A DNA stretch of 64,000 nucleotides, from IMG/VR virus record IMGVR_UViG_3300035698_035366, positions 186,001-250,000 of that record; one strand, 5' to 3'. Within the stretch, counting starts at the first letter, position 1. Every line of letters starts with the position of its first letter. A program made the position numbers and the translations under genes. Below the pieces are notes generated by a model, which was not told where the DNA came from, did not search any database, and worked only from the letters and a program-made list of their open reading frames with translations. Positions 1 to 64,000 of the stretch are shown one piece after another.

Positions 1-837
1 ACCAACAGTAACAGCGCGGGCAACTTCAGCAGGCATAACATCGTAACCAACTTCTGCAAGATCCCTGCCATCGTTACCAGCAGCAACAACACAAATTATT
101 CCTGCATTGATGCAGTCATTTACAACCTGTTCTTCGGTCTTGTGTGCTGGCCCACCAAGTGATAGGTTCATAATGCTTGGGTTCATATTACCTTGAGCAC
201 GCTTATTACGGTGATGCTTTAGGCACGCATCAATTCCAGAAACGATAGCAGCAAGAGAAGCACCACCAGTTTCAAACACCTTACTAATAAGAAGATTGCA
301 TTCCTTAGCTACGCCATACTTCACCCCACCAACTGTAGATGCAACATGAGTTCCATGTCCCTGTTGATCAAACCCATAACCTGTTTGTCCTTTCTTCGCA
401 TAGTAATCGAAGATTGGAACAGCGCGGCCTTGGAAATCATTATGAGAAAAGTTACAACCAGTATCAACTATATAAACGTCAACATTTTTTCCTGTTCGGT
501 TATATTCGTATTTTCCATTAAATGGGTACCAGTTGCTATCATTCCATTCGTCACCGTGTGTAATTCTACTTAGTCCCCAATTATCACCAAAACCATATCG
601 GGAAACAGCAATATTCTGAATAGCTTTAAATTCAACAATAGCATCCGCGGGTGCGACATGTTCGATCTCTCGTTCAGTTTTCAACTTGGTCTTTTTCATA
701 TCGTCCATTGTAATTTTGAACATACGCTCTAAACCACGATAATCTTCGTCAATCGTAGCGTTATATCTAGAAGCTAGATTTTTGAATCTTTGGTTACTAC
801 AACCCATTTTAACTGTTACGATATATTCTTTGTTCAT
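1..837 (-). CDS. Subtilisin-like (S8, proteinase K-type) serine protease with N-terminal prodomain; C-terminus runs off the window
   Basis: Not in ORF track. Manual translation gives MNKEYIVTVK...NWGLSRI...GKNVDVYIVDTG...QGHGTHVASTVGG...CVVAAGNDG...PAEVARAVTVG (catalytic Asp and His motifs, oxyanion Asn); SD AGGAG upstream. Confidence 0.9.
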   Translation of the reverse strand, partial: MNKEYIVTVKMGCSNQRFKNLASRYNATIDEDYRGLERMFKITMDDMKKTKLKTEREIEHVAPADAIVEFKAIQNIAVSRYGFGDNWGLSRITHGDEWNDSNWYPFNGKYEYNRTGKNVDVYIVDTGCNFSHNDFQGRAVPIFDYYAKKGQTGYGFDQQGHGTHVASTVGGVKYGVAKECNLLISKVFETGGASLAAIVSGIDACLKHHRNKRAQGNMNPSIMNLSLGGPAHKTEEQVVNDCINAGIICVVAAGNDGRDLAEVGYDVMPAEVARAVTVG

Positions 838-885
838 ACCTGAATCTCCTTAGTCGGAATTATATAATTATTTATCATAAAAGTG

Positions 886-916
886 TTGACTTTCTATAGG
901 GATTGTTGTATAAATA
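886..916 (+). promoter_or_regulatory. Overlapping sigma70-like and T4-late-like promoter of tmRNA
   Basis: TTGACT-N17-TATAAA; the -10 box extends to TATAAATA. Confidence 0.7.
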
Positions 917-920
917 TACT

Positions 921-1218
921 TGTAAATGCTTGATGCTAATAATAGCAAATCAGGACCCGGGCTCGTTCCCGGCATCTCCACCAACACTTCGGTGGCATCT
1001 CTTTTTTATGGGGATGAAAGGTTCGACTGGTGCGTGAAAGTTTAGTTTAGTTTACATCGGATTGGTGAGCCGACCACAAAGTAACCCGTTTTAAATGCAA
1101 ACGACAATGCTCCCGTACAGGAAATGCGCCTAGCGGCCTGATCCTGGTAGGGAAATTCCGGAGACGAATGCGATCTTCGGTGGAGTTTGGAGGGCACTCA
1201 TCATCAGGAGCCCTCCGT
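921..1218 (+). ncRNA. ssrA: Circularly permuted (two-piece) tmRNA, tag ANDNAPVQEMRLAA*
   Basis: Acceptor piece ends ...CATCTCC-A-CCA at 983; coding piece starts GGGGATG at 1010 (G3:U70 Ala determinant); resume codon GCA at 1097, stop TGA at 1139-1141; 3' hairpin GGAGGGC...GCCCTCC. Confidence 0.95.
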
Positions 1219-1219
1219 T

Positions 1220-2026
1220 TTATTCCATAATTTCCAATTCAAGTTCCTCTAATAATATAGAAGAATCACTGCTTTTAGAACTATTTTCAGATACTGTTAA
1301 AAATTCGCAATTTTTTATATGTCCTATTATGGATGGGTCGATTTGATTGTTATAACCATAATGTATACTTAATCGATGATCTTTAACAACCCCACCTGGA
1401 TTATTTTTAGGATGAAACCATCCCAATTTAACCAATAAATCATATCCTTTGATTCCCTTTATATTTTCTGGTGTAATATGAAATGAACAAATAGAACGAT
1501 ATGAATGTATATCTTTTTCAGAACTGGATAAAATACGTTGTTGTTCCTCATTTAATGAGGTTATTTCGTGGTCCATAATTAATTGTAATTCTTTAATTAA
1601 TTCAGAGTATTTAGGATTGGTAATTTCTATTCTCTTTTGTATATGCTCCAATTTTCTAAACGTTGAGAAATTCCTTAAAAACATTTTTCGTATAGATTTG
1701 GTCTTGCGTTTTTGATTAAGTTTATAATAAATAGATTTTGGTATTAAATTATAGGCTAACAGCATCCTGTCCGCAAATATATAATTAGCAAACCCTACAT
1801 CCGATTGATCTATATCAATATTAAATAATGATTTTAACATTAATGATAATTCACTATGTGTTATATTAGGTAATTTCTTTTTGATAACGCCACCAAAGGA
1901 CTGATGCAAATCTGCTAACCCGTCAACTACAATTTCGGTATATGGATAATCGTTACTGTCTGAAGATAATGAACTATTAATATAGGCCCGTAGTTTGATA
2001 AATGTTTCTTTGTCGTAATTTTGCAT
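1220..2026 (-). CDS. Putative HNH-family endonuclease
   Basis: C-terminal DH-x-SI...GH..N..L...EN..K motif. Confidence 0.55.
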   Translation of the reverse strand: MQNYDKETFIKLRAYINSSLSSDSNDYPYTEIVVDGLADLHQSFGGVIKKKLPNITHSELSLMLKSLFNIDIDQSDVGFANYIFADRMLLAYNLIPKSIYYKLNQKRKTKSIRKMFLRNFSTFRKLEHIQKRIEITNPKYSELIKELQLIMDHEITSLNEEQQRILSSSEKDIHSYRSICSFHITPENIKGIKGYDLLVKLGWFHPKNNPGGVVKDHRLSIHYGYNNQIDPSIIGHIKNCEFLTVSENSSKSSDSSILLEELELEIME

Positions 2027-2312
2027 ATTGATTTCTCCAGGTTTTAATGTATAAGTAATGGAGTGGGACAGCCCTCCTCCAGGTGGGTTTTGATTGCTTC
2101 AACAATCAATTACCACTACTATTTAGTCCTTTTTTCATGACAACCCCTCCACACCCCTATATAATGCTGCACTGCCACATCTGCGCTAAACGCATGACAG
2201 TGTTGCGAAACTATGGGTTGAAATTGACTCATTTTGCTACTATATTAGTATAAATAATATTGCAGTGCAGCAATGTATTATTTGGAAAGATACCCAAAAA
2301 TATGGAGAAGAA

Positions 2313-2462
2313 ATGATGAAGATTATTAAGATTGTTAAGATGATTATAGATAAAATGGATTATGCACAGAGACGTCATGATTATGATCGTTATTTAGTTA
2401 ACGAATATGGTATGAAACGCCCAGTTACCAAATTCAACATTTATGAATTATATAGATTATAA
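2313..2462 (+). CDS. Small basic protein (DUF1127-like, tentative)
   Basis: GGAG SD before ATG 2313; MMKIIKIVKMIIDK... Confidence 0.5.
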   Translation: MMKIIKIVKMIIDKMDYAQRRHDYDRYLVNEYGMKRPVTKFNIYELYRL

Positions 2463-2473
2463 GGAGAATTATT

Positions 2474-2590
2474 ATGCGTAAATTTTTTAAAATGATTATT
2501 GATACAGTTGCTTGTTCAATGGAAAAATCAGCACAACGAAAGATTGCCCAGTTTAAGAGAGAAGGCCGTATTGGTACTTATCACGTTTAA
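2474..2590 (+). CDS. 38-aa small basic protein
   Basis: AAGGAG SD; MRKFFKMIIDTVACSMEKSAQRKIAQFKREGRIGTYHV. Confidence 0.65.
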   Translation: MRKFFKMIIDTVACSMEKSAQRKIAQFKREGRIGTYHV

Positions 2591-2619
2591 TTATATTTAA
2601 TTTAGAAGGGAGACTCAAA

Positions 2620-2715
2620 ATGAAAAAGTTTATAAAAAGTATTATTGATGCACTTATTGAGGGACGTTCAAAGCGTGTACAATATATGATAAAGCATAGA
2701 ATTTATATTGATTAA
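2620..2715 (+). CDS. 31-aa small basic protein
   Basis: GGGAG SD; MKKFIKSIIDALIEGRSKRVQYMIKHRIYID. Confidence 0.65.
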   Translation: MKKFIKSIIDALIEGRSKRVQYMIKHRIYID

Positions 2716-2778
2716 GTTGTATGTGGTCTAAAAAATAGAAGCTTAAATAATATATAGCTTTATTCTATGGACTAATAT

Positions 2779-3213
2779 ATGAAACCGAAAAATAAGAATA
2801 TCAATTTAAAACAAAAACTTCTTTCGGCGTTTGGTATAACTTTATGGATCAACCGCAGGAAAAGAATAACCGAAACACATAACGAAACGTTTTTAAAACA
2901 AGCGCATGATGCAAATCAAACACCAGAACGTATTGATAAAACTCTAGCTGCAATTAAAGCCGCTTGGTTACAATCACCCCATGCCCCCCTTGGTCATGTA
3001 CTATCATGGATTGCATCCGATGACCCACGTAAGCGCGGGAATCATAGAGTACCAATGGATTATAGCTTGCAAACTGGGGTTTATGCTTTGTGGGATGTCA
3101 ATGATAAGGAATTGCGAGAACTGGCAACCAAATGGAAAAATAGGCAACAGTCCCGCCCGCGCCGTAAGAAACCATATGGAAAATTTCCAAGAGTAAAATC
3201 TATTGACCCTTGA
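2779..3213 (+). CDS. Hypothetical protein
   Basis: ORF track; preceded by TAAATA motif. Confidence 0.6.
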   Translation: MKPKNKNINLKQKLLSAFGITLWINRRKRITETHNETFLKQAHDANQTPERIDKTLAAIKAAWLQSPHAPLGHVLSWIASDDPRKRGNHRVPMDYSLQTGVYALWDVNDKELRELATKWKNRQQSRPRRKKPYGKFPRVKSIDP

Positions 3214-3244
3214 CAGTCCGCAATTATTATAATATAATATATTT

Positions 3245-3565
3245 ATGAGTTATAATTTATTCCTTGACGACGAGCGATTCCCGCCCGATGATCCCAGAGA
3301 TTGGGTTATTCAACGGAGTTTCGCTACGGCTGTTCATTTCGTTTGCAAGAATGGATTTCCTTCGTTTGTGAGTTTTGATCACGACCTGGGAGATTCTGCC
3401 CCACAAACAGGATATGACTTTGCGAAGTGGCTTGTTGAGCGAGATATTGATTATGGTGACCTACCTGATGATTTTTCGTTCGTAGTACATAGCGCAAATC
3501 CAGTAGGCGCAAAGAACATCCAGATGTATCTTGATAATTATTTAAGAGTTAGGAAAAATGGCTAG
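3245..3565 (+). CDS. Cyclic-phosphate processing receiver-domain protein
   Basis: LFLDDER...SFDHDLG...TGYDFAKWL...VHSANPVG motifs. Confidence 0.8.
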   Translation: MSYNLFLDDERFPPDDPRDWVIQRSFATAVHFVCKNGFPSFVSFDHDLGDSAPQTGYDFAKWLVERDIDYGDLPDDFSFVVHSANPVGAKNIQMYLDNYLRVRKNG

Positions 3566-4013
3566 TCTTAGTGAACTAAACCGGATTGAATACTTTTCCG
3601 AGGATATGGAGAATGGTAATTATACTATCATTGTCCATCAATACATGTTTGGGCAGTTGCGAATTCAATTGACTGATCTTCGCAAGCGTGATCCATATGC
3701 CCCAGAAGGCCACGGTGGTATTGTACGTGAGCTCGATACGTATCATGCTGGAACGGCGTCGGGTGCATGTATGAATCTTAGCGAAGCCGAAGATCCTGAG
3801 CAGTGGTGTATCGAGCAAGAGCGAGACTGGAATTGTGAAATGTCCGCTGATGGACCACTGGCCGGTGATAGGATCCGATTGGACGAAACGCAAGAATCAA
3901 ACCCATATCGCCGTTGTGGAGTTCAAGATTTTACTCCCAATGCATATCCAATCCATTTCCCTGGTGTCCGGCAGCAGACAAAAGGTAAGAAAGAACTAAA
4001 AACGCAGGCATAA
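3558..4013 (+). CDS. Hypothetical protein
   Basis: ORF track, overlaps the upstream stop. Confidence 0.6.
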   Translation: MASLSELNRIEYFSEDMENGNYTIIVHQYMFGQLRIQLTDLRKRDPYAPEGHGGIVRELDTYHAGTASGACMNLSEAEDPEQWCIEQERDWNCEMSADGPLAGDRIRLDETQESNPYRRCGVQDFTPNAYPIHFPGVRQQTKGKKELKTQA

Positions 4014-4038
4014 ATAATAAAAAGAGGGAATTTTTATT

Positions 4039-4299
4039 ATGACACCAAAGCAAATGAGAAAAGAGCTTGACAGCCTCCAAGAAGGCATGTACGACCAAAA
4101 GAAGAAGTCTCGCCCGGCAGCTTTACCTGCAAACCCGGCGACCAACGATGTTTTCATTGATCGCAGTATGGAACACCCCGATAAAATAGCCATCACTCTC
4201 AAGGGCCGAACTGCCCTAGTCGATGCTGATAAAATAACAAAAATAATCGAAAAACTAGAAAATCTGTTAAAGGAAATCGACGATGGAGCAGATCAATAA
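4039..4299 (+). CDS. Hypothetical protein (late-type promoter)
   Basis: ORF track; CATAAATA upstream. Confidence 0.6.
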   Translation: MTPKQMRKELDSLQEGMYDQKKKSRPAALPANPATNDVFIDRSMEHPDKIAITLKGRTALVDADKITKIIEKLENLLKEIDDGADQ

Positions 4300-4472
4300 C
4301 GGAACAATAACGTTTTCGTACTCAAACCAAGACATTGAATTTTCAGGAGTTCTTGAGCAACTACGATTAGAACTCACACCTGATATATACCAACGTATCC
4401 CGGGAGCAGACCCAAAAAATTGTTATGAATAGGGGTTGACAAATTAATTAATAATTTGTATAATATGGTATT

Positions 4473-5132
4473 ATGAATACACCAGAAAAATATCCTAGGA
4501 CTTTACATTGGCCTGAAAGTGAAACTATTCACGCCGATGATAAGACCCACACCGATCCAGAATTTTTTATCGGCAAGCAAGTCGTAATAACAGAGAAACT
4601 AGACGGCGGGAATACCTGTCTCTATAATGGTAAGGCATATGCCCGATCAACCACAATGGAAGCTGGTGATGGGTGGTTTGCGATGGTCAAAAAGCATCAT
4701 GCATGGAAGACTACAAACATTGATCGCTATGCCTATTATGGTGAGGATTTATATGGCATTCATTCTATTGAGTATGATGCACTGGATGAGGGAGAAACGT
4801 TTCGTCTATTCGCTGTTCTCGACAATGAGACTAATATGTTTTTGCCTTGGGAAGAAGTCGTTCAACATGCGGTACAGAATGATTTCCTTACGGTTCCTGT
4901 AATTCACCCAGGTGGAGTATTTTTCAGTGTTCAGGAGATTACGGATTGGTTTAAGGTTGCAATGGAATATGGTTCAGAACTCGGAGATACTACTGAAGGT
5001 TTTGTTCTTCGACTAGCAGATGAAATACCATTTGATAAATTTGGTATTCAAGCATGTAAGTATGTCCGCAGAAATCATGTTCAAACTGATCAGCATTGGA
5101 GGAAAAACTGGAAGGCCTGTAAATTAACATGA
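4473..5132 (+). CDS. ATP-dependent RNA ligase family protein
   Basis: KYPRT.H.P, TEKLDGGN (motif I), YGE, EGFVLR, KYVR; TTGACA-N17-TATAAT promoter upstream. Confidence 0.85.
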   Translation: MNTPEKYPRTLHWPESETIHADDKTHTDPEFFIGKQVVITEKLDGGNTCLYNGKAYARSTTMEAGDGWFAMVKKHHAWKTTNIDRYAYYGEDLYGIHSIEYDALDEGETFRLFAVLDNETNMFLPWEEVVQHAVQNDFLTVPVIHPGGVFFSVQEITDWFKVAMEYGSELGDTTEGFVLRLADEIPFDKFGIQACKYVRRNHVQTDQHWRKNWKACKLT

Positions 5133-5461
5133 TGTTACCTGATACCCGAATTATGTGTAATAAGGCGGAATGTAGAACGTGCGGGGATATTATTGAGAGT
5201 CGTCACCGTCATGATTATGTTACATGTTCTTGTTCTTCAATTTCTATCGATGGTGGGAAAGATTATCTTAAACGTGTAGGAAATGTTATAGTTGATCTTA
5301 TTGATCTATCGGAACATGAAAGATATTTCCGAAAGCCTTATGAATGGTCAGCCCGCGACGAAGATGTCGAAAAATGGATGATTGAAAATGGATTTCCTTT
5401 AGATGGCAACTGGGATATCGAGCATTATACTCTTTATAAATTAACATGGGGAGACTGGTGA
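5129..5461 (+). CDS. Zn-ribbon protein (CxxC...CxC...DGG) with C-terminal YKLTW tail
   Basis: ORF track motifs. Confidence 0.65.
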   Translation: MMLPDTRIMCNKAECRTCGDIIESRHRHDYVTCSCSSISIDGGKDYLKRVGNVIVDLIDLSEHERYFRKPYEWSARDEDVEKWMIENGFPLDGNWDIEHYTLYKLTWGDW

Positions 5462-5464
5462 GAA

Positions 5465-5812
5465 ATGCTAGTCCCTGGCCGAAGGCTTACCCGTAATGCT
5501 GCTAGATGTAACAATTGCGGTAATCTTTTAGAAAGCACACCGACAGCCTTGAAGCAAAAATGTTCGTGTGGTGCCTTAACCGTATCTGGCGGATACGACC
5601 ATACACATCGACAATATAGTGGACCACTAGATTCAATGTTCCCCAAGTTTTATGAATTATCAGAATATAGTTGGAATTTTGATATTTGGGAAGTGGGAAC
5701 GGTTAGCCATCAATTTAAAGTGGCTGAGTGGATCAAGGAAAACGGTTTCCCTGAAGATGGAAATTGGAGTAAAGAACAAAAAGTTCTTTTTACATTATCC
5801 TATGGTATTTAA
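5465..5812 (+). CDS. Paralogous Zn-ribbon protein
   Basis: CNNC...CSCG...SGG; WIKENGFPEDGNW shared with the upstream ORF. Confidence 0.65.
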   Translation: MLVPGRRLTRNAARCNNCGNLLESTPTALKQKCSCGALTVSGGYDHTHRQYSGPLDSMFPKFYELSEYSWNFDIWEVGTVSHQFKVAEWIKENGFPEDGNWSKEQKVLFTLSYGI

Positions 5813-6029
5813 ACTAAACGGTAAATATTTTTCAGGTAGTAACGTGGTGTGGTTAAAAGACGGTGTTTTACACAAAACTACTGGACCGGCGGTCGAACGA
5901 GTGGATGGAAGTTCGTTGTGGTTTGTAAATGGGAACGAAATACCCAATGAATGGATTGCGGAAAATATCAAGAACACGAAGGATGTAAATAAGGAAGAAC
6001 AAGTATTATTGAAATTGACTTGGAGTTAA
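5802..6029 (+). CDS. Small protein with LH..GPAV repeat unit and LKLTW tail
   Basis: Probable start ATG 5802 inside ORF 5652..6029. Confidence 0.55.
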   Translation: MVFKLNGKYFSGSNVVWLKDGVLHKTTGPAVERVDGSSLWFVNGNEIPNEWIAENIKNTKDVNKEEQVLLKLTWS

Positions 6030-6033
6030 GCAT

Positions 6034-6972
6034 ATGTCAAGCATCGATGGCGGTAAGCCTCCTTACCAAGGTATTAGAACGTTTATGCGTTCAACTTATA
6101 CACAGGATTTAACGGATGTTGATATTGCTGTAATTGGCATTCCTTTAGATTTAGGGACGACTAATCGCCCAGGAACACGGATGGGACCAGCTGATATACG
6201 TGATGTTAGTTTGCGACGTTGTTCCGGTGACAATCCCCGTTATGGGTGTAATCCCGTTAATTATGCAAAGATTGTAGACTATGGTGATCTTAATTTGGTA
6301 CTTGGTGATATTACAAAAAGCGTTGATTTAATTTCTATCCAAATGGAACAAATCTTAAAATCTGGAGTTCATCCGGTTATACTTGGGGGTGACCACACTA
6401 TCACTTATCCAATCCTAAAAGCGTTTTATCAACAAAATCAACAGCCAATGGCCATCGTCCATTTTGATGCTCATCATGATTATTGGTCAGAAAACTATGG
6501 CGCACCAATTGCCCATGGAACATGGCTTTATCATGCAGTACAGGAAGGGTTGGTTGATGTAGAGAATTCTTTCATGCTTGGTATACGTTGCCCTTCGGAA
6601 CCAACCCACGTTGAAAATCTCCGAAACTTGGGGATGACAGTTTGGGATTACGATTTTGTCCATGAGAAAGGAATGGCCGAAATTGCTCGAAGAATAGATT
6701 TCAAATTAAATGACACACCAGTTTATCTTACCTTCGATGTTGATGGACTCGATCCAGCTTATGCTCCAGGAACCGGAACGCCTGAACCGGGAGGATTTAC
6801 TACTCAAGAAGCAATGCTCCTTTTACATGGTTTAAGAAATCTAAACTGGAAAGGTATGGACGTTGTTGAGGTTTCTCCGATGTATGATGTTGGTCAAATA
6901 ACTAGCCTAGCGGCATGTTCAATAGCATGGAACTATATTTCTGGTATAGCACCAAGTATTGGTACCAAATAA
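6034..6972 (+). CDS. speB: Agmatinase (ureohydrolase family)
   Basis: GGDHTIT, DAHHD, TFDVDGLDPAYAPGTGTPEPGG, DVVEVSP motifs. Confidence 0.9.
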   Translation: MSSIDGGKPPYQGIRTFMRSTYTQDLTDVDIAVIGIPLDLGTTNRPGTRMGPADIRDVSLRRCSGDNPRYGCNPVNYAKIVDYGDLNLVLGDITKSVDLISIQMEQILKSGVHPVILGGDHTITYPILKAFYQQNQQPMAIVHFDAHHDYWSENYGAPIAHGTWLYHAVQEGLVDVENSFMLGIRCPSEPTHVENLRNLGMTVWDYDFVHEKGMAEIARRIDFKLNDTPVYLTFDVDGLDPAYAPGTGTPEPGGFTTQEAMLLLHGLRNLNWKGMDVVEVSPMYDVGQITSLAACSIAWNYISGIAPSIGTK

Positions 6973-8769
6973 AATGCAGATCTTCGACGATTATTATGTT
7001 GTTAGGCTTGTTGAACGCACTGACCACCGAGATTATAATCAAGATGATTTTGATTACGTAACTGCGGCTCAGAAATGGTTGCTAGAAAAGAAAGAAGACC
7101 TGGATTCCGATGAAGATGAATGGGATTTTATATGGTATGGCGCAGAATTCCATTTTAGAAAAAAAGAAAACGCCATAGAATTCAAGTTGATTTTTGGTTA
7201 AAAGTGTGTATAATGGAAATTGAAAATATTGGTGTTTATAAAATAATATTACTTGCCCGCAGTGATGATTTACCGTTTGACCGAGCTAGGCGAATAAGAG
7301 AAGCTAGACAATGGTGTGAAGATCTTAGAACAGAGTTAAGGGATATAGGATGGATTTGCCACTTTTTTGGCTCTGAATTTAATTTCCAGCGGAAAGAAGA
7401 TGCAGTTGAATTTAAATTGATGTTTGGATGACTTTGAATATTAGCACATATATGCCACAACCAATGATGTTACCGTGGGTTGAGAACCTTAAACATACTG
7501 AGTATTACCGACCCTGTCCTAGGTATTTTTGGTGGAAAGTTTTGAAAGAGTTTCCATGCTGTTTAATAAAACCAATAATAACAATCCAGTATCCAAAAAT
7601 TGCAGCTTACATGATAATGCCAACTAAAATAATAGATCTACCATCAGAGATAGTATATTGGATATTTGAAAATGTTAATCATCCATATTATATGATTCTT
7701 GATGAAGAGGAAATATTTAGATTTTACTTTACCGACCAAGAAGAAGCACTTTGGTTTAAGCTTAAATTTGGATAATGGAAGATCACCGCAATGCGTATTA
7801 GAGACATTATAAAATTGAGAGTGGTATATTACGTTGGCCCATCAAAACCAACTCTTGTTGCAGACGGAACAGTTGTAGATATCGGAACATATTCTATTAT
7901 GAATATACGAAAGGGTGAGGCTGATTTATCTTCTGGTAGATTTAAGAATTTCCTACCACCGCCACATCATACATCTGATAATGAACTTTTAAAATATTCG
8001 GTATTATGTCCCCGTTTTCAATTTAGCCATATTCTTGAATGGGCACAGAATACGGACGGGAAATGGTTTTCAGATTTCTATAATATTGGCCCAAAAGAGC
8101 ATTCATTTGAAATGTTCTTTGAAATGCAATCAGACGTGTTACTTTTTAGACTGATGTTTCCAGAAGGAATTTATCTAGAATGATCGTAATAACCAAAATT
8201 TGTAAAGATATTATGGCGGGTGGTAACTATTCAAAGCCAGTGGCAGGTTTTTGGTTAATGGTAATATTATTATCCGTAGTCATTCATTCGATAACAACAG
8301 ATGAATCGGCTTATTTATTCCCGCTATTAGTATTCTCAGCAATTATTGTGTCATTCATGTTGGTATTCCAAATATCGCTCGATCGAATTATTCTTGGTCC
8401 AAGAATAATGGGAGATGATTTAAGTTTTACTCCTAGATTTTCCCCATTTTTCTATTACTTAATAGAGAAAGACAACTTAAACAATAAGATAAAAGAATGG
8501 GCCAACACCGGGTGTGAAGGAGATTGCATCGTTGGGCATACGTATATTTTATTCCAGAAAAAATCGGATATTATTATGTATAAATTGGCGTTCATAGAAT
8601 GAACAAATCAAATCAAATATATATGGTCAAACGAGAAAACGTTGATGAGTCTACTATCAACGAGTGGGCCAAAACTACGTGTGAGGAAAAATGGACCATT
8701 ACTGAGAACTATGTCTTGTTTCGAAGCTATTCCGATGTTACAATGTTTAAATTGGTATTCACGGAGTAA
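6959..8769 (+). CDS. Run of six small paralogous ORFs ending in a 'DAxxFKL'-type motif (6959, 7204, 7428, 7791, 8180, 8599)
   Basis: ORF track plus unlisted ORF 8599..8769 (..SDVTMFKLVFTE). Confidence 0.7.
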
Positions 8770-8772
8770 TTA

Positions 8773-9132
8773 ATGATATCGCTTTTTACACGTCATTTAA
8801 TGAATAATAATTTTACACTGGAACTTCGGAAATGTGCTGGGTATGGTCGCCCCTCGTATACAGAGGTTCTTAGAACACTAACTCGAGACGAACAAGAATT
8901 AAAGGGTGGTAGATAGTTAATAAATCTACCACCTTCCGATGCTAATAAAAAGAAATTGGGATTCAAGGTATGTGTTGACGGGAATTTTAAATTACCAGAC
9001 ATGCTTGAATGGATTTTTAACAATGTTGAGAATAAATGGACCATTGATTTCTTTGTGATAGACTCGGTTATATACGATGTGTTTTTTGAAGATGTGAACG
9101 ATGCTGTATTTTGTAGGATGGTGTTACCATGA
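8773..9132 (+). pseudogene. FKL-family ORF with one in-frame TAG (8914-8916)
   Basis: ...ELKGGR*LINLPPSD...FFEDVNDAVFCRMVLP; frame otherwise open and ATGA-coupled to the next gene. Confidence 0.6.
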
Positions 9133-9730
9133 GAGCATATAAGTATTTATGTAAATCATTGTTAGATCGATATATTATAATATTTTGGTCTTTATATTTT
9201 GTTGTATGCATGATTGCATTATCAGTATGTTTTGACAAAACAGGGTCAGATTTCTGGTCAGCGTTATTACCTGCAATATTATTGCCTACTGTTGGCATAA
9301 TAGTTCAATTGATGATGTTTTCTAACGGATTGAAGTTTTATATACAACGCCGCGATGATATTAATGGAAATCCGGGTATATTCAAAATATACAGCCTGGC
9401 TCTTTTATATTATATGATAGAAAGTGGTGAAATGAATGGAATAGATTTTTTAGATTGGTCTAAAGAATACTGTGAGGGAAAATATATTCTTGGACGGAAA
9501 CATGTATTCTTCCAGAAGGAAACAGATGCAACACTATTTAGGCTTACAGTTTTATGAAGGTTTATAGATATATTTTTAATTTAATAAACAAAGATACTGT
9601 GAAGTATTTTTGTATAACTATGAGTCTGATCATTATTATAGCTTCGTCGTTAGTAATTTCTTATTTTCAAAACATTGACAGAAATTCAGCCGTCATGTTT
9701 AAACTTTTCTGGGGAACAGAAGAAAGTTGA
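9129..9730 (+). CDS. Two membrane-associated FKL-family ORFs (9129..9557 and 9554..9730)
   Basis: Hydrophobic N-termini; tails DATLFRL and SAVMFKLFW. Confidence 0.6.
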
Positions 9731-9745
9731 CAACCCAATTAAATA

Positions 9746-18367: not shown

Positions 18368-19735
18368 TTATTTTGCATATTTCCTTAGGTTTTCTAATTC
18401 ATCTAAATATACCTGACGTATTTTGGTTTTTGATTTCAGTAATGATTTATAATACTTGATGTTTTTCTCTAATTCAGTAATTTTCTTCTTAACTTCTTCA
18501 AAGAATTCCTTATTCCAACGATAGGTTGGTAGACTAACGATTCTGTCGATTTGTTTTTCATCCAACGCGGTTCCCGATGTCAATTTGACAACTATTTTTT
18601 CTAAGGTTTCCTTGTTTGGTACACCTGCACCAAGCTTTTCCGTTAGTTTATTCACAAAACACTTTTTAACACCTTCCCAGAAGTTTAATTCGTATTCATC
18701 GTCGGCGAGCATTTTATTATATCGTGTTGTATAAAATCCCAATCTCCAGTCCACGAAATCTTTTACGATATCAGTTGTGCTTTCGTACTTCTTAATACTG
18801 GTACCATTCCAATCAATCACAACCATGTTTTCAGTTTTGCGCTGCTTGAGTTTTAGAAGGTCAACGAAGTGTGTTTCGGTTTTATCTTTGCAATATCCCC
18901 GAGCGAATTTAATTTCAACATTAATATGATCGGTTGAATGATCAGTATAACCTTTAATTTTATCCTCGTCTTCAAGATTATTTAATCTATCCTTAAACTT
19001 TTCCAAACTAACATCTGGTGGTAGTTCAATAACCGAAACAGTTGATAAATCATTTATTTTTACTCTACCAAATATCTCCCAAGAATACCCTTCAACATTT
19101 ACTACTGGGCAGTCTAAATACGAATATGTTGGTTTCATCTTCCGTATTTCTTTACCTTCGACCACTGCAATAGTAGCTTCTAGTACCTGCTTAAAGCTAC
19201 GTGGTAAAATTTCAGTAGCCCACCCAACAGCGATACCTGAAATACCATTTAATAACACAGTTGGAACTAATGGTAGAAAATGTTCTGGTTCCTTTACTGA
19301 ACCATCATAATTATCTTTTAATGGGACAATTGCCAAGTCAGGTAACATAACATCTTCAGAAAATTTATTGCGTTTGATATAAGTATATCTCGGCGCCGCA
19401 ATACCGTCCTTGGGCGCAATACGAGTTCCAAACGTTCCGATACCATTAAATAATGGGACATTGTTATTATATGGCGCAGCAAGCAAACTGATCGCCCCTG
19501 CTGCTGATTGGTCACCATGAACATACAGATTTGAGGAAATCATTTCACCAGCAAGGGAAATAGTTTTAATTTTATCTGCTCGATTGCGCATGAGCCATAA
19601 AGCTTTTCGTTGAGCGTCCTTTAGACCATCACATATTCTAGGAATAGCTCGGTTTTCACAAACATATATAGAGTATTCCCTACTTGTTTCTAAAATATAG
19701 TTTGACGCTTCTCTTTTTATTAATTTTTCAGTCAT
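18368..19735 (-). CDS. DNA topoisomerase II, GyrA/gp52-like subunit
   Basis: RAIP...DGLK..QRK, YVHGD, AAPRY catalytic Tyr. Confidence 0.92.
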   Translation of the reverse strand: MTEKLIKREASNYILETSREYSIYVCENRAIPRICDGLKDAQRKALWLMRNRADKIKTISLAGEMISSNLYVHGDQSAAGAISLLAAPYNNNVPLFNGIGTFGTRIAPKDGIAAPRYTYIKRNKFSEDVMLPDLAIVPLKDNYDGSVKEPEHFLPLVPTVLLNGISGIAVGWATEILPRSFKQVLEATIAVVEGKEIRKMKPTYSYLDCPVVNVEGYSWEIFGRVKINDLSTVSVIELPPDVSLEKFKDRLNNLEDEDKIKGYTDHSTDHINVEIKFARGYCKDKTETHFVDLLKLKQRKTENMVVIDWNGTSIKKYESTTDIVKDFVDWRLGFYTTRYNKMLADDEYELNFWEGVKKCFVNKLTEKLGAGVPNKETLEKIVVKLTSGTALDEKQIDRIVSLPTYRWNKEFFEEVKKKITELEKNIKYYKSLLKSKTKIRQVYLDELENLRKYAK

Positions 19736-20316
19736 TAATCGTACCTTAATTTTAACATTATTAGGTTATCGTTGTTTATCCCGTGACAAAAGATTCGAAT
19801 TTCTGGATTTTGTCCCCGACCGTAGCCGGGAGAACTTGCAATTTTATAATCTTTATCCCATCTCCCAAATAAATCATCGCACAATTCTAAAAAATCTTGA
19901 TTTAGTCTATATTCATATCTATCTTCATCGTCTCGTATGATACAATCTTTAGACCTTTCACCATTAATAATAATACACCATTCAAAATGGTTATAATAAT
20001 TCTCATCTTTGAGGCTATATTCTTTATTTTCCAATACTTCTGTTGTCACATTTTAATCCCAAACCATCTTAAATAATAATAAATCTTCTTTTTCTTTGAA
20101 CGCAATATGAGTTATGCAACCGGCATGATATATACAAATATAACCGTCATTAATAGTCTCGTCGAGCCATTTAAAGACATGAATATCCAAGCGATAAACA
20201 AGCACCCATTCAGGTTTAATTTGGATTTCGAATGGATAGTCTTCTTTCTCCGAAAAAAGTGTATGGTTCATTTTAAAGAGCAATCCATTTTTTTCTATCA
20301 TCGGATCGTTTACCAT
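19735..20316 (-). CDS. Two FKL-family small ORFs between the topo II subunits
   Basis: Tails LIMLKLRY and DLLLFKMVW. Confidence 0.55.
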
Positions 20317-22153
20317 TGAATACTAGATCCAAACTTTCTTGCAGCTTTCCATCGTCTACGAGTGGAACACTTACTGGGTGATCTAAACTTTGTGCCCAAT
20401 CTTCCTTAGTCAATGTTCCAAGTCCTTTGGCACGAGTAATTGACCATCCTTTATATTTTTCCGAATCAAAGCTGTTATAATCATGTGAATACCAATATTT
20501 TCTCTGTTTGCCCTTCTCTGCGATGATGAATGGCGTCATAAACACATGAACGAACGGGTCCTTTTCGGAATCAAATAATTCTGGCCAATACGTATGGAAG
20601 AAATTGACAAGTAAAGCCGTAATGTTCATCCCGTCAGCATCCATATCAGCAGCAATGAAAACCTTTCCGTAACGCATAAATGGTCTTGACGCGGGTTCAC
20701 CAATCATTAGACCCAAAGCGTTCATTATATCAACCAAAACTTTATTGTCTAGAATTTTCTTTGGGACTTCACCATTAATATTGAGTATCTTACCGCTTAG
20801 TCCCAATCCACCATGTCTCTGTGGATCACGTACAGAGCTCATACCGGAAATAGCCGAAAGCCCTTCAGCGAGGAACAAAATGCAATCTTCTCTATTTTTG
20901 CCTGTTGCGTCTAGTAGCCCTGCAACTTTTGCCCGTTTAGCACTTTTAGCAGCTTTTTTCGTCTCATCTATGGCACGCTTATTTGATCGAGCTTCAGCTC
21001 TTTCAAAAATCATTTCAACCCATTCTTTATTTCGACCAAGTATTCTCTTAATCATTTCTAGATCGGAAACTTGTTTTTGCACTTCCTTACCAACCCATTC
21101 ATTAATCAAACGGGTTTTGGATTGTGAATCGAAATCCGGTGCTTTCATATTGGTGACATTGTAAATCAATAAGCCGTCATTAACGTCGGATCGATTCGGT
21201 GTAACCTTACGTCTTTTGGAGGTACCCTCTAGTGCCTGCAATACTGTACTATAAAAACTTCTCTTGAATAAATCAATATGAACTCCCCCATTGAACGCGG
21301 GTATATTATTCACCAAAGTATGTATTGTTTCTCCCGAATCAGTAAAATTCGGAATAATATAAAACTTGCTTCGTAAATTTTCTTGTGTAACATCAATGAT
21401 AATGGGTTTGATTTTAGGAAACAATGTTTTTTCAATAAACGGTGACACTTTTAATCGTTGACCATTATAATAGATTTTAACTAGCGGATTACTAACTGCA
21501 ATTTCAAATACCCGACTTTTAATAAATTCTTCAGGAATGACTAATGAGTCAAAAACTTTGGCACTCGGTTTGAACGTGATCTTTGTTCCAGTTTTTCCAC
21601 CTGTTTGGTCGACTATTTTTGGTTTACTCTTGTTTAATGAATCACCATCGATAAATGGATTCTCTTTAAAAACCTGCGTGAACTTTTTCTTATCACGCCA
21701 TATCTCAAGGTTCATAAATTCGGAACAGAAATTACAAGCTGAAATGCCAATACCATTTGTTCCCGCAACTTCACCTCGTTCTTCAAAGTTTCTACCAGCT
21801 CTGGCATTAGTTAATACCATTGTAGCCAAATATTCTTTATGATCTTTGTCATAATCGATTGGAATGCCACGCCCGTTATCTTCAATTGATATAGTTAATG
21901 TTTTAGGATCAACAGTTACGTCGATACGATCACCCGAGTTGTGGCCCACTACTTCATCAATAGCATTATCAATTGCTTCTCGAAAAAAGGTGTAAAGAGC
22001 AGGAACCCAGGTTAACTCTTTGATTTGTGGCTCGCCCTTATTGGAATAAACAATTGTTTCTTGTGTATGTGGTGATCTAGAACCAAGGTACATCTCCGTT
22101 CTCTTACGCACATGACTGTAATCTGTTAATTTTTGGATACCGTGATCTGTCAT
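20273..22153 (-). CDS. DNA topoisomerase II, GyrB/gp39+60-like subunit
   Basis: EAIDNAID, DNGRGIP, GTNGIG, EGLSA, DMDADG, KGLGT. Confidence 0.92.
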   Translation of the reverse strand: MTDHGIQKLTDYSHVRKRTEMYLGSRSPHTQETIVYSNKGEPQIKELTWVPALYTFFREAIDNAIDEVVGHNSGDRIDVTVDPKTLTISIEDNGRGIPIDYDKDHKEYLATMVLTNARAGRNFEERGEVAGTNGIGISACNFCSEFMNLEIWRDKKKFTQVFKENPFIDGDSLNKSKPKIVDQTGGKTGTKITFKPSAKVFDSLVIPEEFIKSRVFEIAVSNPLVKIYYNGQRLKVSPFIEKTLFPKIKPIIIDVTQENLRSKFYIIPNFTDSGETIHTLVNNIPAFNGGVHIDLFKRSFYSTVLQALEGTSKRRKVTPNRSDVNDGLLIYNVTNMKAPDFDSQSKTRLINEWVGKEVQKQVSDLEMIKRILGRNKEWVEMIFERAEARSNKRAIDETKKAAKSAKRAKVAGLLDATGKNREDCILFLAEGLSAISGMSSVRDPQRHGGLGLSGKILNINGEVPKKILDNKVLVDIMNALGLMIGEPASRPFMRYGKVFIAADMDADGMNITALLVNFFHTYWPELFDSEKDPFVHVFMTPFIIAEKGKQRKYWYSHDYNSFDSEKYKGWSITRAKGLGTLTKEDWAQSLDHPVSVPLVDDGKLQESLDLVFNGKRSDDRKKWIAL

Positions 22154-22284
22154 TATTTGCCTTATTTTTATTATATGCTGTTTTATTCGTTTTATTTATA
22201 TAACATAATTAACAGCATGTAGTCAATATCTTACAATTGTATAAATAACGGTATAATATTCATCTTTTCCGGAGATATAGATTT

Positions 22285-23116
22285 ATGGGAACAAGTATTA
22301 ACAATAGAGTAAAAATCAATTCGGGACGAACCACATTCATCGATCGAGCCGGCTTCCGAGATTCATCTATCTATCTATCCAATTGAAGCAGAGGCAGGTC
22401 CCTGGCATATCGCCAATCCAGGTGGATCTACTGATCCAAACTTTGCCGATGTTGTATATCTATTAAAGGCTGATTCAGGATTTACTGACTTGAGCAGCGT
22501 TGGCCGAACAGTTACAAATAATACCGGCGCGGTCACAACCGCAGGCACAGCATTATTTGGTACAAATTCATTCAGATTTAATAATTCGACAGCAACTTAT
22601 ATTACTTCTCCCGATAGTGATGATTTTAGCTTTGGAGCGGGAGATGCAACAATTGAAGTGTTCATCCGTTGGAATACAACGGTTCCAACGAATGTCGAAA
22701 GTTTATTTGGTACGGGATTAACTGGTGGGACCCAACCAAAAATGAATTTCCTTGCTAATGCTAACCCTTCCACATTTGTATACCAAGCTAATAAATTAGG
22801 TAATAATATAGTTCAAGGTGGTACTGGCGGTAAAGATTTATCCGCAAACTTTACATGGGCGCCCGATACGTGGTATCACATTGCATGGGTCCGCCAAGGA
22901 ACATCTCAGACATTTTATGTAAATGGTACAAGTATTGGAACAAACACTCTTTTTCCAACCACTGCGCCAAACGCATCAAGTGATTTCCGTTGGGGAACAG
23001 ATGGCGAAGCATATCAAGCATTTAGTGGAGATATGGATGAAATGCGTATCACTAAAGGTGTTGCTAGATATACCTCCAATTTTACTGCACCAACCGAGCC
23101 ATATCCAACTTCATAA
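22285..23116 (+). CDS. LamG/ConA-like virion protein, frameshifted at an (ATCT)3 repeat
   Basis: SD + ATG 22285 frame stops at 22384; the downstream frame encodes DPNFADVVYLL...WYHIAWVR...DEMRITKGVARY; deleting one ATCT unit fuses the frames. Confidence 0.7.
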
Positions 23117-23143
23117 TTTATTATATGCTTTCATATAAATTGA

Positions 23144-23168
23144 AAAAACGCCTTAAAGGCGTTTTTTC
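23144..23168 (+). terminator. Intrinsic terminator
   Basis: AAAAACGCCTT-AAAGGCGTTTTT hairpin plus T tract. Confidence 0.65.
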
Positions 23169-23239
23169 CTATGATAGAATTATCTTGACAATAAAGCCCA
23201 GATCGCTTATTATGGTAAAGTAAATTAAAAGGGTTTTCT

Positions 23240-23584
23240 ATGGGAATTTTATTCATTAGTTTTATAACTTTGTTTGGTTATATGCGAGCTATTCAATATC
23301 ATCAAGAAGGGAAATTCCTTAGGACTGGACTCTATCTGTCGGTGTCAATCGTAATTATGATGCTGTCTAATAACATACTATTGGGGGTATTAATACTTCC
23401 TGCAATTGTCCCTTATATTATAGCAGCTATAGAAATCTGTGTGATACTGTTTTTGTATAAGAATTTGAAAGGCCCCCCAGAAGGGATATTCAATATTCTA
23501 AGATTCGTATTAATTGCAGTTGTCGCAATAAATTTTCTTATAGCTATAACGGGAACATTTGACTCAGAATTCATACCTAAATAA
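23240..23584 (+). CDS. Membrane protein
   Basis: Several hydrophobic segments. Confidence 0.6.
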   Translation: MGILFISFITLFGYMRAIQYHQEGKFLRTGLYLSVSIVIMMLSNNILLGVLILPAIVPYIIAAIEICVILFLYKNLKGPPEGIFNILRFVLIAVVAINFLIAITGTFDSEFIPK

Positions 23585-23612
23585 ATACTATATAGTATTT
23601 TTGGAGCATAAA

Positions 23613-24014
23613 ATGAAGTATAAAGATTTAAATAAACCTAAAAAAGGATACGCGGGTTATTTGTTGCCTGACGTAGAGCGGGATCGCCTGTTCTCAGAAT
23701 TTCCACCAAAATATTCAAAAACAGTTGCACATCATGTAACTACTAAATTTGGTGCAACGGAGAATGAAACACCAGATGATGTTGAATCATATTCAGTTGT
23801 TGGATATGCAGACACTGGTGATGGTTTGGAAGCATTAGTAATTTCGATTGGTGGTACAGTAAATCGCCCAGATGGATCAATTTATCATATTACTTGGAGT
23901 ATTAATCCTGAGAAATATAAGCCAAAGGATTCAAATGATCTGGTTAAACGGGACTATGACGAAGTTGGCCCAATTAACATTGATATGGTACCAACTTTCT
24001 TTCCGTTTAATTGA
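23613..24014 (+). CDS. 2H phosphoesterase-like protein
   Basis: Two HxT motifs (HVT, HIT). Confidence 0.6.
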   Translation: MKYKDLNKPKKGYAGYLLPDVERDRLFSEFPPKYSKTVAHHVTTKFGATENETPDDVESYSVVGYADTGDGLEALVISIGGTVNRPDGSIYHITWSINPEKYKPKDSNDLVKRDYDEVGPINIDMVPTFFPFN

Positions 24015-24064
24015 TAAATAAATATACAATAATTTAAATTCCCGTATGTCGGAGGACATTTTTT

Positions 24065-24610
24065 ATGGCAATACATGATACGTTTATCCCAGTTTGGTAT
24101 CACATTACAGTAACAAATCTAACAGGTGCTGCACCTGCAGATGGTTTTATTGATCACCAAAATCCACAAGACTTTCCAGCTTTTCCATCTACTCTTGCGC
24201 TGTCCCGGGCTAAGGAACGCGCCCGTATGCGTTATGAGGGAATGCTACAGCAACTCGCATTAGTTCAGATGATGTCACGAACAATGAATATTGTTGCAAC
24301 GGCATCTACTGAAGATACGGAAGCAACTGATTTTCAGATTACTGTTCAGTATGATCGCCCAGAATATGTTGCAACCGAAGATGAAGATAACCCAGGAACA
24401 ATTCTTGAGGGGGTTGATGCTGTTACACGTTTCGTCGCAAGAGCATTGGTTGTTGATACAATTGTAAATCGAGAGATTTATGATCCAACAGTTTCTTCAG
24501 GAAACCCACGCGGCCCAGTCATTGAAGAAGTTACAGCTGGAAAAATAGCTGCTGATCTCGCTACTGCTGAAGCAGCAATAACAGTTATCGAATCAGACCT
24601 AACGACATAA
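24065..24610 (+). CDS. Hypothetical late protein
   Basis: GGAGG SD, TAAATA upstream. Confidence 0.65.
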   Translation: MAIHDTFIPVWYHITVTNLTGAAPADGFIDHQNPQDFPAFPSTLALSRAKERARMRYEGMLQQLALVQMMSRTMNIVATASTEDTEATDFQITVQYDRPEYVATEDEDNPGTILEGVDAVTRFVARALVVDTIVNREIYDPTVSSGNPRGPVIEEVTAGKIAADLATAEAAITVIESDLTT

Positions 24611-24620
24611 AAGAAATTGG

Positions 24621-26000
24621 ATGATTAGTACCCGTATAATTGCGTTCACCCTACTATTATTATCGTTGGGTATCGCTTCTTGCGCGGCATATTTTAGCAT
24701 CAGTGGGTTATCTGAACTATTTGCTGCGGCCGTAATTCCGGTTGTTATAATGACCAGTACTCTTGAAGCAGCAAAGCTTGGGGCAACTTTTTATGTCCAT
24801 CGATGGTGGGACATTTTACCAGCATGGAAATGGTTAATAGCCATTATGATTGCGATTCTTATGGCTATTACCAGTATGGGAATATTTGGATTTCTATCAA
24901 AAGGTCATCTGGATCAAGAAGCACCATTAACTGACAATAAGTTGCAGATAGAGCGTCTTGATGAAAGGTCTTTAATTTTCCAAGGGCAAATCGACAGACA
25001 ACAGGCTAAAATTGAATATGCAACAGCTAGTATTAAAAAACTTGATGGTATTATCGATACTTTAATAAAATATGATAGAATACGTGGTAAAGATGGTGCA
25101 GACGCCACATTGAAAAGCCAATCCTCGCAACGTGAAGAATTTGAATCCAATATAACCAAAGCAAACGATGAAATTGAAAAAATAAGAACAAAACTTGACG
25201 TAATTAATAAAGAACGAATAACAATACGAACAGCGTCAGCTAAAATTGAAGCAAAACTTGGCCCCATTATCTATGCCGCCGAGTTATTTGGCTTTGATTT
25301 GGAACATGGTGATGGTAAAGGAAAAGCCGTAAGGTTATTGATTATCATGCTTATGATTGCATTTGACCCATTGGCCATTGTGTTAATAATGGCATTTGAT
25401 TGGACATTGCAACGAGCAACATTTGAGAAAAAAGAGAAACTAGAAGCCGATCTTAAAAAGCTCGAAAAGGAATTACAAGATGAAATGGTCGAGGAAACCA
25501 CATCGACAGAACAATCCAAATCACCCACCCCATCATTGGAAATACAAGAAAACTACCATGACGGGAAAGAGGAAGAACAAGCCAATGTTACGCCCGTCAA
25601 GGATGAGGAAAAAAGAGAAAGAGAACTCCAAAGTACCGATGGCAGTGGTAACGGGATTCGGATCCAAGAAAATACTCCAATCATTGAAAAAACCGTACAG
25701 GATAAGAAAACTCCTGTTACTTCCATACCAATGATATTGGTGCAATTATTAAATGATGATTCAATGACAGATGAAAAGCTTGTTCAGCATATACGAAGTA
25801 ATAAAGAATTGTTTGATGAATTATTACAACTACGTGATGTTTCATCATCTGCGTCGGATGAAGACCGAGAGATTGTGAGTGATCTTCTTTCGAAAGTTGA
25901 AGAGCTTGCTTTAATAGAACTTACGGAGCAAGCTAAACCGAAACACCCAAAGCCTGATAATAATGCTTGGTTAACTGGCCTATCTGGAAGGAAGAAATAA
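24621..26000 (+). CDS. Membrane-anchored coiled-coil protein
   Basis: TM segments, ITSMGIFGFLSK and FDPLA motifs, coiled coil. Confidence 0.7.
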   Translation: MISTRIIAFTLLLLSLGIASCAAYFSISGLSELFAAAVIPVVIMTSTLEAAKLGATFYVHRWWDILPAWKWLIAIMIAILMAITSMGIFGFLSKGHLDQEAPLTDNKLQIERLDERSLIFQGQIDRQQAKIEYATASIKKLDGIIDTLIKYDRIRGKDGADATLKSQSSQREEFESNITKANDEIEKIRTKLDVINKERITIRTASAKIEAKLGPIIYAAELFGFDLEHGDGKGKAVRLLIIMLMIAFDPLAIVLIMAFDWTLQRATFEKKEKLEADLKKLEKELQDEMVEETTSTEQSKSPTPSLEIQENYHDGKEEEQANVTPVKDEEKRERELQSTDGSGNGIRIQENTPIIEKTVQDKKTPVTSIPMILVQLLNDDSMTDEKLVQHIRSNKELFDELLQLRDVSSSASDEDREIVSDLLSKVEELALIELTEQAKPKHPKPDNNAWLTGLSGRKK

Positions 26001-26001
26001 T

Positions 26002-26475
26002 ATGTCAAAATTGACTTTTGTAAAATACCCATCAAATCAAAATTTCTTACTTGGAGCAAGAATTGTTGTTTTGGGTGGTGATAAACAATGGAGAGATCAA
26101 TTTATTTCTCAAGTGAATGAATTGTGGATAGACGAAGATGTTAATTTCTTTTTCATCGAAGACACTGAAAAAATGGAAGCAGAGAGAACATCCTGGATAA
26201 TGAATCAAATTGCGTTATGTGATTTCTTTGTTATCTATGTTGAAGATAAAAAAGATACAAATACGCTTTTGAATCTAGGCTTTGCAGGAGTAAATATTGA
26301 TAATCCAAATTGTTTCGTATTGTTCGATGAAACGGATGATTTAAATATTGTACAAAATCTTTATGCAACGTATAATAAGAATAACTTTTGTGAAACCGAG
26401 AGCGAAGTTATCGTAGCAATGCGGGAAATGTATGCCGACGCAACAGGATACAATCTTGTTGATGGCGAAGAATAA
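26002..26475 (+). CDS. Hypothetical protein
   Basis: ORF track. Confidence 0.6.
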   Translation: MSKLTFVKYPSNQNFLLGARIVVLGGDKQWRDQFISQVNELWIDEDVNFFFIEDTEKMEAERTSWIMNQIALCDFFVIYVEDKKDTNTLLNLGFAGVNIDNPNCFVLFDETDDLNIVQNLYATYNKNNFCETESEVIVAMREMYADATGYNLVDGEE

Positions 26476-26485
26476 AGGAAAATAA

Positions 26486-27739
26486 ATGTCAGACTTAGGT
26501 GATAATGCGGCTTCCACGCCACCAGAATGTTCATTCTGTGATAAAAATTCTCTTGAAGTATCAAAAATGATTGCTGCCGCTCAAGAAGGTGTGTATATAT
26601 GCGACGAATGTATTGAATTGTGTATGGAAGTTCTAAAACAAGATAAATCAACTGATATTGAAATTGACGGAGAAATACCAACTCCAGAAGAACTAAAAGA
26701 ATTTCTAGATCAATATGTTATTGGTCAGGATTATGCTAAAAAAGTCATCTCTGTTGCGGTTTATGACCATTATCGCCGTCTTGATAATCCAATTATTGAC
26801 GATGTTGAAATTGAGAAATCAAACATACTGCTTTGTGGTCCAACTGGCTCAGGGAAGACCCATATAGTTAAGACAATTGCTCGTATGCTTGATGTACCAT
26901 ATTATATCGCTGATGCCACTTCATTAACTGAAGCGGGTTATGTTGGGGATGACGTTGAATCTATTCTTTACGGATTGATGCAAGCCGCCGATCAAGACAT
27001 TAACCGTGCCCAGCGCGGAATTGTATTCATCGATGAAATTGATAAAAAAGGAACTAAATCGGGCTCGGCAAATATTACACGTGATGTTTCGGGCGAAGGA
27101 GTACAGCAAGCACTTTTGAAGATGATTGAAGGGACTGTTGCTCGTGTTCCAACAACTGGTGGCAGGAAACATCCACAAGGTGAAGTAGTGGAAATTGATA
27201 CAGCTAACATTTTGTTCGTTGTTTCTGGAGCATTCATTGGTCTTGATAAACTTGTATCTAAACGCATGAATAAAGGATACACATCGCTAGGATTTGCAAA
27301 TAAGAAAGAGCGACCAGACGAAGGCAAATCAATGGGTGAGATTTTAGAAAACATTGAACCAGAAGATTTAATAGAATATGGCTTAATCCCAGAACTTATT
27401 GGTCGTTTGCCAATTGTTTGCGGGCTTGACGAACTGACAGAAGAGCAGCTAGTGCAGATTCTAATTGAACCAAAAAATGCTCTTGTTAAGCAGTTTAAAG
27501 CTATGTTTAGTTTGGAAAAAGTTGAGTTGAAATTTAATGATGATGCGTTGGTTGAAATCGCAAGAATTGCTAAGAACCGTAAGACTGGCGCCCGCGGTTT
27601 GCGAGCCGTGCTCCAAAGGGCATTATTAAGCACGCAATTTCAAATACCTACAGCGGCAAAAGCAAAACCACCACTAAAGAATGTTACAGTAACTTATGAA
27701 GCGGTTACTGGTGAAGAAGAACCCAAATTGGATTATTAA
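26486..27739 (+). CDS. clpX: ATP-dependent Clp protease ATPase ClpX
   Basis: C4 Zn finger, GPTGSGKT, TEAGYVG, IDEIDK, GRKHP, LGF loop, TGARGLR. Confidence 0.97.
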   Translation: MSDLGDNAASTPPECSFCDKNSLEVSKMIAAAQEGVYICDECIELCMEVLKQDKSTDIEIDGEIPTPEELKEFLDQYVIGQDYAKKVISVAVYDHYRRLDNPIIDDVEIEKSNILLCGPTGSGKTHIVKTIARMLDVPYYIADATSLTEAGYVGDDVESILYGLMQAADQDINRAQRGIVFIDEIDKKGTKSGSANITRDVSGEGVQQALLKMIEGTVARVPTTGGRKHPQGEVVEIDTANILFVVSGAFIGLDKLVSKRMNKGYTSLGFANKKERPDEGKSMGEILENIEPEDLIEYGLIPELIGRLPIVCGLDELTEEQLVQILIEPKNALVKQFKAMFSLEKVELKFNDDALVEIARIAKNRKTGARGLRAVLQRALLSTQFQIPTAAKAKPPLKNVTVTYEAVTGEEEPKLDY

Positions 27740-27802
27740 TGGTTGACATTACTATCCCGATATGCTACATTTACCCAATAACAACGGAGAAGTACACTTT
27801 TT

Positions 27803-28327
27803 ATGAAAACCGATAGCGAAGACAATATTAAAGTCAATGGTGAAATTACCGCAGCTAATGTAAGGCTGCTTGATGTGGAAGGCGAGGCACTTGGTGTGGT
27901 TACTATCAACCAAGCAACAAACCTAGCAAGGAATGCAGGACTTGACTTGGTTGAGATTGTCCCTCATGCTGAGCCCCCTGTTTGCCGCATGATGGATTTT
28001 GTTAAATTCAAGTATGAACGCAAAAAATCCAAACGTGAGCAAAATCGTAAAAATAGGGAAAACCGTACGGTTGTTAAGGAAATTCAATTCCGCCCCAATA
28101 CGGAAATACATGACATTAATAACAAAACTCGTCAAGCAATTGGTTTTTTGGAGAAGGGAAACCACGTGCGTTTCGTTGTCAAGTTTCGTGGGCGCGAACT
28201 TTCCTATACCGAGAAGGGTGATGAACTTCTAAATCAAGTTCTTTCTACTCTTGGTGATGTGACTGTTGATCAAGAACCAAAAATGATTGGTCGAAATATG
28301 GTCTTGACGGTTTCACCTGCCAAGTAA
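27803..28327 (+). CDS. infC: Translation initiation factor IF-3
   Basis: LDLVEI.P...PPVCR, KEIQFRP, FRGRE. Confidence 0.95.
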   Translation: MKTDSEDNIKVNGEITAANVRLLDVEGEALGVVTINQATNLARNAGLDLVEIVPHAEPPVCRMMDFVKFKYERKKSKREQNRKNRENRTVVKEIQFRPNTEIHDINNKTRQAIGFLEKGNHVRFVVKFRGRELSYTEKGDELLNQVLSTLGDVTVDQEPKMIGRNMVLTVSPAK

Positions 28328-28354
28328 AAGATTTAACTTGTTCTAAGAGATAAT

Positions 28355-28603
28355 ATGAGACTTCTTGAAATAGATTACATATATCCGTATACATTCGAAA
28401 TGAAATTCACTATTCAGGCAAGTAAGTTGGATTTTGAAGATATAGATTTGGAAGATTTAGAAGAATGGTGTATGGACAATTTGGAAGGCAAGTACCATAT
28501 TCGTCATGTACTATTACCACATGGTGATTTATGTCGATTTATATGGGTAACACTTTCGTCGGAATCGGATAGTGTTTTGTTTAAAACTAGATGGCAGGTA
28601 TAA
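28355..28603 (+). CDS. FKL-family small protein
   Basis: EWC...DSVLFKTRW. Confidence 0.6.
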   Translation: MRLLEIDYIYPYTFEMKFTIQASKLDFEDIDLEDLEEWCMDNLEGKYHIRHVLLPHGDLCRFIWVTLSSESDSVLFKTRWQV

Positions 28604-28799
28604 TAAGATGAAACAGGAATATAGAACAATCGATACAAATGAGCTTTCGCCATATCCAAGCATGACATCCGATGAATTACAAGAATTTGAATTATGGTCT
28701 AGCGCAATTGAAAAAGAATATTCCGGTATCCCAGTTCTTATAATTGCAATTTTGGCTATTGCTACGATTATTGCACTCTTTGCATAAGGTTTATATGAA

Positions 28800-29243
28800 A
28801 TGGACATCGAATACATCAAAGGCAATTTATTTGAGACTGAACATAAAGTTATTGTTCATGGCTGTAATGCAATGGGCCGTATGGGATCTGGTGTTGCTCG
28901 TATTGTCAACAATGACTTTAATGAAGCTTATCAAGCTTATCGATCGGAATTCGAAACAACTGGTCTAGAACTTGGCACAGTTGTTTGGGCTGAATCGAAT
29001 GGTTATATGTTTGCCAATGCCATTACTCAGGACCGTTTCGGGCATGATGGGAAAAATTATGTTAACTATGATGCTATTCGAGCATGTATGGAAGAAGTAC
29101 ATGGGTATTGTGTAGCGCATGGTTATAGCCATGCAGCAATGCCAATGATTGGTGCTGGATTGGGTGGCGGAGACTGGGAAATCATTTCCAATATCATTGA
29201 AGTAGCGTTTATTAATGTCCAGCCAGTTGTTTATGTAATCTAA
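28800..29243 (+). CDS. Macro-domain (ADP-ribose processing) protein
   Basis: GNLF, HGCN..G.MGSGVA, PMIGAGLGGGDW. Confidence 0.85.
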   Translation: MDIEYIKGNLFETEHKVIVHGCNAMGRMGSGVARIVNNDFNEAYQAYRSEFETTGLELGTVVWAESNGYMFANAITQDRFGHDGKNYVNYDAIRACMEEVHGYCVAHGYSHAAMPMIGAGLGGGDWEIISNIIEVAFINVQPVVYVI

Positions 29244-29313
29244 TAATAAATTTTATTGACAATAAAAACCAATTTACTATATACTTAATAATAATAAAAA
29301 TAAAAAGGAGCCC

Positions 29314-29586
29314 ATGATGGCAATACAAAGAAATCCAAATAATCCGAAATTAGCAGTGAATAGAACACAACCACCAACGCCAAATGAAACACGTTCAGCA
29401 ATCAATACCGCAAACCAATGCGCAATTGAAGTTGATGAATTATGGAAAGTTGTGAAAGAGCTTAAATTTCAGATATCAAAGCTGGAAGAGGCCGCACAGC
29501 CAGTTGCTACTCCTACAAAGAAGCGGAAACCAACGAAAGAATCGTCGGAAGAAACATTAGTGTTAAAAGATTCCGACGAAGTTTAA
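29314..29586 (+). CDS. Hypothetical protein
   Basis: AGGAG SD, promoter upstream. Confidence 0.6.
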   Translation: MMAIQRNPNNPKLAVNRTQPPTPNETRSAINTANQCAIEVDELWKVVKELKFQISKLEEAAQPVATPTKKRKPTKESSEETLVLKDSDEV

Positions 29587-29613
29587 TTATAAACCATTAA
29601 AGGGAATAACAAA

Positions 29614-29862
29614 ATGGGTAAAAACAACCATTCAGGTGAGTGGGAAGGCCTTCGCGGCTTAAAGGTTAATGTCCGCGATAATAACATTGATCAAGCAATC
29701 CGTAGGTTGAAGAAGATGGTCATCCAAGAAGGATTAATCCGCGAGCTCAAAGAGCGTGAATTTTTTACACGGCCCGGTGAGAAACGGCGACTGAAGAATC
29801 AGGAAGCCCGTCGCAGGACCCAACGTAACACCCGTAAACAAAACGAAGAATGGGATATTTGA
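29614..29862 (+). CDS. rpsU: Ribosomal protein bS21
   Basis: VRDNNIDQAIRRLKK...EGLIRELKEREFF.RP.EKR. Confidence 0.92.
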   Translation: MGKNNHSGEWEGLRGLKVNVRDNNIDQAIRRLKKMVIQEGLIRELKEREFFTRPGEKRRLKNQEARRRTQRNTRKQNEEWDI

Positions 29863-30245
29863 CATCAAAACCGCCAAGCCGGGAACTCGATAGTCAGATT
29901 GCTACCGAGATCTTTGGCTTGGCTATATCTTGTGATGCTACGACTGGTATTTGGACATCTTGGCACCCCAAGGTTCCAACAAAAAGATATCATATGCCAC
30001 ATTACTCAACCAATCTGGATCATTCTTCAGGGGTGGTTCATTGGTTACAGGATCGCAAATTTTTCCTAGACTCGGGATCCTTTGTGCGGAATGATAATGA
30101 AATGGTTTGGCGAGCAAGATTTTTTAGAAACCCTGATCACAAACCGGATCATGTCGAGGGTTTGTCATTATCGCATGTGATTTGTTTAGCGGCAATTGAT
30201 TGTTTGGATAGATATCCTGATGATTTTCACACACTTCCTTATTAA
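29850..30245 (+). CDS. Phage ABA-sandwich-like protein
   Basis: RELD..IA..IFG...PHYST...ICLAA. Confidence 0.55.
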   Translation: MGYLTSKPPSRELDSQIATEIFGLAISCDATTGIWTSWHPKVPTKRYHMPHYSTNLDHSSGVVHWLQDRKFFLDSGSFVRNDNEMVWRARFFRNPDHKPDHVEGLSLSHVICLAAIDCLDRYPDDFHTLPY

Positions 30246-30257
30246 ATAGGTTTTGTT

Positions 30258-30509
30258 ATGGCACATTGGAATCACCGTGTTGTTGTTAAGGAATACAAAT
30301 CCAGTACGGGTGAAATTGAAAAATTTTATGGTATACATGAGGTATATTATGATGACAAGGGAAACCCTGACGGCGTAACTGAAGAAAGCGTTTCACCAGT
30401 TGGTGATTCACTAACCGACATTAAAAACAGTCTTGACCGGATGAAAAAAGCGTGTACGCTACCAGTCTTGAACTATGATACAGATTTTAAGAGCGGAGAT
30501 GATGCGTAA
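30258..30509 (+). CDS. Conserved phage hypothetical protein
   Basis: WNHRVV...IHEVYYD...PVL. Confidence 0.6.
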   Translation: MAHWNHRVVVKEYKSSTGEIEKFYGIHEVYYDDKGNPDGVTEESVSPVGDSLTDIKNSLDRMKKACTLPVLNYDTDFKSGDDA

Positions 30510-30769
30510 ATTTGATATAAAAGGCCCATTAACGGCCTTTCGAGCATACCGAATGATTTGTCGAGGTGAGCATGTTTTATTGACACATCGTAATAAACCA
30601 ATTATGGGTGTAGTTCCGGTTAACGATTTGAATATGCTTGAAAGTATGCAACAGGAACGCTTGAAAGATGTTGATGATGAATTTGATCTTGGAATTTTAG
30701 ATGAAAAGTGAAAAAAACTGAAAAAAGTCCTTGACAAATAGATACCAAATTACTAAATATAAAGTAAGC

Positions 30770-30855
30770 AATGCCTAATGGATTGCTTGCTTAACATATA
30801 GAGGCGCTGCATTGTGCAGGCTTCGCTAAAACTTGCTTATTAAAGGAGTTACACA
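30770..30855 (+). promoter_or_regulatory. ROSE-like RNA thermometer upstream of hsp20
   Basis: Serial hairpins; final CTTGCT can pair with the AAGGAG SD. Confidence 0.55.
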
Positions 30856-31308
30856 ATGAATATTCGAACAACAAACCTCCACGAAATCATGAACAGAGCA
30901 ACCCCACACCTAGTTGGTTTTGATAGTCTCATCCGTTTACTTGAAGATACTGGAACAGCTTTGAATGGTGGTGCGTATCCTCCATACAACATAGTACAAG
31001 ATTCCGAACATGCTTACCGTATTGAACTCGCGGTTGCTGGATTCAAGGAAGAGGAAATCAACATTACTGTTGAAAACCGCAAGCTTTTAATTGTTGGCCG
31101 CAAAGACGATTCCGAAGAGCGTAATTATCTACACCGCGGTATCTCCACTAGAGCATTTGAACGTTCCTTCGTTCTAGCGCAAGACGTAGAAATACGTGAT
31201 GCGAGTCTAGTTGACGGCATGCTTTTGATTGAGCTCGAACATATCGTACCCGAGGCATTACAGCCAAAGAAGATTGATATACGAGTTGCTTCTAAATCAA
31301 AGAAGTAA
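30856..31308 (+). CDS. Small heat-shock protein (IbpA/Hsp20)
   Basis: YPPYNI, IELAVAGF, YLHRGIS.RAF.RSF, DGML.I.L. Confidence 0.95.
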   Translation: MNIRTTNLHEIMNRATPHLVGFDSLIRLLEDTGTALNGGAYPPYNIVQDSEHAYRIELAVAGFKEEEINITVENRKLLIVGRKDDSEERNYLHRGISTRAFERSFVLAQDVEIRDASLVDGMLLIELEHIVPEALQPKKIDIRVASKSKK

Positions 31309-31332
31309 TTTAGATTAGATATTATATTTGGG

Positions 31333-31360
31333 ACGCGGGGAATCATTCCCCGCGTCTTTT
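31333..31360 (+). terminator. Intrinsic terminator
   Basis: GACGCGGGGAA-TCA-TTCCCCGCGTC followed by a T tract. Confidence 0.8.
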
Positions 31361-31452
31361 ATTGACTTTGAATAAAAATTCTATTAGTATAAAAAATATA
31401 TTAACTAAATAATGTGGTATTAAAATTATTCATATATAAAGGAAACAACGTA

Positions 31453-33398
31453 ATGGCACCATTTGAACATAAATATTTTCTATTATGGTTTCTTTTTGTT
31501 ACGTTTGTGTCATTTATGGCAATAACTGGGTTCTATCTAGGATTGCTTGGTCCAGTATTTGAAGGAGACCAAACATATATTTCACATAGCATAGGGATGA
31601 TATATATCATAACTGAGTTATATGTTGGATATAAAATATATCGTTTAAGCCAAGAGCTCAATCACGTAATCGAAACTGATAGAATATATGATGCAGCAAC
31701 CGTGATTGATATCAAAACTAAATCTAAAATATTAAATGATGTAATTGGTAATCTTGTTCGAAAGAAGAATGCTGATCCAAAACTGTTGTTAGAAAACACT
31801 GATGATCAAATTTCCGTTAATAACCAAGGACCATTCCTTTCAGAAATAATGATCCGTGCAGGCTTATTTGGTACAATCATCGGTCTTATTATTGCATTTT
31901 ATCCGTTCATCCAAGGACAGGTTGATGGATCAGGATCAGCGACATTAACAGCTGATCAAACTAAATTGATTATTGGTAGCTTGTTCCAGGGCGTAGCAAC
32001 CGCATTTTACACAACCGCGGTTGGCTTATTTTGTGGAACATTGATTACCATTTCCTCTAGATTCTACGAAATGTGCCAAAGCCAAATAATGAATAAAATG
32101 ACAGTATTGTTATTAGGACAAATTCACCAACCTCTTGAAATTATTAAACCGGCGGGTGGTAAATGAGAAGAACGCGATCTGAATTTCCACAACTACCAAC
32201 ATCTTTTTTAGATTTATTATTTGGGCTTATTATTGTTTTCGCAACCGTTTCGGTTTTAGCTTGGATATTAATCAATCCAATAGCCGAAAAGGGTAACATT
32301 ACTAAAAAAGCTGAATTCTTGCTTACGCTTTCATGGCCGGAAGGATCAATTGATATTGATACTTGGATATTGTTGCCAAATGGTCGTACTATCAGTTTCC
32401 GCTCCCCTGAACTTTCTCTTGTTAATATGGAACGAGATGATACTGGAAATTACAAGGATAGAATGGTAATTAACGATGAACTCGTCGCAGATAAAACTAA
32501 TATCGAATATACAACATTTAGAGCTATTGTACCAGGGGAATATATAATCAATGTTCATTTATATGGTGGTGGAGTATTCCATAGAGTCAACAGTATTGTC
32601 GACGCTATAGACCAAGAAAAAGAAAAATCCGATAAGTTTGATAACTTGCCATTAACAGGTAATTTTTTGGAACCATTACCGTTCCATGTAAAATTTGAAA
32701 AGTTGAATCCAAAAATAAAATTGATATTTGATACGGATGGTGAATTCAATCACTATAGAGAAGAAGTTCATGTTTTCAGGTTTACCCTCACACTTGACGG
32801 GGATATTACGGATTTACGTACCGATGAACCAGTAAAAATTGTTGATGATGTTATCAATGAACGAAATTAATAAGGAAACGAATAAATGGAAATTGGTTTA
32901 AACATTTTTACATTTTCATTAATGTATGTGTTTTTGATTATATTATTATTAGTTATGTGTATATATAGTCGAGCACCTTTTTGGATCAAAATAATACCAA
33001 TTTCATGTGCAATTTTCTTTTTGGTGGGTTCATATCTCACTATTAACGGTTTATTAGGTAGACCTACAACAAAACAATTACCAAACGAATTCAAGTTTAT
33101 TGAATATGTTGTTGAAGCACCAATTAAGGCTAAAAATGATCCAGGTAGAATTTTCGTATTTTTAAAAGATGGGAATGGTTATAGATTACACGAATTACCA
33201 TATTCTAGACCAATGCATAAAAAGTTAAAAGAACTAAAAAAGAAGAAAAAAGGTAGCCGTGGTCAACCTATTGATATTAAAAGAAAAGATAAACAAACAA
33301 AGAAATTATTGCCACATTTATTCAATACTGATGTATATGAACCAACCAAATGGCGAATTATGAATGATGTTGTAAATCCACCAGCAAAGGATGGTTGA
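31453..33398 (+). CDS. MotA/TolQ/ExbB-like gene (31453..32166), partner membrane protein (32163..32870) and third membrane protein (32886..33398)
   Basis: GLFGTIIGL...G.ATAFYTTAVGL; FLDLLF N-terminal TM. Confidence 0.7.
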
Positions 33399-33500
33399 AC
33401 TTAATAGTATAAGTTTGGGTGATAGAATTATTAATTGACATGTTATCTATTTTATGCTATAAATACACTGAATGCAAATGACATACCAGGAGTTGTTCTT

Positions 33501-33815
33501 ATGAGTGACGTAGAAGTAGTTGCCGATGTAGACATTATGACAAAGGTAAAGACTAAATCAAAACCGCCATCAATGTACAAGGTAATTTTCCATAATGACG
33601 ATTTTACCCCAATGGATTTTGTGATTAAAGTATTGATGACTATCTTTAGTAAGGATTTAGAAGAAGCTAATGCATTAATGCTCCGAATCCATGTGAAGGG
33701 AAAAGGCATCGCCGGCGTGTATAGTAAAGAAATTGCCGAAACAATGAAGAAAGAAACAATTGATGCCGCCCGCCTAAATGGCTATCCATTGAGAGTAACC
33801 ACTGAAGAAGATTAA
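33501..33815 (+). CDS. clpS: N-end-rule adaptor ClpS
   Basis: YKVIFHNDDFTPMDFV..VL...MLRIH..G.GIAGVY..EIAE...YPL. Confidence 0.95.
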   Translation: MSDVEVVADVDIMTKVKTKSKPPSMYKVIFHNDDFTPMDFVIKVLMTIFSKDLEEANALMLRIHVKGKGIAGVYSKEIAETMKKETIDAARLNGYPLRVTTEED

Positions 33816-33880
33816 GAACGAATTATATTGATTATATAGCGCCTCTTTTACTATAATTATAAGGTAAAGGAGGCGTAATC

Positions 33881-34153
33881 ATGACTACTGTAATACATAT
33901 TAATCGGAATGTCATTCAGCATAATAGCAAATACAATACAAATTTACCAATTTGTCGGGTGCAAATTGGAAATAAAGCCCGATATTGCCAGGAAGTTGAC
34001 ATACAAGGACCAAGCCGTATGGTATATCAACCCGATAAACCATTGAAATGTGGCGCTAAACTTTGGATAGAAACGAATTCACCGGTCGGGCTTATTGGTG
34101 AAATCTCATGGACCCGAATTAGTAAAGAAATGACAAAAAATAAATTGGGATAA
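33881..34153 (+). CDS. Conserved phage hypothetical protein
   Basis: IHINR...GPS...Y.PDKPL.CGA..WIET. Confidence 0.65.
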   Translation: MTTVIHINRNVIQHNSKYNTNLPICRVQIGNKARYCQEVDIQGPSRMVYQPDKPLKCGAKLWIETNSPVGLIGEISWTRISKEMTKNKLG

Positions 34154-34155
34154 TA

Positions 34156-35750
34156 ATGAAAATCTTTGAACATTCAAACACAGATAGAGAATATCCTCAT
34201 AATTTTGAATATGTTTTTACGATCTATGCAACCAATGACGAAGACCTGGAAAATGCCATAGAAACTATGCAGGACCCATTTGGCTATTGGTTGCAGGATA
34301 ACACTGAAGATAATTATATTTTCCTACGGCACGCTTCTAAAATTGTTGGGGGAGGATATGGTGGCAACTCAGAACAATCATATATTTTATGCAGAGATGA
34401 CCCATCTGATCTATCGCATGAAAATGTTTTTGATCATTTAGAAATAAGAATGTCAAAGCGAGATGCAGTAAAATTTAAATTGTGGTGGTGTTAATGGAAA
34501 TAATTGAATTACCAATCAACGACCGTACAGCGGGGATGTCATTTAATCAAGATGGAGAAGAGAAATACTTCTTTACAACTGATGTCGAAAAATATGATGA
34601 AATGATAGAATGGCTATTTGAATATACTGCGCACCGATTTACATTTTTAGGAACAAATAGAATTTATTTCGAAGACAAGAAGGATGCTGCAATTTTTAAG
34701 ATTGCTTGGCTATGACCATACTATTTGATGGATGTTATTTTATAGTGAATGCGGGGGTATCAGATTACCGATCTGATTGGTGTTCTGATAATATTGGAAT
34801 GTTCGATTGGAAAGTTGGGTCTAACCCAGTTGATGGTTGTTCATGTTATTTTTTTAAAAACGACGAAGATGCAATTTTATTTAAGTTATCATGTTTATAA
34901 TAATCCTTTTTGTTTTTGTTGTAGATTCATTAATCGGTAATTATATGATTGAGATTGGCTTACATTCTGAATCATTGGTTGTATCATTGATTATTGCAAC
35001 TATCCTAAGAGGTTGTTCCAATATATCAAATATATATGTAAACATGTTAAAGTTGTTTTTTAAGCACATAAATATTAAAGGTAACAGTAAAGAACACCAA
35101 AACTGGTGCCGAGATAATTTATCAATTTGTTGGTTTAAAATTGAAAACACATTTTATTTTTTAAGAAAACAGGACGCTGTACTATTCAAATTGGCACACA
35201 ATATTAATGAAGATTACACTTAAACAGTTATTGTCGCCTGATATATCAAGTGATTTCGTTGAAGCAATTGAAAGCGGTGAAGCATTTGATCTAGAAGGAA
35301 ATACGGCTTATATCATTAAGGGTGGATCAGAACTAAAAAATGAAATAGATGAGTGGTGTACTAATACATTAGAATATGAATGGGCTAGTATTGGCCCAGT
35401 ATCATATTCTATAACCGAAAAGAAAATATGCGGATGGACGTTTTTTAATGATAATGACGCACTTTTATTTAGATTGACGTGGGTATAATATGGCGATAGA
35501 TGAAAATTTGAAAGTAGATAATTGGTTTTCGTATTCCTTGTTCCTTGATTCATTTGTCCAAAAGGAATCAAATGGTATATATTTTCTTTCTCCTGAAATT
35601 ATGGAATGGTTATGTGAAACCGTTGAATATCCAATCGAAACTGAAGGCTTCGATGAAGAGGGGTTTTCTCTTGGGTTTGGATTGTATTTTGAAAAAAATG
35701 AAGATGCAACCCTATTTCGATTGACGTGGTGTAATGATAAAGATAAGTAA
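34156..35750 (+). CDS. Run of six FKL-family small ORFs
   Basis: Tails DAVKFKLW, DAAIFKIAW, DAILFKL, DAVLFKL, DALLFRLTW, DATLFRLTW. Confidence 0.7.
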
Positions 35751-36465
35751 AGAGCTTGAAGAATTATTAGTTCGAGACGATATATCTAATCAAATCTTCC
35801 ATGAACGATATATTTCCGTCAATCAATTGATAATCAATGGTGGGACACCGAATTCGGTGAGGATAGCTTATGCATTCGATGGATCATATGTGGGAACATT
35901 CAATGAGCACCTTATTATTGGTATAATTGATAAATTTCAAATTACTCCACAGCGTGCATTCCCTGAAGCAACCATATCTAAATTAGGCTGGAGTGATTTG
36001 ACAAATAAATGGTATGCATGGAATCGGGCTACATATAATAGCTTTACAATAGGTAGCCAAATTACAAAAAAAGATTTAGGATATATTCCAGATAATAAAG
36101 ATGAGTTTTTAATAGCCACGAAACGTTTTTGGGAGGATGCATGGGAGACTCCTAGAAGAAAGAAGGATGTCATTGCTATACATGATACAGAATTTGAAAA
36201 TGTATATGAAGACGAAGTCGAAGTTATGGATGAGAAAACTGGCTTAATGAAAATACACAGTGAAATTAAAAAAGGTGGGAAACTCCTTCATGGTGTCCGT
36301 GTTTCTTGGACCTATACACATGATGTTCCTAATGAAACATTAAGAGGTCAACCTGGAGGAAACTTTACCCCATATCCGAAGAATTGGGGAAGGGGAGAAT
36401 GGACCGCATTAACTATGGATGACGCTAAACAAATGGCTATGGATTTTGTAAGAAGTTTAAGTTAG
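35734..36465 (+). CDS. Hypothetical protein
   Basis: ORF track. Confidence 0.65.
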   Translation: MIKISKELEELLVRDDISNQIFHERYISVNQLIINGGTPNSVRIAYAFDGSYVGTFNEHLIIGIIDKFQITPQRAFPEATISKLGWSDLTNKWYAWNRATYNSFTIGSQITKKDLGYIPDNKDEFLIATKRFWEDAWETPRRKKDVIAIHDTEFENVYEDEVEVMDEKTGLMKIHSEIKKGGKLLHGVRVSWTYTHDVPNETLRGQPGGNFTPYPKNWGRGEWTALTMDDAKQMAMDFVRSLS

Positions 36466-36514
36466 ACTTTATTGACAAACCATATAAAAATGTTTATAAT
36501 CTAAAAGTTAAGTT

Positions 36515-36814
36515 AAATTGAGTTGTGGATTGTAGCGTGATAGTGTCAGAAAATCTATTGCTGGCGTCGAATACGGGAGTATAAACCCAAGTCTAGAGGA
36601 GTGTTATAAGAGTAAGTAACCCCACACAGGATGGTCAGGCGGGCGGAGGTGAGATTAGGAAATTGCTTCCCATTTAGAGGTAAGCGGTGAAAGCCCGCAA
36701 GCTGAAACCCGATAGCGGAACCGTAATACTATGCGTAAGTCCCAATGGTGGTTGTACTCTAGGCAAGTAGGTACTATGCGGGAGTGGAGACCCGCACAAT
36801 CTACAACTCAAATT
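36515..36814 (+). ncRNA. ~300-nt structured RNA of unknown class
   Basis: TTGACA-N17-TATAAT at 36472-36500; 16-bp terminal stem 36518-36533/36796-36811; GC-richer than flanks; no + strand ORF. Confidence 0.7.
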
Positions 36815-37099
36815 TAAATAAATAATAAGGAATAATAAGCAAAGTGGATCATCCAAATTTTTATCAAAACAGCTACACTGGATCACATATTGAAATCGTT
36901 ATGCAATTGTGTGATGAATTTGCATATGTAGTTGAAGTTAGGGGATCAGTATCAACCGCATATTTTAAGGAGAATGTAAAAAATCGTTTTTGTTTTGTTA
37001 CAAAGGAGCCTGGTATTTTATCCTTATTTTTTGATAATGGAATGGAAGCATTAAAAGCTGATAAATATTTTAATCCAGAAAAATACGAGGAAAATAAAA

Positions 37100-37363
37100 A
37101 TGAATAATATACCAACTGATCTATCCAATATCGATGATTATCCAAAGTATGATCCAAAACTTGGAGAACTGGACGAAACTATTGGAAAGGTTCTTGGTTA
37201 CGATATCATGGAAGAAGATATACTTGGTATGGCTCTTCGTAGTGGTTTTTCAGAAATGCGAATCATAGATGAAAATACAGTAGTTACCATGGACTATTCC
37301 GATAATAGAATTAATATACATATCGATAAACATAATGAAATCAACTCAGTCGGCATTGGGTAA
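37100..37363 (+). CDS. Peptidase inhibitor I78/I13-like protein
   Basis: RII.....VTMDY..NRINI..D....I..V..G. Confidence 0.75.
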   Translation: MNNIPTDLSNIDDYPKYDPKLGELDETIGKVLGYDIMEEDILGMALRSGFSEMRIIDENTVVTMDYSDNRINIHIDKHNEINSVGIG

Positions 37364-37390
37364 TGAAAAATAAGAAAGGAATAATAAATT

Positions 37391-37957
37391 ATGTCAAAAG
37401 CAACTGTGGCGGAAAGTTATACATTACCTGAGTTATCTCAGCATGGGGTCCATTTTCTGAATGAAGGAATAACTGACAAATCTTGCGGTCAAGCAATAAA
37501 TTATATTCTGCGTGCCAACATGGATCCAAGTTGTCCGTGGAAACATATCCAGTTAATTATTAATTCTGGGGGCGGATATGTTGATTCTGGTTTTGCTTTG
37601 ATTGATGTTATGGAAACAAGTAAAATACCAGTTAGAACTCTTGGGCTTGGTACCATTGCTTCAATGGGGTTATTAATTTGCATGGCAGGTGATAAAGGCA
37701 ACAGAGCAGTAACGCCAAAAACAATGATAATGAGCCACCAATTTGCCGGTGGTGCATTCGGTAAACAACACGAACTTGTTTCATCAGCGATACATCATGA
37801 TTGGGTAGGTGATACAATTTTAAAACATTATAAAAAGCATACTGGGTTAACTGAAAAAGTAATCAAAGAAAAATTGCTTCCTGAATCTGATACATGGTTG
37901 ACCGCAACCCAGGCAAAAAAATATAAATTAATAGACAGAATTGCCAATTCATATTAA
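37391..37957 (+). CDS. clpP: ClpP protease subunit
   Basis: INSGGG.V..G, IASMG (Ser), MSHQ (His), DTWL.A.QA..Y.LID. Confidence 0.9.
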   Translation: MSKATVAESYTLPELSQHGVHFLNEGITDKSCGQAINYILRANMDPSCPWKHIQLIINSGGGYVDSGFALIDVMETSKIPVRTLGLGTIASMGLLICMAGDKGNRAVTPKTMIMSHQFAGGAFGKQHELVSSAIHHDWVGDTILKHYKKHTGLTEKVIKEKLLPESDTWLTATQAKKYKLIDRIANSY

Positions 37958-38017
37958 CTATTTTAATATCAAATTCTACTAAACCTCCGGTAATAAATAA
38001 AATATCGGAGGTTTTTT

Positions 38018-38290
38018 ATGATTAATTTTAATAAATTCAATTTAAAAGAAATGAAGAAACGAGTAATAATACCATTATTCTTTCTTTATACGGCAATCTC
38101 CGTCTTGATTTATATTATCGTTGAAATTGCTACTTTTTGTTATCGTATTGTGCATGAAGATTACCAGCCAACATTGGTTGCTATAACCATTTGGTTATCA
38201 TGTTTTATAATTTTAGGATATCTTATAAGATATATTTATAAGTCTATTCGACACAAAGCATGGAATGCCGACAATACCAATAATAATTAG
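38018..38290 (+). CDS. Small two-TM membrane protein
   Basis: Two hydrophobic helices. Confidence 0.55.
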   Translation: MINFNKFNLKEMKKRVIIPLFFLYTAISVLIYIIVEIATFCYRIVHEDYQPTLVAITIWLSCFIILGYLIRYIYKSIRHKAWNADNTNNN

Positions 38291-38343
38291 GTAACCAGAT
38301 TTGCTAAATACTTTATATTATATTGAGAAAATGGGAGATTATC

Positions 38344-38824
38344 TTGGCTAGTACATATAAAAATATTGACAAACCTGGCAAAAGGGGGTGAAGGTTATTA
38401 TAAAGTTAACACTACACTAGACGATGCTCCAACTACGCGAGCAAGTGTTATTGATAAGAATAAATTAACACAGGGAAATCTGCATTTTCGTGGCCTTGAG
38501 GCAGGACCAGGTGTACGAATCGATGTTGTTGATGTAGATAATGATAGATTTATCACTGATGATAAGAAAATTGTTATCACGGCAACTGGTTCTGGGGGTG
38601 GATCAGGTGATCTATTAGTTGTTGATATACCAATCACCTCGAGCGGTCAAACAGTTTTTTCTTTACCAGCCCCAACATTAAGTGTTCATATTATTACAGT
38701 TAACGGTATTGAAGCCACCGATTTTCTATTAACATTAGCACCACCTACGTTATTTGTTAATGATACAACACTCGGATATATTCTAGAGCCGGATGATCAA
38801 CTGTTGGTATTTTACAAAGTATGA
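38344..38824 (+). CDS. Virion structural protein (probable 1-nt frameshift in the A5 run near the start)
   Basis: SD precedes TTG 38344; main frame 38366..38824. Confidence 0.6.
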
Positions 38825-38882
38825 TAAATAGTCAGATGTATATGATTAACGAAGAGTTAACTAAAATAAGGAAACTGTCCTA

Positions 38883-41248
38883 ATGGCACAAATTCGGTCC
38901 AAACAAATAAAACTAAATGCAAGAGGCGATCTAATTGTTGGAAATCCACTTGCCAATGGTAGTGTTCTTGCAATTGGCGCAGCAAACACAGTATTGAAAT
39001 CTGATGGAACAGATCCATCTTGGTCTACAATTGGTGCATCTAGCCTTTCACTTACCGAAGGAAATATGTTTGTTGGTGGGCCCGGCGACATTGCTATTGA
39101 AGCTGGCGCCGTTTCTGAAGGTCAGGTTATGGTTTCAGGACCAGGACCAAACTTTAATTTTGCTGTTGGTAACTTATCCGCCGCCTTTTTAACATTTACA
39201 CCGAACCCACCGAATAACATTGCCGCCACAACTGTTCAAAATGCTATTGTTGAGGTCGCCGCCGAAAGAGCATATCTACATATTGATTCAGTAGACCCAT
39301 TACCAACCAATGATTCCGTTGATACTGCTACGCTTGGTGAATTTTTTAAGATCGGTGATCGGTGGATTAACACAATTACCGATAACGTTTTCACTCTAGT
39401 TGACTCATCGGCAAGTACCGCCGTTTGGGTAAGAGACGCAGGTGTTGCTTCAGCCTTCGTTTATAAAGGTGATTTGGATGCAGGTAATGCCGGCGACACA
39501 CTTCCGGTTGGCCCACAAGCCGGTGATTGGTATAGAATTTCTGCAACCGACGGAACTCAAAACTTCAACGCTGCATGGGACGCTTCAGGTGAACCAAATG
39601 GCGCTACCTTTGAGATTGGAGATGCGGTTGTATTTGGTGATGATGGTAATTGGCATAAAATTGATAACACTGATCCATCAGTGCAAGCAGGTAATGGTAT
39701 TACAGTATCGGCTGGATCAAACTATACAGTATCAGTTGATGCAGATGAAGTAACAATTACCGCAACGGGCGGAACTGGCACTGAACTTTCTGTATTTGGT
39801 GGCGATGCTAATCAAGTATTGCTTGGCGTAAATGCAACAAGCGATGCTGTATGGGGATTCTTAAGCGACTTGCGTGATAGTACAGGTGCATTAATTGTAG
39901 ACGGTGTTGAGGTTGCCTCCGCTGTCAACAATATAGCAATTTCAAACTCTGCAACTGGTATTGCTCCTTCAATTACTGCTACGGGAACCGACGCCGACAT
40001 CGATTTAATAATTGATCCTAAGGGTACTGGTAATTTACAATTAGATGGTATTCAATGGCCAAATAATGGTATTCCGCCACATCTATTCTTGTTGCCAATA
40101 CAGCAAATGAACTAGAGCCAGCGACGCCAATTGATACTGCTGGTGATCAGGTATTATTCTTTAATGATACAACAAATAATGTTGAATGGACCCTTGCATC
40201 CACAATTGGTGGTAATGCTTGGTCTACAATCTCAACTGATAGTGGAACAGCCACGGCAGATACAACATCGGATTCATTAACATTAACTGGTGGCATTGGT
40301 ATTGGTACCAGTGCAACAGACGATCCCGAAACTGTAACAATTAGTTTTAATAACAGCGGAATGGTAAGTACAGCCGTTGTTGGTGCTGACACGATTCCAT
40401 TCTTTGATGCATCGAACGCAGATGAGCCAGAGTTCCGCTCTTGGACAAATATTATTTCTGATCTAACAATTTTAACAGATTCTACGTTCTCAAATGGTAT
40501 CCTAGTTAAGACTGGCGCAGGAATATATGCTGCTAGAACAATTGTTGCATCGGCAGTTAATAACGAGCTTGGAATTGCCGTAACAAACGGTAATGGTATT
40601 GCTGGTAATCCAACAATTGGTGTTGATATCGTTGGACAGACACTTGAAACAACAATTGATGGACCAAATGATTTTGTTCTATTATATGACGCCTCGGCTG
40701 ATAAAAACGTTAAGGTAAGAGCTTCAGATTTGGCTTCTGTTGGTGGTGCAGTTACAACCGCATTCGTAACAATGACCGATGGTTCTAACAATGCTGTTGC
40801 AGATAGCGCAACTGATACATTTACATTTACAGGTGGCGAAGGTGTTGATTTTGTTATATCTGATATTGCCAATAATGCAACAGTAACAGGTAATTTAGAT
40901 GTTAATGGGTTAACGATTGAAAACACTCTTGATGAAACAAATGACTTTATCGTGTTCTTTGATGCTTCTGCCGGTGTACACAGAAAAACCGCAATAACTA
41001 ATGTTGCGGGTGCTGGTGGTACGGTTGGGCAAGATGAAACAACCGCAACGGGAGGAGCCAACGAAGCATTTGCTGCTTTCTTCACTAACACTCCATTAAA
41101 TGATGATGCAATTAATGTATTCTTTAATGGTATTAAATTGCGGACAAGTGGCTGGTCAAGAACAGGTACAACATTGACCTTAATTGACGTTGTTAATGGT
41201 TATTCTACTGAATCTGGAGATATTATTGCTGCCGATTACGAGTTCTAA
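38883..41248 (+). CDS. Tail-fibre/virion protein split by a single-base frameshift at ~40074
   Basis: ORF 38883..40115 and frame 40082..41248 join as ...GIPATSILVANTANE... if one C is added. Confidence 0.7.
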
Positions 41249-41325
41249 TAACTAAAATAAAAAACTTCTCAACCAACAAAAAAATTATAATAACTAAGTT
41301 GATTGGGTTAATGTAGGAGTTAAAA

Positions 41326-41964
41326 ATGTCGCTTATTAAGATTAAGCAAATTAATAATACACCAGCTAATACGGGTGATGTCATTACATTTAATGGCACA
41401 AATAACGTTTGGGCACCAACAAATGCGTTACAGATTGTAACATCTTTTGTGGGTCTTCCAGGAAGCCCGACCACTAATGATGTTGTGTTTTACATGCCTT
41501 TCCAAACATTAATGGTTTTTGATGGTACAGATTGGGTCGGTCCTAAGACTATACAACCAATGTTTTCTAACAACGGAAGAATGAGAAATAGTACATGGAT
41601 GGAAACAGCTGGTGGGGTTAATACTGGTATCGGTAATGGTGGTAATCCTATTGGTTTATTATTCCCTGCTATGGGCTCAGTTGGTGCAGCTTATAACATT
41701 TATGGTTTTTCCGGAACAAATAGTGAAACAACAACTAGTTCAATGGAATTGCATAATACCAGCACTGCATCTAATCCCGTATTTGGTACAACAGGTATAG
41801 GACAAGTTGCTTCGATCACAGCCGCTAAGAGCTTCGATCTTACTTTTTCTTCGCCTGATAAGATAAATAGTGGTGATGTGCTGCAATGTTTCTGGAGAAG
41901 AGTAAGTGGCGACGCTCGAGATTTCACTTTGCAAGTAACATACGCCCTAGTGGCAACGGCATAA
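41326..41964 (+). CDS. Virion structural protein
   Basis: IKIKQI N-terminus resembles the 38883 protein; G/T/N-rich. Confidence 0.65.
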   Translation: MSLIKIKQINNTPANTGDVITFNGTNNVWAPTNALQIVTSFVGLPGSPTTNDVVFYMPFQTLMVFDGTDWVGPKTIQPMFSNNGRMRNSTWMETAGGVNTGIGNGGNPIGLLFPAMGSVGAAYNIYGFSGTNSETTTSSMELHNTSTASNPVFGTTGIGQVASITAAKSFDLTFSSPDKINSGDVLQCFWRRVSGDARDFTLQVTYALVATA

Positions 41965-41974
41965 GGAATACAGA

Positions 41975-44900
41975 ATGGCTGACGCAAATGCATTACGCAA
42001 AATAATAATTCTAAAAAATGTATCAGTATCTGATATAACCGTTGCCGGTGCGCTAATCCCCGCAGGACAACAAGGTGATTTTAGTGAAGTTCCTATTTCG
42101 GACCTGTTTGACGATCCATTTTTAGAACCGGCTATTGCTTCTGGTGATATCATTGTTAATGATGGTACAGGGGATTTGTCAGCTGATGGTGGTGATATTC
42201 ACATCCGTCGTGATTCACAACATACTCGTTGGGTAACACCATGGACCGATGAAGATGGTCAGATTTATGATGATCCCCTACCAACTGAGCATTTAGTTTT
42301 AATTAGTACAGGAACAAATACTAACCCGGTTTGGGATTGGCCTAGACTTAGGATTAGGGATGATGGTGTTATAGTACCAGGATTAACTGGGCCGGGAACA
42401 CCAATGGATATGTTGGATTTCACTGGTTCTGGTGTAACAGTAACCCACTTGGGTGGGGGAATTGCTGGAATTGATATTGCTGGTCCAGGCTTAGTAATCC
42501 AAGAAGAAGGCGGAACTGTTACTGGTGGGCCACATGATACTTTGAATTTCGTTGGTGCATCAGTTACCGTAACCGATGGAACTGGCGGCGTTGCAACAAT
42601 TACACTTGATGCTGAAAACAATACTGCTTCAAATATTGGTGTTGGTGGTGTTGGTGTATTTGATGGTAAGGTTGGTGTAGATTTACAGTTCAAAAATATT
42701 AATGCTGGATCAAGTAAAGTTTCGATTACTGACGACTCTGGTAATAACGAAATTGACATTGATGTAGATCCAAGCAATATACTAACTTCGACCCTAAATA
42801 ACGACGAAAATTGGGCCGATGATCAGAATTTGTGGCTAACCGTTGCTGGTGATTCAGGATCAACCGCAGCTAATACAACGACTGATACGTTGACAATTGC
42901 CGGTGGTACAAATATCTCAACGTTAATGGCGGGTGATACCTTAATAATTAATACAACCGCTATGCCCGATCAGAATTTGTTCTCTCATATTGTTGCTGAT
43001 TCGGGATCAACTACTGCTGATGTTACAACTGACACATTGAACATTGTTGGTGGAACTAATGTAACAACTACAATTGTCGGAGATACATTAACTATTGATG
43101 CAACTGGCGGGGGATCAGGTGAAGTAAATACCGCAAGTAATATTGGTGTTGGTGGTTTTGGTGTATTCGATGGAAAAGTTGGAGTAGATTTACAATTTAA
43201 GAATATCAATACTGGATCTAATAAAGTATCTATTACCGATGATGTTGGTAACAACGAGATTGATATTGATATTGTTCCAGGAAATATCCTAACATCAACT
43301 TTGAATAATAACGCTAATTGGGCTGCGAATCAAAATTTGTTTGAAACGGTTACTGCTGATTCGGGATCAACTACTGCTAATGTTACAACCGACACATTAA
43401 ACATTGTTGGCGGAACTAATGTAACAACAACTATTGTGGGTGATACATTAACCATTGATGCAACTGGTGGGGGAGCAGGTGAATCAAATACGGCTTCGAA
43501 TGTTGGTGCGGGTGGTGTTGGCGTATTTGACGGAAAGGTTGGATTGGATTTACAATTTAAGAATATCAATGCCGGGTCTAATAAAGTAACTATTACCGAT
43601 GACGCAGGCAATAATGAAATTGATATTGATGTAGATCCAAGCAATATCCTAACTTCGACCCTAAATAACGACGAAAATTGGGCCGCTAACCAAAATATAT
43701 GGTTAACAATTGCTGGTGATTCGGGTTCAAGTGCAGCTAATACAATAACTGATACATTGACTGTATCAGGTGGAACTGGGATTGATACCTTGGTATCGGG
43801 TGATACGCTTACTATTACCAATAGTAATCCAAACGTTGATCAAAACATCTTCCTAAACGTAACTGATGGATCAAATACTGCGGTTGCTGATAGTACGACA
43901 GACACGTTAACAATCGCCGGCGGATCCGGTATTGACGTGTTGGTCAATCCTGGAACTGACACGGTTACCATTTCGTATTCAGGAGTAATCGGCGACTTAG
44001 ATCAAAATCTGTTTGAAACAGTGTCTAGTGATTCAGGATCAACCACCGCCAATACAATAACTGATACAATAACAATTGCCGGTGGTACTGGAATTGATAC
44101 ATCGGTATTAGGTGATACCCTAACTATCACTGCAAATGCTAATGTTCCAGCTAATCAGAATTTATTCGAAACTATTGCATTATCAGGAAATACCACTGGT
44201 GATACTTCGGTGGTGGCAGACACAACTACTGATACATTAAACATTGTTGGTGGAACTGGCGTAACATTAACTGGTAACGCAACAACCGATACAATTACTA
44301 TCAGTACAGATGGACAACCAGATCAGAACTTATTCGAAACAATTACTGGTGACTCGGGTTCAACCACTGCTAACGTAACAAATGATACCTTAACAATCGC
44401 GGGCGGAACTGGGATTGATACAGTAGTTTCTGGAGATACATTAACTATCACTGCAAATAATGCTGTACCAGCAAACCAAAATATATGGCTTAATGTTGCA
44501 GGCGATTCGGGCTCAACTGCGGCAAATACAACAACTGATACCTTAACTGTATCGGGCGGAACTCTTGTAACAACCAGTGTTTCAGGTGATACTTTAACAA
44601 TTGATGCTAGTGTAGCATTAAATGATATATCAGATGTGGATCTAACTGGTCTATCTAACAACGACATACTAATATATAATTTGAGCAGTGGTAATTGGGA
44701 AGTGGGAACATTACCTGCTCCAGGGGAAACTAATACTGCTTCTAATATCGGTGTTGGTGGTGTCGGTGTATTTGACGGAAAAGTTGGTGTAGATTTACAG
44801 TTCAAAAATATTAATGCCGGATCTAACAAGGTAACAGTTACCGATGATGCAGGTAATAATGAAATTGATATTGATGTAGATCCAAGCAATATACTAACTT

Positions 44901-47467
44901 CGACCCTAAATAACGACGAAAATTGGGCTTCTAACCAGAACGTATTCGTTACTGTTAATGCTGATTCTGGTACAACTACTGCGGATACAATAACAGATAC
45001 ATTTATTATTTCCGGTGGTTCAGGCATTAGTACATCTATTTCAGGTGACACACTAACAATTACAAATACAGTTAGTCATTTATTGAATAAACTTGATGGT
45101 ATCGTACCTCCTACAGTAAATGATGACAGCGGTGATGGATATGAAGTTGGTAGCTTTTGGGTTGATACTGTAGCAGATGAAGCATATAGACTAGTAGATG
45201 ATACGGTTGGTGCAGCCGTATGGATTAATACCACACTAGAAACATCAGAGCTTGCAACTGTTGCGGTTTCAGGAGATCACTTAGATCTAATCAATATTGG
45301 AACAAATAGCCACGCACAAATTGATAGCCATATTGCTAATGTGACTACAAATCCGCATAATGTAACAGCGATACAGGTTGGAGCCGCCGCAACTGCATCT
45401 AATGTTGGTGTAGGCGGTGTTGGTGTATTCAAACAGAAAACAGGTACTGATTTAGAATTTAGAAACGTAAATGCTGGATCCAACAAGGTAACGATTTCAC
45501 TTGACGCAGGAAATAACGAAATTGATGTTGATATTGATCCTTCCAACATTCTAACTTCAACCCTTAATAATGACAGCAATTGGGCCGCAGATCAAAATCT
45601 ATGGTTGACAGTCGTTGGTGATTCAGGTTCAAGTGCAGCAAATGCAACAACTGATACGCTAAACATTGTTGGTGGTTCAGGAATTTCAACTGCAATGTCC
45701 GGTGATACGTTGACTATTTCAAACAGTTCAGCTAATGCTGATCAGGATATATGGTTAACAATAGCCAGTGATTCGGGATCAACCGCAGCTAATACAACGA
45801 CTGATACTTTAACCATAGCAGGCGGCACCGGAATTAGTACCGCTGTTTCAGGTGATACATTAACTATTACTAATGATTCACCAAACGATGACCAGAATAT
45901 TTGGCTAACTGTTGTTGGTGATTCAGGAGCAACGTCTGCTGATACAACGACTGATACTTTAAATGTTGTTGGTGGTTCAGGAATTTCAACTTCAGTATCT
46001 GGTGATACATTAACCATTAATGCAACCGGTATGTCAGGAACTGAAATGCCAACAGCACAGTTAACAAAAACTGGAAGTGTATATGTTACAAGTACGTCAC
46101 ACACAGATGTTGTTTTTGATACAATTGATGTAGAAAATGATGACACTGTTCTTGATATTGATCCAGATTTAACACACATTGATGTTTTGGAAGATGGTTT
46201 ATATTTCATTGGGTATTCAATGGATGTTGATTCGGGATCTAATGCAACCACACTTTCTGTCCATCTTAGAGATGTTGGTATAACTCCTATTGTTGACATT
46301 CCGGGAACCGTTCGAACCTATGCTGACGCAGAACACGGAATACTTGCTGCCAGCTCATTCGTTTACCTTGATGCAGGAAGTCGGCTCGAGATTGAAGCAA
46401 AAAGAATTGGATCCAATACGCCCACCATAGTTAATCCAACCATGTATGCTATGAAGGTTGAAGGTGCTAAGGGTGATCAAGGTCCTGCAGGGTCTGGATC
46501 AAGTATTCTTGTTAAAGATGAAGGCACGAATGTTGTAAATACCCCACATGATGCATTAAACTTTGTTGGTCCCAGCGTTACAGTCACAGACGGTGGTAGT
46601 GGAGTTGCAACGGTTACGATTTCTGCAACCCCAGACCAGGACTTATTTAAAACGGTAGCTACCGATTCTGGTAGCTCGGTTGCAGATAATTCAACTGATA
46701 CCTTGACTCTCAATGGCGGATCAGGAATTTCAACATCAGCTTCTGGTGATACAATTACGATAACAAACGATTCGCCGAATATTGTCCAAGATGTATTTAA
46801 GACCGTATCTAGTGACTCGGGTAGCTCGGTTGCAGATAATTCAACTGATACTTTGACAATTACGGGTGGATCAGGAATTTCAACATCAGCTTCCGGTGAT
46901 ACAATTACCATCTCTAATACATCTCCAAATATTGTTCAAGATGTATTTAAGACAATTGTTGTAAGTGGGCAATCTAATGTTGTAGCAGAAAGTTCCGCTG
47001 ATACCCTAACATTGGTTGCTGGAACTAATATGACTATTACTACTGATGCTGGATCAGATACTGTTACGTTTGCAGCATCAGGCGGCGCCGCATATGGCGC
47101 GGGATTTGAAGAATCGTCAAGTGATTCGGAATCAAGCACTACATCATCATATAAACAAACGAAACTAAGCCATACAACCGCATCGTTAACAAGTGGACAT
47201 AAATATAGAATTGGATATTCGTTTGAATGTAAAAACTCCAGTGATAGTGGCAAAGTTCTAGTTGATGTGGAAATTGATGGTACTGATATAGGCAATACCT
47301 ATTATCAACCAGGCGAGGATTGCTCAAATAACTATATTATGCAATCAGGTTTTTACTATTCCGATAGTTTGTCTGGTGCAGAAACTATTACAATAAAATT
47401 TAGTAACAGTGGTTATGGAACAGCGTATATTAAGAAAGCTAGAATAGAAATTTGGAGAGTCTCATAA
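41975..47467 (+). CDS. 1830-aa repeat-rich tail-fibre-like virion protein
   Basis: 5 copies of NTASN.G.GG.GVF...LQFKNINAGSNKV... and many DSGST.A...TDTL...GG repeats. Confidence 0.8.
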   Translation: MADANALRKIIILKNVSVSDITVAGALIPAGQQGDFSEVPISDLFDDPFLEPAIASGDIIVNDGTGDLSADGGDIHIRRDSQHTRWVTPWTDEDGQIYDDPLPTEHLVLISTGTNTNPVWDWPRLRIRDDGVIVPGLTGPGTPMDMLDFTGSGVTVTHLGGGIAGIDIAGPGLVIQEEGGTVTGGPHDTLNFVGASVTVTDGTGGVATITLDAENNTASNIGVGGVGVFDGKVGVDLQFKNINAGSSKVSITDDSGNNEIDIDVDPSNILTSTLNNDENWADDQNLWLTVAGDSGSTAANTTTDTLTIAGGTNISTLMAGDTLIINTTAMPDQNLFSHIVADSGSTTADVTTDTLNIVGGTNVTTTIVGDTLTIDATGGGSGEVNTASNIGVGGFGVFDGKVGVDLQFKNINTGSNKVSITDDVGNNEIDIDIVPGNILTSTLNNNANWAANQNLFETVTADSGSTTANVTTDTLNIVGGTNVTTTIVGDTLTIDATGGGAGESNTASNVGAGGVGVFDGKVGLDLQFKNINAGSNKVTITDDAGNNEIDIDVDPSNILTSTLNNDENWAANQNIWLTIAGDSGSSAANTITDTLTVSGGTGIDTLVSGDTLTITNSNPNVDQNIFLNVTDGSNTAVADSTTDTLTIAGGSGIDVLVNPGTDTVTISYSGVIGDLDQNLFETVSSDSGSTTANTITDTITIAGGTGIDTSVLGDTLTITANANVPANQNLFETIALSGNTTGDTSVVADTTTDTLNIVGGTGVTLTGNATTDTITISTDGQPDQNLFETITGDSGSTTANVTNDTLTIAGGTGIDTVVSGDTLTITANNAVPANQNIWLNVAGDSGSTAANTTTDTLTVSGGTLVTTSVSGDTLTIDASVALNDISDVDLTGLSNNDILIYNLSSGNWEVGTLPAPGETNTASNIGVGGVGVFDGKVGVDLQFKNINAGSNKVTVTDDAGNNEIDIDVDPSNILTSTLNNDENWASNQNVFVTVNADSGTTTADTITDTFIISGGSGISTSISGDTLTITNTVSHLLNKLDGIVPPTVNDDSGDGYEVGSFWVDTVADEAYRLVDDTVGAAVWINTTLETSELATVAVSGDHLDLINIGTNSHAQIDSHIANVTTNPHNVTAIQVGAAATASNVGVGGVGVFKQKTGTDLEFRNVNAGSNKVTISLDAGNNEIDVDIDPSNILTSTLNNDSNWAADQNLWLTVVGDSGSSAANATTDTLNIVGGSGISTAMSGDTLTISNSSANADQDIWLTIASDSGSTAANTTTDTLTIAGGTGISTAVSGDTLTITNDSPNDDQNIWLTVVGDSGATSADTTTDTLNVVGGSGISTSVSGDTLTINATGMSGTEMPTAQLTKTGSVYVTSTSHTDVVFDTIDVENDDTVLDIDPDLTHIDVLEDGLYFIGYSMDVDSGSNATTLSVHLRDVGITPIVDIPGTVRTYADAEHGILAASSFVYLDAGSRLEIEAKRIGSNTPTIVNPTMYAMKVEGAKGDQGPAGSGSSILVKDEGTNVVNTPHDALNFVGPSVTVTDGGSGVATVTISATPDQDLFKTVATDSGSSVADNSTDTLTLNGGSGISTSASGDTITITNDSPNIVQDVFKTVSSDSGSSVADNSTDTLTITGGSGISTSASGDTITISNTSPNIVQDVFKTIVVSGQSNVVAESSADTLTLVAGTNMTITTDAGSDTVTFAASGGAAYGAGFEESSSDSESSTTSSYKQTKLSHTTASLTSGHKYRIGYSFECKNSSDSGKVLVDVEIDGTDIGNTYYQPGEDCSNNYIMQSGFYYSDSLSGAETITIKFSNSGYGTAYIKKARIEIWRVS

Positions 47468-47488
47468 TATTATTGAGGATTATTAAAA

Positions 47489-48421
47489 ATGGCATTATAT
47501 AACAAAAATAAAACTGGTTCAATTAAGACAAATCAGCTTCAAGTAGAAATTAACAATGATCTAACTATTGTTCCTTCTTGTACTTCTATATCAAGCAATG
47601 GGGATGATTTAATTATTGAATTTGCTGATACTTTGACGGGTGCAGAGGAAACTCAGCTTGATACATTGGTTGAAAACCATGTACCAACCGCCGATTTGGT
47701 AAATGCTGCTATGTTCCCTATATCAGATATTGATGGAATTAAATTAGCGGTTCATTCTTCCCCGAAACCTGATGTTCCCGGTGTAAAATCTATTGCAGTT
47801 TGGACTGGTGCTGGAGATGATCCAATAACTGGCTCTATTGGAGGAGGTGAATTATTGGGTTTTGAGTGTACTCCAGGAACAGCACTGGTTGAAATTGATG
47901 TTAAGTTTTCACCAGTAAACGGACGAATATGGATTCATGAAGGTTATTTGAAATTTGATAATGGTGGCGTTGGTGACTATATGGATTCATTGGTTATTTG
48001 CAATCCGACGCCATTGCAAACATCAGTTAATTTGGATTTAGTTATTGACGGAGATTGGATTAAATATTCACTTAGTGGTCCAGGAACCGGAACTCATGGC
48101 TTCGCCGATCCTACTTTAATTTCATTGGTGCCAAGACCCTTTTTAAAAGATGGTGATTGGGATTATGATGGGACAAATCTTACCCCTAATTTCGCAGGGG
48201 ACGGAAATTCTAAAATTTCAGCTGTAGAGAAAGTTGTTAGCAAATTTCTAAATAAAATTCCTGTTAAGGGGACTTCATCGTTTTTCACAATGACTTCCGA
48301 TGAAACTACTGAATTGCCTGCAAATTTCTTCCTTAGAATTCGTGCTCATAATGTATCAAATACGACATGGTCAGCAACGGCTATTATGGAAATTTATAGA
48401 GAAAAAACAGTCGACGATTAA
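47489..48421 (+). CDS. Virion-associated hypothetical protein
   Basis: ORF track; follows the fibre gene. Confidence 0.65.
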   Translation: MALYNKNKTGSIKTNQLQVEINNDLTIVPSCTSISSNGDDLIIEFADTLTGAEETQLDTLVENHVPTADLVNAAMFPISDIDGIKLAVHSSPKPDVPGVKSIAVWTGAGDDPITGSIGGGELLGFECTPGTALVEIDVKFSPVNGRIWIHEGYLKFDNGGVGDYMDSLVICNPTPLQTSVNLDLVIDGDWIKYSLSGPGTGTHGFADPTLISLVPRPFLKDGDWDYDGTNLTPNFAGDGNSKISAVEKVVSKFLNKIPVKGTSSFFTMTSDETTELPANFFLRIRAHNVSNTTWSATAIMEIYREKTVDD

Positions 48422-48498
48422 AATTATTAAGAATATTGATATTCCTTCTATTATTTGTTATATTAAATTATAATATCATAATAAAAGGGTTATAATTT

Positions 48499-49431
48499 AT
48501 GGATAATCAATGCAGGACTACGGAAGAATTATATGATGAATGTAATCGGATCGTTAAGGAATCTGAACATGTATCAATCACACCATCCAAATATGTAAAT
48601 TTTGATCATGCGTTTGTGGAGAACCCAGAGCCAGTTTCAATGGTGTGGTACCTAAGTGAAGATACAGATGATCACCAACAGGCGTTTGGTGAATTTATAG
48701 TTTCTTCCGCCTTTAATGGTGGTTACTGGTATGATACAGATCCCGTAACACAATGGGAAGTAAATGGTTCCGGTAGCATGGCTATGGAAAAATGGATACG
48801 TGAGGAATTATTCAATAACGGCCTTCATCCATATCATTGCCAAGACCGTCAAAAAGTTATAAAGAAGCTTTATCCAAGTCTTGATTTGCAGCCAAATGCA
48901 GCACATCGAAAAAGAATTATATCTGAACTTGCGTTTAATAACCGTCGATTTGCAGAACCCATTATGCGTCAAAGACACACAAATCGAGAAGAATACACTT
49001 TCAATTGGCTCGATGTTTCATTTTTAGCAGATTGCTTACCTGAATCATTTGGTGGAGATCCGTATTTGAAAAAGGCTTGTTTAGTATATCTCATATTTAC
49101 GGGTTGGCTTCGATCAAAGGGTATTAAAGTTACTGCTGATTTCCCAATCCCAACCGATTATCAAATGCCACGAATTTTCCAATATGAAGGAGCAATTGAT
49201 ATTACAGTAGCTTTTGAAAACGAATTGAATGCCGGGAAGCTTGTTGATGTAACATCACCAGAAGTAATGGCTTTTAGAGCAGCGGGAATTGTTGTCGCAC
49301 ATGAACTTGCTGAACGTTATGGTCTCGATGATTACCAGATTGATAATGTACTGTTTAGTCTGTATCGCAAAGACGAAAACTTCATAAAAAACTCTGTAAA
49401 ACCAATGCGTTGCATGAGCATGTGGTTCTAA
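48499..49431 (+). CDS. Queuosine-salvage (Qng1/DUF2419)-like glycosylase
   Basis: DPYLKKA.L, P.DYQMPR...GAI, E...RAA, IDN.L pattern. Confidence 0.55.
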   Translation: MDNQCRTTEELYDECNRIVKESEHVSITPSKYVNFDHAFVENPEPVSMVWYLSEDTDDHQQAFGEFIVSSAFNGGYWYDTDPVTQWEVNGSGSMAMEKWIREELFNNGLHPYHCQDRQKVIKKLYPSLDLQPNAAHRKRIISELAFNNRRFAEPIMRQRHTNREEYTFNWLDVSFLADCLPESFGGDPYLKKACLVYLIFTGWLRSKGIKVTADFPIPTDYQMPRIFQYEGAIDITVAFENELNAGKLVDVTSPEVMAFRAAGIVVAHELAERYGLDDYQIDNVLFSLYRKDENFIKNSVKPMRCMSMWF

Positions 49432-49689
49432 CATGCATATTGACACCCTAATACAAGAATATGTTGTAATTCGCGATAAAATGCGAAAAGCGCAGGAAAT
49501 TGAGCAGGATTTGCGTTCCAAATGGTTTAATGAAGATGATTATCTAACAAACAAAGCCATTATGAAAATACGCAAGTCATGGTTGAGCCAACTTGATATT
49601 GTTAGTAATTTGTCTCAAAAAGCTAACAAGGCCAAGCGTTTGATTACTGAAGAGCTTGACAATCTCCCCAGTTCATAGTATAATAAGCT

Positions 49690-50136
49690 ATGACAAACAT
49701 TACAACAAACCGCCGCGCGAAATTTGACTACGAACTGGAACAATCCTACGAAGCGGGGATTGAGCTCGTTGGTTCAGAAGTTAAGACTCTTCGAACTCGT
49801 GGAGCCAGCATTGTCGAATCATATGTAGAGGTCAAAGACGACGAATGTTGGTTAATTAATGCTAACATTGAACCATATGAACCAGCTAGGATTAATCATG
49901 AGCCAAAGCGTCGCCGGAAGCTTTTGTTGCACCGGCGTGAAATCGACCAGATGACAGTGAAAGTTCAACAGCGTGGATATACTATTGTCCCAGTAAAAAT
50001 GTATTTTAATTCCAGAGGCCGAGTGAAGATTGAAATTGCTATCGGCAAGGGGAAGCATACATATGATAAGAAAAGGGCTATTCGTGATCGTATAGTTGAT
50101 CGAGAAACCCAACGAGAGATGAAGAATTTAGGTTAA
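49690..50136 (+). CDS. smpB: SsrA-binding protein SmpB
   Basis: NRRAKFDY, EAGIELVGSEVK, RKLLLHRREI, KGK..YDKK. Confidence 0.97.
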   Translation: MTNITTNRRAKFDYELEQSYEAGIELVGSEVKTLRTRGASIVESYVEVKDDECWLINANIEPYEPARINHEPKRRRKLLLHRREIDQMTVKVQQRGYTIVPVKMYFNSRGRVKIEIAIGKGKHTYDKKRAIRDRIVDRETQREMKNLG

Positions 50137-50148
50137 CAGGCATATAAA

Positions 50149-51078
50149 ATGACTTTGATTTATTGTGATCCTGTAGAACTTATTAGACACCAAACAATAC
50201 TCAAGCTATCGTCGGATAACCCGATCCGAACATATGAGATCGAGAACGAATTCGTATTCTTACCATTTGCTCCATGTTTATATAACCGCCGAAAGAGGCG
50301 ACAAGAGCAATATCGTGGTATTATTGGTATGTGTCGAATCGATGTTAATGCATTTAATCAATTGCAAGAAGATTACACCGAAGAATTGGAGGGCTTACCG
50401 GATTGGAAGCACTGCGCCGCGACCCAAAAAAATGCTCTTGAATATGTATGGTACATAAATGGTCCAGTTGATTTCGATACTGATTTGGTCGATATTGAGG
50501 CAGATGATTATATAGCATTAAGAAACAATCTAAGAACTAATTGTCGTCAAAATTGGCGAGTTGCTAATCCTAATAAAATTTTCAGACGTAAGACCATTAA
50601 TATCATGATGCGTCAATTCTTGATGACCCATTTGTCGGCGAGTGATTTTTAACTAAATACTTATATGGTACAAGAAAATCAATTTTTAGAAACTACTGGC
50701 GAGCGTGAAATTTTACATGATACTGTTCACGCAATCGAATTTGAATTACGGTCTGAAAAGGCTATAATTATTCGAGCAGCAATTACAACCGATGAAGAGG
50801 CTCAAGCTTATTCATTGAGGATGTGGATTTCTCGACAACCATTCTCTACATCTATTCCTGACGTTTATTCAAGCGTTAATATTATTGGTGTTTATCATGT
50901 ACCTACGATCCTCCCGATCAAAGCAAAAGACGCTAAAATGTCGGTTGAAGGATATCATATTATCGAGCCAGCCGGAACGCTTTATGTAAACTTGCATAAT
51001 CGCTCTGGGGCGAATGGAGCGTATGTTATTGATATCACTGAATTAGATAAGGACATATGTTTTAATCCTGATGAATAG
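50149..51078 (+). CDS. Two hypothetical proteins (50149..50652, 50665..51078)
   Basis: ORF track. Confidence 0.6.
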
Positions 51079-51116
51079 CAACTAAATACTATAGTTAATA
51101 ACATCAGGAGAAAGTT

Positions 51117-51380
51117 GTGGAAGCGATCGAAACACTAATAAATTTAATACTGGCCGGCGGACCACAAGCAGTAGCAGCAATTTTGATTTTAGTAGTATTT
51201 TTCTGCATCTATACTATTAGATCTCTAAATGCAAGAATAAAAGAAAAAGATATACTTTTGAAGAATCGGGAAGAGAGAAATGAGCAATTAATGGAGCGTT
51301 ATCATGATGCTACTTTAACAGTAGTTGGGGCATTGAATAATGTCGAGAAAGCTATTGTAGAAATTAAGGCGAAACTATAA
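51117..51380 (+). CDS. Single-TM coiled-coil protein
   Basis: One TM then coiled coil; CTAAATA promoter, AGGAG SD. Confidence 0.6.
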   Translation: MEAIETLINLILAGGPQAVAAILILVVFFCIYTIRSLNARIKEKDILLKNREERNEQLMERYHDATLTVVGALNNVEKAIVEIKAKL

Positions 51381-51398
51381 CAACTGGAGCAAATTGAA

Positions 51399-52340
51399 GT
51401 GGATTGGTTAAACTACCTGTACCATAAAAATCCCGATTTAGCGAAGAAAGAAATACTTCAAGTTAAGTCTGAAGAGAAATTTTTAGAACAAAGCTATAAT
51501 CTTCTTGCGAATGCCGTAAAAAACACTTCAAACGCGGTCGATGATCTTATATCAGGTGATAATGATCCATTATTTAAAACCAAGCGTAGAATTAATGCTA
51601 TGGGACATTTAATACATGATGTAATTGCGGTGACATCCAAAGATGGAACGATTGATACAATATCAAATAAATGCAATGCAATGTTTGGCCATGACGAAGA
51701 ATATTACATTGGGGAAAACATCAGTGAACTTTTTGCTATTAGTGTTAGAGAACAACATTTTGGCTATTTTAATGGTGATATGCCATATGACCATGATACG
51801 AACCCAACCATTGAAACAATTATGTGTCGTGGTGATCATTCAGAATTTTATGCTGAATTTACAATAGAAAAATTTGAGGAAGACGATGAATGTATGTTTA
51901 TGATAATAATACGTGATATCACTTCTAGAAAAGATGATGAAGGAAAACTTCAAGAAGCCAAAAGAAATGAAAACTTCCACCGAATGTTAGCAACCTGTCT
52001 AGATCACATTGACGATATGGTAATCCTGGTTAATGCGGAAAAAAACGCGGTATATGTTAATAAAGCATTCACTGATCATTATGGATTTTGCCTCGATGAT
52101 ATCGTTGGAAAAAGACCACGGGATGTCATCGGAGAACTCCCAATTAATCCAGAATTATATGAAAATATATATAGTGATTATTTGGATAACGGCCTTATAT
52201 GGACAGGGCAATTACCTAATAAAACTAAAAATGGTAATGGTGTTATTGACGATATTAAAATTATTCCTATAATGGGTGATGATAACAAGCCACAATTTTA
52301 TCTTTCCATCCATAAATTAGTGGTTGACAATTCTGTATAA
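51399..52340 (+). CDS. Tandem PAS-domain protein with no output domain
   Basis: N..FG....IG.NI..L...IIRDIT.RK and YVNKAF...YG....DIVGK.P...W.G...NKTK.G motifs. Confidence 0.8.
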   Translation: MDWLNYLYHKNPDLAKKEILQVKSEEKFLEQSYNLLANAVKNTSNAVDDLISGDNDPLFKTKRRINAMGHLIHDVIAVTSKDGTIDTISNKCNAMFGHDEEYYIGENISELFAISVREQHFGYFNGDMPYDHDTNPTIETIMCRGDHSEFYAEFTIEKFEEDDECMFMIIIRDITSRKDDEGKLQEAKRNENFHRMLATCLDHIDDMVILVNAEKNAVYVNKAFTDHYGFCLDDIVGKRPRDVIGELPINPELYENIYSDYLDNGLIWTGQLPNKTKNGNGVIDDIKIIPIMGDDNKPQFYLSIHKLVVDNSV

Positions 52341-52376
52341 TGTAATATAATATGCATGTAACTTAAAGGAAGCAAC

Positions 52377-54644
52377 ATGACTGTATATGCATATAAGACA
52401 GAATTCGAAGACGAACAAGTCCTTGCGATCGTTGCCGGCGATACAATTTCTGAAATGAATGGCTGGTGGAAAAAGAACGAATCCCGAGACGATGTTTATA
52501 TTACTGATATTTTAATGGATCATGTATCCGACGACGAACTGCGGAAGTTTAAACGACCCGTTGTCATGCTCAAGCTAAACGGCGCGACGCCTGAAAGTAA
52601 AGCAAGCGCCGAAAGTATTGAGCTAGTGCCTGGGCCCAATGCTGCAAAGTCATGTCAGGAGAATATGGTCGCCGAAGAAAATGATGTCGATGAGTATTCT
52701 GCTTCAACTGGTGACCGACGAACTATTGGTGAAGTAACTGGTACTGCCCACGCTGATAAATGGGATAAGGCACCAACTGATGCAAAAACTATGAAGGCAC
52801 CAGATGGCGTTACTGGTCAAGATGGGCAGGGCGGCACAGCCGGCAAGCTAAAGAAGACCGAAGAGCAGATTGAAGAAGAGCGTGGAAAAATCGTCGAACG
52901 CAAAACAAACAAAATCCTTATTGCTGTACGAGAAGGTCGGTGTTCAACGCACGCTGTTCACACTCTTGCAGATGAAATGCTCGGCGAAGAAAAGATTTCC
53001 GAAATCGTTGCAAACTCAATCAGGTCTTCAATTCCCAAGCTAAATGATGCAAAGAAGGAAGTTAAGCGCGTTGCACTTGCGGAAATGCGCGGATATATTG
53101 AAGAACTAAATTCCGCCATTATCAATCCAGCACAAGAAGTTGTTGATGCTGATCGTAACTCAATTGGTGTTATCCGCAACGAACAGGACGCCCACGGAAA
53201 CATTAACATTACGGCCATCCATCGCTCATCTGAAGAGCGTGCCGAAGCACTTCGTCATATTACCGAAGCACGTGAGTCGGCCCGGAAACAGGACGAGAAG
53301 AATAAGGTTGCAGTCCAGACCGCCGCAGCCAAAGTTGGCATGGATCCGATGAAGCCTGGCACTGCAACTTCGATTCTTCCTGATGGTCGTGTTGCTCAGG
53401 AGCATGGAACGGCCAAGGTTGTGAAGATTGTTGATGTCGATGGTCAAAATGCAAAACATTACAGCGTAACTGAGCAGGGCGAAATTACAGCCGAAGAGTA
53501 TGAAGAGAAAGTTTCAAAGGCTGATGCGGTTATCCAGCGCGACCTAACTGACGGTGAAGAATTTGCCGATGCTGTTGATTCGTTGAAGGCCGCCGTTGAC
53601 ACGCTCGGAGAAGCTGTTGAGGATTTGAATGGTGCTATCACAGGACCAGTAAATATGGATGACATTGATTTAGTCGTCGAATGCACTGAGATTGCAGAAC
53701 CAGAGACAGTTGTAGAGTCGGACCCCATAGAAAACCCCGAAAATTGGGTGTTCGCGGTTGCTGGTGATGTTGACTACGAAGAGCTTGTTATTATTTATCG
53801 GGAGGTTTGGGAAAAGACTGGTAAGACAGAACAGCCCAATGCCGCTGATGTTGATTGGCTAAACATCAACAATTATCGTTACAAGGGAAACGGTCGCTGG
53901 ACATATTTGACAGGTTCAGTAACCGATGGCCGTAACCGCCTCATTAGTTATGGTTGTGAAGAACTTCCGGCTCTTACTAACGAACTTGATGAAAAATATG
54001 ATTGGAAAGTTGGTAAGCGTGGTCAGCGTCTTTTCAAAGATGAAGAAAAGGCAAAGGATTATTACTTTGCCATTTGCCCGCCAGGGTTTCATGCGGAAGA
54101 AGAAACGATCTTTGGTCACCGCACCTGGGTTGTCATGTTCCCACGCAAACGGTTTGATGATGGTGAAAATCCAGGCGAGCAGGAAGACTCAATCAGCGAA
54201 AAGACATTGAAAAAGTATGGTTGGGAAAGTCACGGGAACAATGTGTTCTCTGTTGAAACCCCCGCTGGTCAGGTTTCAGTTGGGCTTCTTGCACAGGATG
54301 CAAAAGAAAATGGTCAGTTGCTTTACCGTATGGGTCTCGACCCCAACACGGTACCATATGATTGGCCTTTCCATTACCGAGATTCTGGTACGCGAAAGAG
54401 TTCAAATGATTTCCGCCAGGAAGCGATTCGGATCCTAGAAATTGCCCGTAAGCAGGGAATTGTTCTAGAAGATGATAACGGAGTTGTCGAACACTCGGCT
54501 CCAGTTGGCGTCAACCAAGAAGTGGTTGGTGATGAGAGTGGTGATGATATCACCGAAGACGTTCTTAAAACACTTGGCACTTCACTAGATGAAGTCAACG
54601 CGAAGAAGAATAAGGACAAAGACAAAGAAGACGATAAAGAGTAG
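52377..54644 (+). CDS. 755-aa acidic hypothetical protein, early promoter
   Basis: ORF track; TTGACA...TATAAT upstream. Confidence 0.75.
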   Translation: MTVYAYKTEFEDEQVLAIVAGDTISEMNGWWKKNESRDDVYITDILMDHVSDDELRKFKRPVVMLKLNGATPESKASAESIELVPGPNAAKSCQENMVAEENDVDEYSASTGDRRTIGEVTGTAHADKWDKAPTDAKTMKAPDGVTGQDGQGGTAGKLKKTEEQIEEERGKIVERKTNKILIAVREGRCSTHAVHTLADEMLGEEKISEIVANSIRSSIPKLNDAKKEVKRVALAEMRGYIEELNSAIINPAQEVVDADRNSIGVIRNEQDAHGNINITAIHRSSEERAEALRHITEARESARKQDEKNKVAVQTAAAKVGMDPMKPGTATSILPDGRVAQEHGTAKVVKIVDVDGQNAKHYSVTEQGEITAEEYEEKVSKADAVIQRDLTDGEEFADAVDSLKAAVDTLGEAVEDLNGAITGPVNMDDIDLVVECTEIAEPETVVESDPIENPENWVFAVAGDVDYEELVIIYREVWEKTGKTEQPNAADVDWLNINNYRYKGNGRWTYLTGSVTDGRNRLISYGCEELPALTNELDEKYDWKVGKRGQRLFKDEEKAKDYYFAICPPGFHAEEETIFGHRTWVVMFPRKRFDDGENPGEQEDSISEKTLKKYGWESHGNNVFSVETPAGQVSVGLLAQDAKENGQLLYRMGLDPNTVPYDWPFHYRDSGTRKSSNDFRQEAIRILEIARKQGIVLEDDNGVVEHSAPVGVNQEVVGDESGDDITEDVLKTLGTSLDEVNAKKNKDKDKEDDKE

Positions 54645-54692
54645 ACATATTTTTTCAAGAGAATTGGGCGCCGTGTGCGTCCATTTCTTTGA

Positions 54693-55142
54693 TTACTTGA
54701 TTAGTTTTTTATAAATTTTTAATAAATCCGTCTTTTTCTCTTTACCGGTTAATTCTTGCTCGTGTTCTTCAATGAGAATTTTTACCTGTTCGGTTTTATT
54801 TAATCGTCTAAATTTCTTCCAACGATCCGACATGAGACTTGGATGCTCATAAGTTGTATGCTCTTTTTTCAAGTAAACTAAAAGTTGCTCAACCCATTCA
54901 ACATAATCAGTTCCTCGACCAACATGACCAGATCGTTTGAATCGATAGAGCATTGTACCTTCGAGGAGGTTGCATTTTTGGCATAAAACTGAACGGATCA
55001 TTCCTGTTTCGTGATCGTGATCTACGTGTTGATTTGACCCGGATTCATCTCTTAAATCAAGTTTACAAATACCACATTTATAATCTTGTTTCTCTAATAA
55101 TTCTTTTCGAACTGCTGGTAAATCTTTGTTTGTAAGCCTCAT
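54693..55142 (-). CDS. Endonuclease VII-like Holliday-junction resolvase
   Basis: CGIC...HVDHDHETG.IR.VLC..CN..EG. Confidence 0.85.
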   Translation of the reverse strand: MRLTNKDLPAVRKELLEKQDYKCGICKLDLRDESGSNQHVDHDHETGMIRSVLCQKCNLLEGTMLYRFKRSGHVGRGTDYVEWVEQLLVYLKKEHTTYEHPSLMSDRWKKFRRLNKTEQVKILIEEHEQELTGKEKKTDLLKIYKKLIK

Positions 55143-55215
55143 GCTACTATTTATAAGGTTGACAAAAGTGCGATCTGTGTTATAATAATGACATAACGCA
55201 AACAGGAGATACAAA

Positions 55216-55494
55216 ATGAAAATTTCAGATCGTCATTTAGAAATCTTAAACTTTGTTGCTGCCAATCCCGATTGTTCCACTAACAAAGTGTATATTGGCA
55301 CCAGCCCCATTTGTCAGAGTACTGGTCGAACAAGATCGATGGGAACGTCGGGGTGGACTATCCCGGATACTCTCAAACGCAAAGGTTTGATTACAATTAA
55401 AAAGATCATGCCCAAAAATACGTCTTATCACAACACTCATTTGGTTCGTTATTACTGGAACCTCACCAAAAAGGGTCGCAATGCAATTGCGTAA
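55216..55494 (+). CDS. Winged-helix-like small protein
   Basis: EIL.FVAANPD...LKRKGLI...LTKKG. Confidence 0.5.
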   Translation: MKISDRHLEILNFVAANPDCSTNKVYIGTSPICQSTGRTRSMGTSGWTIPDTLKRKGLITIKKIMPKNTSYHNTHLVRYYWNLTKKGRNAIA

Positions 55495-55500
55495 TTAAAA

Positions 55501-56272
55501 ATGAAGAATTGGACCGAGCATCACCAAATTAGTCAATCAATCAAGCACACTTGCGTGGTTAAAACCAATGAGGATTGGTATCCAACAGTCAATGGTGAAT
55601 TGAAGATGTCGGTGATGAAATACAATGCCGGTAAAGCAAACAAACTAAATCGAATTTGTATCTGGGGTGGGGATGATTTTGGAATGGATCGAGATTTCGA
55701 AGATTTCGACTCGATAACGTTTGACGAAATGAAAGAGATTGCGGATAATATCCCAGAACCAATAACTGTTAAATGGCTATTAGCAAATGGTTTCATTTAT
55801 GCATAAGGTTGACATCTCCCAGTTCTATGTTATAATTATAACATAAGCAAACAACAGGAGAAGATCGATGGAAAAGTTGGTAATCAGTTATCAAGTAGGT
55901 GACGACACCTATTCGAATGAAGTAATCGAATGCGTGCATTGTGAATCGAAAGATCATTTCGGTGTCATGTTCATCGAAGAGGTAGAGAAATTTTACAAAT
56001 CGGAAGATCGGGGCCAGACACTGTGGTCAACCGTTGAAGCTGCAACCTCTGCCGGTAACACTGACAAGGCTAATAATGCTTTCGAAGAATATCTCGAATG
56101 GCAAACATCTAGACCACGTTCTGTTATCGTATGCGGTAAGGATTTTGGTAGTTTCCAGGATATGACGTTTGATATAAAAGGCAAGATGACGTCATTTGAA
56201 CTTCCGGAAATCCAGACCTTGGAAGAATGGTTCGATAGTCGAATCCCATACATGGAGAATGAAAATGAATAA
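55501..56272 (+). CDS. Two early hypothetical proteins (55501..55806, 55868..56272)
   Basis: ORF track; sigma70-like promoters. Confidence 0.6.
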
Positions 56273-56820
56273 GTCGATTAGGAATATTCTTATCACATGC
56301 TCAATTCTTGTGATCCCGGCATTTCTTACGGTCCAACACATCAGGAAACAGAATGCCGAAATTGTTTCCTTGAAGAATCAGGTTGGTGTTTTGTCGGCTC
56401 TAACATGGACAACAAGCACCGCACGAATGAAACCCTCAACGGGAATAAAATCATCCAAACCCCGAACTAATACGAGAAGTATATCACATGCAACGGGTCG
56501 GTGGTTGCGACCCGGATACACGCACAAACCCACCTACCGCTCCTTCACGTCAAAGCCTCCAAATTCGATGCATAAAATAAATTATTCAAGAACGGTTGGT
56601 CCCGCTACCCCGTGCGGTAAAACTACAAAGGGAAGGCAATAACACAATGTATCAGAAACTTTTTTACACAGTAACGTCGCCCAATAACGAAGGGTTTCCT
56701 GATTGGCAATCCGCCTTGTTCGCAACAGTCGTTAATTTGGTTATCATCCCTGCCCAGATTTATGGTTTGGTGTTCTTAGTTACGACTGCTATCAAGCACG
56801 CTTGGAATTTTTAGAAACAA

Positions 56821-57156
56821 ATGAAAAACCTTTTCCAATGGATTAATGGTCGGCAATTAGATTGTGAATATCAAAAATTTACAATCTGGTTCTTCTCCAT
56901 CGGAAATTTCGGAACCGACTGTTACATATTGCACTATCTACCAAACACAAATCTTCCGGAGCATACGGATCCAGTAAAAGGAAAGAATCATTATCGTTTA
57001 AATATCAACTTGTTTGGCGGTGGCGGATTTATATGTAAGAATGTAATTTTTAAATTTGGGACAATCGTTTTGTTTCGACCAGACAATGAACCACATTCAG
57101 TTATCAATAGTAATCATAATCGTTGGATTTTAAGCATCGGATGGGTAAAGAAATGA
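56821..57156 (+). CDS. 2OG-Fe(II) oxygenase-like cupin
   Basis: HTD...HSV...R.ILS. Confidence 0.6.
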   Translation: MKNLFQWINGRQLDCEYQKFTIWFFSIGNFGTDCYILHYLPNTNLPEHTDPVKGKNHYRLNINLFGGGGFICKNVIFKFGTIVLFRPDNEPHSVINSNHNRWILSIGWVKK

Positions 57157-57870
57157 ATCACCGTAAAGCAATTAGATCGCATGTATTGAAAAAGCTGTCA
57201 ACTCGAATTGATGTTCATGATGGAACGACTGTTATCACTGAACTAAAAAGGCAAATCCGTGAGGGCGAAGCAATCAAGTTGCGTAAATCAGATTTTCTAA
57301 AGAAACGTCATAGCAAATGGCGATGTTTTTATGATAACAACAACGTCGTTGTTGTATTCGACGAGTTACATTCAACTATTATGACTGTATATCTTTAAGG
57401 AATATATTATGGGACGCCGTAGGAAACGTCGGGAACGAGCATACGATTCCCAGGAAAAGGTGACGCCAATCATCGTTGAATATTGGGGTAACTACCCAGT
57501 TGGCGGAAGTGGATTGAGTACATCTATCCAAATCACATTACAAGGTATGGCTCTACGAATTGTTGACTTAGAAGAAGAGATCGATGTTAGCTTGTCAATC
57601 ATTCCTGGATATCACAATGAAGATAACGAAGTCGGGTATGGTGAAATATTAGCATCTCTACCATATACAATCGAGATTACCAAACATAACTGGAACGGCT
57701 TCAAAGACTCGAATTATAAGCTAAACTTCTCCATTAAGTTGAAGGATTTCGAAACCCTTAAAACATTAATGGAATGGTATGATGACAATGTACCAGAGTT
57801 TACCGGCATTGATGAAATTAATATGGATTTTTCTAGTCGAAGGGTGCAAGCTATTGACCTTCTAGTATAA
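57153..57870 (+). CDS. Two hypothetical proteins (57153..57398, 57409..57870)
   Basis: ORF track. Confidence 0.55.
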
Positions 57871-58039
57871 ATAAACTTAACAGGAGTACAGAGAGCGGAA
57901 CCTTCCCAGAAGATTCCAAAGAATTATATTTTAGCAGATGTTTATCTGTGCATGTAGCAAAAGCGAAGCTAGTAAACAAAAAAGTTTGCTAAAATATATA
58001 GTAGTTACAACAACCTAGAAAAAGGATTGTGGATTTTTC

Positions 58040-58200
58040 CAATTTTTTTCAAAATAAAGGTTGACGTAACTACGAACCCACTGTATACTCCTAAAACTAA
58101 GCAAAGGAAACGATGCTTGGTGGGATTAACCTCCCAAAATTATTTTCAACTTTTTTAAAAAAAGGAGTTGACAATAGATCGAAGTTAGTGTAGTATATAA
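58040..58200 (+). promoter_or_regulatory. Tandem sigma70-like promoters with AT-rich UP tracts driving the tRNA cluster
   Basis: TTGACG...TATACT and TTGACA...TAGTAT, each preceded by T/A tracts. Confidence 0.65.
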
Positions 58201-58520
58201 AAACATTAACAAGCGTTAACGGGCAATGGTGCCCAAGCAATTTTAAGGACTTAGGACAAACGAAAATGTTTATCGAGACCAGACATATACAGACAGCGAT
58301 TGCAAATGGCGTAAGCCATATTGTCGAGCTGTTGACTGGTGGGCTAGAAACATTATCACCTTGGTCAAACGGTGGAATCGGCTCAATGCAACTGGTCCAA
58401 ATATGTGAAGATGATACACGACCAGTAAAGAACCCTGAATATCGTTTTATTAATATTAAGGGTGGAGGTTCAAGTATGTTGCGGTAAAGAGCACATACAT
58501 AGCGCACACGGCGCAAATTG

Positions 58521-58557
58521 AACCTTCCAAGCAAAACGGCTTAGGAAGGTTTTTTTG
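58521..58557 (+). terminator. Intrinsic terminator between leader ORF and tRNA cluster
   Basis: AACCTTCCAAGC...GCTTAGGAAGGTTTTTTT. Confidence 0.7.
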
Positions 58558-58881
58558 TACCTAAGCGTTAAGATCGGAGAAGCGGAAGAGTGAAACAGTT
58601 GGAGTTAATGAATGGAAAATGTGACTTAGAGATTACTTAAAGAATTACCAAATTGGCATCGAGGTGTCAAGGAGGTGAGTGGGATACGCGGAACGAGGCT
58701 GCGGGATTAACCACTATAAATAAGATCCAAACGGGCGGCGGCGCGGAGTAACACAAAGCGTCGGTAGACACAGTCGTAGTTGACAGAGTCTACGGTGGTG
58801 TAGCCGTATGCGGCAACATAACGCCACCAAAAAATAAGCAGAATTTGGGGGTGGGTTCACCGTCCGTGGCCCACCCCATAA

Positions 58882-58957
58882 CGCCCCATAGTTTATCGGT
58901 TTAGAATTCCGGTTTTTCACACCGGCGAGCGGGGTTCGATTCCCCGTGGGGCGACCC
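58882..58957 (+). tRNA. tRNA-Glu(TTC)
   Basis: Cloverleaf, anticodon loop TTTTCAC. Confidence 0.9.
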
Positions 58958-58970
58958 AGTTAAAATTTAT

Positions 58971-59043
58971 AGCGGGTTGGAGAAGTAGTTATCTCGACGT
59001 CCTCATAAGGCGTAGGTCGGCAGTGCAATTCTGTCACCCGCAA
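58971..59043 (+). tRNA. tRNA-Met(CAT), 1:72 mismatch (initiator-like)
   Basis: Loop CTCATAA; no encoded CCA. Confidence 0.75.
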
Positions 59044-59159
59044 CAAAACTTGGCTCTCGACTGACCGTCCCGATATTAAGAGCAAAGGTCATATGATATT
59101 TAATTATCTGCCACAAGCAGATATGAAGGTCATTAAAAAATTGCCGCCAAGTATTTTAT

Positions 59160-59234
59160 GCTCCGTTAGCTCATTGGTGGAGCGGGACACTGAAGATGTC
59201 CGCGTAGGTAGTTCGATTCTATCACGGAGCACCA
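59160..59234 (+). tRNA. tRNA-Phe(GAA)
   Basis: Cloverleaf, CCA. Confidence 0.9.
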
Positions 59235-59240
59235 ATTTAT

Positions 59241-59316
59241 GCCTTTCAAGCTAATCTAGAGAAAGCGACGGATTGAAGACCCGTAGAGCCTGGAGCGTAA
59301 CCAGGGAAAGGCACCA
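59241..59316 (+). tRNA. tRNA-Phe(GAA), atypical T-loop AGCGTAA
   Basis: Cloverleaf, CCA. Confidence 0.75.
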
Positions 59317-59515
59317 AACATTATTTGGTCACTGCAAAGTGTGTTAGCGACGGCTAATAGTTTAGGTGAGTATAGCACTCTTAAAGGGTACAGAACCGTC
59401 GCCTAATGCCAATGTTTTATAAGGGTTGATCCTGCCCGCGGTATCAAACCCGTGGTCTTGAATAAGGCAGGAAGCAGGACGAGGGGAGCGTTACCTCCAA
59501 CCTTTGCTAATTTAT

Positions 59516-59595
59516 AGGGGTGCCTGTATCGGTGAACTAAGCCGTCTCCAAAACGGTGCTTCGGCCTGGGAGTTCGAATCTCTCCACCCCTGCCA
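59516..59595 (+). tRNA. tRNA-Trp(CCA)
   Basis: Loop CTCCAAA, CCA end. Confidence 0.85.
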
Positions 59596-59604
59596 ATATA
59601 ATAT

Positions 59605-59689
59605 GGGAAGGTAAAGCTAGTGGCTCTAGCAAGTGGTCTGTAAAACCACTCTCTTCGGGGGCGAGGATCGATACCTCACTTTCCCACCA
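59605..59689 (+). tRNA. tRNA-Tyr(GTA)
   Basis: Loop CTGTAAA, long variable arm, CCA. Confidence 0.8.
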
Positions 59690-59891
59690 ATTAAAGCAGA
59701 TACAGTCAATAAACATTCTGCCGTAGACACCATGTGTTGGGCGCAACTCATGTTGAAAACGGGTGACCCTGTTGAGACTATATGAAGGACTTGGTCTCCT
59801 TTAATCTGCACATGGCCAGAGAATATCGAACGAGGTGGTGGCTGATCCTGTCCGGGATGGGCCGTATGTTTCATACCGGGGGCCACCCTAA

Positions 59892-59969
59892 CGCCCCATA
59901 GTTTATCGGTTTTAGAACGCCGGGTTCTCAACCCGGAAAGCGCGGGTTCAACTCCCCGTGGGGCGACCA
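59892..59969 (+). tRNA. tRNA-Glu(CTC)
   Basis: Loop TTCTCAA, CCA. Confidence 0.88.
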
Positions 59970-60014
59970 AAATAATACTTGACAATAAATTGGATGTTGT
60001 TATAATACTTAAAT

Positions 60015-60245
60015 ACTGTTCGTTAATTGGACAGATTTACAACCGGGGAACTAGTCCACTACGACGCCGGAAACATTGTAAATCCCGAAAGACGATTTAG
60101 TGTGATGGTTATAAGGTTAGACGGTGTCGGTATGTGGTCAACCCGCCCGTGACGTTATAATCACAGCGCAGGCTGGAGGCCTTAATGCGGGACGCAGGTA
60201 CCCGAGGTGAGATGATAGGCCGTTAGTGGATAGGATGGGATCCAT
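60015..60245 (+). ncRNA. ~230-nt pseudoknotted RNA of unknown class
   Basis: Own TTGACA/TATAAT promoter; pairings GATTTACAA/TTGTAAATC, TCCACTA/TAGTGGA, GACGCCG/CGGTGTC. Confidence 0.55.
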
Positions 60246-60255
60246 TTATTTTTAT

Positions 60256-60330
60256 GTTCCTGATGCCGACGAAGTGAGGCCTTGGATTGCAAATCCAAAG
60301 TACCGGATGCAAGCGCCGGCGGGAACTCCA
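60256..60330 (+). tRNA. tRNA-Cys(GCA)
   Basis: Loop TTGCAAA, U73, CCA. Confidence 0.8.
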
Positions 60331-60429
60331 AAACAATACTTGACACTTATAAATAGATGTGTTAGTATTACAGAATAAGCATTGCGCTTATAACGCCATA
60401 ATGGCAGTCAACATGATAAAGGAAAAGAC

Positions 60430-60769
60430 AATGGAATTAACAACTCAACATCAAGCTTCGATTTATAAAGGCATTGGTCACGTAATTGGGGCCATCCCAA
60501 CCAAAGCATTTAGACTTCATAACAATTTGCGGAATGTCAACCGATCAGTTCGGTTTTATGACAAATATGGAAACTCCATGTTATTTTCCGGTAATGAAAT
60601 CTGCACCAACGATACTCTTAATCAACAAGGTGCTAGGTTGAATGTCGGTGAAGCAGGCCAAAAATACTCCTTGATTTGGCCAGATGACTTGGAAAAATTC
60701 AGGGAGATGTTCCAATACGACGTTTCAAAGAAAAATGAAGTATTAATCGAAATCGTATCAATATTCTAA
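60430..60769 (+). CDS. Hypothetical protein inside the tRNA cluster
   Basis: AAGGA SD before MELTTQ. Confidence 0.55.
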
Positions 60770-60883
60770 TTCAACAATTTGCATTACAGTCCACAGCGTT
60801 CAAGAGCTTAGGCATTAGGTGGCTACTGTGGTTGAACCCGTTCAAATCGGGTTAAGAGACTCTTGATAATGCAAAGATTTTAT

Positions 60884-64000: not shown

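What the first reader, a model, noticed from the sequence alone, without database searches (positions are those of the whole stretch)
921..50136. Phage encodes a self-contained trans-translation and degradation pathway
Seen: tmRNA (tag ending LAA), SmpB, ClpX, ClpP, ClpS, Smr nuclease, Pth2, IF3, bS21 and Hsp20 in one 50-kb span. Established: tmRNA-SmpB tags stalled products, ClpXP recognises C-terminal LAA, and SmrB cleaves mRNA at collided ribosomes. Inference: the phage replaces host ribosome rescue end to end, possibly to counter tRNA/mRNA-cleaving defences or to retarget proteolysis.
Basis: partly seen in the sequence, partly recalled or inferred. Interest (0 to 1): 0.65.

Follow-up and report, generated by a model that had tools for sequence, protein, structure and literature searches.

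The report
Jumbo phage ribosome-rescue and Clp genes
A T4-like jumbo phage of an alphaproteobacterium really does carry its own tmRNA, SmpB, ClpX, Clp protease subunits and other translation helpers. These are scattered, still need host factors, and are a richer example of something already reported in huge phages, not a sealed new pathway.

Summary
The window is bases 186001-250000 of a 296-kb virus record with a T4-type capsid gene. It is syntenic with the cultured jumbo phages Phosso and Atu_ph07.

**Confirmed and intact:**
- a two-piece alpha-type tmRNA (868-1219) with tag ANDNAPVQEMRLAA
- SmpB, ClpX, IF3 and bS21, all above NCBIfam equivalog cut-offs
- ClpS, Hsp20 and an Smr-domain protein, at Pfam level

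**Corrections:**
- The in-window "ClpP" is a divergent paralogue (catalytic triad kept, far below ClpP cut-offs). The canonical ClpP lies 176 kb upstream, outside the window.
- Pth2 is interrupted by two in-frame TAG codons.
- The Smr protein cannot be equated with SmrB.
- ClpS is a ClpA adaptor, and no ClpA gene was found.
- No AlaRS, EF-Tu or SspB gene was found, so the system is not self-contained.
- The tag looks like host tags, so nothing suggests retargeting.

**Known background:**
- ClpX-IF3, bS21, sHsp, ClpS and Smr are lineage-typical.
- Phosso has a tmRNA but no SmpB.
- Lak megaphage already has tmRNA, SmpB, ClpX and ClpP together.
- Huge-phage tmRNA and SmpB were reported in 2020.

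Verdict: a new member of a known kind, of moderate interest.

The parts
868..1219 (+). Two-piece (permuted) alpha-type tmRNA gene. Promoter-like TTGACT-N17-TATAAAT at 886-915. Acceptor piece about 921-983, ending CATCTCC-A-CCA (CCA at 981-983). Intervening segment 984-1009. Coding piece from G1010 (GGGGATG; G1012 pairs with T977, giving G3.U70). Tag frame 1097-1141 reads ANDNAPVQEMRLAA then stop. Terminal hairpin 1190-1217 followed by a T run.
   Evidence: RF01849 76.3 bits and RF04321 79.8 bits. Sequence read; tag extracted; promoter pattern. ARAGORN does not call it.
3245..5132 (+). RNA-repair context next to the tmRNA: cREC_REC (cyclic-phosphate processing receiver) at 3245-3565 and RNA ligase at 4473-5132.
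   Evidence: Pfam PF20274 87 bits and PF09414 72 bits. Conserved in the 88% relative.
10846..11382 (+). P-loop kinase of the AAA_33 / polynucleotide-kinase type, upstream of Pth2.
   Evidence: Pfam PF13671 84.5 bits.
12131..12598 (+). Pth2-like peptidyl-tRNA hydrolase frame, interrupted by in-frame TAG codons at 12200-12202 and 12341-12343.
   Evidence: PF01981 59 bits with a stop inside. Translation and stop positions. 43% and 40% identical to intact orthologues in Atu_ph07 and Phosso. Identical in three assemblies. The relative keeps TAG#1 and has TGG at the TAG#2 position.
17442..17891 (+). Smr-domain protein with DLHG and TGRG motifs. Generic Smr, not demonstrably SmrB.
   Evidence: Pfam PF01713 36.2 bits, model positions 1-39 of 77. 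NCBIfam gives only SmrA at 22 bits against a 180-bit cut-off. Best PDB match is the N4BP2 Smr domain, E 0.45. Orthologue annotated in Phosso.
26486..27739 (+). ClpX unfoldase: C4 zinc finger, Walker A/B, GYVG pore loop, RKH loop, and LGF in place of the IGF ClpP-docking loop.
   Evidence: NCBIfam NF003745 561 bits against 359. Pfam. Alignment to an E. coli ClpX structure.
27803..28327 (+). Translation initiation factor IF3 (N and C domains), directly downstream of clpX as in Phosso and Atu_ph07.
   Evidence: TIGR00168 181 bits against 60. Synteny.
29614..29862 (+). Ribosomal protein bS21 with a 16-residue N-terminal extension.
   Evidence: TIGR00030 70 bits against 29. Pfam 68 bits.
30856..31308 (+). 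Small heat-shock protein (Hsp20, IbpA-like).
   Evidence: Pfam PF00011 66.8 bits. IbpA model 127 bits against 212.
33501..33815 (+). ClpS adaptor. The ORF is open from 33435, but the likely start is Met at 33501, because a TTGACA-N-TATAAATA promoter-like site occupies 33435-33465. The NDD and His pocket motifs are present.
   Evidence: Pfam PF02617 105.5 bits. NCBIfam 106 bits against 112-143. Promoter pattern. The relative's ClpS is 102 aa.
37391..37957 (+). Divergent ClpP-family protease. Ser/His/Asp triad aligned; N-terminal axial region not conserved. Belongs to a subfamily seen only on metagenomic, huge-phage-like contigs.
   Evidence: Pfam 118 bits. NCBIfam 111 bits against 249. Alignments. 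Homologues and their contexts.
49690..50136 (+). SmpB, full length with a basic C-terminal tail.
   Evidence: Pfam 185 bits. NF003843 189 bits against 130. Alignment A1. Absent from Phosso and Atu_ph07.

Best explanation
**What it is**
The window is part of a T4-like jumbo phage of the Atu_ph07/Phosso lineage. The genome is at least 296 kb, and contigs of up to 408 kb carry the same genes. The host is most likely an alphaproteobacterium.

Like other huge phages, it has gathered cell-derived genes for translation and protein quality control. The part specific to this phage is a complete trans-translation core:
- a two-piece alpha-type tmRNA with its own sigma-70-like promoter, a G3.U70 acceptor stem, an encoded CCA and a host-like tag, ANDNAPVQEMRLAA
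- a full-length SmpB.

**How it most likely works (inferred)**
1. Host enzymes process the tmRNA and host AlaRS charges it.
2. Host EF-Tu delivers it, with phage SmpB, to ribosomes stalled on broken or non-stop mRNAs. Such mRNAs are abundant during infection.
3. This frees ribosomes for phage protein synthesis.
4. The LAA-tagged fragments are unfolded by ClpX (phage and/or host) and degraded in ClpP. The phage's canonical ClpP lies outside the window. The in-window ClpP-like paralogue may form mixed rings with it.
5. ClpS would act on host ClpA.

**What is not part of this pathway**
IF3, bS21, sHsp, the Smr protein and the Pth2 paralogues are parallel helpers for translation and stress. They are not steps of one pathway. 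The system supplements the host machinery and depends on it; it does not replace it.
For: **Component identities**

**Phage identity**
- Gp23 capsid gene, 255 bits.
- Tail protein phrog_677, 499 bits.
- Synteny Smr-QueD-topoisomerase II-ClpX-IF3-bS21-sHsp-ClpS with Phosso, and topoisomerase-ClpX-IF3 with Atu_ph07.

**Conservation in a relative**
The whole set is conserved in order on a 48-kb contig of a relative whose SmpB is 88% identical.

**Alphaproteobacterial origin of the tmRNA**
- It matches the alpha model.
- Tags of eight alphaproteobacteria read ANDN...(L/V/I/Q)AA.
- The Phosso tmRNA tag is ANDNVSTKVALAA.

**Recurrence of the four-part set in unrelated huge phages**
- Lak-B1 has tmRNA, SmpB, ClpX and ClpP.
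- LR756504 has tmRNA, SmpB and ClpP.
- Phage G has tmRNA, ClpX and ClpP.

**Dependence on the host**
No AlaRS, EF-Tu-sized GTPase, SspB or ClpA was found.

**Literature**
- Huge-phage tmRNA and SmpB: PMC7162821.
- Two-piece tmRNAs in marine myophages: PMC9004378.
- clpX next to IF3 and topoisomerase, and several Clp ORFs, in phage AP-J-162: PMC11242549.
Against: - There are no expression or processing data.
- The genes are dispersed over 50 kb or more, and the canonical ClpP is 176 kb away. Genomic arrangement gives no evidence that they work together.
- The phage tmRNA scores far below cellular alpha tmRNAs (76 bits against 209-315). Its activity is therefore not assured.
- In a quick tree, phage SmpB sits on a long branch outside the alphaproteobacterial clade. 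This differs from the tmRNA's alphaproteobacterial affinity.
- The close relative Phosso has a tmRNA but no SmpB, and Atu_ph07 has neither. The pair is therefore dispensable in this lineage.
- The record is only about 79% complete, so absences are provisional.
Confidence: 0.6

Rival explanations
1. The genes are independent auxiliary genes that merely co-reside in a very large genome. Under this reading, tmRNA and SmpB only recycle ribosomes. Phage ClpXP has its own clients, such as replication or regulatory proteins, as with lambda O or the Mu repressor, or host proteins. ClpS, sHsp, IF3 and bS21 act separately. There is no phage-specific link from tagging to degradation.
For: - The layout is dispersed: tmRNA at 0.9 kb, ClpX at 26 kb, SmpB at 50 kb, canonical ClpP at -176 kb.
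- ClpX-IF3-topoisomerase synteny exists in relatives that lack tmRNA and/or SmpB.
- The AP-J-162 paper proposes a role for ClpX in replication (PMC11242549).
- The divergent ClpP subfamily occurs on other huge-phage contigs without SmpB or ClpX nearby.
Against: - An LAA-ended tag is by family knowledge a ClpX degron, so some coupling is hard to avoid once both are expressed in one cell.
- The same four components recur together in the unrelated Lak megaphage.
Confidence: 0.3
2. The set is primarily a counter-defence module. Host anticodon nucleases, mRNA interferases or abortive-infection RNases create stalled ribosomes and damaged tRNAs. The phage answers with RNA repair (kinase, ligase, cREC), its own tRNAs, tmRNA-SmpB rescue, Smr cleavage and Pth2.
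For: - The tmRNA lies 2-4 kb from cREC_REC and RNA ligase. An AAA_33 kinase sits next to Pth2.
- There are 34 tRNA genes in the record.
- Other anti-defence genes lie in the same block: a Tad6 Thoeris inhibitor and a Macro domain.
Against: - This is purely contextual. No defence system or target has been identified.
- Pth2 in this block is interrupted.
- The Smr protein has no demonstrated link to SmrB.
- The same genes would equally serve general maintenance of translation.
Confidence: 0.25
3. The phage tmRNA is a decoy or regulator, not a working rescue RNA. It might titrate host SmpB or sense stalled ribosomes to time lysis.
For: - The tmRNA is divergent and low-scoring (76 bits).
- A phage element consisting only of the tRNA-like domain of tmRNA is known in mycobacteriophage DS6A (PMC4131195).
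- Al-Shayeb et al. mention a sensing role (PMC7162821).
Against: - This tmRNA keeps the tRNA-like domain, G3.U70, CCA, the resume-codon context and a complete host-like tag frame.
- The phage also brings its own full-length SmpB. That is the opposite of titrating SmpB away.
Confidence: 0.07
4. The contig is cellular or chimeric (a provirus with host flanks), and the rescue genes belong to the host.
For: IMG/VR labels the record 'provirus'.
Against: - Every gene in question is flanked by phage genes and is syntenic with two cultured lytic jumbo phages.
- The same arrangement appears in independent assemblies and in a relative with 88% identical SmpB.
- Capsid and tail genes are present.
- G+C content is uniformly 33-46% across the window.
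- SmpB and the tmRNA are far diverged from any cellular copy: 55% identity, and 76 bits against more than 200.
Confidence: 0.02

Closest known systems
[quoted passage not shown]
   Same: - Shared gene order Smr-QueD-topoisomerase II-ClpX-IF3-...-bS21-...-sHsp-...-ClpS.
- A canonical ClpP plus, in Phosso, a second divergent ClpP.
- Several Pth2 paralogues.
- Dozens of tRNA genes.
- Phosso and AP-J-162 carry a tmRNA. Phosso's is two-piece with tag ANDNVSTKVALAA.
(PMC11242549)
   Different: - Neither Phosso nor Atu_ph07 encodes SmpB, and Atu_ph07 has no tmRNA.
- Protein identities are only about 40-56%.
- This phage's tmRNA has a 26-nt intervening segment, against about 390 nt in Phosso.
- Its Pth2 orthologue carries amber codons.
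Lak megaphages of Prevotella and the huge phages of Al-Shayeb et al. 2020 (for example LR756504)
   Same: - tmRNA, SmpB and ClpP are encoded in one phage genome, and Lak-B1 also has ClpX.
- tmRNA and SmpB in huge phages were explicitly reported, along with IF3 and bS21 (PMC7162821).
   Different: - These are unrelated phage lineages on Bacteroidota or other hosts.
- Their tmRNAs are one-piece.
- No ClpS was found in Lak-B1.
- No published statement was found linking the tag to a phage ClpXP.
Bacterial trans-translation with ClpXP degradation (tmRNA-SmpB, SspB, ClpXP, ClpAP-ClpS), as in Caulobacter and E. coli
   Same: - Two-piece tmRNA architecture and the ANDN...LAA tag.
- SmpB with its C-terminal tail.
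- ClpX with zinc finger, RKH, GYVG and an IGF-type loop.
- ClpP catalytic triad.
- ClpS pocket motifs.
   Different: - No SspB, ClpA, AlaRS or EF-Tu is encoded.
- The tmRNA is highly diverged: 76 bits against 209-315 for cellular copies.
- SmpB falls outside the alphaproteobacterial clade.
- The genes are scattered in a virus genome.
Two-piece tmRNAs of marine T4-like myophages (Melnitz, pelagimyophages)
   Same: A permuted alpha-type ssrA sits behind an early-type promoter in a T4-like phage (PMC9004378).
   Different: - Those phages are about 140-kb myophages, and no phage SmpB or ClpXP is described for them.
- Melnitz ssrA carries a glutamine riboswitch. No riboswitch was detected here.

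Membership tests
Two-piece (permuted) alphaproteobacterial tmRNA | Covariance-model score above the Rfam gathering threshold. | tested here: met
   RF01849 76.3 bits against 50; RF04321 79.8 bits against 47.
Two-piece (permuted) alphaproteobacterial tmRNA | Acceptor (3') piece encoded upstream of the coding (5') piece; acceptor stem with G3.U70; encoded CCA. | tested here: met
   Alignment and sequence. GGGGATG (1010-1016) pairs with CATCTCC (973-979), with G1012.T977. ACCA lies at 980-983.
Two-piece (permuted) alphaproteobacterial tmRNA | Tag reading frame with a GCA resume codon, ending in a hydrophobic-Ala-Ala degron and a stop. | tested here: met
   Positions 1097-1141 read ANDNAPVQEMRLAA then stop. 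Eight cellular alpha tags read ANDN...xAA.
Two-piece (permuted) alphaproteobacterial tmRNA | Transcribed, cleaved into two pieces and charged with alanine. | not testable with these tools
Only a promoter-like site and a terminal hairpin are seen.
SmpB | Equivalog-level profile score, full length, basic C-terminal tail. | tested here: met
   NF003843 189 bits against 130; TIGR00086 173 against 119. Alignment A1 shows the invariant residues and the tail ...GKGKHTYDKKRAIRDR....
ClpX | Equivalog score; C4 zinc finger; Walker A/B; GYVG and RKH pore loops; IGF-type ClpP-docking loop. | tested here: met
   NF003745 561 bits against 359. PF06689 53 bits. Alignment to E. coli ClpX shows GPTGSGKT, FIDEIDK, GYVG, RKH, and LGF at the IGF position.
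ClpP (the in-window gene, 37391-37957) | Equivalog or subfamily profile score for ClpP. | tested here: not met
   NF001368 111 bits against 249; TIGR00493 90 against 309. Only the broad Pfam family is passed, at 118 bits.
ClpP (the in-window gene, 37391-37957) | Ser-His-Asp catalytic triad. | tested here: met
   Aligned to ASMG, HQ and the Asp of solved ClpPs and of the phage's canonical ClpP.
ClpP (the in-window gene, 37391-37957) | Binds ClpX. | tested here: inconclusive
   The complex prediction gave no verdict. The N-terminal axial region is not alignable.
ClpP (canonical copy, G000:C1:10193-10732, outside the window) | Equivalog or subfamily profile score. | tested here: met
   NF001368 335 bits against 249; TIGR00493 321 against 309.
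ClpS | Family profile and N-degron pocket motifs. | tested here: met
   PF02617 105.5 bits against 23. The HNDDFTP and IHxxG motifs were read from the sequence. NCBIfam equivalog cut-offs are narrowly missed: 106 against 112-143.
ClpS | A ClpA/ClpC partner encoded alongside. | tested here: not met
   tblastn with ClpX finds no other Clp/Hsp100 ATPase in the 296 kb. The record is about 79% complete.
SmrB (ribosome-collision endonuclease) | Match to an SmrB model; ribosome-binding N-terminal element. | tested here: not met
   Only the generic Smr domain is found: PF01713 36 bits over half the model. NCBIfam gives SmrA at 22 bits against 180 and no SmrB hit. No solved SmrB match. The N-terminal element was not tested.
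Pth2 peptidyl-tRNA hydrolase | Domain profile match in an uninterrupted reading frame. | tested here: not met
   PF01981 59 bits against 23, but with TAG at 12200 and 12341. Orthologues in Phosso and Atu_ph07 are intact.
IF3 / bS21 | Equivalog profile scores. | tested here: met
   TIGR00168 181 bits against 60; TIGR00030 70 against 29.
   No AlaRS. The only GTP_EFTU hit is a 723-aa frame, which is EF-G-sized. No SspB. No ClpA.

The most novel reading that the evidence does not exclude
The phage runs an integrated ribosome-rescue circuit that it controls itself.
- Early sigma-70-type promoters drive the tmRNA and ClpS.
- Phage SmpB-tmRNA tags products of ribosomes stalled by RNA-cleaving host defences.
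- ClpS shuts host ClpAP off from tagged substrates.
- A phage-only ClpX-ClpP/ClpP-like hetero-complex clears those substrates.
- Pth2 is gated by read-through of a conserved in-frame amber codon. It would then be made only when termination or decoding is perturbed.
Probability: 0.12. Interest if true: 0.7.

Novelty: new member of a known kind. Interest (0 to 1): 0.38.

Why it matters
This phage gives a concrete, nearly complete set of parts for asking whether huge phages run trans-translation themselves: tmRNA, SmpB, ClpX and two ClpPs.

Its cultured relatives form a natural series for experiments:
- Phosso has a tmRNA but no SmpB.
- Atu_ph07 has neither.

Two practical points also follow:
- ARAGORN-based surveys miss divergent two-piece phage tmRNAs.
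- A Pfam 'ClpP' hit in a phage need not be the partner of ClpX.

The biology itself, translation and proteostasis genes in huge phages, is already established.

Tried and rejected
- **Sequencing runs.** No read-level check of expression, tmRNA processing or the TAG variants was possible, and I did not try another route.
- **Complex prediction.** Complex prediction on ClpX plus two copies of the ClpP-like protein gave no verdict (score 0.20 against a mark of 0.34). This is not evidence either way.
- **tmRNA against the phage collection.** blastn found no match.
- **Alternative genetic code.** Reading through TAG, TGA or TAA raises coding density only trivially. TAG ends 29 of 279 long ORFs, and no CTA-anticodon tRNA is among the 34 tRNAs. 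Genome-wide recoding is rejected.
- **Origin of SmpB.** A quick tree places the phage pair on a long branch outside a well-supported alphaproteobacterial clade. The careful search did not finish, and the cellular sample was biased by the alpha-rich query patterns. The nearest unnamed proteins had no names. The origin is left open.
- **tmRNA in the 88% relative.** Its contig ends about 700 bp short of where the tmRNA would lie, so this is unknown.
- **Sample identifiers.** A paper search returned nothing, so the environment is not established.

Full report
**What the sequence is**

The window is G000:C1:186001-250000 of a 296,119-bp IMG/VR virus record. CheckV estimates it at 79% complete, and it is labelled 'provirus'.

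The record is a phage:
- It has a T4-type major capsid gene (PF07068, 255 bits).
- The window holds an 1830-aa baseplate/tail-fibre connector protein (phrog_677, 499 bits).
- The window also holds endonuclease VII and both subunits of a T4-type topoisomerase II.
- The record has 34 tRNA genes.
- The gene order Smr - QueD - topoisomerase II - ClpX - IF3 - ... - bS21 - ... - sHsp - ... - ClpS matches the cultured 469-kb Sinorhizobium phage Phosso.
- The order topoisomerase - ClpX - IF3 matches the 490-kb Agrobacterium phage Atu_ph07.

The same phage has been assembled independently. Proteins identical to its SmpB occur on contigs of 250, 363 and up to 408 kb. A relative whose SmpB is 88% identical keeps the whole block in order on a 48-kb contig. 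The 'cellular or chimeric' refutation therefore fails. The 'provirus' label is probably an artefact of the many cell-like genes; that last point is inference.

**Checking the ten listed components**

*tmRNA.* Rfam places alpha_tmRNA at 868-1219 (76.3 bits; gathering 50) and tmRNA_permuted at 921-1141 (79.8 bits; gathering 47). Reading the sequence gives these features:
- a near-consensus TTGACT-N17-TATAAAT site at 886-915
- an acceptor piece ending CATCTCC-A-CCA at 973-983
- a 26-nt intervening segment
- a coding piece starting GGGGATG at 1010, which gives the G3.U70 alanine identity pair
- the tag frame GCA...TGA at 1097-1141, reading ANDNAPVQEMRLAA
- a terminal hairpin followed by a T run at 1190-1225.

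ARAGORN misses the gene.

*Proteins above NCBIfam equivalog cut-offs.*
- SmpB: 189 against 130.
- ClpX: 561 against 359.
- IF3: 181 against 60.
- bS21: 70 against 29.

ClpX keeps the zinc finger, Walker A/B, GYVG and RKH. It has LGF at the position of the IGF docking loop. SmpB keeps the invariant residues and the basic C-terminal tail.

*Proteins passing Pfam only.* ClpS and Hsp20 pass Pfam but fall just short, or well short, of the equivalog cut-offs.

*Smr.* The Smr protein matches only the N-terminal half of the Pfam Smr model (36 bits). It has the DLHG and TGRG motifs. It gives no SmrB match.

**Two corrections to the list**

*First correction: ClpP.* The 'ClpP' at 37391-37957 is a divergent paralogue.
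- It scores 111 bits against a cut-off of 249.
- It is 33% identical to a canonical ClpP.
- Its triad is aligned, but its N-terminal axial region is not conserved.
- Its about 28 homologues are all metagenomic, and some lie on other huge-phage-like contigs without SmpB or ClpX nearby.

The genome's true ClpP orthologue is at G000:C1:10193-10732 (335 bits against 249). That is 176 kb upstream of the window. Phosso, Lak-B1 and LR756504 show the same pairing of a canonical and a divergent ClpP.

*Second correction: Pth2.* Pth2 (12131-12598; PF01981 59 bits) has in-frame TAG codons at 12200 and 12341.
- It is the orthologue of intact genes in Atu_ph07 (43% identity) and Phosso (40% identity).
- The region is identical, including both TAG codons, in three assemblies.
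- In the 88% relative, TAG#1 is conserved just before the domain starts, although the leader differs by a 45-nt indel.
- At the TAG#2 position the relative has TGG (Trp). Phosso has Gln and Atu_ph07 has Asn.
- There is no sign of genome-wide recoding and no suppressor tRNA.

As it stands the gene is broken, or it depends on amber read-through. A second, weaker Pth2-like frame lies intact elsewhere in the record.

**Is the system self-contained?**

No. The 296-kb record shows:
- no AlaRS
- no EF-Tu; the only GTP_EFTU hit is a 723-aa frame, which is EF-G-sized
- no SspB
- no other Clp/Hsp100 ATPase.

By family knowledge, ClpS is the adaptor of ClpA/ClpC, and it inhibits ClpAP action on ssrA-tagged proteins. 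Here it can only act on a host ATPase. IF3, bS21 and Hsp20 belong to initiation and chaperoning, not to rescue. The genes are scattered among unrelated genes, so this is not an operon.

**Is proteolysis retargeted?**

Nothing suggests it. Tags from eight alphaproteobacterial genomes read ANDN...(L/V/I/Q)AA, for example ANDNFAEEVRLAA and ANDNFAPVAQAA. The phage tag has the same head and the same LAA end. Host and phage ClpX should both recognise it; that is inference.

**Origins**

The tmRNA is of the alpha type but is highly diverged: 76 bits against 209-315 for cellular copies.

SmpB is at most 55% identical to any cellular protein. The best named hits are Sphingomonadales. In a quick tree, SmpB sits with its 88% relative on a long branch outside a well-supported alphaproteobacterial clade. 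That tree has caveats: the sampling was biased and the careful search did not finish.

Phosso has a two-piece tmRNA (108 bits, with an intervening segment of about 390 nt and tag ANDNVSTKVALAA) but no SmpB. Atu_ph07 has neither. SmpB is thus the lineage-specific addition here.

**Comparison with what is known**

- Al-Shayeb et al. 2020 reported tmRNAs, SmpB, IF3 and bS21 in huge phages (PMC7162821).
- Phage tmRNAs were catalogued in 2014 (PMC4131195).
- Two-piece tmRNAs are described in marine myophages, and about 2.3% of phage genomes carry a tmRNA (PMC9004378).
- The AP-J-162 paper notes clpX beside IF3 and topoisomerase, six Clp ORFs, Hsp20 and a tmRNA (PMC11242549).
- Phage G has a tmRNA and ClpXP (PMC12484599).

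| Genome | tmRNA | SmpB | ClpX | ClpP | ClpS |
|---|---|---|---|---|---|
| This record | yes | yes | yes | two copies | yes |
| Lak-B1 | yes | yes | yes | yes | no |
| LR756504 | yes | yes | no ClpX zinc-finger hit | yes | not searched |
| Phage G | yes | no | yes | yes | no |

These presences and absences come from my own searches. The four-part core therefore recurs in unrelated huge phages. The present phage is the fullest example within its own lineage. It is a new member of a known kind.

**Most likely mechanism**

The component identities are shown. The steps below are inferred.
1. An early host-type promoter drives the tmRNA.
2. Host enzymes process the tmRNA and charge it with alanine.
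3. Phage SmpB and host EF-Tu deliver it to ribosomes stalled on truncated mRNAs.
4. The released LAA-tagged fragments are degraded by ClpX-ClpP, phage and/or host.

The neighbouring RNA-repair genes make a counter-defence purpose plausible but unproven. These are cREC_REC, RNA ligase and an AAA_33 kinase. The same block also holds anti-defence genes, a Tad6 Thoeris inhibitor and a Macro domain.

**Limits**

- No expression or read data could be obtained.
- The ClpX/ClpP-like complex prediction gave no verdict.
- Absences rest on a record that is about 79% complete.

Noticed in passing
window 12053-12598; relative L113:9508-9999: The Pth2 gene has a conserved promoter-like site and ribosome-binding site, then an ATG mini-frame, then an in-frame TAG immediately before the conserved domain. 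This holds in both this phage and its 88% relative, although the leaders differ by a 45-nt indel. Neither phage has ATG, GTG or TTG between that TAG and the family-conserved internal Met. This phage has a second TAG where the relative has TGG. Possible readings are amber read-through gating or a pseudogene.
   Followed up: partly
L110 (JGI 3300022885) and L111 (SRR7528797), contig ends: Two independent contigs of this phage end about 126 bp after the gene upstream of Pth2, at the 5' edge of the Pth2 region. This hints at strain heterogeneity or an assembly break there.
   Followed up: no
window 35734-36465 and 28800-29243: A Tad6 homologue (type I Thoeris inhibitor; PF25188, 77.5 bits) and a Macro-domain protein (PF01661, with a weak ThsA_Macro match) lie between the Clp genes. 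They are likely anti-defence genes, and both are conserved in the relative.
   Followed up: no
window 3245-5461 and 10846-11382: An RNA-repair-type set is present: cREC_REC (cyclic-phosphate processing receiver), RNA ligase, DUF7695 (three tandem copies in the relative) and an AAA_33 polynucleotide-kinase-like P-loop kinase.
   Followed up: partly
window 868-1219: ARAGORN does not report this tmRNA, but Rfam models do. Surveys of phage tmRNAs that rely on ARAGORN probably undercount divergent two-piece forms.
   Followed up: partly
window 38366-48421: A roughly 10-kb block of fibre or baseplate-like genes lies between the ClpP-like gene and SmpB. It includes the 1830-aa repetitive phrog_677 protein. 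The block is absent from the 88% relative, where the ClpP-like gene and SmpB are only 2.6 kb apart. It may be a swapped host-range cassette.
   Followed up: partly
window 886-916, 33435-33465, 12060-12096: TTGAC(A/T)-N-TATAAAT(A) promoter-like sites sit directly upstream of the tmRNA, ClpS and Pth2. The strict pattern gives 3 matches against 0.74 expected. The site at 33435 implies that ClpS starts at 33501.
   Followed up: partly
L006 (Phosso, PV764938, 349553-350242): The two-piece tmRNA of Phosso has an intervening segment of about 390 nt between the acceptor and coding pieces, against 26 nt here. The content of that segment was not examined.
   Followed up: no
G000:C1:88719-89582 (-) and G000:C1:81447-82324: Outside the window there is a 723-aa frame with a GTP_EFTU domain, which is EF-G-sized. 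There is also a cluster of short Gp23-like fragments 2-3 kb downstream of the intact capsid gene.
   Followed up: no
window 58882-63858: A dense array of 15 tRNA genes lies here (34 in the record). Several are unusually long (82-86 nt), and G+C content is higher (about 46%) than in the rest of the window.
   Followed up: no
window 6034-6972, 51399-52340, 31414-32166: Other cell-like genes are present: an arginase/agmatinase-family enzyme (293 bits), a PAS-domain protein, and a weak MotA/ExbB-like membrane protein.
   Followed up: no
whole record G000 compared with JGI contig Ga0222664_1000004: The IMG/VR 'provirus' record corresponds to about bases 2857-298975 of a 362,903-bp JGI contig. About 64 kb was therefore trimmed as 'host'. 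Given the lytic jumbo-phage relatives, this is probably over-trimming.
   Followed up: no

Follow-up and report, generated by a model that had tools for sequence, protein, structure and literature searches.

An expanded, uncatalogued family of small proteins in a salt-lake jumbo phage is built on a predicted C-terminal domain

Analysis of a 64,000-nucleotide stretch of the 296-kb genome of a salt-lake jumbo phage (positions 186,001 to 250,000 of record IMGVR_UViG_3300035698_035366; hereafter the window) revealed tandem arrays of small open reading frames (ORFs) whose products share a C-terminal segment of 45–50 residues. The first array lies downstream of an RNA ligase-like ORF; a syntenic gene matching the Pfam RNA_ligase family is present in L009, one of the sequences used for comparison. 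A six-gene array follows ClpS and abuts a homologue of the Thoeris inhibitor Tad6 (E 1.4e-21). Other members are dispersed, one of them neighbouring a macro-domain gene and one lying between the genes for the two topoisomerase II subunits. The features are listed in the table below.

Features of the window (E, value with the profile built only from Phosso and metagenomic sequences; self-trained, profile containing sequences of the window)
Position	Strand	Feature	Length (aa)	E	Further evidence
4436..4464	+	Perfect sigma-70-type promoter (TTGACA-17-TATAAT) upstream of the RNA ligase gene and the first array			
5129..5461	+	DUF7695 Zn-ribbon protein with a hairpin-less tail that has only the first and last helices of the module (motifs W..EN and LYKLTWG); not a profile member		0.028	PF24749 E 9e-24, 83.4 bits (Pfam gathering score 25); AlphaFold2 pLDDT 90.9, E62-68, H75-86, H97-107
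5465..5812	+	Second DUF7695 protein with the same kind of tail; not a profile member		5	PF24749 E 7.9e-13, 48.4 bits (Pfam gathering score 25)
5652..6029	+	ORF with MORN-like repeats and a tail resembling the last helix; unsupported		7.5	Self-trained E 0.005
6959..7201	+	Family member, first of a tandem run	80	8.5e-5	Best paralogue is its neighbour 7204
7204..7431	+	Family member	75	2.2e-9	Self-trained E 5.8e-12
7428..7775	+	Family member	115	1.7e-10	
7791..8183	+	Family member	130	1.2e-6	
8180..8602	+	Family member, two hydrophobic (transmembrane-like) N-terminal segments	140	6.7e-9	Best paralogue is 8599
8599..8769	+	Family member, essentially the domain alone	56	2.6e-10	AlphaFold2 pLDDT 91.2, E8-11, H17-27, E32-34, E38-41, H44-54
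8905..8933		10-bp hairpin			
8956..9132	+	Family member, in frame with upstream ORF 8773-8916, separated by a TAG at 8914-8916	58	1.8e-9	
9129..9557	+	Family member, two hydrophobic N-terminal segments	142	1.3e-10	Resembles 8180 over 117 aa
9554..9730	+	Reduced member, one hydrophobic segment plus only the last helix of the module	58	0.0034	
9727..9754	+	Perfect sigma-70-type promoter overlapping the end of ORF 9554			
10501..10809	+	Family member, the best-scoring one	102	7.6e-16	
10812..10840	+	Perfect sigma-70-type promoter directly after member 10501			
11756..12052	+	Family member, basic domain	98	2.9e-8	Domain pI 9.7
12582..12917	+	Possible divergent member; unsupported		0.7	E 0.026 in a separate search
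13835..14275	+	Family member, Cys/His/Trp-rich N-terminal part	146	1.8e-5	No Pfam match in the N-terminus
18368..19735		Topoisomerase II medium-subunit gene			
19735..20049	-	Doubtful, very divergent member, between the topoisomerase genes	104	no hit	Found only by models that contain it; leave-one-out E 100
20053..20316	-	Family member, between the topoisomerase genes	87	1.2e-9	Phosso has three members at the same position
20273..22153		Topoisomerase II large-subunit gene			
28355..28603	+	Family member, downstream of ClpX and IF3 and upstream of a macro-domain gene	82	1.8e-10	
34156..34494	+	Member with a long insertion in the hairpin, first of a six-gene array 340 bp downstream of ClpS	112	0.003	Matched as two pieces (self-trained)
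34482..34715	+	Family member	77	4.5e-13	
34706..34900	+	Family member	64	2.7e-10	
34891..35223	+	Family member, hydrophobic N-terminus	110	2.3e-11	
35207..35488	+	Family member	93	3.6e-11	
35490..35750	+	Family member, last of the array, overlapping the start of the Tad6-like gene	86	4.4e-10	

To establish whether the shared segment defines a family, as an earlier note had claimed for 25 ORFs of the window, we built an iterative hidden Markov model seeded with 20 window ORFs. At E ≤ 0.01, this found 49 ORFs genome-wide, none in reversed ORFs and 0–1 in five shuffled sets, and in leave-one-out tests 18 of the 20 seeds were recovered at E ≤ 1.2e-3. As an independent test, a model built only from sequences of Sinorhizobium phage Phosso and of metagenomes, with no sequence from this genome, was found to match 46 ORFs genome-wide at E ≤ 0.01 and none in the reversed or shuffled controls. 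About one gene in ten of the phage belongs to the family. The observation in the note is therefore real, and the family is larger than had been described.

The independent model supports 20 of the 25 ORFs; ORFs 5465, 5652, 12582 and 19735–20049 are not supported, and 5129 is borderline. ORFs 5652 and 12582 are those that the note had given as 5802 and 12600, and its ORF at 8773 ends at an in-frame stop codon, the domain lying instead in the ORF that begins at 8956. The literal pattern proposed in the note, [DE]A..F[KR]L.[WF], matches only nine ORFs genome-wide, against none in 50 shuffles, so that it is the profile, rather than the pattern, that carries the family. The N-terminal parts are mutually unrelated by BLAST, tandem arrays are confirmed, and one solid member (20053–20316) lies between the topoisomerase genes. 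Transmembrane N-termini are evident on inspection of the translations of 8180, 9129, 9554 and 34891. The zinc-ribbon N-termini are those of 5129 and 5465, the two DUF7695 proteins whose tails have only the two helices of the module and lack the hairpin.

The module is predicted to be a complete folded domain rather than a short tag. The AlphaFold2 model of the 56-residue product of ORF 8599, the only member that was folded, has the order strand-helix-strand-strand-helix and resembles an RRM/ferredoxin-like fold without the last strand. The only confident structural look-alikes are uncharacterised viral proteins, with TM scores of 0.75–0.81. The domain nearly always sits at the very C-terminus, and in about half of the members the chain ends one residue after the conserved W/F. 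Members of 56–65 residues in this genome are hardly more than the domain, and 48 of the best 149 metagenomic hits are of 80 residues or fewer. The strongly conserved columns are W (92%), F (95%), D (85%), A (85%), F (93%), K/R (90%), L (87%) and W/F (95%), the other columns being highly variable. Most of these are hydrophobic, and we read them as core or helix-cap positions from their place in the predicted elements, not from model coordinates. The domains are mostly acidic, with a median net charge of −2 and 65% of them negative, although 10–29% carry a net charge of +2 or more. No recognisable enzyme or effector domain was found in any long member, and a homodimer prediction gave no answer as to oligomeric state.

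The domain has no match in Pfam, PHROGs or NCBIfam, yet it matches 3,613 cluster representatives among 1.84 billion proteins and is common in uncultured phages. Phosso has about 49 copies, Atu_ph07 has six and PA5oct has five, whilst the metagenomic contig L043 has 27 in 15 kb and L044 has 13–14 in 12 kb. The best paralogue of a member is often the neighbouring gene. Comparison of this phage with Phosso reveals no orthologous members, identity reaching at most about 41% and in the domain only, even though the capsid proteins are 82% identical and the topoisomerases 59% identical. Rapid divergence of this kind also fits relaxed constraint.

The setting of the arrays is early-gene-like. The genome contains 30 perfect TTGACA-N16-18-TATAAT sites, against 0.45 in shuffled sequences, and these share an extended consensus. 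For 12 of 17 member clusters, the nearest such site, with a relaxed −10 element allowed, is within 1.8 kb upstream. Early expression is nevertheless inferred from these consensus sites only; no RNA run contains this phage, and the PA5oct paper gives no gene-level data for its members.

Taken together, the data support the view that the shared segment is the folded core, as predicted, of a large, phage-specific family of small proteins. In this view, the family grows by tandem duplication in the variable, early-transcribed parts of the genome and diverges so fast that two related phages, each keeping about 50 copies, share no orthologues. The members would be stoichiometric binders made early in infection, with a common hydrophobic core but each presenting a different surface composed of the open sheet face, a hairpin of variable length and a variable N-terminal extension that in some members is a membrane anchor. 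Each would therefore bind or block a different host protein, for example a defence component, making the family an anti-defence and host-takeover arsenal on one scaffold; the Tad6 homologue and the macro domain beside members are in keeping with this. What the analysis establishes is the family and its significance, the predicted fold, the copy numbers here and elsewhere, the lack of orthologues, the promoter-like sites and the neighbouring genes, whereas early expression, binding and the kind of targets are inferences, made without an experimental function or target for any member. The nearly fixed C-terminal end, the conserved K/R and the closeness to Clp genes could instead point to one common partner. 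We regard this reading as the best available but tentative, with a probability of roughly 0.42.

The note had inferred a common docking, targeting or degron module delivering diverse effectors, possibly to the phage Clp system, and this interpretation is only partly supported: the C-terminal module on unrelated N-terminal parts and the early-gene and anti-defence-like setting stand, but the Clp connection is weak. In its favour, all four phage Clp genes (two ClpP, ClpX and ClpS) lie 0–1,683 bp from a member (circular-shift P about 0.01–0.03), Phosso's second ClpP gene (115,158–115,679) lies inside a member cluster, and the ClpP gene of PA5oct is 546 bp from two members. All four isolates with members encode ClpX, ClpP and ClpS, and the ClpX of this phage keeps its N-terminal zinc finger, the usual adaptor site. 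However, the proximity test is post hoc, both gene sets being confined to the non-structural parts of the genome, and the four isolates belong to one clade, so that the co-occurrence is not independent. Members in Atu_ph07 are far from its Clp genes, and phage G and Acinetobacter phage MD-2021a have ClpX and ClpP but no members. Moreover, the module is predicted to be a complete folded domain, proteins that are little more than the domain have no effector to deliver, and the conserved positions are mainly hydrophobic, read as core or helix-cap positions. The ends, L-x-[WF] followed by one residue, lie within the last predicted helix and resemble neither the ssrA-type LAA end nor an unstructured C-terminal peptide of the other known classes. 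A docking or degron role, with binding to Clp proteins inferred, is thus unlikely on present evidence. A bolder form of the idea, also improbable but not excluded, is that the domain is a universal adaptor handle, each paralogue capturing a different host protein with its variable surface or N-terminal part and handing it to phage ClpX/ClpP, possibly with ClpS. This would be a phage-built, multiplexed targeted-degradation system analogous to viral F-box proteins in eukaryotes.

The other readings are also unlikely. Small nucleic-acid-binding regulators, using an RRM-like domain to bind RNA or single-stranded DNA and so tune early gene expression or block host RNases, are suggested by the structural comparisons given below, by an often aromatic residue at the exposed position before the invariant F of strand 3 and by the 10–29% of domains with a net charge of +2 or more; the acidic character of most domains and the absence of RNP1/RNP2-like motifs and of a fourth strand argue against this, and we consider it unlikely. 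It is very unlikely that the domain targets its carriers into the capsid or to a ClpP-like head protease, as the N-terminal targeting sequence does for T4 internal proteins. Two PA5oct members do lie next to a ClpP-family gene annotated as the head maturation protease and detected in virions, but gp209, gp210 and gp201 carry no mass-spectrometry note where neighbouring genes do, some members have membrane anchors, and for most arrays the nearest upstream promoter-like site is sigma-70-type rather than TATAAATA. Equally doubtful is the absence of any specific function, the family being a selfishly amplifying cassette, or partly spurious ORFs, kept by recombination between promoter-flanked modules. 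Extreme copy number, fast turnover, the copy split by a stop codon and the truncated copies would fit, but the same core pattern is kept across the cluster representatives and several phage lineages, the fold prediction is confident and the ORFs are tightly packed on the transcribed strand, all of which indicates purifying selection on the fold.

Amongst proteins of known structure, the best profile match in the PDB is the RRM-like domain of UPF3b (1uw4, 7nwu), with an E value of 0.0095, at the edge of significance, and an alignment running from helix 1 to helix 2. The order of elements is the same, as is the signature on strand 3 and helix 2, a hydrophobic residue, x, F, four residues and then D-A-x-x-F. 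The UPF3b domain is itself a protein binder. RRM and KH domains are among the top structural rows with Z values of 5.5–6.3 (Pes4 RRM4: Z 5.6, rmsd 1.6 Å over 50 residues), although values of 5–6 are within the range that the search program itself describes as common noise. The family is distinguished from RRMs by its three-stranded model, the protein ending after helix 2, by the lack of RNP-like conservation and by the absence of any Pfam RRM or KH hit, no RRM family being found at E ≤ 1 for 10 members or at E ≤ 0.1 for 40 relatives. In a KH domain, two helices flanking a GXXG loop follow strand 1; here only one helix lies between strands 1 and 2, there is no GXXG column, and KH rows reach Z values of 5–6 only. 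DUF7695 (PF24749) is a phage zinc-ribbon domain whose proteins are mostly of 60–78 residues and have no tail; only a small subgroup, 5129, 5465, P0156 and L010:8556-8876, carries the two-helix tail that echoes the module.

The logic of a constant C-terminal part combined with variable N-terminal parts, as the note proposed, is that of the poxvirus ankyrin PRANC/F-box-like domain and of the SspB tail that docks on ClpX. No sequence or fold relationship exists to these, a single Pfam F-box-like_2 hit (E 0.053) being taken as chance, and many members have no separate N-terminal part. The arrays recall the hyperplastic regions of T4-type phages, with their promoter-flanked, shuffling small ORFs or PeSL cassettes (PMC2839356, PMC4122927), in that small, putatively early ORFs sit between conserved core genes, near-consensus promoters lie at gene borders and turnover between related phages is very fast. 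Here, by contrast, one single domain family fills the arrays, up to 27 of about 42 genes in L043. As to the early promoter joined to a stem-loop that marks PeSL cassettes, the observations, which were not systematic, are of consensus promoters at gene borders, one 10-bp hairpin and no enrichment of terminator-like sites. Amplification of a small domain to dozens of copies in one jumbo phage has a precedent in the zinc ribbon of Bacillus phage G, with about 35 copies (PMC7824862), but the fold is different, the present family, which that survey does not mention, spans several phage lineages and thousands of metagenomic clusters. Finally, diversified immunity proteins of conflict systems, such as the SUKH superfamily, which is also found in viruses (PMC3113570), have an unrelated fold, and neither linked toxin genes nor a sequence relationship was found here; they are nevertheless likewise small, mostly acidic, highly diversified and arranged in tandem arrays, and suggest one scaffold set against many targets.

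The window is bases 186001-250000 of a single 296,119-bp virus record, which comes from salt-lake metagenomes and is labelled by IMG/VR as a provirus with an estimated completeness of about 79%. Its gene content, however, is that of a virulent T4-related jumbo phage, and one of its proteins occurs in identical form on a 407,795-bp contig, so that the record is probably a fragment of a genome of about 400 kb. The capsid protein is 82% identical to that of Sinorhizobium phage Phosso, 68% identical to that of Agrobacterium phage Atu_ph07 and 66% identical to that of Pseudomonas phage PA5oct, and the gene order IF3-ClpX-topoisomerase II is shared with Phosso and Atu_ph07. We therefore place the phage in the Atu_ph07/Phosso lineage of T4-related jumbo phages. 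About 2 kb downstream of the intact capsid gene, four short ORFs of 68-86 aa each match different parts of the Gp23 capsid family, which looks like a fragmented second capsid-like (gp24-type) gene or a decayed duplicate. Reads from four salt-lake sequencing runs revealed only the same phage, letter for letter and at low depth, and bear on neither diversity nor expression.

The C-terminal similarity of the small proteins is obvious in the ORF translations, made with genetic code table 11. A hidden Markov model seeded from 20 window ORFs and iterated over all 2084 six-frame ORFs of at least 35 aa converged on 49 ORFs at E<=0.01, with none found among reversed ORFs and 0-1 in shuffled sets; leave-one-out models recovered 18 of the 20 seeds. 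To remove circularity, we built a second model from Phosso and metagenomic sequences only, and this model finds 46 ORFs in the genome and none in the controls. The earlier note had listed 25 window ORFs sharing a C-terminal module, and 20 of these are supported by the independent model; we conclude that the observation is correct. Of the exceptions, ORF 19735-20049 is found only by models that include it, ORFs 5465, 5652 (placed at 5802 in the note) and 12582 (placed at 12600) are not supported, and ORF 5129 is borderline, with E 0.028. The ORF that the note placed at 8773 ends at an in-frame TAG, and the module lies in the next ORF. This stop codon is enclosed by a perfect 10-bp inverted repeat (GGTGGTAGAT ... 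ATCTACCACC), which could represent a broken gene, a regulatory hairpin or a cassette border. The literal pattern written in the note matches only 9 ORFs, against 0 in shuffled sequences, and a profile describes the family better than the pattern does.

To explore the structure of the module, AlphaFold2 was run on the 56-aa member with the 44 paralogous domains as its alignment. The resulting model has a pLDDT of 91.2 and the element order strand-helix-strand-strand-helix. The module is therefore predicted to be an autonomous domain of about 45-50 residues, which begins with a strand upstream of the tryptophan that opens the note's pattern. In an alignment of 273 domains from this phage, Phosso and metagenomes, the strongly conserved columns are a Trp in helix 1 (92%), half-conserved C/L, N, C and G in the turn that follows it, an aromatic residue in strand 2, a Phe in strand 3 (95%), D-A at the start of helix 2 (85% each) and, within helix 2, F (93%), K/R (90%), L (87%) and W/F (95%). 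Most of these are hydrophobic, and we read them as core positions from their place in the predicted elements rather than from model coordinates. A metal site at the two half-conserved cysteines (W-C-x-x-N-C) was considered and rejected, because L/I/V replace them freely. The rest of the domain is very variable, and the hairpin varies in length. About half of all members end exactly one residue after the last aromatic. The domains are mostly acidic, with a median net charge of -2, but 10-29% are basic. In this genome the median protein is 102 aa with a 38-residue N-terminal extension, and several proteins of 56-65 aa are the domain alone. A homodimer prediction for the 56-aa member scored 0.01, which is evidence neither for nor against binding.

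The N-terminal parts are unrelated to each other by BLAST, and no Pfam domain was found in any of the long ones. By inspection of the translations, four or five window members carry hydrophobic, transmembrane-like segments. ORFs 5129 and 5465 are DUF7695 zinc-ribbon proteins. Most DUF7695 proteins are 60-78 aa with no tail, but a small subgroup, including one in the contig L010, has a tail with the motifs W..EN and LYKL.WG. The AlphaFold2 model of 5129 (pLDDT 90.9) shows strand-helix-loop-helix in this region, with no hairpin. This tail may be a reduced derivative of the module, although the profile does not show it.

Scans of members and of 40 metagenomic relatives against Pfam, PHROGs and NCBIfam gave only scattered chance hits, and the family has no entry in these libraries. 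A word-based protein search with member 10501 found only itself, and tblastn with a consensus-like member against 50,697 phage records gave nothing at E<=0.01. A full HMMER search of 1.84 billion cluster representatives gave 3613 proteins at E<=0.001. Nearly all of the best hits are 49-280 aa with the domain at the end; some have two tandem domains, and one 890-aa hit is a repeat artefact. Their consensus, I..WC..NC.G.W ... F.FE...DA.LFKL.WG, is sharper than in this phage. By profile, Phosso has 40-49 members, Atu_ph07 has 6 and PA5oct has 5, and of the uncultured phage contigs, L043 has 27 in 15 kb, L044 has 13-14 in 12 kb and L010 has about 10 in 4.5 kb. The PA5oct members are gp209, gp210, gp201 and the ORFs at 165402-165563 and 242344-242451 of NC_071039. 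No members were found in T4, KVP40, CBB, P-SSM2, Vibrio phage 2.275.O, XbC2, Acinetobacter phage MD-2021a, phage G, Caulobacter phages CcrSC and CcrBL9, Rhizobium phage TM30 or Vibrio phage phiKT1024, and GAP32 gave one weak hit.

Structure searches, including one of the ESM Atlas, returned only unnamed viral clusters, with TM scores of 0.75-0.81. Against solved structures nothing is clear. Foldseek against the PDB found nothing significant, a wide VIA-align search gave only middling Z values of 5-6.3 for secretin N-domains, KH and RRM domains, and the best PDB match of the profile is the RRM-like domain of UPF3b, with E 0.0095. We therefore describe the predicted fold as RRM/ferredoxin-like without the last strand, and we do not class it as an RRM.

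The 49 copies in this genome form 17 clusters, the largest having 12, 8 and 6 genes. Neighbouring genes are often each other's best paralogue, as expected from tandem duplication. This phage and Phosso each carry about 50 copies, yet no pair exceeds about 41% identity, and that only within the domain; there are 7 weak reciprocal best hits. For comparison, the topoisomerase is 59% and ClpX 57% identical between the two phages. Both phages have members among small genes inserted between the two topoisomerase II subunit genes, three of those in Phosso being profile members, whereas Atu_ph07 has none, and the inserts in the two phages are not each other's best matches. The copy number is maintained while the individual genes turn over.

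The genome contains 30 perfect TTGACA-N16-18-TATAAT sites, against 0.45 in shuffled sequences, and 28 of these are on the + strand. They share an extended consensus, with 'aaagg' before the -35 element and 'tgtg' before the -10 element, and form a very uniform set of putative early promoters. Three lie in or at the first array. For 12 of the 17 clusters the nearest such site, with a relaxed -10 element, is within 1.8 kb upstream. This points to early transcription by the host polymerase, but that is an inference; the PA5oct transcriptome paper has no gene-level data for the members. The genes neighbouring the members include an RNA ligase-like ORF, whose syntenic gene in the contig L009 is Pfam RNA_ligase, an arginase/agmatinase-family enzyme embedded in the first array, which is an unusual auxiliary metabolic gene for a phage, a macro-domain protein just downstream of member 28355, which may process ADP-ribose signals or modifications, and a homologue of the Type I Thoeris inhibitor Tad6 directly after the six-gene array. 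MORN-like repeats (G.LHR.DGPA..Y.DG...W..NG) occur in a 125-aa ORF in the first array and in a 417-aa ORF elsewhere in the genome.

Features of the window, of the rest of the phage genome and of Phosso, with their coordinates
Sequence	Position	Strand	Feature
Window	4436		Perfect TTGACA-N16-18-TATAAT site
Window	4473-5132		RNA ligase-like ORF
Window	5.6-12 kb		Cluster of 12 members
Window	5652-6029	+	125-aa ORF with MORN-like repeats
Window	6034-6972	+	Arginase/agmatinase-family enzyme (PF00491, E 2.6e-87)
Window	8599-8769		56-aa member used for structure prediction
Window	8773-8916		ORF ending at the in-frame TAG
Window	8905-8933		Perfect 10-bp inverted repeat
Window	8914-8916		In-frame TAG
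Window	8956-9132		Member following the TAG
Window	9727		Perfect TTGACA-N16-18-TATAAT site
Window	10812		Perfect TTGACA-N16-18-TATAAT site
Window	19735-20316		Small genes between the topoisomerase II subunit genes
Window	26486-27739		ClpX
Window	28800-29243	+	Macro-domain protein (PF01661, E 2.6e-8; weak ThsA_Macro hit)
Window	31414-32870, 30856-31308	+	MotA/ExbB-like membrane protein (weak, E 8.6e-5) with an adjacent 235-aa membrane protein, and Hsp20-type small heat-shock-like ORF (named by inspection only), between the ClpX and ClpS regions
Window	33435-33815		ClpS
Window	34.1-35.8 kb		Cluster of 6 members
Window	35734-36465	+	243-aa Tad6 homologue (E 1.4e-21, 77.5 bits against a cut-off of 27); start overlaps the end of the last member of the six-gene array
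Window	37433-37948		Second ClpP (E 7.8e-35)
Genome	9650-10057		Member flanking the first ClpP
Genome	10193-10732		First ClpP (E 3.5e-85)
Genome	10668-11036		Member flanking the first ClpP
Genome	23363-24616	-	417-aa ORF with MORN-like repeats
Genome	78.6-79.6 kb		Intact capsid gene
Genome	81447-82324	+	Four short ORFs matching the Gp23 capsid family
Genome	148-151 kb		Cluster of 8 members
Phosso	376800-378300		Small genes between the topoisomerase II subunit genes

Our preferred explanation, which remains tentative, is that the family is a phage-specific set of small binders on one minimal scaffold, amplified in early, variable regions and diversifying under conflict with the host. In this view the most likely roles are anti-defence and host takeover; each paralogue would have its own target, and some would be tethered to the membrane. 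The analysis establishes the family, its predicted fold, its expansion and its turnover, whereas the time of expression, the binding and the targets are inferred.

The earlier note had proposed instead that the module is a common docking, targeting or degron element that delivers diverse effectors to one partner, possibly the phage Clp system, and this interpretation is only partly supported. The phage encodes ClpX, ClpS and two ClpP proteins, and members lie 0, 616, 341 and 1683 bp from ClpP1, ClpX, ClpS and ClpP2, respectively. Circular shifts of the member positions give P about 0.01-0.03, but the test is post hoc and three of the four Clp genes are in one region. The second ClpP of Phosso lies inside a member cluster and the ClpP of PA5oct is 546 bp from two members; Atu_ph07, however, shows no such closeness, the isolates belong to one clade, and phage G and an Acinetobacter phage have ClpX and ClpP without the family. 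Moreover, the conserved residues look like a core rather than an interface, and many members have nothing to deliver. We retain the docking/degron idea as a live minority hypothesis, though an unlikely one.

One uncatalogued domain accounts for roughly a tenth of the genes of this phage, that is, 46-49 members out of an estimated 470 genes, judged from the gene density of PA5oct and Phosso, and it recurs in dozens of copies in related jumbo phages and in long tandem arrays in uncultured phages. Defining it would remove a sizeable block of viral 'dark matter' and would give a compact natural scaffold of about 50 residues that phages diversify at high speed. If the members are inhibitors of host defence or physiology, the family is a large reservoir of new anti-defence proteins. 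As PA5oct, Atu_ph07 and Phosso are culturable, the question is directly testable.

In term searches of the Atu_ph07, AP-J-162 and PA5oct papers and of the jumbo-phage survey, we found no mention of a paralogous family. Multigene families of small early proteins and hyperplastic regions are known in large phages (PMC2839356, PMC4122927, PMC7824862); the present family is built on a domain that is absent from the libraries searched, and its scale is unusual.

What the first reader, a model, noticed from the sequence alone, without database searches (positions are those of the whole stretch)
36472..36814. Stand-alone ~300-nt structured RNA with its own consensus promoter
Seen: perfect TTGACA-N17-TATAAT, a 16-bp closing helix with one G-U, several GNRA-like capped hairpins (GAAA, GCAA, GAGA), and no sense ORF. 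I do not recognise RNase P, 6S or group I cores. It shares GAGGTGAGAT (36646-36655) with the RNA at 60204-60213. Inference: a novel large ncRNA or ribozyme.
Basis: partly seen in the sequence, partly recalled or inferred. Interest (0 to 1): 0.65.

Follow-up and report, generated by a model that had tools for sequence, protein, structure and literature searches.

The report
Orphan noncoding cassette behind phage promoter
A salt-lake jumbo phage carries a perfect early promoter that runs into about 310 bases of GC-rich, non-coding sequence clamped by a 21-bp helix. It matches no known RNA family, has no relatives to compare with, and is probably a leader or processed RNA rather than a proven new ribozyme.

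Summary
The basic observation holds. There is a perfect TTGACA-N17-TATAAT at 36472-36500 and no sense ORF as far as 36843. The interior has 50% GC, against 32-36% in the flanks. A 21-bp closing helix (36513-36533 with 36796-17, one G.U, one bulge) starts about 6 nt after the predicted transcription start.

- The 262-nt interior folds no better than shuffled sequence (z = +1.3). The phage's own tmRNA gives z = -2.1. The whole-element signal (z = -2.0) comes from the closing helix.
- The GNRA-capped hairpins are not robust.
- No terminator separates the element from orf87 (GTG 36844), so "stand-alone" is not shown.
- The 10-mer shared with the RNA at 60204 is within chance (P = 0.13).
- Rfam 15 gives nothing.
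- No homologue turned up in phage records, viral, metagenome or genome collections, in 54 ClpP-bearing viral records searched with a covariance model, or next to homologues of the flanking genes. Other assemblies of the same phage are identical here. Covariation therefore cannot be tested.

Best reading (about 0.4): a transcribed RNA domain at the 5' end of an early operon, bounded by an RNase III-type stem.

Rivals: a retained cis-acting leader, or an inert insertion. Y RNA, retron and MITE memberships each fail defining tests.

The parts
36472..36500 (+). Sigma-70 consensus promoter (TTGACA, 17-nt spacer, TATAAT). The predicted transcription start is about 36506-36507.
   Evidence: 12/12 match. 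(30 such promoters in the genome, 28 on the + strand). (all but this one and the one at 59979 are soon followed by a ribosome-binding site and a start codon). The start site is inferred from the usual 6-7 nt spacing.
36513..36533 (+). 5' arm of closing helix P1.
   Evidence: Pair probabilities are 0.79-0.96. The arm begins about 6 nt after the predicted start.
36796..36817 (+). 3' arm of closing helix P1. It ends 27 nt before the GTG of orf87.
   Evidence: There is one G.U (36527.36802) and a one-base bulge.
36534..36795 (+). GC-rich (0.496), purine-rich (0.60) non-coding interior.
   Evidence: composition. (no frame over 33 codons). (fold z = +1.32).
36591..36598 (+). 5' strand of predicted helix P3 (8 bp with 36757-36764).
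   Evidence: mean pair probability 0.87. Thermodynamic prediction only.
36757..36764 (+). 3' strand of predicted helix P3.
36635..36705 (+). Predicted P4 domain (36635-44 paired with 36693-36705). Its apical part contains GGAGGTGAGAT.
   Evidence: probabilities 0.83-0.95. (motif counts).
36571..36588 (+). First of two similar hairpins, of the form AU(A/G)CGGGAGU-N5-CCC.
   Evidence: direct repeat D2; the motif GGGAGT-N5-CCC occurs only at these two places in the genome..
36776..36795 (+). Second similar hairpin (GCGGG, 8-nt loop, CCCGC), stacked on the 3' arm of P1.
   Evidence: -10.2 kcal/mol, z = -2.0.
36844..37107 (+). orf87, the first gene downstream. No terminator and no strong promoter lie between it and the element. 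AAGGAA lies at 36827-36832.
   Evidence: called as a gene in other assemblies. (no homologue). It overlaps the start of the I78-like gene at 37100.

Best explanation
The element is the first ~310 nt of an early transcript made by host sigma-70 RNA polymerase from the promoter at 36472-36500. The transcript's 5' end pairs with sequence about 290 nt downstream to form the 21-bp helix P1, which encloses a GC-rich non-coding domain. Because no terminator follows, transcription continues into orf87, the I78-type inhibitor gene and ClpP.

The most likely mechanism is that P1 acts as an RNase III-type processing stem, in the way that rRNA precursor stems and the early-leader sites of lambda and T7 do. 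Cleavage would release a ~285-305-nt RNA and leave a downstream mRNA with a short leader. The released RNA would act through single-stranded purine-rich regions and the two near-identical GGGAGU-loop hairpins, probably as a protein-binding RNA rather than as a compact ribozyme.

Shown: the promoter, the absence of coding capacity, the helix, the composition, the lack of a terminator, and the twin hairpins. Inferred: transcription, the start site, RNase III cleavage, stability and any trans function.
For: - Promoter: a 12/12 match, belonging to a set of 30.
- Only this promoter and the one at 59979 run into non-coding sequence rather than reaching a ribosome-binding site and start codon within about 6-60 nt.
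- P1: 21 bp, about -23 kcal/mol, starting about 6 nt from the predicted start. None of 1000 shuffles of the two arm regions reached the observed duplex energy.
- Seven G.U pairs would be C.A mismatches on the other strand.
- The interior GC of 0.50 matches the phage's tmRNA, tRNA region and RNA2 (0.47-0.50), not its genes (0.32-0.36).
- There is no terminator before orf87.
- Removing 36513-36817 would leave about 38 nt between the -10 hexamer and the start codon, which is the usual spacing in this phage.
- The twin hairpins are unique in the genome.
- The phage has no RNase III gene of its own, so a host enzyme would be needed.
Against: - There is no transcript evidence; no RNA run holds the sequence.
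- There is no homologue, and therefore no covariation for P1 or any other helix.
- The interior fold has z = +1.3.
- Among random genome window pairs of the same geometry, 1.3% reach the same duplex energy. P1 alone is therefore significant only at about the 0.01 level, before its placement is taken into account.
- RNase III cleavage is pure analogy.
- A stable released RNA normally shows more structure than this interior does.
Confidence: 0.4

Rival explanations
1. The element is a retained cis-acting 5' leader. The ~340-nt untranslated region stays on the orf87-I78-ClpP mRNA. The 5'-terminal helix protects the mRNA from 5'-end-dependent decay, or sets translation of orf87, and no separate RNA is made.
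For: There is no terminator between the element and orf87. P1 begins within about 6 nt of the predicted 5' end and ends 10 nt before AAGGAA at 36827. orf87 overlaps the next gene, as in an operon.
Against: No other perfect early promoter of this phage has such a leader. No terminator/antiterminator or ribosome-binding-site-sequestering alternative pairing was seen. No riboswitch or leader family matches. A GC of 0.50 is typical of this phage's stable RNAs, not of its mRNAs.
Confidence: 0.25
2. The element is an inert insertion. A foreign or decayed inverted-repeat-bounded piece of DNA (MITE-like, or a remnant of a mobile element) landed between an ordinary early promoter and its ribosome-binding site. 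It is transcribed passively and has no function.
For: Excising 36513-36817 restores the normal promoter-to-start spacing. The element has terminal inverted repeats. Its composition is foreign to its neighbours. The interior is no more structured than chance. It is an orphan with no relatives.
Against: There is only one copy in the genome. No element with the same terminal repeats exists in the viral or genome collections. There is no clear target-site duplication. The G.U pair in P1 and the internal twin hairpins suggest the constraint acts at the RNA level.
Confidence: 0.2
3. One reading: a new large, compactly folded ncRNA or ribozyme that acts on its own.
For: It has its own promoter, is non-coding, is GC-rich and has a long closing helix. 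No known family matches.
Against: The interior fold is not better than shuffles, whereas the same test does detect the phage's tmRNA. There is no terminator. There are no homologues and so no conserved core. No known self-cleaving ribozyme model hit at E <= 10.
Confidence: 0.08
4. The element is a Y RNA-like partner of the phage's own Ro60 (TROVE) protein, with a 5'/3' stem as in Y RNAs.
For: The phage encodes a TROVE protein. Y RNAs are closed by a stem formed from their two ends (PMC4201824).
Against: The Ro-binding motif GNCGAAN0-1G is absent; the element has only GTCGAA followed by TAC. No tRNA-like domain was found. The element lies 101 kb from the Ro60 gene, whereas Y RNAs lie within about 4 kb of it. 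Better candidates carrying the motif lie next to Ro60.
Confidence: 0.04

Closest known systems
RNase III-processed early leaders and spacers: the lambda N leader, the T7 early R sites and the rRNA precursor stems (from established knowledge; not tested here).
   Same: A helix of about 20 bp in an early phage transcript, lying between a promoter and the next gene. It could be cut to separate RNA species.
   Different: Those sites are simple hairpins of 50-60 nt, or they enclose rRNA. Here the stem encloses an orphan 262-nt domain. Cleavage is untested.
T4 stable RNAs species 1 and 2 (rnaC, rnaD) and other small phage-encoded stable RNAs (from established knowledge).
   Same: Phage-encoded, promoter-driven, non-coding and of unknown function.
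   Different: The T4 RNAs lie in the tRNA cluster and are about 140 nt or less. This element is isolated, 22 kb from the tRNA cluster, and about 310 nt long. The RNA at 60007-60255 is the closer analogue of the T4 RNAs.
Bacterial and phage Y RNAs (YrlA; PMC4201824).
   Same: A closing stem made from the 5' and 3' ends. The phage encodes Ro60.
   Different: There is no GNCGAAN0-1G motif and no tRNA-like domain. The element is not near the Ro60 gene and is three times longer than a Y RNA.
Large phage-associated ncRNAs in Rfam (ROOL, GOLLD) and other large ncRNAs (HEARO, OLE, raiA).
   Same: Large non-coding RNAs found in phages, with no known function at the time of discovery.
   Different: No covariance-model match at E <= 10. 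Those families are defined by covariation across many members; this element has none.
MITEs (miniature inverted-repeat transposable elements).
   Same: About 300 bp, non-coding, with terminal inverted repeats, inserted in an intergenic spot.
   Different: It is single-copy, has no relatives with the same ends, and has no clear target duplication.
Retron msr-msd ncRNA.
   Same: Flanking inverted repeats, with AGC directly after the 5' arm.
   Different: The genome has no reverse transcriptase.

Membership tests
Any Rfam 15 family (4227 models, including RNase P, 6S, group I/II introns, ROOL, GOLLD, HEARO, riboswitches and self-cleaving ribozymes) | Covariance-model score at or above the family's gathering threshold | tested here: not met
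   One search found no hit in 36300-37000 at gathering thresholds. In one search the best hits at E <= 10 scored 13-16 bits against thresholds of 47-382 bits, and all were to irrelevant families.
Y RNA / YrlA | GNCGAAN0-1G Ro60-binding motif near the 5' end | tested here: not met
   no match in 36507-36820. The only near match is GTCGAA at 36566, followed by TAC. The motif definition comes from PMC4201824.
Y RNA / YrlA | tRNA-like domain (T and D arms) | tested here: not met
   ARAGORN and the Rfam tRNA model at E <= 10 find nothing in the element.
Y RNA / YrlA | Encoded within about 4 kb of the Ro60 gene, on the same strand | tested here: not met
   The TROVE gene is at G000:120185-121819. 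The element is at G000:222507-222820, 101 kb away, on the same strand.
Retron ncRNA | Adjacent reverse transcriptase | tested here: not met
   PF00078 is absent from the 296-kb record; the control genomes were positive. The record is about 79% complete.
Retron ncRNA | Flanking inverted repeats a1/a2 | tested here: met
   On its own this feature is not specific.
MITE | Terminal inverted repeats | tested here: met
   26-nt arms, 81% complementary.
MITE | Several copies in a genome, or related copies elsewhere | tested here: not met
   The element is single-copy in its own genome. A pattern built from the terminal repeats found nothing in viral contigs or genome contigs.
MITE | Target-site duplication | tested here: inconclusive
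   The flanks are AT-rich. A TA or TTAA can be read on both sides, but that is expected by chance.
Stand-alone sRNA gene | Own promoter and own intrinsic terminator | tested here: not met
   The promoter is present. No terminator-like site lies between 36466 and 36900 on the + strand.
RNase III processing stem | About two turns (20 bp or more) of near-perfect double-stranded RNA | tested here: met
   21 bp with one bulge and one G.U.
RNase III processing stem | Cleavage by RNase III | not testable with these tools
   This needs an in-vitro or in-vivo assay.
Riboswitch or cis-regulatory leader | Conserved aptamer plus an expression platform (a terminator or sequestration of the ribosome-binding site) | tested here: not met
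   No family match. No terminator. No alternative pairing with the AAGGAA region in the predicted folds.
Same family as the RNA at 60007-60255 | Significant similarity in sequence or structure | tested here: not met
   The covariance model R1 finds only the element itself in the genome. The local alignment gives P = 0.13.

The most novel reading that the evidence does not exclude
The element is the founding member of a new class of phage RNAs. It would be excised from an early transcript at a long closing helix and would act in trans during host takeover, for example as a decoy or scaffold that binds a host or phage protein through its twin GGGAGU-loop hairpins. It sits in an early region that also encodes a Tad6-like Thoeris inhibitor, ClpS, ClpP and a protease inhibitor.
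Probability: 0.12. Interest if true: 0.6.

Novelty: new member of a known kind. Interest (0 to 1): 0.3.

Why it matters
If the RNA is real and is released, it would add to the few known large non-coding RNAs made by lytic phages early in infection. It would come from a huge phage that also carries a two-piece tmRNA, more than 15 tRNAs, a Ro60 protein and probable Y RNAs, which together make an unusually rich RNA toolkit. As it stands, it is a single orphan sequence with no comparative or expression support. It is a candidate to keep on file and to re-test when relatives or metatranscriptomes from these salt lakes appear. It is not a discovery.

Tried and rejected
**Known families.** Rfam at gathering thresholds and at E <= 10 gave nothing.

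**Homologue searches, all negative.**
- blastn against 50,697 phage records.
- BLAST against loci around relatives of the Tad6-like and ClpP genes.
- BLAST against four whole ClpP-related viral records and one Tad6-related record. The single-sequence covariance model R1 was run on the own genome and the four ClpP-related records and on 50 further ClpP-bearing viral records.
- Exact motif scans: a 17-mer, which gave chance coding hits only, and an 18-mer.
- A terminal-repeat pattern in viral contigs and genome contigs.
- A twin-hairpin pattern in viral, metagenome and genome contigs, filtered with R1. Only the phage itself and unrelated repeat arrays (L118, L136, L232) came through.

**Synteny through the flanking genes.** Homologues of the Tad6-like protein (at most 40% identity) have no RNA-sized gap downstream. 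orf87 has no homologue at all. The topoisomerase gene found no related viral record.

**Population variation.** Two other assemblies of the same phage are 100% and 99.98% identical, and the single difference lies in the Tad6-like gene.

**Specific hypotheses rejected.**
- Retron: no reverse transcriptase.
- Y RNA: no Ro-binding motif, no tRNA-like domain, not near Ro60.
- Phage-encoded RNase III: absent.
- Permuted RNase P: no P4-type pairing can be drawn from the sequence.
- A tiny ORF behind GGAGGTGA: only 4 codons.
- A non-coding gap in L007 that looked similar is an ordinary terminator on the other strand, with no Rfam hit.
- Enrichment of GGA or GGAG motifs: not above expectation.

**Literature.** Searches found no described counterpart.

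Full report
**Setting.** The window is bases 186001-250000 of a 296-kb viral record. The same phage occurs in salt-lake metagenomes. It is also present on a contig of 362,903 bp, and proteins identical to the window's are on record on a contig of 407,795 bp. It is therefore a huge phage, and the record is partial (CheckV estimate 79%). Genome GC is 38%.

The window holds:
- a two-piece tmRNA;
- 15 tRNAs;
- a topoisomerase II large subunit and a baseplate wedge/tail-fibre connector protein;
- around the finding, an early-looking region with a Tad6-like Thoeris inhibitor (35734-36465; Pfam E = 1.4e-21), an 87-codon ORFan, an I78-type protease-inhibitor-like gene and ClpP. ClpS lies a little upstream.

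**What is in the sequence.** The promoter at 36472-36500 matches the consensus at 12 of 12 positions. The genome holds 30 such perfect promoters, where about 0.1 is expected by chance, and 28 of them are on the + strand. They form a real promoter class.

For nearly all of them, a ribosome-binding site and a start codon follow within about 6-60 nt. The exceptions are this promoter and the one at 59979-60006, which both run into GC-rich non-coding sequence. Between 36466 and 36843 no + strand frame exceeds 33 codons from stop to stop.

The closing helix pairs 36513-36533 with 36796-36817. It has 21 pairs, one bulge and one G.U, with an energy of about -23 kcal/mol. It begins about 6 nt after the predicted transcription start. 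The enclosed 262 nt have 49.6% GC and 60% purine, against 32-36% GC in the neighbouring genes. That composition matches the phage's tmRNA, tRNA region and RNA2. The model contains seven G.U pairs, which would be mismatches on the other strand. Together with the promoter, this fixes the + strand.

**What does not hold up.** The whole element folds with z = -1.99, but the interior alone gives z = +1.32; 183 of 200 shuffles fold at least as well. The same test gives z = -2.14 for the phage's tmRNA and -1.59 for RNA2. The thermodynamic signal is therefore the closing helix and nothing more.

Some inner helices are predicted with fair probability: P3 (36591-98 with 36757-64), P4 (36635-44 with 36693-705) and a hairpin at 36778-95. 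They are predictions from a single sequence.

No terminator-like site follows the element, so the transcript should run on into orf87 (GTG at 36844, AAGGAA at 36827). "Stand-alone" is therefore not shown.

The decamer shared with the RNA at 60204 occurs only at those two places on the + strand. Even so, local similarity between the two RNAs is not significant (P = 0.13), and a covariance model of the element finds only itself in the genome.

The duplex energy of the two arm regions was reached by none of 1000 shuffles. However, 1.3% of random genome window pairs of the same geometry did reach it. The case for the helix therefore rests partly on its exact placement around the non-coding island and at the transcript's 5' end.

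**Search for relatives.** Rfam 15 gave nothing useful. No similar DNA was found in any of the following:
- phage records;
- the phage's own genome;
- loci and whole records of the nearest ClpP- or Tad6-bearing viruses, by BLAST or by covariance model;
- motif, terminal-repeat or twin-hairpin pattern scans of the viral, metagenome and genome collections, filtered with the model.

The flanking genes have no close relatives among 5.8 billion proteins. The Tad6-like protein reaches at most 40% identity, and orf87 has no match at all. More distant Tad6 homologues have no such gap downstream. Other assemblies and reads of the same phage are identical across the element. Covariation, the decisive test, cannot be done with present data.

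**Internal features.** Two hairpins share the form AU(A/G)CGGGAGU-N5-CCC, at 36571-88 and 36776-93. TACTATGCG occurs twice, at 36727 and 36772. Both motifs are unique to the element in the genome. They may be paired binding sites or a trace of an internal duplication.

If 36513-36817 is removed, the distance from the -10 hexamer to the orf87 start becomes about 38 nt, which is the normal architecture of this phage's early units. The element therefore looks like a cassette placed inside an ordinary promoter-leader.

**Explanations.** I rank four, and consider two more to be excluded.
- A transcribed 5' domain whose closing helix serves as an RNase III-type processing stem, releasing a ~300-nt RNA and a short-leadered mRNA (0.4). 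The phage has no RNase III gene of its own, so a host enzyme would be needed. This step is by analogy only.
- A retained cis-acting leader that stabilises or tunes the operon mRNA (0.25).
- An inert inverted-repeat-bounded insertion (0.2). This fits the orphan status, the foreign composition and the unstructured interior. It is single-copy, however, and has no relatives with the same ends.
- A Y RNA for the phage's Ro60 (0.04). It fails the motif, tRNA-like-domain and adjacency tests.
- A retron, excluded because no reverse transcriptase was found.

**Verdict.** This is a real and unusual feature: promoter, closing helix and a GC-rich non-coding island. It belongs to no known family. It is unsupported by conservation or expression data, and its interior is not demonstrably structured. 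Interest is modest (0.3). It should be revisited when relatives or RNA data become available.

Noticed in passing
G000:C1:120185-121819 (outside the window; L027 4186-5820): The phage encodes a 544-aa TROVE-domain (Ro60-like) protein: Pfam PF05731, E = 1.1e-26 and 1.6e-18.
   Followed up: partly
G000:C1 118369, 118442, 119213 (L027 2370-3260), and 255954 and 260656 (the first is window coordinate about 69954, just beyond the window): At least five copies of a module of the form AGATCGA-N-GAGCCGAAG ... GGTTATC. It contains the Ro60-binding motif GNCGAAN0-1G of bacterial Y RNAs. Three copies lie within 2 kb upstream of the Ro60 gene on the same strand. One (255961) is followed by a T-arm-like GGGGGTTCGAATCCCTC. 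These are probable YrlA-type Y RNAs, although Rfam reported no family for them in the Ro60 region.
   Followed up: partly
G000:C1:118536-118651 (L027 2537-2652): A wcaG RNA motif (RF01761; 56.2 bits against a threshold of 42) lies in the ~2.7-kb non-coding stretch upstream of the Ro60 gene.
   Followed up: no
window 868-1219: A two-piece (circularly permuted) tmRNA: RF04321 at 79.8 bits and alpha_tmRNA at 76.3 bits. The tag reading frame ends in ...RLAA.
   Followed up: no
window 59979-60255: A second perfect promoter (59979-60006) drives about 245 nt of non-coding RNA ('RNA2'). Its GC is 0.47 and its fold z = -1.59. It has no Rfam match and ends in a weak hairpin followed by a U-rich run. It is not related to the finding.
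   Followed up: partly
window 60256-60333: A cloverleaf-folding tRNA-like sequence with a 7-bp acceptor stem, the anticodon loop TTGCAAA (GCA, Cys), an odd T arm and a 3' TCCA. ARAGORN and the Rfam tRNA model both missed it.
   Followed up: partly
window 58560-58880 and 59235-59890: More GC-rich non-coding sequence lies within the tRNA cluster. It includes GGAGGTGAG at 58671, several tRNA-like stretches with long variable arms that ARAGORN did not call, and a repeated leader ...ACCC(C)(A)TAAC before both tRNA-Glu genes.
   Followed up: no
whole genome G000: There are 30 perfect TTGACA-N16-18-TATAAT promoters, 28 on the + strand. Most have an extended -10 (TGn) and a 16-nt spacer. Many are followed by a shared leader (ATAAGCAAAC ... 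GGAGATCGAAA, then ATG).
   Followed up: partly
window 35734-36465, 37100-37363, 37391-37957; ClpS at about window 33501-33815: An early-region gene set holds a Tad6-like Thoeris inhibitor (E = 1.4e-21), an I78-type peptidase-inhibitor-like protein (E = 5.4e-6), ClpP (E = 4e-34) and ClpS. PHROGs labels the ClpP a head maturation protease.
   Followed up: partly
window 12053-12581 and 12918-13287: Two further non-coding gaps (no ORF of 70 aa or more) with GC of 0.41-0.42 and no Rfam hit at gathering thresholds.
   Followed up: no
G000:C1:117712-117892 (L027 1713-1893): A 13-bp perfect inverted repeat (TGGAATAGGAATG / CATTCCTATTCCA) encloses 155 nt of non-coding sequence upstream of the Ro60 region. 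It may be another stem-closed RNA.
   Followed up: no
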